Source of the DNA: Neoconidiobolus thromboides FSU 785
Lineage: Eukaryota > Fungi > Entomophthoromycota
Assembly: GCA_025603075.1 (NCBI GenBank)
Contig: MU626283.1
Coordinates: forward strand, 96,795 to 160,794
Direction of reading: 5' to 3'
Length of the DNA stretch: 64,000 nt
Position 1 is the stretch's first letter, and each line of letters opens with the position of its first letter. Of the stretch, positions 1-64,000 are shown piece after piece. The position numbers and the translations under genes were made by a program. A model generated the notes under the pieces. That model did not search any database. It had not been told where the DNA came from and was given only the letters and a program-made list of their open reading frames with translations.

Positions 1-330
1 TTATGGACCTAACGCAGAAGCTTATGAAAAAACAGTAAGTTTTAATTTCAACTTTAAAGTGTAAAATTTATCAATACATCTTCTTAGTTCCCTACTGAAC
101 AGGCTCCAAGTGGTTTCCTTTATCGCTCTACTTATGCTGTTAAGGTAAGATTTAAATTTAAAATTGCTATTGTAATGTTTTATTAATATTCTAAATTAGA
201 GTCGATTCATTGATGATGATAAAAACGTCCATTTAGAATGGGAATGGGTAATTTAATTATATAATAATAATAATAAGCTATTAATACAGTTATTTCAATA
301 TAGCAATTTAAGATTGAAAAAGATTGGTAA
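1..330 (+). CDS. RDI1: Rho GDP-dissociation inhibitor, 3' part (exons <1-34, 88-144, 200-247, 304-330)
   Basis: Manual splicing at GT-AG introns gives YGPNAEAYEKT/FPTEQAPSGFLYRSTYAVK/SRFIDDDKNVHLEWEW/QFKIEKDW*, the typical Rho-GDI C-terminus. Confidence 0.9.
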
Positions 331-958
331 ATAGGACACCAAATCATAATAAGAATTAATATTTTTATTTTCGCTCTCATCCTCACTTTTTGATTTAAGA
401 ATAAACAATTATTAACTAAATTTTATACTTCGTCTTTTCATTATATATTAAATTTATTATTATTTGTTATTCGAGCATACCTAATATTTTATTTTGACAT
501 TTGTGTATTAAGATAAAAAATGACAATTCAATTTGTCAAACTAATTTTAAAATTGAAATAAAGAATGTTCTTGATTAAATGAATTTACTTATTCACACCA
601 AAATCTGTAATATTATTATACTAAGTCGAATAACAGTGAGATTGTTAATAAAAAAAGCAATCAAACTAAACAAAAATAAAGAGCAGTAGTATTCAATAGG
701 GATATTTTGTATTGGATGATATAATTATAAACCTATACAGCAGTTTGGGTTTTAAAATGAAAATATTACTTGAATCAAGTAATATATATTAAGATTTATG
801 AATAAGTATAAAGATGTGATCGATTTACCCAACCGTTTATACATTTTCCATGACTATTATTGATTGAGCAAATAACTTGTCTTCACATGGGCCCACGAAT
901 CCAAATCTACATTATTTAAAAATTTTACAAATTGATTGCATTATAATATTAACTAAAT

Positions 959-1053
959 GGGGATGTTTTTTTTGGTTTCATCACTTTTTCCATTATTTAA
1001 ACGCTATTTGAGCGGAAAGATTGTTGGCGAAATCCAAACAAAAAAATACCTTC
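959..1053 (+). mobile_element. MITE copy 1
   Basis: Matches window repeat consensus; flanked by AAAT/AAAT direct repeat. Confidence 0.8.
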
Positions 1054-2450
1054 AAATCTTATTTATATTAATACTATTAAAACTAAGAAGTTGATAATAT
1101 TAAAAGCTAAAAAAATTAATATTTTTTACGATAAAAGGTTTTATTTTTAAATAGGTATTATGTTTTACTGAATTATAAAGGGATAATAATTATTATTTCC
1201 TCATTATTCCATATCTGGATCAACTTATATATAGCTTAATTCAAATCCCTAACATATAATTTGAATAAATCTAAAGCAAATATTCTTAAATTAGAGTAGT
1301 TCTTATCTATCGATGAACTCCTTCCTTGTCTCATAATACTCTCGCCTCAATCCTCCAATTCCGACTTACCCATTTTACTATTCTCTCCGTTGCTATCATA
1401 GATAGAACAATCGATAACACTGTATCTTTTAAGATTTAAGAAAAAATATTAGTTTAAATTACAATTATTTACTAAATAGTAAAGAACACGCTTTATTTAA
1501 TAGCGGATATTTTTATTTATGTAACCTAGCAATAATTAAGGTAGTTCTAGCAATATTTAAACTAGACAAATTCACTTTTTAATTCAGCTAGAAGAATAGG
1601 ATACTTGTATGGATTTTGATCAACATCGGATAAAACAAAAAAATGTATTAATATATAATGATATTAAGTCCAAATTGCTCTTGTTCCTTATTACAATATA
1701 ATGCTATTGAGTGCAACGGGGTAGAATCATGTTATACTAGATGTATTATTCGTGCTTATTTATCAAAAAGATGAAAAATTGCAGAATATGAAATATATCA
1801 AATGATATTTATAGACTTAATACAAATAATTTAAATTATATATTTTGAAAAACAAACCAAAATAAAGTACCTGTTCTTCTGTCCTTGTCGCTTTTGTTAT
1901 TTAACTCTGATGATACATGTTTATATCATCTCATGATATTTTCTGATAATAACTATTGTAATAACTAATGATAAGTTGAAATCTTACAATATCTTTTATT
2001 ATGATATTATTATGCATATCGTAATTTTATTAAAGTTTTAAACGTCATCAAAAGAAATTTTAATTACTTATTTAAGCTAGTAATTAACTAGTATGTATAA
2101 TATACGTATTATATTGATTAGTAGGATTATTTGATATTCAACGTTGTTTTTTTCTTTGGTGTCACTTTCATTATACAATATATGTTATAGAAGTCGAGTT
2201 TATTTTAGATGCTAAACTAATATTTCAATAATATATGAAACAAAAAGACCATATATAAAAACTAAGTTTAAATACATAAAAAGCTATAAAATAAAATTTT
2301 CAAGTTCTCTAAAAAACTCTAAAAATAGCCCTAGTTCCTAAAGGTGATTTCACCAAAGTTACTAGTTTAAAAATGAACAGAAAAAATTCTATATTTAAAT
2401 TTTCTTATTCTTTTAATTATTTAATTTCAGTGTAAGGGTCTTTGGATTCG

Positions 2451-5400
2451 ATGCTCTCAAGTAGTTCAATAAAAAACGCAATGAGTATCAACTTACATCC
2501 AGAGAATGAGCTTGAAATTAGCAATGAAGTTGATTATTTTAAGGTAAAATTGGCCCAGCTTACTTCTGTAGGAGAAACCTAACTATTTTTGAAAAATATA
2601 GAAATTTGAACTTGAACTACAAAAAAATCATTACAAATATGGACTTCAATTAGCAAGAAATAATAATGATAGAAAGAGAGACTCTTACAACTCTGGGAAT
2701 CAAGTGAAGCTTGAAGGCACAAAGAGGGCAGGGCGTCCAAGGAGTGCCACCATGCCAACCAATAAATTAGACTGGCTAAATTTAAACTTCGATCATTTTG
2801 TTAATGAGATGATAAAAAAACATACTTATACTTCACTGATATGGTATAAAGACTTAAAGCCAAAAGGTAGTTTATTGACGATATTAAATTTTAGGACTAA
2901 TAGGGTTTTTAGAACATAAAGTTTATGTTGGTTATGACGAAGATTTTGGTCCTTTGTTTGTAACTTTATATTCTCAAGATAGTAGTCATGTAGTTTATTT
3001 ATACTCTAATTGGGTATGACTTATTAAATATAAAATATTAAATATTAAAAAAAGGATGAATTTAGGGTAGCTCCAAAGTGGTAGTTGATAATGCAATGAT
3101 AACACCTTCAAGTGTTAATATTACGCAGTCATTGACACCAAGAGCCTATAAAATTATCTTATTTTTAGCATTTGAAAAGTATTTGGAAGAACTTGAAAAT
3201 CAACAGTTTAGCTTAAAGTCTTGGCAACAATCTATCGATTTCCTATCGCCGTGTTATGGGGACAATTTGTACAAGTTTGCTAATGATAAAAGAGGATATC
3301 AAAGAGATTTTTTGCAAGATATTGATTCAAGCGTCACTTTATTTCAGTTAATTAAAAGTGATCTACCTAGATTTGTTGGACAGTTGGAATTGGTTGAAAA
3401 TGAACAACTTGAAAGAACCTTAAAAAATCTTGATAGAAAAATTGTATGTAGCTTTATTTTTATAAGTATAAATTTAATAAAAGAAATGATATTTTTAGAT
3501 GCAAAAAAGTGTTACTGTTGATGTTATAATTCACCACTCTGGACTAAATAGAACAATGGGTAACTATTAATTTTTTTTAAATAGAATTTATAAATATTAT
3601 TATAGAACAAAGAGATACTTTCAATGCCTTTATTAAAATATGTGGCGAACCTTTAGTCCAAAATGGCTCTTCAATTACTCGTGAAGAGCTTATCAACCCA
3701 ACTATCATTAGTGAAACATCCGATGATCCGACTCAAGTAAATCTTATTTTAATTAATATTTGAGTTATTTTATTCTTTAGCTTATTGCAAGAAGAAGAAT
3801 CATCTTCCAGGAATTATTAGATTCTGAAACAAAATATGTTAATAAATTAAAGGCTATTGTTGAGGTAATAAAAAACACGAAATTATAGCAAATATCAACA
3901 TTAACAATAGATTTATTAGGTATTTATCAAACCATTAAGAAATTTAGCTGACAAAGGAAGTAATTTAATACGTCATTATGATATTAAAGCTACCTTTCAA
4001 TACATCGAAGATATCCTTGAAGTCAATCAAGCATTTTTATTGGACTTACAATCCTATGACCCAGAAACCTCAAATTTAGGGGAAATCTGTTTGAAACATG
4101 TATTATAATTATTTACTACTAGTTAATATGACTTATTAATTCGTCACAGGCCAAAACATTTGAAATATATGAACCCTATATATCAGGGTATCGATATTCC
4201 TTAGAGTATAATGTTACATTAGAACGTAAAAACAACTTTTATTATAATTTTGTTATGGTAAATTAATTATTATATAATTAAAATTAAAAATTAAAAATTT
4301 TATAAAGAAAGCAAGGGATCACCCGGAATGTTTCAAATTGGCACTCAAAGATTTATTAGTTATGCCAGTACAAAGGGTGCCACGATACAATTTACTCTTT
4401 TCAGGTAATATAAACATATTTAACTTTAACTTTAAACTCACTCTTTAAGATTATCTCCGATTTACGCCAAAGGATGATCCAGAATATGATGGACTATATA
4501 AAGCCTTAGTTAAAATCAATGAAATAAGCTATTTAGCATCTCATCGATTATCTGAAAAAGCAGAAGAGCTCTCAAGGCTTTTATTTTCAATAGCAGATTG
4601 TCCAGTAACTTTTATACTAATTTTAAGTTTGAAAACCAAACTTACATTTATTTTAGCCTAAAATCATGAGTTCTTCAAGGCATTTCGTTACCCAATTTGA
4701 TTGTATTGAAGCGGATATCACCACACTTTCAGGCCAAGATAATATCACTTTATTTTTACTAAGTGATTGTTTGATCATTACTAAGCGTAATAAGGATAGT
4801 AGTAGTACTAAAAAGAAATCGTTTCACTTTATTTCATGGATCGATCTAAATGGGTTAGAAGTTTTAGATGCTGAGCCCTATGGTAAGTTATAACTACAAA
4901 AAATTACATCACAAAATATTTATTTTCATTTTAGGTAACATGCATGCACTTTATTTTAAAGGTTCGCTTGAATATAGTGAAGATTTATACTGGGATCATC
5001 AAGAGATTCATATGTTTTCAACTATAGATGCATCAGATAAAGCTAGATTTTATAATGAACTTGTTACTACTACTGCAATTTGTAAAGCAAAAAGTAAATC
5101 TAAAATAAGCTAATATTATATATTTAAATTAACTTGTTTCAAAGAAAATGGAAGCTCATGTTATCATCATTCAATTAAAGATATTGATTTATTTTTTAAT
5201 ATTTATAAACCTGAGTTGTACGAACAGAGTTTACATAAGGTAATTAAATTTTAGATATTTTGATTTTGATAATTCATTTTAAATAAAGAGTGATATTGCA
5301 CTTCATTATGTTGAAGATTCAGCAATAGCCATTCCTAGTTATTTTGAAAAAGCATCACCAGCTCTTGTTAGTGGAATGATAAAAGCAAGAGATTGTCGAT

Positions 5401-6237
5401 TTAGGTAGAACAATTCATAATAATAGTAATAGCAGTTTATTGATATTTGTTTAGTTGTTGTTTTAGAAGTCGACCTAAATGTGATAACATATTGGAACAC
5501 ATCCCAGAAGATTATCAAAGTTATTTTTTAAATGAAAGTAATTTATTAGAGGCCAATAATTTCCAGCTACCCTTTTTATTCCAAGATACTTTTTATCAGT
5601 CGAGTAAATTATTTTTATTTTTATTTTTGCATACTGATTTAATATTCGTTTACTATTCTTTGTAGTTTTGCTTTATAAAATGGCACTTAAAACATGTCTT
5701 AACAACCAATTAAAACTACAAACGTATCATCGAGTGCTATTAGAGAGTCTATATGGGCTTCATTTTCCAAACTCAAAGTCAAGCCATTATTATTTATCCA
5801 AGATTCGTACCTTTTCTCACAAATTAAAAGGGGACAAATTCATTTTAGTATCTAACGGTTTAGCTAATGTTAATACCATTGTGCGTAAATTACCTTATAA
5901 ACAAGCACAGCATCAACTTGGTACGAATAGTTCTGAACATTATCGTGAGTTAGGGACTAAAACTCGATCTTTAACTGATCCTTTAAGATCTTTTCCTTCA
6001 ATGATGGATAAAATTTCAGCTACTGCTAGAAAGGTTACACCGACTAAAATTAAGATCCCTAAACCAGGAGTTGCTACACCTATGTTAAGTCCCATTTCAC
6101 CACTGAGTCCAGTTATCTCTGTTAAGTCATCCAAAGAAAGTATGAAAGAACCCCAAAAAGAAACTAGTTCATCCGCAGGTCGTAAAAAACGTAGTTCTTT
6201 TATTAAGGTTACTCGTTTCTTTTCTTGGAATAGATGA
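2451..6237 (+). CDS. Multi-exon RhoGEF (Dbl-homology + PH), possibly Bud3/Gef2-like
   Basis: Spliced exons give DH motifs IFQELLDSETKYVNKLKAIVE ... LKDLLVMPVQRVPRYNLL ... TPKDDPEYDGLYKALVKI, then a PH-like segment (ITLFLLSDCLIITKR). ORF fragments 2704, 3078, 4666, 4868, 5447 and 5668 belong to it. Start codon approximate. Confidence 0.8.
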
Positions 6238-6466
6238 AAATTAAGCTAACAAATTTTATTAAAAACTAATCTTGTGATATCTATTATGTTTTAACAGTCT
6301 AATAAAAATTTTAAATTAAAAATAAACTGAATAAAAAGTTTACTCTTTAATAATTAATTTGAAAGTTGAGCTGTAAAAGAATACATACAAGAGTAAACTA
6401 TTCATTAGAGAACAAGGGATAAGTAACAGCAAACAAAATAACATGGAAATAAATTACCCACTAAAA

Positions 6467-8344
6467 CTAATGGAATAGGTCAAATCGAACTTTGTTTTTG
6501 CTTTTAGAAAAGCAATTCAATACATCTTTTTCATTTTTAATTAATGTGTAGAACTTTTCATACTCATGGTTCAACGCTTTATCTTTGATTACTTTACTAA
6601 ATGTTGGATTTTTACACATGTTTTTTGATACTAAGTAAAACAAGGCCAATGAAAACGTTACTTGTCCTGTAATCCAAGAACTCTGTTTAAGTGTAATGAA
6701 ATGGTTAATTCCCAGGATGATTGTTTTAGATATATGCTCTGGTTGATCATATTTGGGTATATGTCGAATAAGAAATAATAAGCATCTTGATACCAACCCT
6801 AATCGCATATTATAATGTGTATCCGTACCAATAACAATATCATATGTTATTACTTTGGCTGCTTCTTCAATAGCTAGTTTCATATACTTACTATGCAACT
6901 TATTCTTTTCCGGCTCTGTATTGGTTCTAAAATAAAGTACTAAAGAATAGACCCAATAAATACCATAAATGGAACGAAATAAGATAAAGTGAGCATGACG
7001 TTCCAAAATATGATGTAACTCCTTAGGAGTACTTGCTTTGAGACATAAAAGTTTATTGGAATAATAGGTGCCTTTTTTACGTAAAATTTCTGTTACTTCA
7101 TCGATGTGCTTATAAATCACTGAAGGCATTAATTGTTGGTGCATTGCTTGAATCCGCCATAGATTGATTAAATTGAATGTTTCGCCTTGTTGACTAGTAC
7201 TTTCTGCTGTTATTAAGCAGCAGTAATCAGAAACGGTCCATAAATTTAAATTCATTTTCATTGTTTTTAAATATTGTTTATATACTGCTTTTGTGCTCGC
7301 TGTCTTATATGGTTTTGCTCCATTAAGTGATACTAAACAAGGTACATCACACGACCAATTTAGTATATAGCTTAGATGAGTGATTGAGGTATAAGCCAAT
7401 TTCCTTTCAAGTATCAAGTTACTATCTAAATGCGTTGGTGAGCCACGATGTAATCCAAGTGAATAGGACATATCTATAGCAACTGTATGAAGATACCATA
7501 AACAAGATCTTACCCAACCATAGGATTGTAAGCCTAAAGCGATGATAAGAAAAGCTTGTAAAGTATCAAATTGATTTAATGAATATTGTTTTTTAAACAA
7601 GCTATGTACTTTATACTCAAGATATAGCTTTAAGGTGTTATTGAAAGTGTTGGATTCTAGATGAGATATACCAGAGAGATAAACAGAACACAAAACGAGT
7701 TCAGTTCTAGGTCTAGAAAAAAAGGATTTTTTTGTAAAGAGAGGTATGAAAGGGTTAACAAATTTAAAAAAAGCGTCGATACAATCCGAATAAATACCCT
7801 TAATAGTAGATGTATTAAAATTGGGTTCTTTAATCAATAATGGAACTTTATTTTTTATTTTTGTTATATTATCAAACTTTTTTATTACTTCCATAAAGAT
7901 GATATCGTTATCACCATTATCTTTTAAAGTTGGAAACTCAAATAATGCTAAAAAATTATTGATAATCCTTTTCCTCGGGAAGGAGTTAACAATGTTTAGA
8001 AATTCTTTGATTACTTGTGTTTCATCCGACACCACTTTAAAAAAAGTATGTTTAAAACTTGTTGGCTTCGTAATCAACTGGTTTAATTTATTCTGTTGAT
8101 TTCCATTTTCTTTGGCATCTTCTTTATAGTCTAATATAACAAACTCTTCTTTATTTTGTATCTTAAAACTATTGATATATCTTTCTACTTCTGGTTTGAT
8201 CTTTTTATGTGTCTTTAATGCCCGCTCATAATTACATTCAATATCCAAGTGTTCACATGATTTACAAATCGGTATATCTCTAGAGCATCCTAATCCTCTT
8301 TTTGCGCATTGATCACAACGGTTTGGCATAAGTAAAGAATTCAT
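6467..8344 (-). CDS. Zn(II)2Cys6 fungal transcription factor with fungal TF middle-homology region, intronless
   Basis: CDQCAKRGLGCSRDIPICKSCEHLDIEC six-Cys cluster; CIDAFFKFVNPFIPLF and AIDMSYSLGLHR...LERK motifs. Confidence 0.9.
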   Translation of the reverse strand: MNSLLMPNRCDQCAKRGLGCSRDIPICKSCEHLDIECNYERALKTHKKIKPEVERYINSFKIQNKEEFVILDYKEDAKENGNQQNKLNQLITKPTSFKHTFFKVVSDETQVIKEFLNIVNSFPRKRIINNFLALFEFPTLKDNGDNDIIFMEVIKKFDNITKIKNKVPLLIKEPNFNTSTIKGIYSDCIDAFFKFVNPFIPLFTKKSFFSRPRTELVLCSVYLSGISHLESNTFNNTLKLYLEYKVHSLFKKQYSLNQFDTLQAFLIIALGLQSYGWVRSCLWYLHTVAIDMSYSLGLHRGSPTHLDSNLILERKLAYTSITHLSYILNWSCDVPCLVSLNGAKPYKTASTKAVYKQYLKTMKMNLNLWTVSDYCCLITAESTSQQGETFNLINLWRIQAMHQQLMPSVIYKHIDEVTEILRKKGTYYSNKLLCLKASTPKELHHILERHAHFILFRSIYGIYWVYSLVLYFRTNTEPEKNKLHSKYMKLAIEEAAKVITYDIVIGTDTHYNMRLGLVSRCLLFLIRHIPKYDQPEHISKTIILGINHFITLKQSSWITGQVTFSLALFYLVSKNMCKNPTFSKVIKDKALNHEYEKFYTLIKNEKDVLNCFSKSKNKVRFDLFH

Positions 8345-10191
8345 TGTTTTTAGTTTAACTTTAAAATAATCAAAAGGTGATTTTCTTTTATTTTAAATCT
8401 AAAATAATATAAAGATGAAATAGCAATGAGTCAATAAAAAAATGTAAAACATTTGTAGCTTGGAGTAATGAAAATTTTTAAGCCAATTATTTTTGGATCA
8501 CAGTTCACCAAGTTTCAATATGTCTTATTTTAGCTTTATTCTTTACTTGTATTCTGTTTCTTGTTCAATGCTTCTTTGTTTATTTGGAAGGTATAACTGT
8601 CGTATTTTGAATAAACTGCTGTAGCTGTTTATTTTCTATTCCTACCAGTTTATTCTGGTTGCCTCGACCTGTTTTTGCTAAAAATGTAATAGTGTTAATT
8701 TAATAGTTATTTTAGCTCAATTTTATTGATTTTTAATTTACGAAAGAGATAGTATATGCTTACCACATTGCCAATAAAAGCGTTGATGATACTGACTTTT
8801 ATCATATTAACATATTTCATGTATTAATATTATGTTTTGGTATGTTGTATTGCATAGGTTTATTTACTTAAACAGATTTATACGATTACAAATAATACAA
8901 TGCTGCATTAATAAAACTTCACTTTTAATTGGAGAAATTTCAGCTTATAATAAAAACCCAAAGACCCTTTTTAAAAGTATGCTTAAATCTGATCATAGAA
9001 TTTTTACAGATGTTTACCAACAAAATAAGCTTATAAAATAACAGGCTAAAGAATCCAAATTGCTAATACTGAAATTAAATGGAACAAGAGATGGCATTTC
9101 CTAATCTTAAAATTATTTAGTTTCAAAGTTATTTTAAAATTGTTATATTAGACTATATTAGGATATTATAAATATTTTTTTTAGGTAAGAGCTTATCTAT
9201 TTTATAAAAAAAGAAAAACTTTATTCGAAACATTGATAAAACATCTTTTTATACCCTTCAAAAACATAAGATAGTAAGAGCGGATTCCAAGTACAATTTA
9301 ATAGCAAATAAATAAAAAAAGCAAACAAAGTATGAATAAACTCATGAACCAGAACTTAAAAAGGGGAGAAGGGCATGTAGTTTAAGCCTCAAATTCCAAC
9401 CCTTTCTAGTATCATTATAGTTATAAACCATTTTAGTTGTTGAACTTAAACCATTAAACATAGAAGCGATATAAGAAAAAGTAAAAACAAAAAAGATTAA
9501 ATTCAAGCTGAATAAATAAACAATGAAATGAATTAACCAAGGATGAAAGACCAATTGAAATGGATAGGTTACTATCTTTTGTAAACTTAGCATAAATCGC
9601 TTCTCTCCTTTTAGTTTACTATCACTTAAGTTGGGATTCATTTTTGTAAAAAGTAAATTGAGAAATTTATAGTCGGTTTTTATTAACGTTGAATTTTAAG
9701 GGGTTGACCAATGAAATTTAGTTTCAATAATGGTTGGGTAGTTATTGGATTTAAAGTTGGCAGTGAATGGCAACTAAATGCGTACTTATTTTTAATATTT
9801 TAAAAATAAACTCATTTTATAATTCATTAATAAAATATAGTTCCAATTATTTTTAATGAATTTTGTTATTTTTCAAATACGTCTTAACACTTTTATAGTT
9901 TAATTAGCAATTTTAAGATATAATAAAAGCAGTCACTTTCATGAATTAATTTTTTCATTGCACAATTTTCTACATTTAGTAAAACTTGAGCTTAATCTCC
10001 CATTTTGTTTAAGATAAGTGATTTTACTTCAACAATGATTGGCTCTACTAAGATATTAGCAAAAGGCTTAAACACTCAACTAAGTTAACGAGCATGATAA
10101 CAAAGCGATCAAGACCCAAAAATAAGTTAAACATTTTTTAAAATTAAAAGCTCAACGATAACAAAAAAAGAAAATTTTAATTGAATGAAAC

Positions 10192-11910
10192 ATGTCGATT
10201 AAAGCAGAAAGTATTAATTCAAAATCAGAAGGTTCTGTTGAAAAAGTATTAGAAGACGCAAAAGGGATGGCAAACTCATTATCTTTAAGAATAAGTAATT
10301 GGTGGAACGCATTATTACCAGTCAATCAAGATATTAGTCCAACGCCAAAAAATAATAATTTATCTCAAACAGATATAGAAATTAAAAGTTTAGAAGCTTT
10401 AAGGAACTCTTGGTATTCAAGTAAAGAAAAAAAGAGATTATCGAATACTTCAATTGCTTCGAATGGAACAAGTTCTCAATCAAATGAGGGCGAATATGCT
10501 ACTATTTGGCTATTGGGAAAAGATTATAAGATACTTGCTCAAGATTTAGTTAATGGTAACTTTGATGCTTTTCAACCTTTGTTAGAAGACTTTCAAGCTC
10601 AACCTTGGTTCACTTATCGTCATCATTTTCAAACTTTATTACCTTCAACTTATACAACTGACTCTGGATGGGGTTGTATGCTAAGAAGCGGACAATGTCT
10701 ATTAGGACAGACATTCTTTCGTAGGGAGTTGGGGAGAGGTAAATGGATTTGTGATTTTAAAAACTTAAATATTAAATTTTGTAGATTGGAGGCTTAAAGA
10801 TAATAAAGATGAAAAAGTTGGAATAAAATACAAAAAAGTAAAATATAAAATACTCAAGTTAAAAGTAGATTAAAAGAAATTACTAGATATTATCTTGGTT
10901 TTTAGATGAAATGTCAATCAACAGCCCGTATTCTATCCATAGAATTGCATTATTAGGAAAACAATATAAAAAAGAAATCGGGGATTGGTTTGGACCACAT
11001 ACTATGGCATTAGTTATAAAGTAAGATAATTCTTAGTTATAATAGAAACAATAATATTTACTTTTGAAAAAGATCTTTAGTATTAGATCATGAAGATATT
11101 GATTTAAATGTATATATTAATACAGAAGGCACAATTTATAAATCGGAAATATTGTCACCTAATTTAGCTTCAAGTGCTTATGAAGGTATGTCTAATTCTT
11201 TTAATGATAAATCAATAACTGCTGAGGCTGGATTTACACCTACGCTGATCTTGTTACCAATAAGGCTTGGTGTAGAAACTTTGAATTCTATTTATCATGT
11301 TGCTTTGAAGGTAAATTGTAATCGGGGATGAAAATATAATTGGTTTATTGATACTTTTGTTTTAGAGTTACTTTGGATTTCCTCAGATTGTTGGAATTGC
11401 TGGGTAAGTTTAATCATATTTATTGGTGTTTTAAAGTTTAATATGTTTATAGCGGTAAACCAAAATCATCGCTATATTTTATGGGATTTGAAGGTAATTT
11501 GAGGCGTTTCTTTTTAGAAGTTAAATATTAATTTTGTTTTATTAGATGACAATATTATCTATTCTGATCCCCATCATTCTCGACCTGCATTAGCAAGTAA
11601 AAACATAGATGAGTATAATTATGAAGTAAGATACTTAAACAATCAAATAGTAAAATAGATTAATAGTATACATTATTAGGATTTTTTAAGTTATCATTGT
11701 GAATTACCGAATAAGATTAATATAGCACAATTAGATCCATGCATGCTATTAGGCTTCTATTGTGATAACCAAAAAGAGTTTTTAGATTTTTGTCAACGAT
11801 CAGAAGAATTAGCTAAATATACAACACCTATATTCCGAGTTTGTGATCAAAAACCAGTTTATTTAGATGATTTTAATATGGAGCCCGATTCTGATGATGA
11901 TCAATTTTAA
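10192..11910 (+). CDS. ATG4: Cysteine protease Atg4 (peptidase C54), multi-exon
   Basis: TTDSGWGCMLRSGQ catalytic Cys motif; SPYSIHRIA, DWFGP, LLPIRLG; YSDPH Asp/His motif; LDPCMLLGFYC; stop at 11908-11910. Confidence 0.92.
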
Positions 11911-12493
11911 TATGAACTTATGGATTTCTTGTGTATAGTTTAGTGCCATTGTAGTAGCAACCTTTTCCTATTTATATAGTAGCAGTAATATATATATATT
12001 TGTATTATATTTTTTGTGTCTTTTTGAACTTTTTTGTCTTATAATTAGAAATTTTGATTTATTTTAGTTGGTAATTAAGGTTTGATTTGATATTATAAAG
12101 CATAAATATGATTAGATATCTGTAAAGTATTATGCTAGTAGTCATTCTACTTATATCCTTATTTTTTTAAATTATAAGTTAATAAAAAAAATACAACATG
12201 CTTAAACTATTCGTTTGTAAAATTGGTCATACTTTTTTAACAAAGGCATTAAAACAAATGATACTTAAAGTTTAAATATTTGTAAAATTAGTTTGAGATA
12301 GCTTTGATAGTAATAATAAATTAAATCGATACATTTTGTCTCTATTTTTAGCTTGAAAAAAATGATGTAGCAAATAAATGATCAAAATTTAAAAATGATT
12401 GAATCACAAAGAAAAAGATATTAAAAAAAGCATTTTAAATAAACTTTAAAAACTAAAAGATTTCTTTCTTTACATTATTAAAAAGTAAAAGAA

Positions 12494-15400
12494 ATGAAGC
12501 AATTAAAAGAAACACGCTTGCGGTTAGAAGACATAACTTCTAATGGTTGTCCGATGAAGAGCTTATATCTAGATAAAACAGAAACTGAGATAGAAACTGG
12601 AATCAAATCGAATCAACCTGAACTAATTGAACCATTGAATAACGATTATTTTGAGTTAAAGATTGACCAAGTCATAGTTAAATTCTATATCAAAGTAGGA
12701 AGTGATAAAGATAGCCTAACTATATCAATAATTGAACAAAAGAGGGATTTAAATAGTAGTGATTTGTTTGAACAAGAAGTAATGTCTGAATCAACGACTA
12801 ATGAAATACCTTTAGTTACTCAGTTAAAAGTACATTTCAATAACAGTAAAGTATTAAAATACCAAATAGAATATAATCAACGTCATTGTTATCTTATGTG
12901 TTTATTAGATAGTTTAGAATACCAATGTTTTGAACTTAATTTAACATCTGTACCAACTGTTGGATTTAAAGAACCATTGTTATTGAAGCAGCATAGTACT
13001 TATTTAAAAAGGTATTCTGTATTTGAAATTAAATATTTTGGTATTGTGGATCTAAACTCGTTTGTAGTTTGTAATCAAAATTTCCAATTAATTTATTTTC
13101 AATTTAATTTAGATAATGGTAATTTATATTTATTTCAATCTACTTTATTTCTTAATTTTATTTTAGGAATAATTAGTTTTAAAGAATTGAAAATACCTTT
13201 TGATTTTAATTTTAATGGTTTGGTTCGTGCTTTCAATTTGAGAAATAATACCATTAATAATAATACTCAAAATCAAGTGATTCAACATAGTAATATTATG
13301 GATTATGAAGGTAATGTTAATAAAATAATTACGTTACATTGTGATGGTAAATTAAGGGTGTGGGATTTAAAGGAACAAGTTATTGTATTTCATTATCAAA
13401 TTGAGCAATTCAGTCATCAAAACAATCAAATGAATATATATTTTCACCAAAATATATATTATCTAATTGTAAGTGATAAAAATGAAAAACAAAAAGTTCA
13501 ATTTTTCATTTATAAGTTTCAAATTAGTCATATGGAGGCTGTCCACTCATTTCATTTATTAGATAAAGTAAATTATTTTAATTTAATTCAATTGAATAAT
13601 CCAGCGAATAATTGTAATACTAATGTAATAGATTTTATACTTTTATTTAATAACAATACAATTCAATTATACGGCCTTTTTGAAATTAATCAATTAAGGT
13701 ATGTTAATAGTATCAATATTAATAATTATTACAATCAACAATATAATAATAACAATGACAACATGATTGACACAAATGATAGTATAATAATCAATGAACA
13801 AATTATAAACAATAATAATAATGAATGGAATTCAATCATATTAGAAAATTCACTAGAATTAAGGATTGAAAAAAAAATTGAACAAATCAAATCACAACAA
13901 AAAATTGAAAACAACATACTTGAATTTTTATTCGAGTTATCTACATTTGGTTCTTTTATTTTACGGGATACTTATCAACGATTTATATTAAAATATAATA
14001 TCAATCATTTCCAATTAATGAATCATGGAATTAATAATAATAAGGAATCAATTTATCTAAATATTGTTAAAGCAATGAATTATTTGTTTAGCTTAGAGTT
14101 AAGTAATAATAATAATAATAATAATAATAGTGATAGTATAGAAGGTATTAAAGAGAACATATGGATTAAATTTTTAAAGTGTAGTTTAATTAGTTTAAAG
14201 AAATATGGATTACCAATTAAATTTTATTTTAGTCCTATCATAAATAATGAATTAACAACTAATAATAATAATAATGAATCATCATATTTACCTAAATTAA
14301 TTTATAATGATGGTTTAAGTTTATTTACAACAATTAATTATAGTGAATTTTTATATTATCAATTATTTAATAATCAGTTATTTAATTTAATTCACTTATT
14401 TCAATTTAATATAAACCAACAACAAGAAATTATTGTTAATACTGAAGATTATAATAATAGTTATATGAGCATAAATAATAGTAATAATGAAATAATTGTT
14501 AATGGGTATACATCGAATATTAATTTAAATCAAGATTTAATTAGTTATATGAAATTAATAGAAGTAATTGAACAAAGTATTAATGAAATACAATTACAAT
14601 TAATTGAATCTCAATTAATCGAATTATTAATTAAAAATCAAGAATTTAATTTAAATTTTATAGATGTCATTCAATATTCAATATTAAAATGGGAAGAAAA
14701 TAATCACTTATTTTTAAATCTAGAATTAGAATTGATATCTATATCCAATAATATTCATCATTTATCTATTCATCAATTTTTATTGGATTATTTATTTAAC
14801 ATTACTAACGACCAAGAAGCTAATAATAATAACAATGAAGACGAAAGTAATGAAGATTTAATTGTTAATAGTTTGTTAGAATTAAGTGAATTAAACTATT
14901 CAATTTACAGTAAATTAAATAGTCAAAGTAAATTAAGTCCAATTATAATAATTTTATTGATTACTATCAATAATAGTCAACAATTAAAAATAAATTTGAA
15001 ATTAGAAGAGGAAGAATTTAATATATTAGATTCAATTCGATATTCAACTGTTTTGATGGGAATATACCATTTATTTTTCAAGCCATTAATATTACATCAA
15101 AATCATCAAATCAATGAAGAAAATATTCAAAGTTTAATTCAATACAATAATAACCAAGAAAACCAAATGTTAATATATAATTCAATTAAAGATATTCAAC
15201 ATTCTACTTTATTTTTTGATTATTTTAAAAAGAAAGGAATAGAAATTCAATTAATGAAAGATCCCAAATTATTTATTAAACAATTATTAAATTATTTTAT
15301 ATTTAAAAAAGAAGAATCAAATAATCCATTTTATTTAATTAACGATCAAAAAACAGTAAATTCAATTTCATTGTTTTTAGCAGATTTAATTAAATATCTA

Positions 15401-17414
15401 ATTTATAACAATTATTTTGGACATTCAATCTTATTATCATTATTATGTGGTAATTATTTTTATTTTTATTGGATTCAAGGGATTATGTTCTATTTAAAAA
15501 AAGATTATTCTAAAAGTTTTGATTACTTCAAGGATGCTATTAATTTATATAGTGATTATAATAATAACAATATTAATAATAATTTATTATTAGTTAATTT
15601 AATACAAATTCAATTACCTTCATTTCACTACAATATTAATTCATCGTATTTTTTTTATTTGTTAGCTAAAAAATATCATGAAGATGGAATAACAGAATAT
15701 GCTAATTTAATTATGGAACAATCAATTAGTTTGTTTCTAGATGAAGTTAAAATAACTGATGAAGATATAATAGAAAAACAAACAAATGAATATTATTATT
15801 TTAAATTTGAGTTACAAATTGAATTAAAAAAATACGATAGTGCAGTTAATTTTATTCCATTAATTAGAAATCCAATAATTAAAAAAAAATGTATTCAAAT
15901 ATTATTAAATCATATTGTTGAACATCAATTAAATTTTGACTTAATTTATATTTCAACAGAAAGAGAATTTATTTTATTATTATTATGGGAGAAATTGATT
16001 TATTTAATTAGTAAAAATAAAGAAACAGAAACGATAGAACAATGGTTTAATGGTATATTACAATTTTATTTATTAAATTTAGATTATACGGAAGGTAAGA
16101 TATTATTATTTGTAATAAATAATATAATAATTAAATATTAATATTTCTATTTTATTAGCTGCTACCACTTTATTTCATCAAATTATTTATTATTTTACAC
16201 AATTATCTAAAGAATTCCGAGAATTTACTATTATTTTGCAAAAAATGTTAAAAAATTTTAAAGTGATTATAGAAATTATTGAACAAACTAATTTATCATT
16301 CAATTATTTTAAAATTAAAAAGGAATTTTTAAAAGAATACCAAATGTACATGTTAAATTATATTAACGAATTTGAAAAAGAAGGTAAATATTTTTATTTA
16401 TTTCAAGGTGTGAAGAATAATATTAACAAAGATGATTTTTAGGCTTACCCAATAGAATTGTGTCCTTTCAAATGGTATTAAAATATTGTGCGTTGGTACA
16501 AAGTACTTTAAAACTATATAATAATTCAATTTATGAAATTAAGAGTAAGATTGGTTATTAGTTATTATTATTATTAATAATTTTAATATATTTATCTATT
16601 TGTTAGAAAACCAATTATTAACATATAATGAAATTATTGAAGGTTATTGTTTATTAAAAAACTATACTACTTGTTTTCAATTAACTCAACTATTTGAACA
16701 AAAATTAACAAAGGTGTTCTTCATGATGATTGAAAACGTAAAGCAGCTAATAGAAGAAAAGTAAGTTTATTTAATTATAATTGTATCTATAATTATATTA
16801 ATAATATTAATTTAATGATATAGGAATAATAATAAGGATAATTTAATAAAAGAAAAGAAAGAGAATGAATTATTAAAATTATTAGAGTTAATTAAAGTTG
16901 AATTAAAGAAACAAAATGAACCAGAATATTATATTTTATTAATTCAACAATTATTGCAAGATCAAATAATGAATATAAAAGATGATTTTGTAATCAATAT
17001 ATTAAATGAGCTATATGTAAGCTATTATTCTTTATTATTCTTTATTATTTTGCTTTATATAGTAATTGTTATATTAATTATTTTTATTTTATTTTTTAAT
17101 AGGAACTGGACTTTAATCAACTAATACGTTTATTAATTTCTTATAATTATTTGGAAATTGGGTTAAAATTTACGGTAGATAAAATGAATCTTATATTATC
17201 TAATAATAATCTTAAACTTGGTTTACCAATTCTTTGTTGTGATTTATTATATAATAGTTTAAAAATTAATAATGTAAGTTTTATTTTTATTATAAAAATT
17301 TTTAATGAATAAAAATTGATATTTTATTTTTTATTTTAGGATATTGAATTGTTAAACCAATTTGAAGAGAAGATTAATTTACCATTAAAATTAAAAATGA
17401 AAGATTTGGAATAA
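12494..17414 (+). CDS. Nucleoporin Nup120/Nup160-like, Asn-rich, several 3' exons
   Basis: 1215-aa first exon with ITLHCDGKLRVWDL beta-propeller motif and helical C-terminus (YDSAVNFIPLIRNPIIKKKCIQILL); additional short exons to stop at 17414. Confidence 0.65.
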
Positions 17415-17534
17415 ATAAGTAAACAGAGTAGGAAATATACTATATTTTATTATATTAAGAAAAATATAGAAATAAAACTATTATCAAATTATATCTTTAT
17501 TTTGTTATTTTTTTATATTATTTATAATAACAAA

Positions 17535-20179
<2,645 letters not shown>

Positions 20180-21288
20180 TGTAATTAAATTATAAGTTGA
20201 AAAATTGACAATTTTATAAAAGAAATAAAAAATTATTTTGATAAATGAAACAAGCAATTTGTTTTTATATGATCTGTATCCCTTTTATCATCTTTATCCT
20301 TTTTATCTTATCTTATTATTTATACTTATATAATTAAATTATGATTTGTTATCTTTTTTTGAGATAGGTTTTAGCCTAACATTTTGGATTATTTGATTGT
20401 ATGCCATCGGTAATTTATGACAATGAGTGAAAATTGATAAGGCCACGTCATGTTATTCTTTGTATCATTTTTAGCGGATGGTTTTTAAGCTTCAAGAATT
20501 AAAGATCTGATTGTTAATTTTTTTTGTAAACAAGTAGATTGATTTTTAATTGAAAGTTGGTTAAGATTATTTATTTTAAAATTAATAGCAATAATGAACG
20601 GTTATAAAGCTAATATTCCATGATAATCTGGACGTCAAGAGTTAGTTTAATTTTTTTATAAAATCATAAAATCCTTAAAGTATTTATAGTTTTGAATAAC
20701 CTTATTATTATTAGATCAGTCATTTTTTATAATACATTTTCTAATTCAATGAATTATTAATTATATTTAATGCTTTGATAATGATTTAATAGAGTTAAAG
20801 AATGCATTTAACTTTTATAATTTAAATTTTATATTAACTTTAAGTCTTCTTTTACATTATTGCTTAACTTTTGTGTCCTAAGTTTCTTTTAAGAATAAAC
20901 ACTTAGAGAAAAGGCATTTTTAAGACTTCAACAATACATCAAGTCTATAATGTTCAACTTATTACATTTTAAAAAAAAATTTAAACAACTTCTTAATTTT
21001 TTTTAGTAACAACCTAAAACAAAAGTAAACAAAGCATGAAATATTGTGTTATAAATCAAAACAGTTATGTAAAGCCATTATGATTTTTTATAAGTCTTTA
21101 CACTTTGTTTTCTTTATTAAATTTATATTAACTCTTTAGATGCAGTTTGTTGAAATATATGTCTTGAGTTAAATATGGTAGGTTGAAAACACCGTATTTG
21201 ATTATTATTTCAGCAATTTTTTTTAAAAATAATAAATATAGTAATAAATATTAATATGATATTAATATTCAACATATTTTTACTATAT

Positions 21289-21385
21289 GGAGAGATATTT
21301 TTTGGTTTCATTACTTTTTCCATCTTTTAGGTGCTATTTGAGCCGAAAAATTGTTAGTAAAATTCTTAAACACAAATACATCCCC
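21289..21385 (+). mobile_element. MITE copy 2
   Basis: Consensus match; ATAT/ATAT TSD. Confidence 0.85.
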
Positions 21386-22382
21386 ATATACCATCAGAAT
21401 ATTTAATAAAAACTCATTTAGAATAATGGTAATAGTTTGTTTAAAATAAAAATGATATTTTATTTTATTCTTTTAATGATTTTAAAATTATAAACTTCAA
21501 CTCTCTTATTTCTGTATCATGTGTTAGTTTTAACAGTTAGATATATATAAAAACATACAAAAATTATCAATTTTCATGTAAATTCTTATATGAACTTGCA
21601 AATAAACTAAAGATAACTTCTGTTTTATCATTTTGTTTAATAGTAAGTGATATTATAAATGATAAAAAAATAAACCAATTTTAGCAAAGATAAGTAGTCA
21701 CTTTATATATGCTTTCTAAGTAAATTAATTATTACGAGAGCATCTCACTTTAGATATTGTAATCATTTCGGCAAAAAATTGATAGGATTTTTAGTTTGAT
21801 CATTTTATATACAAAGTCTTTAAATAGGGAAGCCTTTTAATAAAACTCTATTAAAGCAAGCTTTGATTTGTCTATGCCTTTGGGAATATTGGATGGTTTA
21901 TTTGAAACTCCAATCTCTTATAAATATTAAATAAATGAAATAAAGTTATATCAGCAAGATTTTCGATAATGACCCTTTACTTTGTGGTGAATACGACCCT
22001 AGCGCTGCTACACATTTTTAAGCTGTAGAAATATTAAATGATTTTTAAAAATAATAAGCATGTTTATGTTAACGATATAATCAGCGACTTTATTTCAAAA
22101 AATCAAATCAAAAAAGAGAGAGTAGGATCTATTTATCATACTCAGGGTTAGAAATGAAGAACCAGTCCACTATTGTCTTAATATAAGTTTAACAGTTAAA
22201 GTTATAGCAGTTTTACCTTCTAACCCTATCAGTGCCTTGGGTTTCAAAAATAATAGGTGTATTTTATAATCGAAATAAGTGATTTAAAGTTTAGTTATAA
22301 AAAAGTTCTATATAAAATCGACATCATTGAAGGGGTAATCAGTGTATAACATAGCATTTAAATTTAAACTTAAACAACATAT

Positions 22383-22406
22383 GGGGATGTATTTTTTTGT
22401 TTTATA
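22383..22406 (-). mobile_element. MITE terminal fragment (copy 3)
   Basis: ATAT-GGGGATGTATTTTTTTGTTTA, one terminus only. Confidence 0.5.
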
Positions 22407-22531
22407 GCTGAATCCAGACTGAAGATATAACTAGAAAACTATTTTAGATATATGTTAAAGTAATTATTTATGTTCATATTCAATAAGCCTATAGGTTATA
22501 CTTTTCATTTTTGCTATATTTAAAAGAATAT

Positions 22532-22624
22532 AGTGATATTTTGGTTTCATCATTTTTCCATTTTTTTAAGCATTATTTAAGAAAAAAATTGTTAGTAAAA
22601 TTTTTAAATATAAAATATATCCCC
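22532..22624 (+). mobile_element. MITE copy 4 (degenerate)
   Basis: Consensus match; ATAT/ATAT flanks. Confidence 0.75.
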
Positions 22625-22826
22625 ATATTCTGAAACCTTAAATTTTAAGTTAGAATTTATAAAGCGAATCAAAGATAATAAAAAAGAATTCAATTTCTTT
22701 CGAAAATTAAAAAAAGTCAAAAATCAAAAAAATAATACATTTTATTTTCTACAAGTCTACAGTTCTAATATTATAAATATATATATTTACCCAAAGTCCG
22801 GTTGGGTTTAAATTTTAAAAAACTTT

Positions 22827-23636
22827 TTACATAAGAGTCACATAAATAGTGGACCCTTGACCCGCCGAAACTATACATGATTGGCTACTTCCACCTTGTC
22901 CAACACTGCAAGAAGAGGAGCTACAGCTTGAGCCTTCACAAGAAATTTGAATAGTATAGCCTTTAGTTGAGAACCCAACTTCTTTAAATAATGGATTGGT
23001 AGTAGCTGAAGCAAAAGTAACTCCATTTTCATCTTGATTAGCACCCATTACATAAGGGGCCCAATTACCAACGGGTTTACTACTATCACCCCAACGACAT
23101 TCATCTTGACCAGATCCTGGAAGATTGAGATAATAATGTGCAGAAGTTTTTTGCCAATAAGTAGAAGGAGGTACAGCGATAGTACTTTGGCCGCCTGATC
23201 CTACTACTGTAGAAATAAGCATAGCTTCATTACCAGGGAATACTGTTTGACAAGCGGAAACGGAACCAGATAATTTATTAACTAATTTAACGGTACCAGC
23301 ACCTTGAGAACATAATGGTCGATTTGGAAATGGTTTTTCAAGCTGTCCTTTACCATTACAAAATAATCCACCATTCATAGTAGCACATTTGGCCCCATCT
23401 GTACACCCTACACTTGGATCCCATTGGTTCATTACCATACCTGGTTTACATGAATAAGGGCACCATTTTCCAGGGGTACAAGTTTGATCTGGACTCATAG
23501 CCCATCCACCATTAGCTTGATTTGGAGTTATAGCAACAATAGAATCATCATCGGGTAATACACAACTACTGGCTACACCAGTATAGGCAGAAAAAATAGA
23601 ATTGACATTTAATAAGATTAAAATTGAAAACTTCAT
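22827..23636 (-). CDS. Secreted SUN-domain (GH132-like beta-glucanase family) protein, intronless
   Basis: Signal peptide; CTPGKWCPYSCKPG, NQWDP, MNGGLFC, KPFP, SACQTVFPGNEAMLI, YWQKTSAHYYLN, CRWG, GNWAPY motifs. Confidence 0.88.
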   Translation of the reverse strand: MKFSILILLNVNSIFSAYTGVASSCVLPDDDSIVAITPNQANGGWAMSPDQTCTPGKWCPYSCKPGMVMNQWDPSVGCTDGAKCATMNGGLFCNGKGQLEKPFPNRPLCSQGAGTVKLVNKLSGSVSACQTVFPGNEAMLISTVVGSGGQSTIAVPPSTYWQKTSAHYYLNLPGSGQDECRWGDSSKPVGNWAPYVMGANQDENGVTFASATTNPLFKEVGFSTKGYTIQISCEGSSCSSSSCSVGQGGSSQSCIVSAGQGSTIYVTLM

Positions 23637-25355
23637 TTTGTTATTAAAGATTTAGGAGTTAAGAAATAGTGTATATTACGGATTTATATTAAATAGTCTA
23701 ATGTATCTAACTTTAGTTATATAGGAATATACTTTTGTGTTATAAATTGATATAATCCTATAATATTTTTATTACATTGAATGAAAATCAAGTTTATATA
23801 TACTTATTTTTCGAGTATAACTAAATAGCGTATTCTGATTAAATCTTCTATTCTCGTTGATTGATACGTCCACTGTTAATTAAAAATAAACATAAATTAA
23901 TTTCCAAGCTTACTTTTGGGGAAGTGGTATGTGGTTCGATAACAACATAGACTATAATATCGGATAGCTTTCTTTTTTGCCCATTCTTTATTTGCGTTAA
24001 ACCACTTTTTGTAACTTTTTTCTTAATTTATGCATTTTTAATCCCAGCGAATAGGGGTGTTGTTAGTTAGACTAATAGTATAATAGGAATTTGATAATCA
24101 ATAGGTTTTAAAGAAATAATACAATTAAATTGCATCTTACTAAATATATTGAATCCAATTACTTTTTAATTGATAAAAATACTGTTTTTATGCGTATAAT
24201 CTTATTAGTAGATAAAAAAAGTTGGCTAATATTCTTATATAAAAGAATTAAATAATAAGCAGAATAGATCTCCTTTTAAATTCAAGTTGCTATAATACGT
24301 TCGTAAGTGCTGGCTTAGAAGTGGTTTCATAATGCATAATATCATCAAAATTATGGTTTATTTAGAAGTCATGTTAGCTTGGTCATACTGATTATCATGG
24401 AGGATGTCCCATTTGCGGTAAAAACTAATAACCAAAGTTCTAGACTCCTAAAAGGTGAATAAAACTATATTTCCTTGATATACTCTTATTTGCATAGAGA
24501 ATACTACCATTCAACCGAATTATGATATTAACATTACACTTAATTATCAAAATAAATCGATTTTGAACTAAGAATAATATTATCTATTTAAAATTTAAAA
24601 CATATACTTTTTTTAATAACGTATTGTAAATTACTTTTGGTATTCTTTTAGGACCTAATGAACAAAGAATATTAATTTTTAAAGATTGAAATTTTTGGGT
24701 AAATCTTGTAGTTGAAATCTTGTTTATTAAATGATTCATTCCATATAAAAAATTTAGACTTATTACAAGTTAAATTGGCCCAATCTATTTTAAATAGTAT
24801 ATTTTTTATGTACATAATAGTACTATTGACTGTATAATATCTCTTAAAAAGTGGGTTGATTATTAGTAGCTAATTAAAATTGCTAAATATTATTATTATT
24901 TTTTACCTTTATATATTTTTTTGTTTTTGTTTTGAAGAGATTTGAAATTTTGCAGTTTGTTTAGTCTAAATTTAAATTCCCAAAATTTATCCCAAAATTT
25001 ATTTCTCTCATTCCAATTTTATCTATTTTTATATAAAATTTAAAATATTAATAAAAATCGAATATTGAAACAAAATAAAAATAAAAATAAAAATAAGGAT
25101 TGTTGAAAAAAAAATATTTTTTTTTAAAATCAAAAATTTATAAATTTAATAACTACTTTATTTTTTTTACTGCTCTAGTTTTACCCTTTCCTCTATACTT
25201 TGAATTATATATTATTTAGATTACTAATTCACACATTCGAAATGACAAGTTGTAAAAGTAATTATAAAATTTTAACAAAATGAAAAATGAGGAATTGAAA
25301 ATGAAATACAAAAATAAAAAAGGTAAATTTTATTAATAAAAAAGGTATGATGACA

Positions 25356-26477
25356 TTAGGGAAACAGTAACTTAACATTACCATTCTCATTTTGAATCTT
25401 AATATTATTATTGCTATTATTATCATTACCTAAAATCCCAGACTGAGACTTTTCCTCTTTTTTTGTATAGTAAGGAGGATTATTATTGCTATCTATTTCA
25501 ATAGAACCAAACCAAGTGCCAATATCAAACTTAGTATTAAACGTGGATTTGAAGGATACTTTACATTCTCCAAAGCCGCCTGCAATATTATATTTCAAAT
25601 CTTTAATATCATTATTCAACTTATCAATCTCAACGTTCACATTTCCATGAGTGTTAGTTATATCTGCCTTCAAAAAATTCCCATTAAGGATTTCTATTTT
25701 ACCAAAACTATTATCTAATAAAATTGTGTCACTTTTTGTATTATGGATAGATACATCACCGTGTTGAGACCCAATAGTAATTTTATCAGCAGTTAACTTT
25801 TGGATTTTAGATTCCCCAAAGTTAACCTTAGCATTGAAAGTATCAGCCTTGATATCATTTATTTCCAGGTCAGAGTGATTGACATCTAAATCTACCTTTT
25901 TAACATTGTTATTTGCTAATTTTAGATCACCAAATCCTGTATCAATCTTAAACTGATTAAAATCTAATTTACCACGTATATCTAAATTGACATTTGTTCT
26001 ATAAACATCCATAATTAACTTATCGTAGAAATCAAGGTTATTTGGTATTTTGATAACAACATCAGCTTTATAGCAGCTTGGGTCATTTGCATTGCTATTT
26101 CCATCACTAATTGTAAATTGATAGCCATCGTTTTTATATTCTGAATTGGCCTTTAATTCGCTTGTCTCAAAATTAGTGCTAACAAAAAATTGTTTATCAA
26201 TAACAATCAAACTTGAATTATGACGTTCAAACCTAATGGAACTTTGGGAGCTGTAACCGCCTAACTTGACAATCAATGATTTGTAAGACTTTGGATCAAA
26301 CTCATATTTTCCATCCGAGGCATACGGTTTTGTTGCTGAGCAGTTATATATTCCTTCAACTCTAATCACCTTAAGTCCAACCAATGCTCCAATAACTCCA
26401 GCAAATATTAGTATAGCAATCAAAACTATCCAGCATATTTTTTTACATAAATGACTTGGTATACTTAATAAACCCAT
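25356..26477 (-). CDS. Type II membrane protein with DUF4097/putative adhesin beta-repeat ectodomain
   Basis: N-terminal TM helix (WIVLIAILIFAGVIGALVGL), then repeated beta-strand units (IDTGFGDLKL, VNFGESKI, SQHGDVSI, NSFGKIEI, NTHGNVNV, TWFGSIEI, NENGNVKL). Confidence 0.65.
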   Translation of the reverse strand: MGLLSIPSHLCKKICWIVLIAILIFAGVIGALVGLKVIRVEGIYNCSATKPYASDGKYEFDPKSYKSLIVKLGGYSSQSSIRFERHNSSLIVIDKQFFVSTNFETSELKANSEYKNDGYQFTISDGNSNANDPSCYKADVVIKIPNNLDFYDKLIMDVYRTNVNLDIRGKLDFNQFKIDTGFGDLKLANNNVKKVDLDVNHSDLEINDIKADTFNAKVNFGESKIQKLTADKITIGSQHGDVSIHNTKSDTILLDNSFGKIEILNGNFLKADITNTHGNVNVEIDKLNNDIKDLKYNIAGGFGECKVSFKSTFNTKFDIGTWFGSIEIDSNNNPPYYTKKEEKSQSGILGNDNNSNNNIKIQNENGNVKLLFP

Positions 26478-26755
26478 GTCGAAACTATTTTTTATATCAT
26501 TTTTTTTGTTTTTATTTCATTTATATACTATTATTTTAAGGCTATTGAAGACACTTTCATTATTCTAAGATAAAGCTGTAGCTTTATTTTTTATGTATGT
26601 TACCTAATAAGGTAGCTACAATCTATAGTATTAATATAAAGGTTGGTATGTGCCCTATGAATTTATTATTGGTATTTCTTGGCCCTGAGAAAAAAATAGT
26701 AAACTCCCCTGTATTAGGTTATTCACTTTTTTTGTGCTTTATTGAGTTTCTATAT

Positions 26756-26855
26756 GGGGGTGTTTTTTTTTGGCTTCATCATTTTTTCCATCTTTTAAGC
26801 GCCATTTGAGCGGGAAAATTATTGGCAAAATTCTTAAGCACAGAAATACATCACC
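26756..26855 (+). mobile_element. MITE copy 5
   Basis: Consensus match; ATAT/ATAT TSD. Confidence 0.85.
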
Positions 26856-27823
26856 ATATTATTCAGCTATTACCCAAACTATTGGGGTTGGAATATTAAT
26901 GACTATTCTTGTAAAAAATTATACCTTATAGATAAGCTACAGAAGTATACTTCTATATTTGGATTTTATTAAGTTAGCTGTATTATCTTTTAAAATAGAA
27001 CCTATTTCTCAATCTTATAAAACCTTGTGCTTAATCACAAATAATTTCTGCTATTTCCTAAATTACAAACTTAAGGTTAAAACAATTCGAAGCCAAGATC
27101 CAATACTCAAGAAAATTAAAAATAAAAATTGGCAAGAAAAATATAATTTATTCTTCACTTGAGAAAATTTTATGTAGATAATTATCCGCTCAATCTTTTA
27201 ATGACTTTTCTTCTTTGCTTTCATAAATTATCGAAACTATCCTTTAATTTTCAAGAACTCTTTTATTCTTAACTCACAACTACAGATTTTTTCTTCCTCT
27301 GATTAGTAAATAAGCGTCACTAAATTTATTTGAAAAAAATGACAAGAGTGAATAACGTTATATGAACTTAGTTGTAATTAAAGTCTAAAATCTCTTTACC
27401 AATAATAAGCTAAAGTATCAAATTATTATTAAAATTAGATCAGCTAATATCAAATTTAAAAGCTTTATCCCTATAGTTTATTTGTACATTTTAATATTTC
27501 GTGATTATTGTTTTTTTACAGCATATATGAATTTTTAATAAATAGCTCAAAGTTGTTTATAATAGCAATAATCATAATTTAATGTTAAAACAACAAAGCA
27601 TTGTAATGAGTAGTAGTGCAAACTATAAAGCAAAAATAGGTAAATGTTTATTATAAATAACTTTGGAAAACAATAGCTATAATAGTGTATGGAATTAATA
27701 ACGCATGAATTTTTCACATAGAATTAGGTTTAAAAATGAAATACTAATGTAATATAAATAAGTTTTATTTTAATAAAGATAAGTATTAGTTGATAATAAG
27801 TAATAGGAAGAAAGGCTAATAAT

Positions 27824-28369
27824 TTAAAGACCAAGTCCTACACCGGCTCCAAGGCCTAATCCTAATCCTTTCCTGCCCCCTAATCCTAATCCTACTCCAG
27901 CTCCCAATCCCAATCCTAAACCATTATTGCTAGACCCATAACCAGAACCCGATGGTCCAGATCCATGACTAGATGATCCTGAGCCATAGACAGCTGAACC
28001 AGAGCCTGAAGTTCCATAATTCGATGATGAACTTGATACATAGCTTGATGACGAGCTAGATCCATAGCCAGATGCATGTCCATTACCTCCTAAACCTAAA
28101 CCTAAACCTAAACCTAAACCTAGTCCAAGGCCTGAGTTTGATCCATGACCAGATGAGCCTGAACCTGAACCTGAGCCTGAGCCTGAACCATAGCCGGATG
28201 ATCCAGATCCAGATCCAGATCCAGATCCAGATGCATGTCCATTACCTCCTAAACCTAAGCCTAAGCCTAAGCCTACTCCTAATCCAAGACCTTCAGCTTC
28301 ACGTTTAACTAAAGTAGGAGCAGCAGTGATAAAAGAGAGGATAGTAAGACTAATGATAAATTTGTTCAT
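27824..28369 (-). CDS. Secreted Gly/Ser-rich protein, family member A (signal peptide + KR-EAE + (GL)n blocks)
   Basis: MNKFIISLTILSFITA-APTLVKR-EAE; five further paralogs in the window. Confidence 0.85.
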   Translation of the reverse strand: MNKFIISLTILSFITAAPTLVKREAEGLGLGVGLGLGLGLGGNGHASGSGSGSGSGSSGYGSGSGSGSGSGSSGHGSNSGLGLGLGLGLGLGLGGNGHASGYGSSSSSSYVSSSSSNYGTSGSGSAVYGSGSSSHGSGPSGSGYGSSNNGLGLGLGAGVGLGLGGRKGLGLGLGAGVGLGL

Positions 28370-28708
28370 TTTTGATTATATTATAGTATATTATTATATG
28401 ATATTAAATAAAAGTTATTATTTTTTTGATATCTATTTCAATAATTTTTTTTGAGTATTTATACTACCGCTTTTCAATGTTTATTATAAAAATAGAACTA
28501 AATTAAATATTGCTTATAAAACCCCAGAGTTCGAATGTGAATTTGGAGTAATGAATATTGTTTTGCTTCCAGCCTTTTAGCTAAAGTTTAGTACACTAAC
28601 CTTTTATTTCTCATAGTTTAAAATTAGCCTTTTTTAGCTACCTATCGAAAAAATAGATTTCATGCAAAAAACTGCATAATTTCAGAAAACTACTCATTTT
28701 AGAAATAT

Positions 28709-28807
28709 GGGGATATATATTTTGTGTTTGAGAATTTTATTAATAATTTTTCTACTCAAATAGCGCTTAAGAAATGGAAAAAGTGATGAAATCAAAAAAA
28801 CATCACT
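28709..28807 (-). mobile_element. MITE copy 6
   Basis: Reverse-orientation consensus match; ATAT/ATAT flanks. Confidence 0.85.
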
Positions 28808-29782
28808 ATATAATATTTTTAATTTCTAAAACTTTGTTTTATATGAATTTTAAAATTTTGTTTTCATGTATTAGAAATTCCCTAATGTTTTTTCACTTTT
28901 TAATTCACTGCTTTTGTACTTAATCACTTTTAGTATATCTTTATTTAACCATTAGTAATGAACTAAAAACCCGGTAAAGTAAAACTTGATACTTTAGAAA
29001 ACTGGATATATTAGAAAAATATTAACAAGTCTTTAAGTAAGCTTAGTTATTAGATATTGAGTACTGAAAACAGATGAAAATAGTTTTTTCAAAATCATAC
29101 TGTTTCATGGAAAATGTCATATATAAGTAGCTTCAAAAATACGGATTAAAAATAAACTCCCTATTTTTATTACTTAGCTAACAGTACGCTTGTGATAAAA
29201 GTCCAAATGTACTTTTTTTAAAATGTTGAGAAGCTAAAATCAGAAAAGGCATCTGACTGGCGAGGGCAAAGTTCTTAATCTTTATTAATAGTAGTTATGG
29301 TCTATCTATTTACTCTGTATATTTGTAAGTATTTTTTTTATTTGAGATAAAGTCACTATTTACTTCTTCGTAATAGGTATATTTGAAAAAAATGAAAAGG
29401 TAAAGATTAGTAAAATACAAATAAAAATTAGGATTTTCTATTGAAAATACGACATAAAATATTTTTAAGGTTCAGAAAGACAGAAATGAAAAATGAATAT
29501 ATGACTAATGAATATTAAAAAACTAAAGAACTCTTAGATCCGTAAAAGCTAGATTCTAAGATAAAAAATGATGAAACAACCAAAAATAAAAACTTGATAA
29601 ACATTTTCATAGTTTTAGCAGCTTTCATATGGATAAACATATATTTTAGATCTCAATGTATAAAGATAATTGGTATATTTAAAAGCAGGAAATAATAAAT
29701 GATATAAAATATATTTTGTTTTATTTTAGTAAATTTGAGATACTTATTAATTGAAGATTAATGATGTTTTGAATAATAATAA

Positions 29783-29950
29783 TTAAAGGTCAAGTCCTAC
29801 ACCGGCCCCAAGGCCTAATCCAAGGCCTCCTTTTCCAAGACCAACACCAGCTCCTAAGCCTAAGCCTAAGTCAAGACCACCATGACCTGATCCTGAGCCA
29901 TAACCTGAAGATCCTGATCCTGATGATCCATAACCAGATGCATGTCCATT
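29783..29950 (-). CDS. Gly-rich family member B, 3' part only (5' end lost in assembly gap)
   Basis: Reads NGHASGYGSSGSGSSGYGSGSGHGGLDLGLGLGAGVGLGKGGLGLGLGAGVGLDL*; 64-nt identity with member G. Confidence 0.8.
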   Translation of the reverse strand, partial: NGHASGYGSSGSGSSGYGSGSGHGGLDLGLGLGAGVGLGKGGLGLGLGAGVGLDL

Positions 29951-30050
29951 NNNNNNNNNNNNNNNNNNNNNNNNNNNNNNNNNNNNNNNNNNNNNNNNNN
30001 NNNNNNNNNNNNNNNNNNNNNNNNNNNNNNNNNNNNNNNNNNNNNNNNNN
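29951..30050. other. Assembly gap (100 N)
   Basis: Run of N; sequence after the gap does not contain the missing 5' end of member B, so the true gap is longer. Confidence 0.98.
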
Positions 30051-30706
30051 AAATCTGATACTCAGTGATTAAAGTCAATAACAGCTATTGCCTGGTTGAC
30101 TATACTGTAAGTTGAAAGGTCTTAGATTGTGTGACTAAGATAGACTTGAATCATGAAGAATAGCATGTAATAGGCTATAGACTATGTAAGACAAATAGAA
30201 TAGACAATACTATTGTAAAATCTACGTAAAATATTATTAAGAAAACTTAGTGGCTTTATTAAATGTACGAGATATCAAGAAATAATTCAGTTAAAAAGCC
30301 TCAAATTACTATATTCTAAAATCTCTTTACACTCCGACAAGTATGGATATCAAAAGGAGAGGATAATATTATTTGGGATAAAGTTAGAAATTCTCATAAC
30401 AAATCAAAATAAGAACATGGGATTGATTTTCTCCGAACTCGAGAACACAACAACTCAAGTGATTATTATGTTATAATCAACCATGGAGCTGACAAAGCGA
30501 TATTTCATATAATAATAATACTTATTGATTTTATTGTATAGGCTGAAGTTACTTAAAATAACGATGGCATTATTACTACATATACATATATCGGTATTAA
30601 AACAATAAGCCATAAAATCGTTGCTATTTAAATAGTTCCTAGTTTCTAGTATCATTTTTGTTGAAAGGATTTTTAAAATAATTTTCATTTATTTGAAATA
30701 TTTAAT

Positions 30707-30804
30707 GGGGCCGTTTTTTTTCGATTTCATTACTTTTCCATTTTTTAAGCGCTACTTGAGTGGAAATATTGTTAGTAAAATTCTTAAATAAAAAATACAT
30801 CCCC
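30707..30804 (+). mobile_element. MITE copy 7
   Basis: Consensus match; TAAT/TAAT TSD. Confidence 0.85.
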
Positions 30805-31473
30805 TAATTCTTATTTTTCAAGCTAAAGAAAAAAGAATCATAACTTATAAAAAATTGAAGATAGTATCTATGTTAATAATTAAGCCTTTATAATTCATAA
30901 AGATCAGTCTTATTATCATTATAATATTTTTTGTTATCTCAATAATTTGCTAACAACTTAGCTTTTGTTAAAAAAAATGAAAATCTAATGAAAAAAAACC
31001 TTTGTATATTCTAAAAAACTCAGTTAATATATGAACAAATTGAAATGCTTTAGATAGCTTTTATAGCATTGTATAATTTAGTCTTTTCATATTAATTTTG
31101 TGAAAATAGTTTATATTATTTAAATATTGTTTAATTAAAACGCTTCTTTATTTTATTTTTTGTAAAAAATTAATAATTTTAAATTTGGATTTTAGGAACT
31201 CTTACTCATACACATAACAATAAAAGCTCAATAAAATCATAATATAAATATAAATTCAACTTTACTTCTATCTCTATCCCACCTACCACATATTACATTT
31301 ATATCTTACACATTTTATTTCTTCATTTCAAACTTCAAAAATAGCCAGCTCACAATTCCGAAATTTCAGCCACTAAAATTATTTAGATTGGGTTTAAAAA
31401 TCAAGTGATTTTTTAATGAAAAGAGCATTAACAAATTAATTTTTTTTTTTTTTTAATATTAATAAAAATAGTA

Positions 31474-34400
31474 ATGGTAGAAAAAAAATATAGTTTAAGA
31501 CTAGGTCAGTTAAAAAATGGCTCAATTCAAGTACCCAAAAGTATCTCTAATGCACTGGAAAATCATAAGGTAAATAGAGGGGTTTTAATAAGCTACCATA
31601 AACATTTATCATCTATTTACTGACTAAAATTCTCAATTTAGAATCAGAATGATTTAGTATTTGAGTTAAAATGGATTACTAGTCAAAACTTGGAAGAAAA
31701 AATATATGTTTCATGGAGTGGATTAAGTACAAAAACATTTGGAACGGAAGACGAATATATATTAATTGATACCAACTTTGCAGAATGTTGTAATTTAAGC
31801 TCAAATGATAAAGTTAAAATCAAAGTGATGGCTAAAGCAGTCAAAGCAGAATCTGTTGAAGTTATACCAAATTCAATTGAAGATTGGGAGGTTTTGGTAA
31901 TAGGTTTATTAAGATATTAGTAAGATTAAAAATCTTAATTTTTATTTAGCAATTGAACGCTGGCGTATTGGAGCTAGAATTTTTAAATCAATGTAGGGTG
32001 GTTAAAAAAGATCAAGTGATACCATTATGGGTAAGGGGTATTATTATTAAGGTTAAAGTAGGTAAGGAATTAAAAATAATAATAACTATGGCTTAAACTA
32101 ACACTATTTTATATTAGTAACTATTAAACCTGAGAAAGAGTTTATATCCTTATCTGAAAATAGTGAAATTTACGTTCAACCGTTACAAAAAAAAGAAGAT
32201 TTAAAAGAAGATATAAAGAAGAAAGATATTAAATTTCCAAATAAAATACTAAGAATTGTTACCGATAAACAATTTGATGATATTAAATTAAGAAATCAAC
32301 TTACAATTGTAGTCAACCCTAATTCAATACTAAATATTGAAGAAGGGTTAAAACAAAATATCCAATTTAATGAGTTCCCAAACTTAGGCAAAGTTGCTTT
32401 AATAAATAGAACAGATTTTTCTGAAGAAGATAGCAAAGTAAATCAAAAACAAAATAATACCAACAACCCTAATGTCACCGCCAATAATATCAATAGCAAC
32501 AAAAATAATAATCCAACTGCAACTAATGATACACATGCAAAAGTGAGTAGCTTGATGAAATTTACAAATAATAGCTTAATTGTAACAATTCAATGGGATT
32601 CAACATTGCCGAAAGGACATGTCATAGTATCCGATCAAATTGGATTGAATTTAAATGCCAATTTATTTTCAAGATTACTACTATCATTTGAATTGAATGA
32701 ACCTATTTTACCTAGACAATTAAAAATCAGAGCTATCTTTCCAGAATCTGGAAATAATAATGAGAATAAGTAAGTTTGTTATAATAATGTATTGTGTTTG
32801 TTGACTTTGTTTTTTAAAAATTAGAAAAAAAGTCGATTATTTACCTTCATTCATGAAATCAAATGTTACAGCTATAAATTCTAGCACCTGGATTACAACT
32901 TGTTTTTTAGGTAATTAATAATATAATAATTATATAATTGTATAATAGCATTACTTATGAAGAATGGTTAAAACTAAAGAATAATGAAGGTGAAAGTGAG
33001 CTTGTATTGACACATGGTATGATGATATCATTACCCAATAAAACGAATAATAAGATAAAGCATAATTTAATAATACAAATTGATCTTGGTATTTATGAAA
33101 TGACAGCCATTTATTTTAGCTATATGAAAGTGAAGAAATGGCTTGAATTAACGATAGTAGAAGATACAACAGCCTTATTTATACCAGCTAATTTATTTAA
33201 AAAAGAGCATTCATTAATGAAGGAATATAATAATTTACCTGATAAATTAGGGTCATTTGATAATATAATTAATGACTTGTTTGGATTAATTCGATGTTCT
33301 ATTTCGCCTTATTATCAACAATTAACTATGATTAATCATAAATCAATTGGTGTGTTAATTTGTGGATCAAAAGGAAGTGGAAAAACATCCTTATTGAAAA
33401 CAATTAAACATCAAATTGGAATCAACAAAAATACATTAATAAAATGTATTAATTTAGAATGTAGTACATTAATTAACGAAAGAGTCTCCAATGTTATTGA
33501 AAAGATAAAATTACAATTTTATGAAGCAGCATGGTATTCTCCAAGTGTATTATTTATGGATAATTTAGATACTTTAATACCAGCTGAAATGGAACATATG
33601 GATTCTTTTAGATATAAACAATTAGCAGAATGTTTAACGAATTTAATCTTACATTTTCGTAAAATTTATCCAAAAGTTACTACTATTGCTACAGCTCAAC
33701 AGTCTCAATCTATTCATCCATTATTATTACAATGTCATGTATTTACTAATACTATTCATATTAAACCACCTGGTAAATTAGAAAGACAAAAAGTAAGTTA
33801 TGTATTTATTTGTCTAATATTATTATAATGTTGTTTCATTTTATTTATTTGTTTAGATACTAGAAGCTATAATGAGTAGTAGTAATATTGATTCTGTTAA
33901 AAATAGTTTACCACAGATTGATTTAATGGCTATTGCTAGTTCAACTGAAGGCTACCTACCAGCAGATTTAGTCACTTTGACAGAAAGAGCAGTCCATCAT
34001 TCAGCTATTCGTCAGCTTACAGGTAAAATTGACAACCATGAAATAAATGAACCAATAATATCAAAAGAGCATGAAAATAAACAAATGAAATCTACTGTTC
34101 ATAACGAGGACAATAAAAAAGTCAATGGAATAGTAAAAACAGAGCAAGAAACTAACGAAAAGACAATACTATTAATCAATGATGACGATTTTAAAACAGC
34201 TCAAGAAGATTATATACCAGTATCTTTAAGAGGCGTGAAATTACAAAGTAGTACAGTGCGATGGACAGACATTGGGGGTTTAGAAGAAACGCGTAAAGTA
34301 TTAAGAGAGACCTTAGAATGGCCAATTAAATATCAAGCAATATTTACTAACTGTCCCTTACGTTTACGATCAGGATTATTACTGTATGGTTTTCCAGGAT

Positions 34401-35416
34401 GCGGTAAAACGATGTTAGCTAGTGCAATAGCTAAAGAATGTCATTTAAATTTCATTACTGTAAAAGGACCCGAGATATTAAATAAATACATTGGGGCGTC
34501 TGAACAATCAGTTCGAGATTTATTTCAACGAGCACAAGCAGCTAAACCATGCGTATTGTTCTTTGATGAATTTGAGGCTATAGCACCGCGAAGAGGTCAT
34601 GATTCCACAGGTGTAACGGACAGAGTAGTCAATCAATTATTAACGCAAATGGATGGAGCAGAAGGCCTAGATGGTGTTTATGTATTAGCAGCAACTTCAA
34701 GGCCCGATTTAATTGATCCAGCATTATTAAGACCCGGTAGATTAGATAAATCACTATTATGTCATTTACCAACAAAGTATGATCGTTGGATGATCCTTAA
34801 AGCCCATGCTAATAAATTTCATTTATCTGATGAATGTAATGAAAAATTGGAAATGGTAGCTGAAAAATGCGATAATTTTACAGGTGCCGATTTACAAGCT
34901 TTGTTGTATAGTTCACATTTAGAGGCAGTTCATGAGTCACTAGAAGGTAAAAACTACATGATGGGGAAAGAAGAGAATGGGAATAAAGAAGACAATGAAA
35001 GTGAGTTGTTTGTAGCTAAGATGGCTAAGGGGAGTAAAGAGAATACATTGACATTGGCTGAGATGGACAAGTTAAAAGGAAGAGTTAAAATCTTAATGAA
35101 AAAGAAAGGGAATGCGATAAATAATCATTCAAATGAAGAAGTAAATGGTAAAGTCAATGAGGATATAAATCAAGAAAAGAAAGGAAGTGGAGAAAAAATA
35201 ATAATTGAATGGAAACATTTATCTAAAGCAATGGGAGAAACAAATACATCATTACCATATAATGAAATTCTTAGGCTACAAGCAATGTAAGTTTACCTTT
35301 TAATTGATAATAATTTGAAAGATTTTTATTAATAATATACTTTTAGTTATGATGAGTTTCAATTCGGTAAAGGTGGGGATCCAGCGAAAATTGGAAAAAG
35401 AGCTACGCTTGGGTAG
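31474..35416 (+). CDS. PEX1: Peroxisome biogenesis AAA+ ATPase Pex1, multi-exon
   Basis: N-domain VEVIPNSIEDWEVL; D1 GSKGSGKT; D2 LRLRSGLLLYGFPGCGKT, FFDEFEAIAPRRGHDSTGVTDRVVNQ; C-terminus IGKRATLG*. Confidence 0.95.
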
Positions 35417-35688
35417 GAGATTGGAAAAGATGAAGTAGTTTTTTTGGCAGGAAATAAAAAAGTTTTATGTTTAGTTATGAAGTTTTGATGTTTTTGAGGT
35501 GAAATTTTGATTTTTAATGATTAGTAATAATTCTCTAAAATTCAAAATCTGATCGAGAATTAAGTTCGAAAATTTAAATTAAAAACTGGATAAATATTGT
35601 GAATTTTAAAGTATTGAATTTTATTCATTTTGAAATTATTGAAATTCAACTAAATATAAATATTATATTAAAAAAACAGAAAAGGAGA

Positions 35689-37703
35689 ATGGATTTTGAG
35701 CTCACAATAGAAGACTCAGATATTGAAACTTTAAAATTTGTCAATCAACCTTCGAATTCTCTATTATGTCCAGTGTAAGTTGATTTCACTTCAACTTAAT
35801 TCTAAGTTAAAATTAATAAAAATTTAATATTTATCAGTTGCCGAGATATATGTCATGAACCTTTAATAACCCATCGATGCCATCATTCTTATTGTGCAAA
35901 ATGTATTTATCAATCAATTAATATTGAACCATTTTGTCCATTATGTCGATGTCGATTAAAAAGTGAAGGTAAGTAATACTTAATCTTCATTCCAATTTTC
36001 AATTGAAATAAATTATTTAAAAAAACCATAAAAAACCAAAACTAATATTATTGTTTTTTCAGATTTACATCCCAACCTCGCACTTGCTTCTTTAATTAAT
36101 GAATTATTAGTTTATTGTAAAAATCAAATGTACGGATGTACTCAAAAAATACGTTTAGATGGTTATAAAGCACATATCAAAAGTTGTTTGTATACACCAA
36201 TAGAATGTCCAAATAAAATATATGGTTGTGAATTTCATGGTACATTAAAAGAAAAAGAAGAACATTTGAGAAATTGTGAAATACAAAAGATGCTTCCATT
36301 TATTAAAGTAATGGAAAATAGAATTAAAGGATTGGAAGAGAAAGTTTTGGTAAAGAGCTTTTGTATTTAGAGAATATGGATAAAAGTTTTAATAAATTGA
36401 TTTTTTAGGAGCAAAACAGAGAGTTGGAAAAAGTCAAATTGATACTGTCAAATAAAAACCAAAATGGAAGTGTTAATGGAGTGAGTAAAAAAATAGTCGA
36501 GATTAATAATGGAGCTTCAAGCTCCAAGCATAATATGATAGAAGATGAATTAATTGATCAGGTAATATAATAACAAATGAATAAATAAATCCACTATTTT
36601 ATTAATTTTATCTCAATACAAATAGCCTTTATTCCCTCACAATGATATTAAATTAGAACAAAATATAACTGGTCATACAAGTGGGGTAACCTCATTAGCC
36701 TATTCCAACGGTTTATTATTTTCAGGCTCTCATGACGGTAGTACTAAAATATATGATACTAATAATCAAAATCAAATTATTTGGGAATATAATACTCATT
36801 CTACATCCGTTTGGGGATTAACTGTATTTCAAGATGAAAAGCGATTTTTTACAGCTTCATCGGATAAATTAATTAAAGCTTGGGATTATAAAGAAGGGGA
36901 AAGAAGTTATAATCCAAGCAAAGTATTGGATCAACATCAGGGTAAGTTAATTAATCTAAATTAAATAAAATGTATATATAGGAGTCTATAATTATAAATG
37001 TATTGTTATTTTAATTTAAATTAGGCAAAGTTTATTCTTTATTATGTCGATTTGGAAAATTATTTTCAGGTTCAAGTGATAAAACAGTTAAAATTTGGGA
37101 TCCAAGAAGTTTAAATTTACAAGCTACGTTAATTGGACATCAAGACAATGTAAATTCAATTGTTGCTTTAAGAAATAATAAATTAGCTACAGGTTCAAGT
37201 GATAAAACTATCAAAGTAAGCTATATTTATTAATGTAATAATATATCAATTATATAATAATATATTAATTAGATTTGGGACATTTCCACTTCAACATGTG
37301 TTGATACTATTATTAGTAACGATAATGAAATATTAGATGTAACAATAAGTGATGATCAGGAATTATTGTTTGCTTCAACCTACGATGCTTCTATCTTAGT
37401 CTATTCTATGAGTGATAAAAAATTAATAACAACATTGAAGGGACATGACTGGGAAGTTTGGCAGGTAGTTTATTGTAAAGGAAAATTATTTTCTGGTTCT
37501 TTTGATCATACTATCAAAAGATGGGAACCTAGGATGAATCGATGTGATATGACGCTATATGGTCATAAAGGATTTGTACATTCCCTAGTTGTCGGAGATG
37601 ACAAGTTATTTTCAGGCTGTGCCGATAGGACAATTAAGGTAAGAGTTTTTAGAAGATATTATAAAAAATAGTAACCTAAATGTTTATTTAGGTTTGGAAA
37701 TAA
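35689..37703 (+). CDS. RING finger + TRAF/Sina-type zinc finger + coiled coil + WD40 protein (TRAF7-like E3 ligase), multi-exon
   Basis: C3HC4 RING CPVCRDIC..CHHSYCAKC..CPLC; DLHPNLALASLINELLVYC; CPNKIYGC; multiple GH...WD repeats (FSGSHDG, FSGSSDKTVKIWD, FSGSFDHTIKRW). Confidence 0.8.
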
Positions 37704-37887
37704 GCCAAAATAGTATTTCCTTTTGAAACATAAAAACTATTTTTTTTCAATTATTTTTTTAAATAATAATGATATAGCAATTAACTTTTTTATTTATGCT
37801 TTCTTGATTTTAATAAAGAAACAGAATTTAAAATCAGATTAAATTCAATAGCTTTTCTAACTCTAATCTTTAGTTTATTATAATTAT

Positions 37888-38354
37888 TCACTCTTCACTA
37901 ACTTTTTTAATAAACTCAATAATATCTTTCCTATCCACTTCTTTTCTAACACCTGTGAATATCATTTTAGTACCTGGTATATATTTGACTGGATTTTTCA
38001 AGTATTCATTTAAATTCTCTTCATCCCATAATATACTTGCATCTTTGTTTGCTTTTGTATATAAATAACCTTTGGTTGTACCGCTTTTTCTTCCAATGAC
38101 ACCATATAAATTAGGTCCTGCTTTGTGACCGGAGTTCTACAAAAAAATGAAGTTAAAGATAAAACAAGATTCTATAAAGTTGTTTTTTATCTACTTTGAT
38201 TATACTATGACATTGACTACATAATTTTTTAAATAATTTGGAACCTTGGACAGCGTTTCCTACCGATTTATCAGCTGAAAGGAGAAGAAATAACTAGTGA
38301 GATTTCTTTTTGTTATTTTGAGGTTGATAAGATTAGAAGTTTACCTTCTGTCAT
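37888..38354 (-). CDS. CYC: Cytochrome c, divergent (exons 38354-38345, 38274-38195, 38136-37888)
   Basis: CSQCH heme motif, [14 protein letters not shown]59, YIPGTKMIF with axial Met80. Confidence 0.92.
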
Positions 38355-38544
38355 TACAATTATTAATTTTACTGAAATTCAAGATATATATAATACCAAA
38401 TCTTTTTGATTAGAATGGAATTTTGAACTTTAATTTTGAACTTGGAATCTCATTGGCTTTTCAAAATCAGAATTTTGTAAGCGAATGAGTTCTTCAATGA
38501 TTAGTGACTATTTTTTATTTTTTAAATAACCTTAATTCACTAAA

Positions 38545-39400
<856 letters not shown>

Positions 39401-39657
39401 ATAAAAAGGAAGGGTGAAAGGAAAAGTGGAACGAATAGTAATAAATTATTATAAGCTAAAGCTATTGAGAAAGGGATAAATAGCACTTTCTCATGAATGA
39501 TTAATAAAAAAGAGTGTTAAGCTGATAAACAAACAAAACTATTTTATAGAATGTTATAGTTTTAATAATCATTGTTAATGTGTTTTAAAAATGGTATTAG
39601 TTATAAAATAATAATAGCTTAAATCAAATTTTGACAGTTCCTTTATGTTTTAATTAT

Positions 39658-39759
39658 GGGGATGTATTTTTATATTTAAGAATTTTACTAGCAATTTTTC
39701 CACTCAAATAGTGCTTAAAAGAGGGAAAAAGTAATGAAGCCAAAAAAAAACATTCCCTC
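39658..39759 (-). mobile_element. MITE copy 8
   Basis: Reverse consensus match; TSD not intact. Confidence 0.85.
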
Positions 39760-40877
39760 ATGTTAGTTATATATTAAATAATAAATAAAGTACACCATAG
39801 AAGTTTTGATTAATTTATGGATCATAGTCAAGGATATTAGGGACCTTTTTGGGGGGTTTTATTGCTTTTGATAAAGGACCCCTTTTTAGATAATAACTAG
39901 GTTAAAAGTGAGTGAAAACTGATTATCCCGTTTCAGCTAATTGAATATTAAACTTTATATAAACCCCAACCGTAGTCTTTATTTACAGACTGTTTTTCTA
40001 GGCTTTTCAAACTCCTTGATTGTTTTTTTTATTAACACTTTTTTAATTATAAAAGGAAGTCCATTTTGCTAAAATTGGCTCAGAAAAAAATTATATCGAA
40101 ACTTTACACTATTTTTAAAATGCTTTTATGCAAATTTATAAATTTTATAATCAACTTAAAGATAAAACAATATAAAAGTTAATTATGACCCTACTATAAC
40201 TTTTATTTCAAACAGTATTATATATAGTACTTTACTACTATAAATAAAAATTATTCATACATTGATTTAGCTTTTTATTTTATTTTTATATTTTATTTTA
40301 TAAAATCAACCATTAATTCCCCACAAATATTACATTGCTTCTCTTAACTGCCATCAAACTTAACTATAATAAAACGAAAACTACTATATGTTTTATTTAC
40401 CAGCTTTAGCATCTTATATTTGTTTTTTTACAAAACTAAAATCTAATAGATTAGTTCTCTCAATAAAAATCGAATCTAATAAAACTTGGTGCCCTTTCTT
40501 CTTTTTGTTTACATTTTTAGAATATCAATATTATAACTATTAATAATATAGTCACTACGATTCCTCCAATAATACTAGTATTAATATTCCATGATTGTTA
40601 TTTTTAGCAAATAAAGCAAGGATAATATCGCTGTTATTAACAAAACCGGGCATTTTTTTTGCCTCTTTTGTTTCAAGATTGAGTAGACCTAATTGGAGTG
40701 GTGAAACTTTTTTATATCAAAAAACATACTATCAGTTATATGAAACTCGTTGAGTTTGTAGCAACTTGAAAAACAACTGAACACAAATTGTATATGTATT
40801 ACTCATAATTTTAATATCTTTTTCATCAAACAAATCCTTAATCCAACATTCATTATCTCATCCAGTTTTATTAATAT

Positions 40878-40972
40878 GGGGGTGTTTTTAGTGTTTAAGA
40901 ATTTTACTAACAATCTTTCCACTTAAATAGCGCTTAAAAAATGGAAAAATAATGAAACTAAAAAACATCCCC
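40878..40972 (-). mobile_element. MITE copy 9
   Basis: Reverse consensus match; ATAT/ATAT TSD. Confidence 0.85.
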
Positions 40973-42132
40973 ATATCATAATAATTAAAGTCTAACAAAG
41001 TTATACTGTAAGTATTATAAAAACTCATTATTGCTTTATTTGTATTTTCTATTAAATGGGTTTCTATTTGTCATCTCCTTTAGTGGATCAATCGACTTTT
41101 TTCTTTTCGATAGTATGATATTATTGACTAACTTAAATCCTTTTTCTAAATATAATTGAAATGCCTCACTACTATTTTTTATACAATTCAGATTTAAAAG
41201 TTAAACTCCATCTAAATAATATAATTTATTTTCAACTATTATACATCCGTCACGATCCTCTCTTGGTGAAAATTCAACTGAATTATATAATGAAAAAATA
41301 AAGAACAGTAGCAGAAATATTAAAAAAAGATCATACTTCATTTTTACATTTTACACTTTAATCATTTATTTTGGAGTGATAAATCAAACGTATTAAACCT
41401 TCATTAATAACTCTTATAATTTTACTAAAAGAATAATTTTGTGTTATTGAAATTAAATCACCTTTTTTAAAACCTTGAAACCAAAAACTTTGTAGTGTTT
41501 TATTAGTGAAAGTAACAAAAGATATAAGTAAAATAAATAATGAGAGTTTAAGAAGGAACAAAAAAAAGAACAAAAACGGGGATATTGATACAATTAGGCG
41601 ATTAATGAAAGTAAATCATTAAATTTAATTTTTAAATAAGCTTTGAAAACTTAAAATTAACTAAAATAACTAAATAGTAGTATGAATATTGAAAATAAAA
41701 TTAGTAGTTTACTAAGTAAAAATAATAAGTACAAATTTTCTTATTCAATTAATATCAAGTTTATTTTCAAAGAGGTCACAACAAAAAAACAAGACTACAA
41801 AAAATAGATTTAAGTTTTTATATCAATTCATTACTACAACTCAAATGATTTGAGTTTTTATATGCTTTAATAACTAAAATATTCTATAGAATATGCTTAA
41901 ATTACTACATACTAAAACAGCTAGTTAAATTACTATATGAATTCTTTAAAAAATACGGTATGAAATATACTTATATAATAAAATCAAATTTAAATGTAAT
42001 TATCAATTCAGCAAGCATTATTTTAAACATTTACTAAACCATCTTAATAACCTCAAAAATTCAAAAAAAGTGACTCAGAATATCCTATTTATTTCCATTT
42101 AACTTATAGCTAACACTTATTCACTTTTAAAT

Positions 42133-42481
42133 TTAAAGTACTCTTTCTTGAGTTTCCAACAGAACAATACTATTTCCTCTTATTACCTATAAAAACACTC
42201 ATTAACAAGTTCCCCTTAAAAACTAAAACTCAAATTAAAATTTACCACAGTGCCAATAGGCTCGTAACTATTATTATCTAAAAGCTCACTAGCCTCGTCC
42301 AATACAATATTCATAAATGGATCATATCCTCTTAATATACCACTAACTTTACGTTTTGCGTTCATATGGACCATTAATCGTTTGTCCATATATCTTTAAA
42401 AACATGGGTTAGTTTTGAAGCATTGAAGTACTATGGGGATATTTATTACCTCTTTAATTCTGGAGCTTGATTACCACCCAT
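42133..42481 (-). CDS. SMX2: Small nuclear ribonucleoprotein G (3 exons)
   Basis: Spliced: [45 protein letters not shown]...IGTVVIRGNSIVLLE. Confidence 0.93.
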
Positions 42482-42701
42482 TTTTCAAATAATTCAAATA
42501 ATTCAAGTTGTTGAAATTTAATTGTGAAATGTAAGCTATCTTTATTTCATGGGATTGAATTGGTTTTCAGTAAATAAACCAATTAAAACGAAATTTTTTA
42601 AGATTTTTGAAATTATCAAAAGTGAGTTTTCAAAATAGAAAATTAAGTTGATTTTAAAAATACGACAATAGACTAATTTCATACGGAATATAACATTTAG
42701 T

Positions 42702-43789
42702 ATGCTTCAAAGATTCCAACTAATTTCAAGAAAGGGTGTTAAAGGATTAGCACAAGTAATGTCATTGTGTTTATTACTATTATTAATGTGTTTAACCCAC
42801 TCGTTTATAGACTCTCTGCAGAGAAAAACATACTTTAATCCCGATCTCGACTGAGTTACAAAATATTAAGTTATATCCAAAAACACAAATGAAATATATA
42901 ATTAAAGAAATGGAACAATTAACTGATAAATTAAATGATATTACTGAAGGTAAGAAAATAAGTTCATATTATTAAGAATTAATTTTAATTTTAATTATTC
43001 TCAAAAGGTACTAAATATGAGAGCGAAAACTTATATCAAACGATGGTAAAAAGTAGTGGCCAATATTATGATACAAATATTTTTAATTATTCATCTCAAT
43101 TATGGAATATGTCCTTTTTTTTACAAGCTTTGGTAGGTTTACACCACGATATCTTTAACATTTTAGCATATATTTATTTATAAATTTATACAGAGTCCAA
43201 CTCAAATCCCAATTAAAACTGATTTAAAAAATAGGCTTATTGCTAACTTTGGTTCTTTACAAGGATTTCAATCTCAAGTAAGTTGAACTTTGTTATAGAG
43301 CTGAATCAAAACTTATTATATTCTTTTAGTTTATGGCTGCTGCTGAAGGTGTATTTGGCAATGGTTGGGTTTGGTACGTTTTTATTTTAAGTAAATTTGA
43401 AAAAACGATTAACTATTTTAGGTTAGTTGAAGACGCTAGGGGTGAATTGAAGATTGTTAATACAATCAACTCAGGTATTGTAATTAACAATAACAACAAA
43501 AACAAGACTAACTATAAAAAATTATATAGGCAATCCATTAATACCTAATCGTTTACAAAGCATTGAAGGAGTAAGCACTGAAATCAATGAGCAATTATTA
43601 AGTAAATTACCATTTACATTATCTAAAGACAAACCAACCGGATATTATATCCCAATTTTAAATTTAAATATGTGGCAATCCGGTTATATTTTAGATCATG
43701 AAAATCAAGTCAAATTATATACAAATCAATTTTTAAATACCTTAGATTGGAATATTATTCATCAACGTTTATTTCGTGAAAAATATTAA
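42702..43789 (+). CDS. Fe/Mn-SOD-fold protein lacking metal ligands; probable mitoribosomal small-subunit protein mS42/mS43 (Rsm26/Mrp1-like)
   Basis: Mito-type N-terminus; FNYSSQLWNMSFF, FGSLQGF, GVFGNGWVWLV; the SOD DxWEHAY motif reads NMWQSGY. Confidence 0.75.
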
Positions 43790-43886
43790 ATAAAATTAAT
43801 ATTATTAGAATTTAAAAATATAATAAATTTTATTTTATAGATGTTATCTGTATTTTATTTTTATCTTTAAATAGTTTTTATTGAAT

Positions 43887-44586
43887 TTATTTTTCTATCT
43901 TTTCACTCTCATTCGCTGTTTCTATCACTCTCTCTTTAATTTCTTCTATTTCTTTTACTTCCGTCTCTTCGCTTTCCTTGACTTCTTCTTTTTCAATTTC
44001 TATATCCTCGATTTCTTCTATCTTTTCTTCTACCTTTTCTTCTTTACATTTAAAACAACTTTTCCTAAACGAAAAATTAATAGCACCACACCCATTACAT
44101 TCCCAATCTCCTTTCTTGACCATTTCTGCATCTGCTTTCCTCAACCCTTCATCACTAACCAAAGCATTACATTTCATACAAGAAGAACGATAAGCAAAAT
44201 TATGAAAATCACACTCAACACATAACCAATCTCCTCGCATTAATTTCATTTGGGATTCCCCTTCATAAGCTTCTTTAGGGGCATCGCACGAGTTACAATT
44301 GGTTCTTTTACGAAAGTTGTGGTTACCACAACGACCACATGTCCAGTCCCCATCAAGGTATTTGGTTGCTGGCTTTTTATGAGGATGAGAGAAATCTCTT
44401 AATTGTAAGTTGGTAGAATGATAGAGATTCTAAAAAAGCTAGTCAGTTATGTTAATAGGTTAGTTTTAAGAATAATATTACCTTCTTGATAATATTGGTT
44501 AGTAATGGTTGGAGAGGATATAACTTTTTAAATTGACTTAAGAGTATGGTTTGTCTTACTATCGTTTTTAAAGGTTGTAATAACAT
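43887..44586 (-). CDS. Triple RanBP2-type zinc finger protein with basic N-terminal leader and acidic tail (exons 44586-44482, 44429-43887)
   Basis: GDWTCGRCGNHNFRKRTNCNSC, GDWLCVECDFHNFAYRSSCMKC, GDWECNGCGAINFSFRKSCFKC; in-frame 105-nt first exon. Confidence 0.85.
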
Positions 44587-44724
44587 TTTTTTGAGTTTAG
44601 ATGAAAAGAGTGAGTTCAGTTAATGAATTGATTTTGGAGATTCATCAAGACAACCATATCCCTTTTGATAGGACTTAAAATTTTTACTAAATTTAATTTA
44701 GTTACTTTAATATTTTTAGTATAT

Positions 44725-44820
44725 AGGGCTGTTTTTTTAGTTACATTATTTTTCCATTTTTTAAGCACTATTTGAGTGGAAAGATTGTAGTAAAATTCTT
44801 AAATAAAAAAACACATCCCC
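44725..44820 (+). mobile_element. MITE copy 10
   Basis: Consensus match; ATAT/ATAT TSD. Confidence 0.85.
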
Positions 44821-44995
44821 ATATTTGATTCATTCAATATTTATAATGGCTTAATTATAGACTTGCTAATAGACCTTTATTATTTAATTTATTTATTTAA
44901 CTATTAATTACTATAAACTAAAGTAAAGACTATTTATTTTTCTAATATTAAATTCTTTACTTTAATAATTAGCTTATATAGCTGCTTAAGTTGAG

Positions 44996-45125
44996 TGTTT
45001 TTTTCTACTTCATTACTTTTTCTATCTTTTAAGTGCTATTTGAGTAGAAAATTTTACTAACAAATTTTCTACTCAAATAGCACTTAAAAGATAGAAAAAG
45101 TAATGAAGTAGAAAAAAACATCTCC
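44996..45125 (-). repeat. MITE copy 11 rearranged into a perfect 59-bp inverted repeat (44996-45054 / 45062-45120, loop TACTAAC)
   Basis: Arms checked base by base as exact reverse complements. Confidence 0.9.
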
Positions 45126-46379
45126 ATATATATAATTTCCAAATAACTATCATTCTACAAATATACAATATGTACTTTTAATAAGTTAATACACTACTAT
45201 TGGAAAATATATCAATATTTTTTTAAAATTACATTTATATAAATTTCTGTCATACAACTGATTTTGATAAAAACAATTTCAAAAAAATATCAATTTAATT
45301 GATTAAAAACAGTATAATTTAAGTTAAAATTTAGAAAATATAAAAAAACTGTCTACTTTTTATATATTATAAACCTTAACCAAAAAATATTGTTTTAATT
45401 TGTTTTATTTAATTTTTATATTTATATTCAAAATTAAGGAAATTTTAGAATAATTGGTCAACTATAATAAAATGATAACTAATTCGTAGATGATAGCTCC
45501 TATAATTATTAATTTTAAGTTAAAATTTACTAGGCATACCAAAACAAAAATACAGTTCATTGAGTGGGCTGGAGCTGGGTAGTTGATAGTGAAGTTAACA
45601 ATTTCGATAATCAGTAATTAATCAGAATACCCATGATTATAATGAAAACACTTCTATAGTCATATCATTTGGTATTAAAGCGAGTTTTCTGAGAGCTAAC
45701 TATTTAATAATAGGCAAAGCTGGGGATATACATTGGATTAGCTTACTAGCTTTATATGATTACTTTTGCAAAAATTCCTATTGAACTTATAACTTTGTAT
45801 AGTGTAATTTTCATCTTTCAGCTTAAAGTGATTTCTTTTAGTTTGCTACTAAAAATTTTTACATGAAGTTAATAGTCTTACAAAGGATGATGGTTCCTGA
45901 CTTGTATAAAAAAGATTATCAGTAAATTTAAAGATAATAAGTGGCGTTTAAATGTAACAAGCTTTAAGCTCTAATTTTGAATACAAAGATATAATTAGAA
46001 AATGATTTTAAATCATCTTTTTTATACATTTTATTTAAATACAACATAATAAAACACATATTCTAAAATACAGATTATTGATTCAGCTACCAACAAAATT
46101 CATCTAAATGGAATGTCTTAATAATTTGAATTGTTATTTTGATATATGTTTTTGTAATTATTCTATTATCAAAATATACGTGAATAACAATCAATGTCTT
46201 TAAAATAAGTAATTTGATGTTAATCAAAATAAATTAAACAAGGATCTACTCTTATATAATAAACTCTGCTCATTTTAATCAACCACTTATGTAACACAAT
46301 AGTAAATTTATTAACTGTTTGGGTTACCATATTAATTATTAAATTTTGAGAAAAAGTGTATTTTAATAGAGTATTACTT

Positions 46380-46454
46380 GGAGATGTTTTTTTGACTTCA
46401 CTACTTGAGGGGAAAAATTGTTAGTAAAATTCTTAAATACAAAAATACATCCTC
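46380..46454 (+). mobile_element. MITE copy 12, internally deleted
   Basis: Both termini present, ~22 nt missing between TACTT repeats. Confidence 0.8.
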
Positions 46455-48048
46455 ATTTTTTATTTTTTGTCCATTATTATATTATCTCATTTATTTGACA
46501 ATAACTCACTTTGCATTTATCAGTTATGTTATGTGATTCTTAATCCTCTATTATTATTCTAAAGAAGTATCATAAACAAGAGGAAACTTTATACTAGTTT
46601 ATCTTCATTTCAATTGTTAACATTCCAATAAACTTTCAGATAGCGCAAAAAAGAAGTGTTGACCTATAACAATGGGCTTCTAATATAGTAAAATGCAGCA
46701 CTATTCAAACTTAATTACTATTTAAGACCCAACTACATCTTATTTATAAAAAAATTTTAAAGTAAAAACGTAATGGACTACTAAAAACAATTGATGATAT
46801 AAGAGAAGTTAAAATAAAATTTGGTAAATAGTGGGTTTTATATTGTATTGACTTAAGGTTATTATCTAATTCAATTATACACTACTTTTACTACCCTTTA
46901 AATGAAGTAGATTATAAATCACGCTCAAGACCTTGACGTTATCTTCATATACAAGCAATGCCCATTTAATAATTGAATTTAGAATGCATCAAAAAATAAA
47001 CCAAGTTGATATATTTCAATTCTAATTTATCCTAACTTTAGCTTTAAAAGTAAGACCTATGATAAGTTTTTAATTGGGTAAAGAACAAGTAAAAGAAGGA
47101 AGAATAGTCGAGATTCCAGCTTTCATTTCTAAAGAAACTACTATTTAATTAAGTACAACAGAACTGATCAATCTCAAACTTAGTTTTGGCACAAATCTAT
47201 CTAGAGAATTGAAGTCAGACAACTGCTCTCCCTTGCACTCCAGTTCAATAAGTTACTTTCACCTCAAGCGCTAAATACTAATAGAATAATAATTAATTTG
47301 ATATTGTTATCACAAAATTAATCGTAGTATTTTATAATCATACTAGTATATTACAGTTTTAACAGCTTTATTATAATTTGATCATATTTGATTTGATGTT
47401 ATCTAAAGTTGTTATATTACAAGTTGTTTATAAACTATTACAGATATTTGGGTTAAGTTTAATCAACATTAAGCTTTAAAAGTATTACCTATTATTGCTT
47501 TTTTATTGAACTATTAAATATTTTATATTATTTATACTATAATAGTCATAAGTTGATTGTTCTCTAATTATTAAATGCCAAACTTTTTAGATATTTCCGC
47601 TTTATTTTTATATCAATATCTTTTGACACTTTTAATCATATTAATTTTGACAGTTTATTATTTTTAATAAAACTAAAATAAAACTATCTTCTAAGTGAGG
47701 CTAGAATTATTGAGCATTAGGTAATTGTTGAATTCAATAATAAAACTTGCTTTTTTAAAATCAATATAATATAAAAATTAATATATGTATATTTAATATT
47801 TGACTCTTATTTGTATATGGTAAAAAATTAAGTATAAAGATAGTGATAACCAGCTTAGATTTGATATATTATGAAAAATAAACTGATATTAAATAATGGC
47901 TATTGTTTTGTTTTACATAAATGAATTATCTAATATTTATAAATTTCCATATAATATACATATTGTAATAGTGCTTACTAAAAATAACAACAAACATTGT
48001 AGTAGTAATAGTCACTTAAAATTACTTTATCTAATCAAAATAAGATAT

Positions 48049-48145
48049 GAGGATGTTTTTTTGGCTTCATCACTTTTTCTATTTTTAAGCGCTATTTGAG
48101 TAGAAAAATTATTAGTAAAATTCTTAAACAGAAAAATACATCCCC
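48049..48145 (+). mobile_element. MITE copy 13
   Basis: Consensus match; ATAT/ACAT flanks. Confidence 0.85.
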
Positions 48146-48946
48146 ACATGTTACATCAAGAAAGTTATTATTTCATTCAAAATAATAATCCATATAAAAT
48201 GACTTCAAAAATAATCTCAATATTAAAAAAAAAACAATTACCGTGAAGATAACCGATTGCAACATTAGTGAATTCTATGTCGAAATAATTATTATTTTTA
48301 GTAATAAAAAATGCTTTCTATTGCAACTAATAACTTTCCAATTTTTTCCAATCAAAACACTAAGATTGTTTTTAAATAGCATTATATTAAAATATCTAAT
48401 TAAATACTCTACACCTCCAATTTAGTAACAAATTTTTTATTTACACGTAATAATCATAAAAAGAACTATCAACAAAATATTAACTTTCGATATTAATCAA
48501 TAACATTTAATATTTGAACCACGTTTGATTAATAATTCGATTTTCATATTAAGAATAGTAAATTTCATTAAATAAATTCATACAATTACAACTTACAGCA
48601 AACTAAATTTCATTGGTTGAAATTCAATGGTTAAAAATTTAGCAAGGATATTTTTTAAAGAATAATAAGGGATTATTAATAGCTTACATTTGATTGGATA
48701 CTATCTGAAACTTCAAAAAAATTCTATCAAAAATGAACTATGGGGATTAAGTTTTGTAGTTATTAAACCAATAACAACTCAAGGATAAGAATAACTCTCT
48801 ATCAAAACCAATAGTGTTGCCTAAGTATTAAAAAATTAAATCGAATTAATAACTAATATTGAAATTCTTACAATCCTAGGTATATAAAGCTTTAGGATGA
48901 AATATCAAGCTTACTTTTTTCGAAAAAGAAAACCCAAATATAAAAA

Positions 48947-50248
48947 ATGGCTACCCAAAACTATAAAGTTGCTGATATCTCCCTCGCCGCTTTCGGTCGT
49001 AAAGAAATTGAATTAGCTGAAAATGAGATGCCTGGTCTCATGTATCTCCGTGAAAAATTCGGTAAAAGCCAACCATTAGCTGGTGCTCGTATTGTAGGAT
49101 GTTTACATATGACCATTCAAACTGCTGTCTTAATTGAAACTTTAACTGCTCTTGGTGCTGAAGTCACTTGGTCCTCCTGTAATATTTTCTCTACTCAAGA
49201 TCATGCTGCTGCTGCTATTGCTGCTACCGGCGTACCAGTTTTCGCTTGGAAAGGTGAAACCGATGAAGAATATATTTGGTGTATTGAACAAACCCTTGCC
49301 TCTTTCAAGGATGGTAAGCACTTCAATCTTATCTTAGATGATGGGGGTGATTTAACTAAGCTCATTCACGATAAATATCCACAATATCTTGAAGGATGCA
49401 AAGGTGTATCTGAAGAAACTACTACTGGTGTTCACCATCTTTATACTGCTCTTAAAGAAGGTAAACTTAGAATTCCTGCTATTAACGTTAATGATTCTGT
49501 TACCAAATCCAAATTCGATAACTTATACGGTTGTCGTGAATCTTTAATTGATGGTATTAAACGTGCCACTGATGTTATGATTGCTGGTAAAGTAGCTATT
49601 GTTGCTGGTTATGGTGACGTAGGTAAGGGTTGTGCTGCTGCTTTACGCGGTATGGGTGCTCGTGTTATTGTTACTGAAATTGATCCAATTAATGCTTTAC
49701 AAGCTTCCATGGAAGGTTATGAAGTTACTACTTTAGATGCTTCTGTAGATGAAGCCAATATTTTCGTCACTACCACTGGTAACAGAGATATTATCACTGG
49801 TGAACATATGTTAAAAATGAAAGATGATTCCATTGTATGTAACATTGGTCATTTTGATGTTGAAATTGATGTTGCTTGGTTAAAAGCTAATGCCAAATCA
49901 GTAGAAAACATTAAACCACAAGTTGATAGATATACTATGCCATCAGGTCGTCATATTATTTTATTAGCTGAAGGTCGTCTTGTTAATTTAGCTTGTGCTA
50001 CTGGTCATCCATCTTTTGTTATGTCCAATTCTTTCTCTAATCAAGTACTTGCTCAAATTGCCCTCTGGACTGATAATGCTTCTTATCCATTAGGTGTTCA
50101 TATGCTTCCAAAACATCTTGATGAAGAAGTAGCTCGTGCTCATCTTTCCAAATTAGGTGTTAAATTAACTCAACTTAATAATGCTCAATCAGAATACCTT
50201 GGTATTAAACCAGAAGGTCCATTCAAGCCAAACCATTACCGTTATTAA
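48947..50248 (+). CDS. SAH1: S-adenosyl-L-homocysteine hydrolase, intronless, strongly codon-biased
   Basis: [63 protein letters not shown]. Confidence 0.98.
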
Positions 50249-50786
50249 AAAGGTGAACACGTAGTAAGTTTTATTTTATATTAATTTCTAAGATAAAACT
50301 TGTTTCCCTTTTTACCTGTAATATAGTAGAGATACTCAACGGATCTCTTCATCTCCCTACTCCTCCTTTCCTCTCAATCTTAAAATTACCACTTTTACTT
50401 TTGCATGTTTTCAAAATTGTTTTTCCTCAACGGGGTTACTAAATTTATAACTTTTTAAATTGATTACTTATAAAAAATAGGTTTTTTATTTATTATGTTT
50501 TTTTATTTTTATTTTTTCTAACCTTGAATGTTAAATTTCAAGTGTGTTATTTTTGAAATTATTTTGGGCTAATCCATAATTTTTTTTGACTAATCCTAGC
50601 AATTAAATAGAAATAAGTCAAATTTAATATTACAACGGTCCAAAATTTGATTCAAATGGGTATGTTATCGAGATTAAAAGTCAATGAAAGAGAAACGTCT
50701 ATATACTCCAAACTAAAAACTAATATAAAAGATAACTAACTTCGGTTATTTATTTATTTTTTCAATCAACTAAAAACTAAAAACTA

Positions 50787-51582
50787 ATGCAATTCAACAT
50801 AATATTATTATCTTTTTATTTCGCTTTAAGCATTACATCAAAAACCAATAATACGGTAGTAAATAAAGTACCTGTAACAAGTCCAGTAGTATCAAATACT
50901 AATCCAATTCCATTGACTCCAAGTCCTACTTTGGAACCTTCGGATTTAGCTACTTATCATCAACCTACTGGATCAATACAAAGTAAGTATTTTATTACCA
51001 TAGCCTCTATATATGTGACTATATACCTAATAGCATAATAACAATAAAATAACATGATAATTCATACTAATTTTATTTTCAAATAGAGGATGATATCTCA
51101 GATAGTGTACGTGAAGAAACATGTCAAAATCAAACGAATTTTTGTGATAATGTATGTGGAGAAATCCAATCATTTGCTGTAGTTAATGAATGTAATACAG
51201 CTGATTTTAAATGGCGTTGTTATTGTAATAATGGGGTACAACCAAGTACTAAAAGTAAGTTTGTTATTTGTTTTTTATAAATGATATTTAGATTTATTAA
51301 CTTTTAATAGATTACACTTTCCCAGCTGAATTTGTTACATGTACTGAAACTATTAGAAGTTGCCAATTACGTTGTGGTTCCAATGCTTCCTGTTCAATTG
51401 GTTGTGCTAATTCCAAAAATTGTACTGTAGAAGACAATAATAACCACAGTAAAAAGAAATCTTCAATTTCAAATACAGCCACAAGTTCAAAGATACCCTC
51501 TATATTTTCTAATGGTAGTTTGAGTTCTCCAATTGCTATTTTAAATGGTTTATTGTTTGTTTTCTTTTTAATTGTTGGTTAA
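50787..51582 (+). CDS. Small secreted Cys-rich protein with probable GPI-anchor signal (3 exons)
   Basis: Signal peptide; spliced CQNQTNFCDNVCG..NECNT..WRCYCNNG..YTFP..C..CQLRC..CSIGC..C; Ser-rich spacer and hydrophobic C-terminus (ILNGLLFVFFLIVG). Confidence 0.75.
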
Positions 51583-51679
51583 AATAATTCTATATTTTAC
51601 AATTATCTATTAAATTATCATAAAAATTATATTATATTATTAAAATAAAAATACAAAGAATATTATTATTAATTTTATT

Positions 51680-52721
51680 TTACTCTCTTCCACGCCATTT
51701 TAAATTATTACTTCCATACCTCACTTGTGGTGGTATTCTTTTAGTCCAAAGAAACATTAAAGCTCCAGCTAAAGCTCCACCAAGGTGACCAATATGATTG
51801 ATTCTTAAACCAAATATGGTATTTTCTTTTGTATTAAACGAAAATAAATCATATACTATATAACCACCAACTAGTAAAATTGCTGGCATTGGTATAAAAA
51901 GTAAGATGATTTGTTCAAAGGGGTATTTTAAAGCAAAATAAGTTAGTAAGCCCATTGTATGTCCAGAGGCCTAATTAAAGATAGCGTTAATATCAGTGTA
52001 TATTAAACTCAGAATTTTCTTTGCTTACCCCCAAACTTGTTACATATTTAGATCTCTCTTGGTTTCTTAAAGTGGGTTCTTTGTTAAAAAATGTTAAAAA
52101 TAAAACGGAAGCTGATAGACCAGAACAAATATATAATGTTAAAAAGCGTTTAGTACCCAAGGAATGTAATACCTATAAATAATATCAAAATTAATTTCTC
52201 GTCCATTCAAACCGTTATAAACTAATAGATAAACTTACTGGAAAGGTAAAAAAATATAATGTAATGATATTCGTTAAAAAATGTCCGAAGTTTTCATGAC
52301 AAAAGCCATTTGTTAATAATGTCCAATATCTATGTTGTTGAATATTATTATAGGAGATACATAAGTTATTATGGACCCAGTATTTTAATCTCATCAACTT
52401 TCGTTGATCTTTTTCTAAATATAATAGTTGAATGATAAGAAATACAACGACGTTAGCGCCGATGATAGTATAAGCGATGGCGTCTGGATTTTGAAAACGG
52501 TTTCTAAGGGTGCTAGTAAGAGTTTGAGGGCGTTGATTATATACTCGGTAGAATCTGGATTGTATAAATTGACTTGGTTTAATTGGTGTTACTAGTGTGG
52601 ATTTTACATTTAACAATTTTGTGTTGGAAAGAAAATTCAATTTAACATTGGAAATTGGATTTGCCTTTAAAGATCCACCCAGTATTTTATTCCTAATTAA
52701 ATTTACTGGAAATTTTATCAT
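51680..52721 (-). CDS. Mitochondrial rhomboid protease (PARL/Pcp1-like), 3 exons
   Basis: Mito presequence; YWTLLTNGFCHENFGHFLTN; spliced SLGASG catalytic Ser; HIGHLGGALAG catalytic His. Confidence 0.88.
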
Positions 52722-53151
52722 TTTGTTTATTGTCAAAAGTAAAAGATGAATCAAATTTTTTGAGCTTTTAGAGTTTTAAAATTACGATTTTTTTAAAATT
52801 CTGTTATTTGGGATATCAGCTAATCAAAAGCTTTCAATATTGAAATGAACGACTAAGCAAAAAACAAAATAAAAATAAAATATTTATTGACCTTAACGTT
52901 ATTTTAAAAAAATTATTTATTCGTAATAATACTAAAATATCTATCAATCAAATATTAGCTTAGTTTTATTGCTCTATCCTTTATCAATGTAGCAACAAAA
53001 TTTCAAAAGACTATTGTGTTAATCCATTAACATTAAAAACATTTACATATGATGCATTATTGAATCCATTATATTTTATTTTATAGAGCATTTTGTCCAA
53101 AACATCAACTTCAATAACCTTCATAACTTATCCTCAATTATAATAACCCTC

Positions 53152-54038
53152 TTATTTTTTGAACACTTCCTTCAGCATAGTATAAAACGTGTTTAACGGA
53201 AACCCCATCTATCACACAAAAAAACATAAACATCTCAATATCATATTAAAAAACACACAAAAAATTACTTACCACACCATAATAATCTCCTTTAATTTCT
53301 TTAATAAAAATAGAAGCTGGACCTTGAATCCCATATCCACCTGCTTTATCTCTTTTTAAATTTAATTACAAATTAGTTTTATACTTATATAAAAATACTA
53401 TAAATAAAAATAAACACTTACAACGGATCTTCGGTATTGATATAGGCTGTTATCTCCTTTTCATCAATGCAATCAAAATTCACCTCTGTTTTATTGATCT
53501 TTTGATATTCTTTAATTTCCTCAAATTCAGAATCTTCTCTCACAATTAAACAAAGACACGTAATCACTTGATGTGTACTCCCTGAAAGTGAAGTAAGCAT
53601 TGTTAAAGCATTTGATTTATCTTTTGGTTTTTCTAATATCTTATCATCTTTTAATATAACAGTGTCACTCCCTATGATGATTAATGGTTTTGTTATATCT
53701 TTCTATAGTAATAGTTATTATTAATTTTTTAGAACAACGTTAATTGATTGCTTTGATGATATTACTTTAATCCTGTCATATACATCCAATGTCTTTAAAT
53801 AAGCTGTTTTTTGACAATAGTCGATGGGAGAGTAATTGGATTTGTTTAAATCTTCAGCGAAATTGGAAGCTTTTACTTGAAACTCTAAACCCTTTTGACA
53901 AATAAATTAATTAGCTAAAGCAATAGAATAAATTTAATTTTTGATTACAATTTTTTCTAATAATTCTTTTCTTCTTGGTGAGGAGGAGGCTAATACTATC
54001 GTATAGTCTTTGAGTCCTGGGTAGATGGAATAAATCAT
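53152..54038 (-). CDS. Maf-family nucleotide pyrophosphatase (ASMTL N-domain-like), multi-exon
   Basis: [53 protein letters not shown]. Confidence 0.92.
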
Positions 54039-54117
54039 TGGAGTTTTTTGGTTAAAAATTTTAAAGGAAATTTCGAGTTCAAATTTGATGCTTGGGATTT
54101 CAATAGCAGATCGATAT

Positions 54118-54212
54118 AGGGACGTATTTTTTGTTTAAGAATTTTATTAATGATTTTTCACTCAAATAGCGCTTAAAAAAATGGAAAAAGTATGAAGCCA
54201 AAAAACAACTCC
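54118..54212 (-). mobile_element. MITE copy 14
   Basis: Reverse consensus match; right flank diverged. Confidence 0.8.
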
Positions 54213-54401
54213 ACACCGTAAATTAGTGAATTTAAATTAGATGTCTAATTTGCAACGCTACTAATTATTGATATTGACATAGATTTTACCGAATAAATAA
54301 TCAATAGAATATCATTTAAACATCGATAAAATAGAGATAAATTTTATTTTCATAGAATTAAAAATTAGTTAGCTATAAACAATAAACCAAATGCCAATAA
54401 T

Positions 54402-54749
54402 TTAGAGATCAAGTCCAACACCGGCTCCAAGCCCTAATCCAAGTCCTTCTTTTCCAGCTCCCGAGCCTAAACTAGCTCCTACTCCTACTCCTACTCCTAA
54501 ATCACCATGACTAGATCCATGACCTGAAGTATGGCTGGAACTTGAGCCGTAACTAGATCCTGAGCCTGAGCCGTAGTCAGATCCTGAACCTGAGCCATAA
54601 CTAGACCCTGAGCTTGATCCATGCTTACCACCCCCTAAGCTCAAACCTAAGCCTAAACCTAAACCAAGTTCTTCCGCTTCACGTTTAACTAAAGTAGGAG
54701 CAGCGGTAATAAAAGAAAGGATAGCAAGATTGATGATAAATTTGTTCAT
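54402..54749 (-). CDS. Gly-rich secreted family member D
   Basis: MNKFIINLAILSFITA-APTLVKR-EAEELGLGLG...GLGLGLGAGVGLDL. Confidence 0.85.
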   Translation of the reverse strand: MNKFIINLAILSFITAAPTLVKREAEELGLGLGLGLSLGGGKHGSSSGSSYGSGSGSDYGSGSGSSYGSSSSHTSGHGSSHGDLGVGVGVGASLGSGAGKEGLGLGLGAGVGLDL

Positions 54750-55656
54750 TTTAATGAACTATATTATAGATGCTATTAAGTATTAGATGATAATAATAAT
54801 TATTTTTTGATAACTATTATGAGAGTTAAGTTGGAGTATTTGTAGGATGAGCTATTGATATGCAATAGTAATAATTTTGTATATACATACTTTTGCTAAG
54901 TAAAACCCACCCTGAATTACAACTGTTAGTTGGAGTAATTATATTAATTTAGGGATAAATTTTTGACTTTGAAAATTTTGTAGTCAAGTACAAGTACTTA
55001 ATGCCAAGTTTTCAAAAATCGTAGTTTTGTCAATTTTTTAATTTTGTTGATTATGCACCCATTTTATTATATTACTAAAATCAAAGTTTAGTTTTTTAAA
55101 AATAATTATTACTATTACTATTATTAGTAATCAGAATTCCAATTTTCTTAAATGATCCTCTAACTCTTTTTGTTATATTTAAAATATGCTATTGAAATTA
55201 TTCTAAAAAAATTATTAATAAAAAAGAGGGGAAAGCAAAAAAATTTATATGGCCAAGCTTTGAGTTTAGTAAAAAAGCCATAAAGACTATAAATCAAGTA
55301 TACTAACTTTTAGAAACAGTCTCAAAGAAGTAATTTTATCTTAAGTAATAAATGTGGACTATTATTAATTTAGCTTTTGATCTAACCTTTGATGAATATT
55401 TATGTTATTATCTCAATTATCTTTATCCAAGTTGAATTTACAATATAGGCTCATTTTAGAAGATAGAGATAGCTGCCTATTTTTTAGGATTTATAAACTT
55501 AATACTACCTTTTAGCCTATTAGATTCTTCTAAGTAAGTAGTCTTCTAATTCAAAAAATAAGTTTTTATTTGCAATAGATTTTTTATTTCTATGCATCTT
55601 CAAACAAAAAAACACACTCTTATATAATAAAATTGTATAAAAATTGGTTCTGACAG

Positions 55657-55727
55657 TTTACTAACAATTTTTCTGCTCAAATAACACTTAAAAGGTGAAA
55701 AAAGTGAAGCTAAAAAAACATCCCCCC
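55657..55727 (-). mobile_element. MITE copy 15, truncated
   Basis: TTTACTAACAATTTTTCTGCTCAAATAAC...AAAAAAACATCCCCCC-ATAT; one terminus missing. Confidence 0.75.
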
Positions 55728-56102
55728 ATATATTGAGTATCAAACATACTGATAGGATGTTTTTATTAATTTAGTTAATAGTCTGTTCAACTTTTACGCT
55801 TGAAAAATGGAAAATTAAATAAACCAAATAGTTGCTACATTTGAATGGATTTTTTACACCATTATTAAAGCTGTGGAAAAATAGGTTTTATTTTTATAAA
55901 TGAAATATTGGAAAATTTTAATAAAAAGATATGTACATGTAAGGACTTAATTATGAAAATAGAACATAAAAAATAAACAATAAATATATTTATTTTTGAT
56001 AAATTAATCAAAACCATTAAGGTTGTCGGTTAGTAGCATACCAATAAGGCCTAAATGACAATAATTAGTATACATTATCTTAGATAACTATATTGAATAG
56101 AT

Positions 56103-56173
56103 AAAATCAGGTTGAAAAGGGGTTAGTAATCATTAAAGTTTCAGGTGAAACACGGAATTGATCATCATTTGGA
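56103..56173 (-). ncRNA. Box C/D snoRNA 5: D' guide to LSU UGAAACACGGA; D guide CCCCUUUUCAA
   Basis: C box ATGATGA (56168-56162), D' CTGA after TTCCGTGTTTCAC, D box CTGA (56110-56107). Confidence 0.85.
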
Positions 56174-56306
56174 TTAACATAGAATTAGATTAAATACTTA
56201 CATTGAAGAGTTATGAGTCATTATATGTTTAGTTTCAAACTATATTAGGATATCTATAATAGAAGATTAATAAATTATTCAAGAATAATAGTTAATAAAA
56301 ATTCAA

Positions 56307-56390
56307 TTCATCAGATAATTTGGTAAGAGATTTATTAGCTTCATACTTGCATCAGAAGCAGAACTGACAGAAAATCAATCATCACACAAA
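56307..56390 (-). ncRNA. snR61: Box C/D snoRNA 4, snR61/SNORD38-like (LSU Am1133, yeast numbering)
   Basis: C box GTGATGA; D' guide TCTGTCAGTTCTGCTT-CTGA complementary to LSU AAGCAGAACUG; CTTACCAAA complementary to the adjacent UUUGGUAAG; D box 56314-56311. Confidence 0.85.
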
Positions 56391-56507
56391 ATTAAAAAAT
56401 TAAAAGTCGAAATAAGTACCTACCTTATTACATTTGAATTGTAATTGATAATCTAATGAGTATAAATTAGAATGATATTCTCAATAAAAATTAATGATAT
56501 TAATAGA

Positions 56508-56608
56508 AATATCAGTAACTATCCGGTTTGAATGTCTTTGGATAGGAATATAGAGCTTATCTTCAGAACTACTCAGAGCCCAGTGCTCAAATCTTTTCAT
56601 CATTTGAT
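56508..56608 (-). ncRNA. snR76: Box C/D snoRNA 3, snR76/SNORD88-like (LSU Cm2197, yeast numbering)
   Basis: C box ATGATGA; D' guide GAGCACTGGGC-T-CTGA complementary to LSU GCCCAGUGCUC; GACATTCA complementary to the adjacent UGAAUGUC; D box 56515-56512. Confidence 0.8.
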
Positions 56609-56699
56609 GAATAGGATAAGAATTGAAATTATTACTTACATCTAATAAAATAAGATTAATATAATGTTTAATATAAAATTATTTAAATTAAATAGAATC

Positions 56700-56793
56700 T
56701 GGCTCAGAGTGGTGCATGCATTGAATTGTAATCATTAGTGATTGCTCTCATTAGATTCTTAGTTCTATGGTTAATTGCATTCATCAACGCCAA
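56700..56793 (-). ncRNA. snR40: Box C/D snoRNA 2, snR40/SNORD32-like (SSU Gm1271, yeast numbering)
   Basis: TGGC/GCCA terminal stem; C box TTGATGA; D guide CATGCACCAC-T-CTGA complementary to SSU GUGGUGCAUG, +5 rule gives G1271. Confidence 0.82.
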
Positions 56794-56929
56794 CATTCTA
56801 TTCTCAATTTAAATGAAACATTTTACTTACCATTTAATCATCATGACAGTATAATAATAATGTCTGTGTTTAACATCTAATAAAATTAAATTAGTAAAAT
56901 GATCAATTAAGTATTTGACTATCATAATA

Positions 56930-57016
56930 ATCCTCAGTTGGTGATGCATGTAAAAGATTGAAATCATTAATGATCATATAGTTAGTTCTATGGTTGAATA
57001 TGTATCATCACATACG
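56930..57016 (-). ncRNA. snR55: Box C/D snoRNA 1, snR55/SNORD33-like (SSU Um1269, yeast numbering)
   Basis: C box GTGATGA (57011-57005); D guide CATGCATCACCA-A-CTGA complementary to SSU UGGUGGUGCAUG, +5 rule gives U1269. Confidence 0.82.
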
Positions 57017-58311
57017 GAAACATAGGTAAAGAAATTAACTTACATTATATACTTGATTTAGGAGCGAACAAACTTAGTTGCTAAATATAAATATACTGAC
57101 CTTAGCTAAGAAATATACTTTTATATTTTCGTTGTGGGATAGAACTAAGCTTAGGACTAAAATTTAGCCAATTAAATAAAATTTAGCTCTATTCAGATCG
57201 ATTGATTGACTTGGATTAAAACATTATGGGAACCTTTTGAATCGAAAATTGGGATTGAATTCAAAGGAAATTTCAAGAAAACTAAAGTTCAAATTCTAAA
57301 TCAATAGTTAGATAATATAATTAGACAGTTACTATTGTATATATCTCAACAATTTATTTAGATTATTATTTTGTAATACTCGTTTTCTCTTTTACTCTTT
57401 AAATTTTATAAATAAATAACAAGTTTGAGTTTAAATTAAGTCTTTATTTAAAGTAAGCAGCTAATTTGAAATATACAGTTTTTTATTCAACCATAATATT
57501 TATTTGATCCTAAAAACCACTCAATTTGGAATTTAGAATTTAGAATTAACAGAGTAACAAACTGAATTACATTTTAATAATTTAATATGTAAAAATAAAA
57601 TTTCAAAGCTGCTAACACTAAATTTTTATATGTAAAGAATAGTGATTATATTTAAAGACTGCTTATTAAATATATTATTGGCTTTAAAAGCATTTATCTT
57701 AGATATTAAACTTTTTGATGATAATAGTATTATGAGTTATCGATTCTATTATTTTAAAATATCTTAATAGGAAACAAATATTACTTTTTTTAATATTAAT
57801 GACTTAATAAGTATTTTACTATAATTCACTTGGATGATATGTCTTATTTGAAAATTATCAATTGTTAAAAAGATATTAAAAGTTGAAACTTAAATTTTTG
57901 AAAAAAATCATAAAATTTAATTTTAATAAAAAACCTCTTAATTGAAACTATTATTTATATTAAAATAATATTGTGTTTAGAAATAATAATCGAAACTTTC
58001 ATTTAAAATGAGATAAACTTTAATACTCCTATTGCTGAACTTTTGTATATTTTAAACTGATAACTTTGCTCAATCTATTTCTTTTAATAAATGTACTTAT
58101 TTCAATAGAATTCTCAAATTGGTAATGTCAAGTATTTTATTAATGTCAAATAAAAAAGTTAATTAAGATTTAATCAAATTCTTTGACTATCTTGGAACCT
58201 TTTCATAACACATAAGTTTAGTTATCATTTAAAAAATAATAATACCCTTTCTAATGTTGATGCATTATCTTTAAAAAAGTTATTAGAGGTTCTAAAATAG
58301 AATCTTCAAAT

Positions 58312-58410
58312 GGGGATGTATTTTTATATTTATGAGCTTTACTAACAATTTTTTTTACTAAAATAGCGCTTAAAAGATGGAAAAAGCGATGAAGTAAAAA
58401 ACACACACCC
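58312..58410 (-). mobile_element. MITE copy 16
   Basis: Reverse consensus match; AAAT/AAAT TSD. Confidence 0.85.
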
Positions 58411-58917
58411 AAATTCTATTAAATATAAATGCTAATTAAAATAAAAAATTTCAATGCAAATGTTAATATAAAATAAAAGTACTAATGTTTACTTAAAATA
58501 AGCTTAGAAAACCGTTTAAAAAAATAGCATTGAGGGTTAAAAAATCAACTTTGATAAAGAGGTGATCAAATATAGTAATCATCTAATGTAAAACTAACAA
58601 TACTTGAAATTAAAATATTGTTTGCTATTAAATTATACATAAAATTTCAATAATAGTTTATTTTTTAAATGAAAATAGTTGCTAGTTAATAAATCAACTT
58701 GCGTTCTAAAGCAAGTTAAAATTAGCTATGAAACATAAAATAAATAAATGTTAAAATGGAATAATAAAGCTGTACTTTGAATATACTTTATAATATGCTA
58801 TAATGATAGAACTATTAGGTTACTAGTCTTACTCAAATAATACAATAAGAATAGTATAAGGGTATATAGAAATGAAATCTATAAAGACATATCAATAACG
58901 AAAGAAATTCAATATAT

Positions 58918-59012
58918 GAGGGTGTATTTTTTTGTTTAATTTTGCTAACAATCTTCCTACTCAAATAGTGCTTAAAAAACGGAGAAGTAATGAAATCAAA
59001 AAAAGCATCCCC
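58918..59012 (-). mobile_element. MITE copy 17
   Basis: Reverse consensus match; ATAT/ATAT TSD. Confidence 0.85.
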
Positions 59013-59172
59013 ATATCATCTATAATAAATGGAATAAAGGATATTTAAATATACACTTTAGTATATAAAAATAAATATAACTTGGGGCCTTAAAGGATAA
59101 TTAGAAACTAAGAATAAAACTAAAAATTAAAAAAAAATTAAAACATTTAATTTCACTGAGTACAATCAGAGA

Positions 59173-59180
59173 TATAAATA
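59173..59180 (+). promoter_or_regulatory. TATAAATA box conserved 84-95 nt upstream of Gly-rich family starts (also 28456-28463 minus, 61851-61858 plus, variant 54837-54844 minus)
   Basis: Same octamer at the same spacing in all four members whose 5' ends are visible. Confidence 0.6.
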
Positions 59181-59256
59181 CTCTGATAACTCTACCAAAT
59201 AGCTATTAAATTAAAAATAAATTTATTTCATATTAAATTAATATCATATCTTAAAA

Positions 59257-59730
59257 ATGAACAAATTAATCATTAATCTTGCCATTGTATCTTTTATCGC
59301 TGCTGTGCCAACTTTAAATAAGCATGAGGCTAATACCCTCGGTTTAGGTGTAGGAGTTGGTGTAGATTTAGGCTTGGGTTTAGGGTTAGGAGGGAAGTCA
59401 GGACATAAGTCAGGGCGTAACTCAGGATATAAAACAGAACATGGTTCAAAACCAGAATATGATTCCAATTCAGGGCATGGTTCAAAACCAGGGTATGGAC
59501 CAGATTCAAACCCAAGATATCCTGCTTTAGTTAAGCGTGAAAGTGATACTCTTGGGTTAGGAGTAGGAGTAGGAGTAGACTTAGGTACAGGTTTAGGTTT
59601 AGGTTTAGGAGGCGAACCAGAGCATGAATCAGGATATAACTCAGGATATAATTCAGGATATAATTCAGAATATAACTCAGGGTATGGTACAAACAATAAC
59701 AAAGGAAATTTACTTAGTATTCGACTTTAA
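59257..59730 (+). CDS. Gly-rich secreted family member E, two-module precursor
   Basis: Signal peptide, LNKH-EANTLGLGVGVGVDLG... and internal LVKR-ESDTLGLGVGVGVDLG... Confidence 0.85.
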   Translation: MNKLIINLAIVSFIAAVPTLNKHEANTLGLGVGVGVDLGLGLGLGGKSGHKSGRNSGYKTEHGSKPEYDSNSGHGSKPGYGPDSNPRYPALVKRESDTLGLGVGVGVDLGTGLGLGLGGEPEHESGYNSGYNSGYNSEYNSGYGTNNNKGNLLSIRL

Positions 59731-59779
59731 TTTTATCTAATTACAACTCAACTACTTATTCTATTTGAAATAAAGATAT

Positions 59780-59876
59780 AGGAGTGTTTTTTAACTTCAT
59801 TGCTTTTTCCATTTTTTAAGCGCTATTTAAGTGGAAAACCTGTTAGTAAAATTCTTAAACACGAAAATATATCCCC
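59780..59876 (+). mobile_element. MITE copy 18
   Basis: Consensus match; ATAT/ATAT TSD. Confidence 0.85.
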
Positions 59877-61241
59877 ATATAGTCAAATCTATTTATTTTT
59901 TATAATTATATTTAAATAGTTAAAATTATATAACATGTCTAAAAACTATCCCTATAGTTCTAGCGTTCACTTTTAAAGCTTGATTTTTTGATAGTTAACA
60001 TATAAAAGTGTAGCACTTTTTATAATCTAACTGAAAGTGAATAGTACATTTATCATAAAGGATAAAATAGTATATCTAGCTATTCATTGTTTTATTTGAT
60101 CCGAAATTTGCAATATATAAGTGTTATGGTTTTAATGGCAGCTAAGTATTGATAAAAAGTTTCGAAGGAATTTAGATTGAAATTTGAAAACTTAATCACT
60201 TTGCACTTAGTATTAAAAGGAGTAATAAAGTTTATTGAAAATGAAAGTTGATTAGTTCGAAATGATAATTGTATCATAATAACTTAACATTTTTAAATAA
60301 TAATGTAAAATTTAACAGAACGCAAAATCAAATTTATAGCTATTTTTATTTTAACATTTTATCTTGAGGCTAATAATCTTAATATAATATTTATTTTCTA
60401 ATAATTCACTTTTTAGCTATAATTTTCAAGGTGATAGTATTGTCTTACTAACCTTTTGAGTGTCAGACACTTCAAAAAATCCTGTTTGACGGGATCATGA
60501 TTTCTAATAGATTTTACGCCAATTGGCTCAGTTTTTTTTAAACTCAATATTTAAAGGGTTAATTTAGTTTCAATCATGGGGGTGGAGCAATGTTCACCAC
60601 AATCAAATTTTAATCCAAGATTGGCGAACAATATTCGTTCACAGTACTCAAGTGGTTAACAAATTTTAAAAGGTAATAGAGATTTAATTAGATCTTTTAA
60701 AGCTTTTTTAGAAACTACGAATTGAATATCCAGATCACTACTATTTTTAAGTTAATACCCTTCATGACCTTGATATATTTTCTTTATTATTGTTTATGTT
60801 AAATATCTAATGTTAGACGCTAAACAGTTGTAGAATAGTTACCAAAGGCTTTGAAAATCTCTTTTGAATCCGGCTGTTGCAGCTCTTTTGCGAACTATTT
60901 AGTAAGTATTTTTATAGTAAATAAGTTATATAGCTGATTTTTTTTAAAAGCTGTTGCTTCTATTTGGTGAACTATAAGGATAAGTAATACTCTTAAATCA
61001 ATAGTTAAAAGTTTCGTGAAAGGCCCGTAATAGATGTATTTGATACAAATGCTTCATTCAATCAAATGGGCTTTTTTTATGTGCAAAATTTAGCTTAAAA
61101 ATCAGATAAGTAATATTAAATTAACATAAGAAACTGATTAGAAACATTTTCATAAATTGTTAAATAACATATGCCAAAAAGAGAAATTGTCTAATATAAA
61201 AAAATAACAGCCAAATAGAATTTTCATGATTATCAGCATAT

Positions 61242-61339
61242 GAAGGATGTATTTTTTGTTAACAATTTTACTAACAATCTTTCTGCTCAAATAGCACTTA
61301 GAAAATGGAAAAAGTGATGAAGTCAAAAAAAACATCTTC
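61242..61339 (-). mobile_element. MITE copy 19
   Basis: Reverse consensus match; ATAT/ATAT TSD. Confidence 0.85.
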
Positions 61340-61637
61340 ATATACAAAAAAAGTTCAGTAATATTTTATTTTTAGCTGAAAATAAATGTAGTTAGCTTAA
61401 CCTACCTGGTTTAGAGGTTAATTTAATTTATGAAACACAAAAATATTAAATTCATATTGAAAAACGATGTCAGGCTTTAATGTGATCTAAAAATGTAATT
61501 ACAAAGAAAGTGATATACTACATTTATTAAAAATTATGTTATAAAGCATTTAAGAATGTACAGAAATAAAATTTATAGAAACATTAGCATGATAAAATTC
61601 ATCTAGCATAGTGCATAGTACCAAATAAAAAATAGAT

Positions 61638-61721
61638 GAGGGCGTTTTTTTTAAGAAATTAACTACTATTTTCTACTCAACAGTGCTTAAAAAATACAAA
61701 GTAATAAAATCAAAACAGTCC
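61638..61721 (-). mobile_element. MITE copy 20, strongly degenerate
   Basis: TTTTCTACTCAA..AGTGCTTAAAAAA..AAAGTAAT core retained. Confidence 0.6.
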
Positions 61722-61940
61722 TAGACAGTTAAATTACGACTCAGTAGTTAAAATTAGACAATGGCTTGAGATCTTAGAAATTACTTAAGCCAAAAACTAA
61801 AAATAAAAAGTTAAAATTATGCTACTAGCTTTACTAGGAATATTAAAAGGTATAAATATGTAGATGAATTGATCAAAAAAATTATCAAAATACAAATACA
61901 AATACAAATACATTATATTAAATATAAATTATCTCTTAAA

Positions 61941-62378
61941 ATGAATAAATTCATCATTAGTCTTGCTATTGCTTCCTTCATTACCGCTGCTCCAACTTTA
62001 AACAAACGTGAAGCTAATACCCTTGGATTAGGAGTAGATTTAGGCTTAGGTTTAGGTTTAGGAGGTAAACCAGGATATGGTTCAGGATATGGCTCAAACC
62101 CAGGATATGGTTCAAACCCAGGATATGGTTCAGGATCAAGTGGTAATGGAGTAGGAGTAGGTGCTGGAGTAGGAGTAGGAGTAGGTGGTAATCCATTATT
62201 AGGAGTAGGTGCTGGAGTAGGAGTAGGAGTAGGTGGCAATCCATTATTAGGAGTAGGCGCTGGAGTAGGAGTAGGAGTAGGTGGCAATCCATTATTAGGA
62301 GTAGGTGCTGGAGTAGGAGTAGGTGCTGGTAATAAACCAGGATACAACTCAGGATATAACTCAGGATACGGATACTGA
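61941..62378 (+). CDS. Gly-rich secreted family member F
   Basis: True start is MNKFIISLAIASFITA at 61941; APTLNKR-EANTLGLG; PGYGS repeats; GVGAGVGVGVGGNPLL repeats. Confidence 0.85.
   Translation: MNKFIISLAIASFITAAPTLNKREANTLGLGVDLGLGLGLGGKPGYGSGYGSNPGYGSNPGYGSGSSGNGVGVGAGVGVGVGGNPLLGVGAGVGVGVGGNPLLGVGAGVGVGVGGNPLLGVGAGVGVGAGNKPGYNSGYNSGYGY
62154..62330 (+). repeat. Coding tandem repeat, 48-bp unit x3 plus partial (GVGAGVGVGVGGNPLL)
   Basis: Near-identical 48-nt units read directly. Confidence 0.9.
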
Positions 62379-63717
62379 ACTAATTTAGGTGCTAAGATTG
62401 GACTTTGATTTTACTCAATCACAATTCAATCAACTATCTTATTTATAATAAAATGCCTTCAACTTTATTGTAAAAATTATTCAAATTCTATATTTAAGTG
62501 CCAAAATCATTTTTTTATTGTAACACATTACAAATTTAGCTTAAATTAACTTTATATCTTAGAATTTATAGTATTATAACACATTATCTCAATACTTTAG
62601 GCCATATGCCTACTGTAATTACTTAATGTCTAAACAATTTCAAGTGCTTTAATTATTGTGCCTGGGAGAAGTAAAATAGGTTAGCATTTCTGGATTGTTT
62701 TAATAATAAGGTTGTTCTGGGAAGTATGTAAAATTTCAATATAGTCCTACTTTTTCAGAAAGCAATAGACAAGAGGTTGCACCGTTTGGTTACTAAAAGT
62801 GGAGGTTTTTCAATCTAAAGCATTGACAACTGTGCAAAGAGAAAGTGATAATTAAGGAGACCTGCGAAGCTGCTATAGACCTCGTAAAAATCACTAAAAC
62901 AATTAAGGCTTAATAATATAAGATAAAAGAAAATACAGTCAAGTACCTGGTTCTGTTAAACGTATTATGTAGTTTAAAACTTTTAGTCTGGGGTTTATTA
63001 AAAAATAAAATAAAAGTTTAAGAAGCTACTGTTTTATAAAAATCCCAATTTTATGATATAGCTGATAAGAATTATCATAATATGTATATCTGATCATTTA
63101 GGTATTATAACAATCTTACAAAGCACAAAGCACAAATCATTCTGAGCTGAATTTAACTAGAAATGTTTTAAGATAATAAAATTATTATATAGATAGATGT
63201 TTGAAATAATATAAAAAGAGCGCAAAGCATTACAAAACATTAATTTATTTATAATTTAATGTAACATAATTAATATACAGTTGACTTCGTTCCTAAAAAT
63301 GGGTGATATACTATTTTATCTGATATGAAAAACAGATTGTCAAATTTAATCATGCTTCTATTAAGTTCTCAATTTTAAAGGACTTTAAAACTCTATATTC
63401 CTTGGCTTTGATATTATAAACTATGGCTTAAAGGATTATAACAAAAGCGATAGGGATTCAAAAGTAATAAGGATGATATTTTCAAAGTAGAAATAAAAAT
63501 ATGCTGAAAGTATTAACACTCAAAAATAGCTGAATATATATTTAATAAATACTAGCACTTGAAATTTATATTATTCGAATAATTAGTATTGATAATAAAT
63601 CATATAGTAGATACAAAAAGTGTAAAATGTATAATCTTTCAAAATATTTTTTGTTTTATTTTAGTGAATTTAAGATAAAGATTAGTTAAAGATTATTGTT
63701 GATTTGAATAGTAATAA

Positions 63718-64000
63718 TTAAAGGCCAAGCCCTAGACCAGCTCCAACACCCAATCCAACACCACCTTTTCCAATACCTACACCAGCTCCCAAGCCTAAGC
63801 CTAAGTCAAGACCACCATGACCTGATCCTGAGCCATAACCTGAAGATCCTGATCTGTAACCTGATCCTGATGATCCATAACCAGATGATCCAGAGCCAGA
63901 TGCATGTCCATTACCTCCTAAACCTAAACCTAAACCTAAACCTACTCCTAACCCAAGGCCTGAATTTGATCCATGACCAGATGAGCCATATCCTGATGCT
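63718..64000 (-). CDS. Gly-rich family member G, 3' part (runs off window end)
   Basis: ...SSGHGSNSGLGLGVGLGLGLGLGGNGHASGSG...GHGGLDLGLGLGAGVGIGKGGVGLGVGAGLGLGL*. Confidence 0.85.
   Translation of the reverse strand, partial: ASGYGSSGHGSNSGLGLGVGLGLGLGLGGNGHASGSGSSGYGSSGSGYRSGSSGYGSGSGHGGLDLGLGLGAGVGIGKGGVGLGVGAGLGLGL

Follow-up and report, generated by a model that had tools for sequence, protein, structure and literature searches.

Six paralogous genes for small secreted proteins, Cys-free and intronless, lie within positions 27824 to 64000 of the window (the whole stretch of Neoconidiobolus thromboides DNA analysed, 64,000 nucleotides), and the evidence, drawn from sequence, supports their being a real family maintained by selection. 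Four of the genes are complete and two are 3' fragments, member 29783 being truncated by a run of N and member 63718 by the end of the scaffold. We tentatively favour the reading that the products may form a self-assembling, amphiphilic beta-sheet material of the surface, the wall or an adhesive, and we infer their cleavage, beta-sheet assembly, location and role. An earlier note on this DNA had described six intronless genes whose products lack Cys and in which a shared leader, a pro-piece ending LVKR, LNKR or LNKH and an EA dipeptide precede a block copolymer. This description is borne out: all six members are present, each ORF is uninterrupted, with recorded gene calls matching the ORF lengths of 27824, 54402 and 59257 exactly, composition counts give 0 Cys in the mature parts, leader, pro-piece and EA are seen in the four complete genes, and Gly-aliphatic blocks alternate with polar spacers.

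Members of the family and their architecture

Because four of the six members lie on the minus strand, the coordinates by which these four are named mark their stop-codon ends. The members and their features are:

27824..28369, minus strand: member 27824, complete, 181 aa; the recorded gene call has the same length
Leader of 27824: signal peptide at residues 1-16/17, pro-piece APTLVKR (KR at 28301-28306), then EAE
28247-28291, 28088-28132, 27878-27922 and 27827-27868: the four (G-phi)7 blocks of 27824
28456..28463, minus strand: TATAAATA box of 27824, 94 nt upstream of the ATG
29783..29950, minus strand: member 29783, 3' fragment, last 55 aa and stop
29951..30050: assembly gap (N run) inside member 29783
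54402..54749, minus strand: member 54402, complete, 115 aa; gene call of 115 aa
Residues 27-38 of 54402: first Gly-Leu block, LGLGLGLGLSLG, directly after EAEE
54474-54503 and 54405-54446, minus strand: Gly-Val block and C-terminal block of 54402
59257..59730, plus strand: member 59257, complete, 157 aa, two modules; gene call of 157 aa
61941..62378, plus strand: member 61941, complete, 145 aa, conserved ATG at 61941
63718..64000, minus strand: member 63718, 3' part, at least 93 aa and stop; partial gene call of 90 aa
54837-54844 (minus strand), 59173-59180 (plus strand) and 61851-61858 (plus strand): boxes equivalent to TATAAATA in the other complete members

Member 27824, with Gly/Ser/Tyr/His spacers between its blocks and a hydrophobic block at its C-terminus, shares its architecture with 63718, which is also the closest paralogue of 29783 (77 nt of 3' UTR with 84% identity); at 29783 itself no gene call has been recorded. 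Member 54402 is the shortest to carry all features (KR at 54681-54686), a Gly/Ser/Tyr/His spacer separating its first Gly-Leu block, which the automated block pattern missed, from the Gly-Val block. The leader of 59257 ends in K-H (59320-59325), and the pro-piece motif recurs internally, there ending in K-R (59533-59538), the same Gly-Leu/Gly-Val block following each copy (59341-59391 and 59554-59610); in this member the spacers carry charge (Lys, Glu, Asp), the C-terminal part consists of NSGY repeats and a non-repeat tail, and a contig of run X6 (59293-59519) carries an in-frame 24-nt insertion. Member 61941, for which the ORF list starts at an upstream TTG (61869), has KR at 62004-62009 and a Gly-Leu block at 62025-62063, followed by PGYGS spacers, 3.6 copies of a 48-nt (16-aa) unit at 62152-62323 made up of a Gly-Val/Ala block and GGNPLL (the array being 97% identical), and terminal NSGY repeats. 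The sole gene call recorded at this locus lies on the opposite strand, and no product identical to that of the plus-strand ORF is on record.

Six-frame scanning found (G-L/V/A/I) runs of at least three units only at the six loci and the MNK(F/L)II leader only in the four complete genes, with neither feature in positions 1-27000. The family is scattered among housekeeping genes; no wall or sporulation genes were found in its neighbourhood, and the earlier remark that no tailoring enzyme lies nearby holds for the neighbouring genes. The gap inside 29783 is bridged by no DNA contig in three runs: contigs end at 29885 or 29843 and one begins at 30051. To its right, positions 30051-30520 consist of a dispersed repeat whose depth is 30 to 1400 times that of single-copy DNA, and no Gly-rich frame or leader was found there. 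Member 29783 is therefore handled as a 3' fragment, and the rest of the family finding is independent of any reading across the gap.

The mature parts alternate (Gly-Leu/Val/Ala)n blocks of 13-19 residues with Gly/Ser/Tyr/His/Asn spacers. Cys, Trp, Phe and Met are absent from them, Gly makes up 25-44%, aliphatics 19-28% and Tyr 3-7%, and five of the six are nearly uncharged (K+R 1-2, D+E 1-6). An AF2 model of 61941, of low confidence (mean pLDDT 45.5), has strands at the four G-phi blocks and coil in the spacers, and an Atlas model of 27824 has a pLDDT of 0.33. The nearest proteins by language-model features are Gly-rich structural ones (fibroin-like, plant GRP, cuticle, chorion), taken as leads only. 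Blocks of about 14 alternating residues would be suited to membrane insertion as well, which counts against the favoured reading.

Leader, selection and transcription

In the products of the four complete genes the signal peptide is followed by seven pro-piece residues that end in L-x-K-R (K-H in 59257) and then by E-A. The signal peptide has Lys as its third residue, a run of 11-12 hydrophobic ones and small residues before the cut. L-x-K-R agrees with the extended preference of Kex2 for Arg at P1, Lys at P2 and Leu at P4, reported for pro-domain-processed fungal secreted proteins (PMC8528282), and three members have KR and then EA behind the leader, as in the Kex2/Ste13 pattern of alpha-factor (PMC6339444); the Kex2-type site proposed earlier is thus present as a motif. 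At the leader site of 59257 a kexin cut is not expected, since His occupies P1 in place of the needed Arg. Dibasic sites number one per protein, directly after the pro-piece, with the second, internal pro-piece copy of 59257 in addition, so that the members would be pro-proteins releasing 9-15 kDa polymers and fit the 'Kex2-processed pro-domain' class (PMC8528282) rather than the Kex2-processed repeat proteins (KEPs). Pro-piece motif and block act as a unit, having been duplicated internally and kept in 59257 (pS 0.58, pN 0.14).

Leader and hydrophobic blocks are under purifying selection at near-saturated synonymous distance, pairwise comparisons giving dN/dS of 0.05-0.39 at pS of 0.2-0.65; the G-phi blocks are therefore maintained at the protein level and are more than products of slippage. 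A TATAAATA-type TATA box stands 84-95 nt upstream of the start in all four complete genes, and an AATAAA poly(A) signal lies downstream of the stop. Contigs from presumed RNA libraries, at depth 2-9, fall on the ORFs and one 3' UTR, and none was found on unique intergenic DNA. Those of run X2 cover 27837-28073 and 28292-28385 in member 27824 and 63572-63886 in member 63718, where the contig spans 3' UTR and CDS; at 61941, run X1 contributes contigs at 62238-62315 and run X2 depth at 61978-62148. These sparse traces suggest transcription, the libraries being only presumed to be RNA.

Alternative readings and a proposed assembly

That the ORFs are non-functional, low-complexity frames that arose by microsatellite-like expansion and received their annotation by chance is hardly credible. 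Perfect 6-nt arrays do occur within some blocks (28089-28122, 63917-63944), and long antisense ORFs are present, one of them recorded as a gene call from whose frame GC3 fails to distinguish the sense frame; the depth of presumed RNA is also very low. The dN/dS values far below 1 in leader and blocks at high synonymous divergence nonetheless speak for genes, as do the retention of ATG, signal peptide and pro-piece in four copies, the conservation of TATA and poly(A) signals in sense orientation, length variation that is in frame where seen, and the restriction of presumed-RNA contigs to ORFs and one UTR. It is unlikely, though deserving of some weight, that the products are membrane-active, antimicrobial or host-directed glycine-rich peptides whose glycine-zipper-like, beta-hairpin-capable strips insert into the membranes of competitors or insect cells. 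Gly/His-rich antimicrobial peptides occur in arthropods and plants, and the Gly/His/Tyr spacers would resemble them; the family is moreover small in product size, secreted, Kex2-primed, multigenic and fast-evolving, its repeat number varies (the insertion in run X6, the 48-nt array of 61941), and hydrophobic/small alternation over about 14 positions suits a membrane beta-strand. Cationic antimicrobial peptides, however, differ from the five essentially uncharged mature parts, beta-pore-formers have a folded carrier domain that is lacking here, the long Ser-rich spacers resemble O-glycosylated matrix, and no toxin-like match was found in PDB or Pfam.

Another improbable reading makes the members covalently wall-bound or GPI-anchored Ser/Gly-rich glycoproteins, with the Gly-Leu C-terminus a removed anchor signal and block self-assembly irrelevant. 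Fungal wall mannoproteins have Ser-rich stretches like these spacers, and in the four minus-strand members the last 14 residues are a hydrophobic block with small residues before it, but inspection finds G-R-K, G-K-G-G or G-K-E before the tail, which is hardly any polar spacer and misfits small omega+1/omega+2 positions, and Asp two residues from the end in two members; a hydrophobic tail is missing from both plus-strand members, and the same block type is also internal and N-terminal. The peptide precursors of the earlier note, understood as in alpha-factor or Rep1, with several short Gly-Leu peptides released as surface amyloid or signals, find comparably little favour. KR-EA after the leader, the internal KR before the second block copy of 59257, and the single or paired basic residues (RK, K, KE) between the last two blocks of minus-strand members would suit such precursors, yet each protein has a single KR (59257 one KR and one K-H), the RK and single-K spacers are non-canonical kexin sites because they lack a P1 Arg after a basic or aliphatic context, and the published definition of a KEP asks for four or more fragments from cuts at KR/RR (PMC6339444), more than the family members would yield.

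For the self-assembling material favoured here, the chain would enter the ER by its classical signal peptide, Golgi kexin would cut after L-x-K-R of the pro-piece, and a dipeptidyl aminopeptidase may trim the following Glu-Ala. The product would be a Cys-free, disordered block copolymer of 9-15 kDa, nearly uncharged in most members, whose alternating blocks of about 14 residues could form beta-strands with one face all-aliphatic and the other all-Gly, while the spacers remain hydrated and probably O-mannosylated. Outside the cell, hydrophobic blocks may pair into sheets, and the amphiphilic film, fibril or gel that results would lie on the wall or the spores or form part of an adhesive, with a role comparable to that of repellents, hydrophobins or silk- and elastin-like materials. 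An amyloid or coacervate coat, an adhesive or a hydrophobin substitute, with Tyr or His cross-links, is plausible from composition, analogy and a low-confidence model.

Comparison with known systems

The family had been called undescribed, and searches of Pfam, PDB, protein databases and metagenomes found no relative, no match to a characterised family and no homologue that links it to a function; since the protein databases do not hold the family's own members, this absence is weak evidence. Kex2-processed pro-domain (K2PP) secreted proteins of fungi and alpha-factor-type leaders share with it a signal peptide, a short, unstructured pro-piece ending in L-x-K-R and an X-Ala dipeptide after the site, the Ste13 signature (PMC8528282; PMC6339444). 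The family differs in that its cargo is a low-complexity Gly-aliphatic/Gly-Ser-Tyr block copolymer rather than a folded effector or pheromone, its pro-piece has just seven residues, one member has His at P1, and cleavage is predicted. On hyphae, the Rep1 peptides that Kex2 releases assemble into amphipathic amyloid (PMC3133707), and Rep1 and the KEPs are, like the family, secreted, Cys-free, kexin-primed and proposed to provide aerial fungal surfaces with amphipathic beta-sheet or amyloid material (PMC3133707; PMC6339444; PMC7329392). Rep1 of Ustilago maydis is, however, cut into 11 peptides and KEPs have at least three dibasic sites flanking repeated cores, whereas the family has one site per protein, plus the internal one in 59257, and no sequence similarity to either. 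Experiments showed that Mms6 needs a (GL)5 motif to self-assemble and that a GL to GA change disrupts the assembly, and the GL repeat has been described as unique to magnetosome proteins (PMC3742261). Mms6, Mms7, MamG and MamD share the strict (Gly-Leu)5 run, but they serve biomineralisation in bacteria, are membrane-associated, have a single block each, lack the signal/pro leader and spacer architecture and are not homologous to the family (PMC3742261).

Hydrophobins, like the proposed product, are small, secreted, surface-coating fungal amphiphiles. Residues 72-104 of 61941 match a Gly/Val/Asn-Pro loop of hydrophobin 5w0y weakly and locally (E 5e-4), which is a low-complexity coincidence; membership was rejected on 0 Cys against the eight-Cys pattern and on the lack of a Pfam hydrophobin match. 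Silk fibroin is built on Gly-Ala/Ser alternation and is considered here with elastin, the hydrophobic domains of lamprin, silkmoth chorion and the glycine-rich proteins of plants and insects, although no Pfam GRP or Chorion match was found for family members. Like these proteins, the family has Gly as every other residue, paired with a small or aliphatic one, alternates beta-forming blocks with Gly/Ser/Tyr spacers in a block-copolymer logic and has Tyr available for cross-linking. It differs from them in being fungal, kexin-primed and far smaller (9-15 kDa), in pairing Gly mostly with Leu or Val rather than Ala and, against the elastin type, in having neither Pro-Gly pentapeptides nor Lys-Ala cross-link domains.

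Members of the family and their setting

Six Gly-rich frames are present in the window, which forms the final 64 kb of scaffold MU626283.1 (assembly GCA_025603075.1) and is AT-rich (GC 0.18-0.32). The six-member family claimed in the earlier note holds, as four complete genes and two 3' fragments, and the members are named here by their lower window coordinate.

Family members and the assembly gap (window position equals record position minus 96794)
27824-28369, minus strand: member 27824, 181 aa, complete
29783-29950, minus strand: member 29783, last 55 aa plus stop, a 3' fragment cut by an N gap
29951-30050: assembly gap, a run of N, inside member 29783
54402-54749, minus strand: member 54402, 115 aa, complete
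59257-59730, plus strand: member 59257, 157 aa, complete
61941-62378, plus strand: member 61941, 145 aa, complete
63718-64000, minus strand: member 63718, last 93 aa or more, a 3' fragment cut by the scaffold end

In a six-frame scan of the window, Gly-(Leu/Val/Ala/Ile) runs of at least three units occur at these six loci only, and the start MNK(F/L)II occurs only at the four complete genes. When the leaders (signal peptide plus a seven-residue pro-piece) were compared with the window by tblastn, the sole extra match was an internal module of 59257, and no further genes with the family leader were found within the window. No DNA contig from three runs crosses the gap at 29951-30050 (contigs break off at 29885 or 29843, and one begins exactly at 30051). 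To its right, 30051-30520 consists of a dispersed repeat whose depth is 30 to 1400 times the single-copy value and which has neither a Gly-rich frame nor a leader; member 29783 is therefore treated as a 3' fragment.

The members are spread across 36 kb amid housekeeping genes, the neighbours comprising a double AAA ATPase, TRAF/Sina-WD40, RanBP2 zinc-finger, AdoHcy hydrolase, DUF7707, rhomboid, Maf, SOD, LSM and phosphatase genes. MITE-like short dispersed repeats at 28640-28907, 30051-30520, 30650-30917, 58940-59010, 59800-59880 and 61260-61340 adjoin several family members, one of them bordering the assembly gap; in DNA runs their depth is 30 to more than 1000 times that of single-copy sequence, and they are plentiful in RNA runs too. 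A DUF4097 (PF13349) gene call of 373 aa at about 25356-26477 on the minus strand ends about 1.3 kb before coordinate 27824, and its position next to the same-strand member 27824 may be coincidence. The open reading frame at 50787-51038, with a signal peptide and Ser/Thr/Pro, is exon 1 of a 211-aa DUF7707 gene call (50787-51582, plus strand), a gene unrelated to the Gly-Leu block family.

Leader, cleavage motifs and block architecture

The leader opens with Met-Asn-Lys and continues with 11-12 hydrophobic residues and then small residues (T/A-A-A/V) before Pro, an arrangement that by inspection only agrees with the N-terminal signal peptide and lack of a transmembrane domain asked for by the KEP pipeline (PMC6339444). 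The pro-piece reads A-P-T-L-(V/N)-K-R, or V-P-T-L-N-K-H in 59257, and is followed by Glu-Ala. The mature parts are built from hydrophobic blocks of 13-19 residues, mostly 14-15, in which Gly and an aliphatic residue alternate strictly and which usually end in Gly-Gly, separated by polar spacers of Gly, Ser, Tyr, His and Asn, to which Pro is added in 61941 and Pro together with Lys, Glu and Asp in 59257. Two subtypes are apparent: the minus-strand members have Gly-Ser spacers and a block at the end (…AGVGLGL or …GLDL), and those on the plus strand combine an N-T-L start with PGY/NSGY spacers and a polar end. Trp, Phe and Met are absent from the mature parts, as is Cys, and five of the six are nearly uncharged. 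The signal peptide and LVKR/LNKR/LNKH pro-piece followed by EA that the earlier note described as shared are thus found in all four complete members, and its statement that Cys is missing is correct for all six.

Each protein carries a single K-R directly after the pro-piece, apart from 59257, which has one internal K-R and the K-H of its leader. In 27824, 54402 and 61941 the site occupies aa 19-23 and reads T-L-V-K-R or T-L-N-K-R; the internal one of 59257, at aa 90-94, is A-L-V-K-R. L-x-K-R corresponds to the extended kexin preference, and the arrangement corresponds to the 'Kex2-processed pro-domain' (K2PP) class (PMC8528282): Arg at P1, Lys at P2 and an aliphatic residue at P4, preceded by a short disordered piece and within the N-terminal half, are all found, the leader K-H of 59257 being the exception. 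K-R and a following X-Ala make up the alpha-factor Kex2/Ste13 pattern (PMC6339444); as to the X-Ala or X-Pro expected after the dibasic site for Ste13, Glu-Ala is found after four of the five sites and Glu-Ser after the internal one of 59257, which supports trimming weakly because a single dipeptide shared by descent is involved. The leader of 59257 offers no kexin site, yet an internal P-x-L-x-K-R-E with a matching block has been retained, which suggests that cleavage motif and block form a functional module; 59257 may yield two chains.

The KEP definition calls for four or more fragments when a protein is cut in silico at each KR/RR (or KK), with repeated cores lying between the cuts (PMC6339444). 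The family falls short of four fragments, the only other basic pair being RK in 27824. Of the claim that these are Kex2/Ste13-type peptide precursors, the kexin pro-protein part is supported, and the multi-peptide part is not, with one K-R each and too few fragments by the KEP count. A RiPP reading was rejected, as the proteins lack repeated cores and the neighbours include no tailoring enzyme, the latter as the earlier note had also reported.

Expression, selection and relatives

Leader conservation, selection, promoter and terminator signals, strand and gene calls together establish that these Gly-rich frames are genes. The four complete copies share 25 of their first 45 positions. Pairwise dN/dS ranges from 0.07 to 0.30 over the 25 codons of the leader, where pS is 0.28-0.65, and from 0.05 to 0.39 over the C-terminal hydrophobic block in members of the minus strand; it is 0.23 when 27824 and 63718 are compared over 33 internal codons, and 0.15, at pS 0.58, for the two internal modules of 59257. 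These segments are short and single values rough, and the direction is the same in all. Low dN/dS at high pS indicates that the duplicates are old and that the leader and the Gly-aliphatic blocks are maintained at the protein level. Perfect 6-nt arrays inside some blocks and a 97%-identical 48-nt array in 61941 show that recent slippage superimposes length variation on this constraint.

Each of the four complete genes has a TATAAATA-type box 84-95 nt before its start, and AATAAA follows about 60 nt past the stops. Third-position GC is low (0.14-0.24) and supports the coding phase; it was dropped as evidence of strand because one antisense frame uses the same third positions, so that strand was assigned from the leader together with the promoter and terminator signals. 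Recorded gene calls for 27824, 54402 and 59257 equal the open reading frames exactly; the call for 63718 is partial, and 29783 lacks one. The sole call recorded at 61941 is a 154-aa Pro/Thr-rich reading of the opposite strand (61913-62377, minus); judged by paralogy, this model is probably on the wrong strand, the plus-strand reading having the family leader, a TATA box and a poly(A) signal.

Transcription was read from runs presumed to be RNA (X1, X2 and X6), kept as assembler contigs at depths of only 2-9. X2 contigs lie on member 27824 (27837-28073 and 28292-28385) and on 63718, where the contig 63572-63886 covers 3' UTR and coding sequence; member 61941 has X2 depth at 61978-62148 and an X1 contig at 62238-62315. 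An X6 contig on 59257 (59293-59519) contains an in-frame 24-nt insertion at 59394/59395, one extra KSGHKSGY unit, so that repeat number varies between strains or samples. In the presumed RNA runs every unique intergenic bin of the two stretches was at zero and dispersed repeats were high, a pattern more in keeping with weak transcription than with DNA carry-over.

Relatives were sought widely. An exhaustive phmmer search of 1.84 billion representative proteins gave no matches, and word-indexed searches gave no relatives with the leader and one chance bacterial match (E 0.13) with the whole 54402 protein. Compared with Pfam-A by hmmscan, the four complete proteins yielded nothing relevant up to an E of 1; PDB sequences gave only linker-type and low-complexity matches, and JGI metagenome contigs no relatives to leader or C-terminal patterns. 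A match to a characterised family, which the earlier note had named as refuting, was thus encountered in none of the Pfam, PDB, protein or JGI metagenome searches. The protein collections searched contain the window's AdoHcy hydrolase and none of the four complete family proteins (identical gene calls are on record for three of these, 61941 being without one), so blank searches count only weakly towards lineage restriction. Low-complexity proteins may be under-represented in large protein collections, which would weaken 'no homologue' results for such families. The locus occurs at about 99.5% identity in DNA runs labelled as two other organisms, and the family is therefore conserved at least among close strains. 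For annotation there is a small lesson: one member was probably called on the wrong strand, one was lost in a gap, and the family is absent from large protein databases.

Possible function and comparison with known systems

In an alternating Gly-aliphatic strand, one face consists entirely of Leu and Val and the opposite face entirely of Gly. In the AF2 model of 61941, which is of low confidence (mean pLDDT 45.5), the four blocks are strands and the spacers coil, and the Atlas model shows 27824 as disordered (pLDDT 0.33). Self-assembly of Mms6 requires a (GL)5 motif (PMC3742261), and the Kex2-released Rep1 peptides form amphipathic amyloid on hyphae (PMC3133707). Hydrophobins are rare outside Dikarya, being found in one of six Zoopagomycota genomes in a survey (bioRxiv 10.1101/2022.08.19.504535), and appear rare in Entomophthorales. 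Strand geometry, structural models, these two precedents and the rarity of hydrophobins lead us to favour, tentatively and at a little short of an even chance, a secreted, kexin-matured, self-assembling amphiphilic material of the surface, the wall or an adhesive. In it, Ser-rich spacers would be O-mannosylated and Tyr could be cross-linked. The structural role put forward in the earlier note is plausible.

Other readings have to be set against this one. Membrane-active, antimicrobial or effector peptides would also be secreted products, and are made rather unlikely by the missing charge. True multi-peptide precursors, from which several peptides would be released, are improbable given the cleavage-site count. 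Equally improbable are GPI- or wall-bound glycoproteins: inspection by eye shows a hydrophobic end of 14 residues in all four minus-strand members and none in those of the plus strand, and the context of the tails weakens the reading, the spacer before them being 2-3 residues long and including Arg or Lys, with Asp within two of the tails. That the frames are junk is contradicted by the selection evidence and very hard to credit. A small chance is left to roles outside all of these.

The self-assembling-material reading can be taken further, to a Cys-free, kexin-matured block-copolymer coat that sticks discharged conidia of Entomophthorales to waxy insect cuticle, which in this specific form is unlikely. 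Strands of about 14 residues, (Gly-Leu/Val)7, would stack into sheets whose all-aliphatic face would provide a hydrophobic or adhesive coat. Hydration and oxidative cross-linking would come from glycosylated spacers with Tyr. No such Cys-free material system was found in the literature searched. Coat and adhesive proteins govern the water repellence of spores, their dispersal and their attachment to the host, and the Gly-Leu/Gly-Val family would be a simple, testable candidate to fill the hydrophobin role outside Dikarya; proteins of 9-15 kDa and free of Cys would also make a compact natural template for amphiphilic beta-sheet biomaterials.

Hydrophobins have eight conserved Cys in four disulfides and Pfam domains, whereas the family has no Cys and no Pfam match at E up to 1. 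The one hydrophobin match (5w0y, E 5e-4) spans 33 residues of a low-complexity Gly/Val/Asn-Pro loop, and homology was rejected on the absence of Cys from all six members. Plant GRP (PF07172), insect chorion (PF01723) and cuticle families differ likewise, their profiles finding no match in the four complete proteins, and are neighbours in language-model features only (scores 0.55-0.60). If the conidial coat were real, it would be a third independent fungal solution next to hydrophobins and repellents, and the first case of a Gly-Leu repeat put to use in a eukaryote. The proteins belong to a known kind, glycine-rich proteins of structural type that are secreted and have a Kex2 pro-domain, and their block chemistry is unusual, since a 2013 paper regards the strict Gly-Leu repeat as exclusive to magnetosome proteins (PMC3742261).

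Follow-up and report, generated by a model that had tools for sequence, protein, structure and literature searches.

A spliced non-coding host gene with five intronic box C/D snoRNA units in Neoconidiobolus thromboides

The minus strand of a 64,000-nucleotide stretch of contig MU626283.1 from the AT-rich fungus Neoconidiobolus thromboides FSU 785 (the window, whose numbering is used throughout) carries a spliced gene without coding capacity, and each of its five introns holds a box C/D unit with a guide complementary to conserved eukaryotic rRNA. The best reading, with a probability of about 0.9, is that of an independent snoRNA host gene, small and non-coding, which belongs to the UHG-like type of fungi and is presumably transcribed by Pol II. 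The original prediction of such a host is borne out by RNA joints, by a longest spliced ORF of 17 codons, and by the boxes and guides; its suspicion that the gene had escaped annotation is probably right as well, as no protein gene is called at the host locus between window positions 54750 and 59256. The framing of the locus as hidden and new did not survive: only vertebrate GAS5/SNHG hosts and the yeast polycistron had been cited, whereas non-coding hosts of intronic snoRNA clusters, an snR55-snR61 pair located in introns, tiny or absent internal exons and stepwise splicing have all been published for fungi (PMC2780460, PMC3596301), and the novelty was overstated. Current understanding is left unchanged by a gene whose organisation, accessory base-pairing and splicing mode all have published precedents. 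It adds an RNA-supported non-coding gene and five candidate rRNA-methylation guides in a place where the assembly has no protein-coding call.

Gene structure and RNA evidence for splicing

As read from the sequence, the gene extends over ~57095-55965; five GT..AG introns, each 151-189 nt long, separate its six short exons, and a primary transcript of ~1.13 kb is reduced to a spliced RNA of ~267 nt (Table 1). All five introns end in TAG and contain a CTAAT or TTAAT branch-like motif with its A 13-14 nt from the acceptor; the snoRNA occupies a near-fixed position, its C box starting 32-43 nt after the donor and its D box ending 56-62 nt short of the acceptor and 42-48 nt short of the branch A. 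These coordinates match the five introns that had been proposed, with GTAAGT/GTAGGT donors, branch-like motifs, TAG acceptors and one C-to-D unit apiece.

Table 1. Features of the host gene and its five box C/D units (window coordinates)
Feature	Position	Strand	Details
TATA-like element AATATAAAAGT	57118..57128	-	read from sequence; ~25-35 nt upstream of RNA coverage start
Exon 1	57044..57095	-	3' end exact (joint 56876/57044, X4, depth 257); 5' end approximate
Intron 1	56877..57043	-	167 nt, GTAAGT...TAG; branch-like CTAAT 14 nt from acceptor; joint in X4
snoRNA A, snR55/U33-like	56931..57018	-	intron 1; C box GTGATGA 57011-57005, D box CTGA 56937-56934
Exon 2	56831..56876	-	46 nt; set by joints 56876/57044 and 56641/56831
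Intron 2	56642..56830	-	189 nt, GTAAGT...TAG; joint 56641/56831 in X1-X6
snoRNA B, snR40/U32-like	56698..56794	-	intron 2; C box TTGATGA 56787-56781, D box CTGA 56707-56704
Microexon AT	56640..56641	-	2 nt, between introns 2 and 3; joint 56452/56831 carries AT in X1-X4
Intron 3	56453..56639	-	187 nt, GTAAGT...TAG; often retained once intron 2 is gone
snoRNA C, snR76/snoR118-like	56509..56607	-	intron 3; C box ATGATGA 56603-56597, D' CTGA 56576-56573, D CTGA 56515-56512
Exon 4	56424..56452	-	29 nt; joints at 56452 and 56424
Intron 4	56254..56423	-	170 nt, GTAGGT...TAG; joint 56253/56424 in X1, also in variant copies in X1, X4, X7, X8
snoRNA D, snR61/U38 family	56308..56390	-	intron 4; C box GTGATGA 56385-56379, D' CTGA 56355-56352, D CTGA 56314-56311
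Exon 5	56202..56253	-	52 nt; joint at 56253; 3' edge inferred from donor GTAAGT at 56201 and variant contigs
Intron 5	56051..56201	-	151 nt, GTAAGT...TAG; spliced joint in variant copies only
snoRNA E	56102..56176	-	intron 5; C box ATGATGA 56168-56162, D' CTGA 56144-56141, D CTGA 56110-56107
Exon 6 (last)	55965..56050	-	3' end approximate; AATAAA near 55996-55991

The RNA evidence consists of assembled contigs from eight public runs (X1-X8) whose library type is not on record. Introns 1-4 are spliced at exactly the predicted bases, in agreement with the exon edges listed beforehand, and for intron 5 the corresponding joint occurs only in variant copies of 90-99% similarity (...AAT/GCCTTA... 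in X7, a second variant in X1 and X4); the exact allele is represented at intron 5 by an unspliced contig in X1. The contigs reach 56016 in exon 6 and continue for 52-67 nt in variant form, and the transcript may run on further at its 3' end, since the read mapping passes over 55968-55997 as a repeat. At the other end RNA contig depth starts in the 57072-57118 bin, with depth present in 57025-57118, and the TATA-like element may serve as a putative Pol II promoter. An additional upstream exon was considered and rejected: the end of an X2 contig beyond 57062 matches nowhere in the window and probably derives from a paralogous or allelic copy. A scan for bacterial-type promoters and terminators gave nothing above shuffles and is irrelevant for a eukaryote; Pfam domains (Zn2Cys6 plus Fungal_trans, and an ARG5,6 fusion) mark the organism as a fungus.

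Some contigs still contain intron 1, 3, 4 or 5, the intron 3 form being abundant, and S. cerevisiae handles its homologous snR57-snR55-snR61 cluster by cleavage of a polycistron, so that one may ask whether endonucleolytic cleavage (of the RNase III/Rnt1 type) and trimming of an unspliced polycistronic precursor are the main source of the snoRNAs, with splicing incidental. This is very unlikely, given that every unit lies within a bona fide intron that has a consensus donor, a branch motif and an acceptor, at a near-constant distance from the branch point, that splicing is observed at every intron (at intron 5 in the variant copies only), and that no G+C-rich stem-loops suiting Rnt1 were noticed between the units. 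The intronic route is preferred, and on it a Pol II primary transcript would be spliced at its five introns, one box C/D snoRNA in each; core snoRNP proteins would assemble on the C/D kink-turn during splicing, as in known intronic snoRNAs, and after debranching of the excised lariats exonucleases would cut back their ends as far as the snoRNP, leaving five RNAs of ~75-100 nt.

The longest ATG ORF of the unspliced transcript has 46 codons, and the 267-nt spliced RNA holds several ORFs of 9-17 codons. Their presence, together with the intron-3-retaining form having the highest contig depth in most runs, could be taken to mean that the spliced RNA or this isoform is itself functional, as a regulatory lncRNA or through a micropeptide, and that the snoRNAs are passengers. 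We consider this hardly probable at all: 17 codons is the most that the spliced RNA offers, contig depth is a poor measure of abundance, and the spliced RNAs of fungal snoRNA hosts have been reported to be poorly conserved and non-coding. Moreover, the exons appear to vary more than the snoRNA cores between near-identical copies. In the difference tables, from which this comparison is taken, the letters that differ between the allele and the 90-99% similar copies fall in exons (exon 5 and exon 6), intron flanks and spacers, and the C/D boxes, the main guides and the paired part of the accessory element are unchanged. The spliced RNA is most likely a by-product.

Five box C/D units and their predicted rRNA targets

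Each intron contains one C box and a terminal CTGA, the C boxes reading, in order, GTGATGA, TTGATGA, ATGATGA, GTGATGA and ATGATGA. Four of the five are canonical (RUGAUGA); unit B has UUGAUGA, with U for R at the first position and the UGAUGA core intact. Across both strands of the window, 8 of 275 CTGA sites have a perfect rRNA complement of 10 nt or more in front of them, and four of these eight lie within the 1.1 kb of the host and are the only ones with TGATGA upstream. Unit A stands outside this count because its duplex contains one G-U pair. The clustering of box and guide units in the host is more than chance. Terminal stems are clear in B and D, short in A, and weak or absent, or very short at most, in C and E, and in thermodynamic folding no unit was more stable than its shuffles. 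Box C/D snoRNAs usually fold no better than shuffles and such folds are uninformative.

The guides were compared with 120 environmental eukaryotic rDNA contigs, that is, with the rRNA of other eukaryotes. All five units form duplexes of 10-14 bp, in register with D or D', at invariant rRNA sites by the fifth-nucleotide rule; in rDNA loci annotated with Rfam these are SSU positions 1269 and 1271 and LSU positions 1112, 2157 and 631. With fibrillarin/Nop1 the units would direct 2'-O-methylation at the equivalents of 18S U1269 (A), 18S G1271 (B), 25S C2197 (C) and 25S A1133 (D), and at the A three nucleotides 5' of the U18 site (E). The assignment of the first four as snR55/U33-like, snR40/U32-like, snR76-like and snR61-like guides holds, on the evidence of Rfam, pairing to eukaryotic rDNA and published target tables. 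The Infernal/Rfam check that had been proposed went only part of the way: unit D alone of the five exceeds the gathering score of its family, A, B and C hit the expected families below threshold, and E hits none. Besides the guide, each of units A-D has a short accessory sequence that is complementary to rRNA adjoining the target; additional pairing of this kind has been published for snR61, snR76, snR40 and snR55 and is known to stimulate methylation. In the pairings below a hyphen follows the target nucleotide.

The D guide of unit A, ACATGCATCACCAA, pairs with 18S UGGU-GGUGCAUG (U1269 equivalent) through 11 Watson-Crick pairs and one G-U pair in the SSU of 27 rDNA contigs. Its target is position 1269 in one annotated locus (L052) and 1265 in another (L011), to be compared with N. 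crassa 18S-Um1265, the snR55/U33 site. The D guide of unit B, CATGCACCACT, pairs with 18S GGUGG-UGCAUG (G1271 equivalent) over 10 Watson-Crick pairs and matches 29 rDNA contigs, the target being position 1271 in L052; the published guides of S1269 and S1271 are snR55 and snR40. Against RF00133 (Z195/SNORD33/SNORD32) A scores 25.6 bits and B 24.1 bits, neither reaching the gathering score (44). In both, the alignment includes CAUGCAC.ACC, the family's conserved 3' guide block, and the predicted targets are those of the family, which suggests that A and B work like RF00133 even with scores short of membership.

A and B also share their C' region and a 14-nt accessory element (AACCATAGAACTAA at 56995-56982 in A), a likeness compatible with local duplication. 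Within it, CCATAGAA is complementary to UUCUAUGG, an 18S variant common among eukaryotes that lies immediately 5' of the target, and AACTAA(GAA) is complementary to (UUC)UUAGUU immediately 3' of the target. We rejected the notion that it is a D' methylation guide or a sign of an unusual 18S, as 8-9 bp are too few for a guide; they do fit the published extra base-pairing.

The D' guide of unit C, GAGCACTGGGCT, pairs with LSU GCCC-AGUGCUC (25S C2197 equivalent) and matches 31 rDNA contigs, and the accessory GACATTCA pairs with the adjacent UGAAUGUC. The target is LSU 2157 in L011, in line with N. crassa 26S-Cm2159 (snR76), Arabidopsis C2198 (SnoR118) and yeast L2197 (snR76). The unit scores 26.7 bits against snoR118 (RF01424), below the gathering score of 44, and its D' guide GCACUGGGCUCUGA is identical to the consensus. 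Unit D is a full-length match (1-85) to RF00476 (snR61/Z1/Z11), and its 55.1 bits exceed the gathering score of 45. Its D' guide pairs with LSU AAGCA-GAACUGGCG (25S A1133 equivalent), exactly in 39 rDNA contigs and with one added G-U pair in 13 more; the target is LSU 1112 in L011, and N. crassa 26S-Am1114 is the snR61/U38 site. The accessory CTTACCAAA pairs with the adjacent UUUGGUAAG, a pairing equalled or exceeded in 13 of 2000 shuffles. A second guide at the D box of unit D was dismissed: its best match, UAAAUUGGUAAGA, lies 76 nt 5' of the main site and is apparently a side effect of its resemblance to the true accessory site UUUGGUAAG. No convincing conserved rRNA target was found among the 120 rDNA contigs for the D-box guides of C and E.

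The D' guide of unit E, TCCGTGTTTCA(C), pairs with LSU UGAA-ACACGGA through 11 Watson-Crick pairs; its 113 matching rDNA contigs are a circular count, the contigs having been fetched with a pattern that contains the E site. The target is the A three nucleotides 5' of the U18 site (LSU 631 in annotated loci), the position of human 28S Am1310, which is guided by SNORD126. The U18 site itself is N. crassa 26S-Am635 and Arabidopsis A661; in humans U18 guides A1313. The label SNORD126-like proved half right. E has the same predicted target nucleotide, and no SNORD126 family match was found in Rfam at E-values up to 10; the resemblance is functional, through the predicted target, and such weak likeness as E has is to U18 (RF01159, 20.2 bits against a threshold of 47, other matches being weak too). 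As a U18 homologue E was nonetheless rejected, for three extra nucleotides before D' shift the target three nucleotides toward the 5' end. Five methylated rRNA positions are predicted in all, and that of E is documented as methylated in humans. To our knowledge this A is not methylated in budding yeast, and it is absent from the Arabidopsis and N. crassa methylation tables consulted.

Are all five units real? Contig depth is zero over the interior of intron 2 (56696-56789, the snoRNA B unit) in all eight runs and the first C-box base of B departs from consensus, and E has an orphan D guide and belongs to no Rfam family, so that some units, these two especially, might not accumulate, being degenerate copies or fortuitous C/D look-alikes. 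We think this unlikely. B has the best terminal stem of the five (TGGC/GCCA, extended in the fold by AGAAT/ATTCT), a Watson-Crick guide in register for the known G1271 site and the accessory element in common with A, and when an intron is removed efficiently, zero coverage in libraries of unrecorded type tells one little about an RNA that lacks a poly(A) tail; the Watson-Crick pairs of E are in register to a site methylated in humans. None of the eight runs displays the mature RNAs of 75-100 nt, and contig coverage over snoRNAs A, C, D and E could stem from unspliced precursor. Outside the host, a further snoRNA candidate on the plus strand at 54846-54925 has no Rfam support and is a weak lead.

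A two-nucleotide exon and the order of splicing

The exon between introns 2 and 3, AT, is kept in the spliced product. The sequence offers no shifted donor or acceptor able to supply these two letters, and their retention means that the donor of intron 3 is really used. Contigs over 56424-56641 joined to 56831 onward in X2-X6 have lost intron 2 and retain intron 3, and in X7 and X8 intron 3 is retained while intron 4 is spliced out. The reverse form, with intron 3 removed and intron 2 retained, is absent from the contigs of all eight runs. That only the intron-2-first form is seen points to stepwise 5'-to-3' splicing, an order read from the presence of contigs and not from kinetics. Introns 2 and 3 would be removed one after the other, intron 2 first, and the joining of exon 2 to AT would provide a usable 5' exon for the intron 3 donor.

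It is evenly balanced, in our judgement, whether AT is a natural trace of obligatory recursive splicing in this host, stepwise from 5' to 3', with intron 3 recognisable only once the loss of intron 2 has brought exon 2 plus AT up to the intron 3 donor, and with the abundant intron-3-retaining RNA as a kinetic intermediate. If so, the output of snoRNA C could depend on the rate of the first splicing step, and the retained AT would settle the choice between stepwise splicing and alternative acceptor use, a choice that zero-length exons in other snoRNA clusters of fungi leave ambiguous. Juxtaposed snoRNA introns that are spliced stepwise from 5' to 3' have already been described in fungi (PMC3596301 section 8; Mitrovich et al. 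2010 as cited there). The arrangement resembles the fungal 'complex introns' with tiny or zero-length internal exons (PMC3596301) in having two juxtaposed snoRNA introns of which only upstream-intron-first intermediates are observed. It differs from the zero-length-exon clusters in that the two nucleotides stay in the final product, so that use of the second donor is demonstrable here and indistinguishable from alternative acceptor choice there. An exon of two nucleotides makes a convenient natural test of stepwise splicing.

Comparison with known snoRNA hosts

The closest fungal counterpart is the snR57-snR55-snR61 cluster (fungal cluster II), which is intronic in Euascomycetes, Basidiomycota and Rhizopus oryzae (PMC3596301) and is represented in N. 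crassa by CD34/CD38 on chromosome IV (PMC2780460). In common with intronic cluster II, the present gene has a non-coding host, one box C/D snoRNA per intron and a spliced RNA without a long ORF. The snR55-like A (57018-56931) lies upstream of the snR61-like D (56390-56308) in the same spliced transcript, and the order that had been proposed agrees with cluster II. Unlike cluster II it contains no snR57-type guide: none of the five units matched snR57 in Rfam, and no guide matched a further conserved SSU site. Loss of snR57 from cluster II has been published for several fungi. The U1269 guide of unit A adjoins the terminal D box, as in animal U33, whereas that of N. crassa CD34 is listed at D'. 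Additional snR40/U32-like, snR76-like and SNORD126-site guides share the host, and their combination with snR55- and snR61-like guides in one gene is unlike the three conserved fungal clusters described so far; this composition is raw material for reconstructing how snoRNA clusters are assembled.

N. crassa has non-coding hosts with one snoRNA per intron (PMC2780460). Its UHG-like hosts and the vertebrate GAS5/UHG/SNHG genes are likewise multi-intron non-coding hosts with one snoRNA per intron and partly spliced isoforms, and the distance from snoRNA to 3' splice site is ~40-60 nt in these hosts against 56-62 nt here. The present gene is much smaller than these UHG-like and GAS5 hosts, with ~1.1 kb and a 267-nt spliced RNA, and the 5'TOP feature of the vertebrate hosts may not apply to it. 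Finally, a parallel had been drawn with human RPL13A, in which the U33/U32-type pair was said to occupy adjacent introns. U32 and U33 sit in introns 2 and 4 of the human gene, and what is documented is their co-hosting: in RPL13A (SNORD32A, SNORD33, SNORD34, SNORD35A), as here, U33- and U32-type guides with 18S targets two nucleotides apart share a host gene, each in an intron. The two hosts differ: the human one encodes a ribosomal protein, and the one described here is non-coding.

Structure and expression of the host gene

The minus-strand locus at ~57095-55965 is a genuine host gene with five intronic snoRNAs, and it is transcribed and spliced. It lies on scaffold MU626283.1 of assembly GCA_025603075.1, in AT-rich DNA (~25% G+C in the window) that is recognisably fungal, since a Zn2Cys6/Fungal_trans transcription factor and a fusion protein of the ARG5,6 type are among the products of its ORFs. 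A further ORF of 1215 codons (12494-16141, plus strand) runs uninterrupted through DNA of only 18-22% G+C; this extremely AT-rich coding sequence carries a faint match to the Nup120 HEAT repeat.

The six exons and five introns of the original prediction were recovered from the sequence with the same layout. All five introns end in TAG and contain a CTAAT or TTAAT motif, the A of which is 13-14 nt from the acceptor. Each holds exactly one C box-to-D box unit (A to E in introns 1 to 5). The C box begins 32-43 nt downstream of the donor, and 56-62 nt separate the end of the D box from the acceptor (42-48 nt from the putative branch A), a spacing similar to the 41-60 nt published for intronic snoRNAs in both Neurospora crassa and humans (PMC2780460).

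Introns and box C/D units of the host gene, with Rfam leads and rRNA duplexes (* = target)
Feature	Position	Strand	Length	Donor	Rfam lead, bits vs gathering score	Guide box	rRNA target	Pairing	rDNA contigs
Intron 1	57043-56877	minus	167 nt	GTAAGT					
Unit A	57018-56931	minus			SNORD33/32, 25.6 vs 44	D	18S UGGU*GGUGCAUG	11 WC + 1 G-U	27
Intron 2	56830-56642	minus	189 nt	GTAAGT					
Unit B	56794-56698	minus			SNORD33/32, 24.1 vs 44	D	18S GGUGG*UGCAUG	10 WC + 1 G-U	29
Intron 3	56639-56453	minus	187 nt	GTAAGT					
Unit C	56607-56509	minus			snoR118, 26.7 vs 44	D'	LSU GCCC*AGUGCUC	11 WC	31
Intron 4	56423-56254	minus	170 nt	GTAGGT					
Unit D	56390-56308	minus			snR61/Z1/Z11, 55.1 vs 45	D'	LSU AAGCA*GAACUGGCG	12 WC + 2 G-U	39, +13 with one added G-U
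Intron 5	56201-56051	minus	151 nt	GTAAGT					
Unit E	56176-56102	minus			U18 (weak), 20.2 vs 47	D'	LSU UGAA*ACACGGA	11 WC	not meaningful

Near-identical sequence is present in nine public RNA runs, and the assembled contigs of eight of these (X1-X8) were placed on the locus. Introns 1 to 4 are joined at the predicted bases. The intron 1 joint (56876|57044, GT..AG on the minus strand) occurs in X4, the intron 2 joint (56641|56831) in X1-X6, and the intron 3 joint (56452|56831, its sides separated by the two letters AT and nothing else) in X1-X4. The intron 4 joint (56253|56424) is found in X1 and again in slightly divergent copies of X1, X4, X7 and X8. For intron 5, the eight runs hold no spliced contig of the exact window allele and one unspliced contig in X1; the predicted edges are matched by the homologous junction of two divergent copies, one in X7 (...AAT|GCCTTA...) and a second variant in X1/X4. 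The runs bear four different organism labels. Similarity is only 90-95% in those under label D, so at least one related strain or species shares the gene structure.

The spliced RNA of ~267 nt has a longest ORF of 17 codons, which, together with the joints in the RNA contigs, bears out the predicted spliced non-coding host. The unspliced minus strand at ~57095-55965 has no ORF longer than 46 codons, and the public assembly calls no protein-coding gene within 54750-59256 of the window. A TATA-like element, AATATAAAAGT (57128-57118), precedes the start of RNA coverage near 57072-57118, and coverage ends near an AATAAA at ~55996-55991. Both transcript ends are approximate, the 3' end because the repeat at 55968-55997 was left out of read placement. 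Farther upstream on the minus strand lie two copies of the 11-nt motif GCTAAATTTTA (57158-57168 and 57177-57187), 19 nt apart and at some 30-60 nt from the TATA-like element. The 64-kb window holds no further copy, two matches were reached by 3/100 shuffles, and the A/T core resembles the RRPE motifs of ribosome biogenesis; the motif may be a promoter element.

A dinucleotide exon and the splicing order

Between introns 2 and 3 lies only the dinucleotide AT (56641-56640), with GTAAGT directly after it. Fully spliced contigs read ...TTAAATG-AT-ATTATC..., and the sequence offers no alternative donor or acceptor position from which this AT could come, so that acceptor 56642 and donor 56639 must both be used. 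In X2-X6 there are contigs that have lost intron 2 but kept intron 3; X7 and X8 also keep intron 3, and the intron 3-retaining contigs are the deepest of the locus. The reverse product, with intron 3 removed and intron 2 kept, is absent from the contigs of all eight runs, each of which has zero coverage over the interior of intron 2 (56696-56789). This pattern matches that of published fungal snoRNA clusters, where internal exons are small or absent and juxtaposed introns yield only upstream-intron-first products, read either as stepwise 5'-to-3' splicing or as acceptor choice (PMC3596301). The retention of AT in the product argues for the stepwise reading over acceptor choice. We therefore hold with moderate confidence that the two introns are spliced stepwise, intron 2 first; the confidence is moderate because the order is read from which contigs occur, contig depth being a poor measure.

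Guide identities, predicted rRNA targets and accessory pairing

Only D scores above its Rfam gathering score; A, B, C and E, for which the same check had been proposed, fall below theirs. Despite these sub-threshold scores the family guide block is aligned in A, B and C, and the further Rfam matches of E are at chance level. Guide duplexes were tested against 120 eukaryotic rDNA contigs from metagenomes, fetched by the LR3 primer site, and Rfam annotation of three of them gave rRNA positions. All five units have a guide complementary to eukaryotic rDNA (see table); for E the number of contigs carries no weight, as the contigs were fetched by a pattern that contains its site. In these contigs no conserved target was seen for the D-box guides of C and E. 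The chance control comprised the 275 CTGA sites on both strands of the window. A perfect rRNA complement of at least 10 nt precedes eight of them, four within the host gene, and only these four have a TGATGA upstream.

The targets of A and B fall at SSU positions 1269 and 1271 in one environmental rDNA contig (L052), the positions published for yeast snR55 and snR40 (PMC3116282). In a second (L011) the targets lie at SSU 1265 and LSU 1112, 2157 and 631; the U18 position there is 634. The targets in L011 agree within one or two positions with the N. crassa table, which lists 18S-Um1265 (snR55/U33), 26S-Am1114 (snR61/U38), 26S-Cm2159 (snR76/HBII-180) and 26S-Am635 (U18). In Arabidopsis, SnoR118 is the guide assigned to 25S C2198 (PMC8053127), in agreement with the Rfam lead for C. 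With guides that pair at published positions and Rfam leads that agree, the snR55-, snR40-, snR76- and snR61-like identities proposed for A, B, C and D hold.

For E, the target is displaced from the U18 site by three nucleotides in the 5' direction, owing to three extra nucleotides before D' in the U18 alignment. Human U18 guides A1313, and the human residue three before the U18 site is 28S Am1310. In humans 28S Am1310 is assigned to SNORD126 (PMC9941101). The description of E as SNORD126-like is thus upheld by its target site and finds no support in sequence similarity.

Several units show complementarity beside the target. An identical 14-nt block, AACCATAGAACTAA, is common to A and B, which also resemble each other in the C' region; elsewhere their introns can barely be aligned. 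Within the block CCATAGAA complements UUCUAUGG directly 5' of the 18S target, and AACTAA (AACTAAGAA in B) complements (UUC)UUAGUU just 3' of it; UUCUAUGG and UUCUUAGUU are the sequences that this pairing predicts beside the site in the fungus's own rRNA. In C, GACATTCA complements UGAAUGUC directly 3' of the target. In D, CTTACCAAA complements UUUGGUAAG directly 5' of the target and corresponds to the UACCAAA that is conserved in the snR61 consensus of Rfam. Taken singly, the accessory matches are only modestly better than chance, being reached by 90, 42, 129 and 13 of 2000 shuffles. Such 'extra base-pairing' beside the methylated residue stimulates methylation and has been described for snR61 and snR76, and in most yeasts also for snR40 and snR55 (PMC3116282). 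A non-canonical 18S therefore need not be postulated to explain the element shared by A and B. The mechanistic reading of the host gene is very likely: the units would be released from their introns and direct methylation at the paired sites, predicted to be the equivalents of SSU U1269 and G1271 and of LSU C2197 and A1133, together with the A three residues before the U18 site.

Outside the host gene, GTAAAACCCACC within 54846-54925 (plus strand) directly precedes a CTGA and is an 11-nt perfect LSU complement (~1600 in L011). This stretch has a 5-bp terminal stem (TTGTA/TACAA), an AGGATGA at the expected place of a C box and no Rfam match; it ranks only as a weak candidate for another C/D snoRNA, whose C box would be a variant one.

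Variation between copies and comparison with known hosts

The window allele was compared with copies of 90-99% similarity in the runs by difference tables rather than contig sequences, so the evidence for conservation is indicative only. Differences fall in exons 5 and 6, intron flanks, spacers and the 5' flanks of units, and one alters the CTAA after the accessory element of A. No difference touches the C/D boxes, the main guides or the stretch of the accessory element that pairs. At 56602-56603, in an A-run before the C box of C, X1-X4 and X6 have a single extra A relative to the window, X5 equals the window, and in X7/X8 a different single nucleotide is inserted close by. This reflects either strain variation or an error of the assembly at the homopolymer. 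Variant contigs of X1, X2, X3, X4 and X7 over 56865-57076 and 56016-56255 match at 90-97% and then run into unlike sequence, that of X2 beyond 57062 being absent from the window. A diverged second copy or allele of the host gene, sharing its intron layout, is probably present in the genome or in relatives.

N. crassa is known to have UHG-like non-coding hosts in which each intron carries a single C/D snoRNA (PMC2780460), and the snR57-snR55-snR61 cluster is intronic in Euascomycetes, Basidiomycota and Rhizopus oryzae (PMC3596301). The order snR55 before snR61, claimed in the original prediction, is kept, as the snR55-like A precedes the snR61-like D. The host gene differs from that cluster in being without snR57, a loss already published, and in having an extra snR40/U32-like guide, an snR76-like guide and guide E. 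According to 'The fungal snoRNAome', the snR76-containing cluster of Ascomycota arose at the Ascomycota root from previously dispersed genes, so a different location of an snR76-like guide in another fungus is unsurprising. Co-hosting of U32 and U33 is likewise documented, in human RPL13A.
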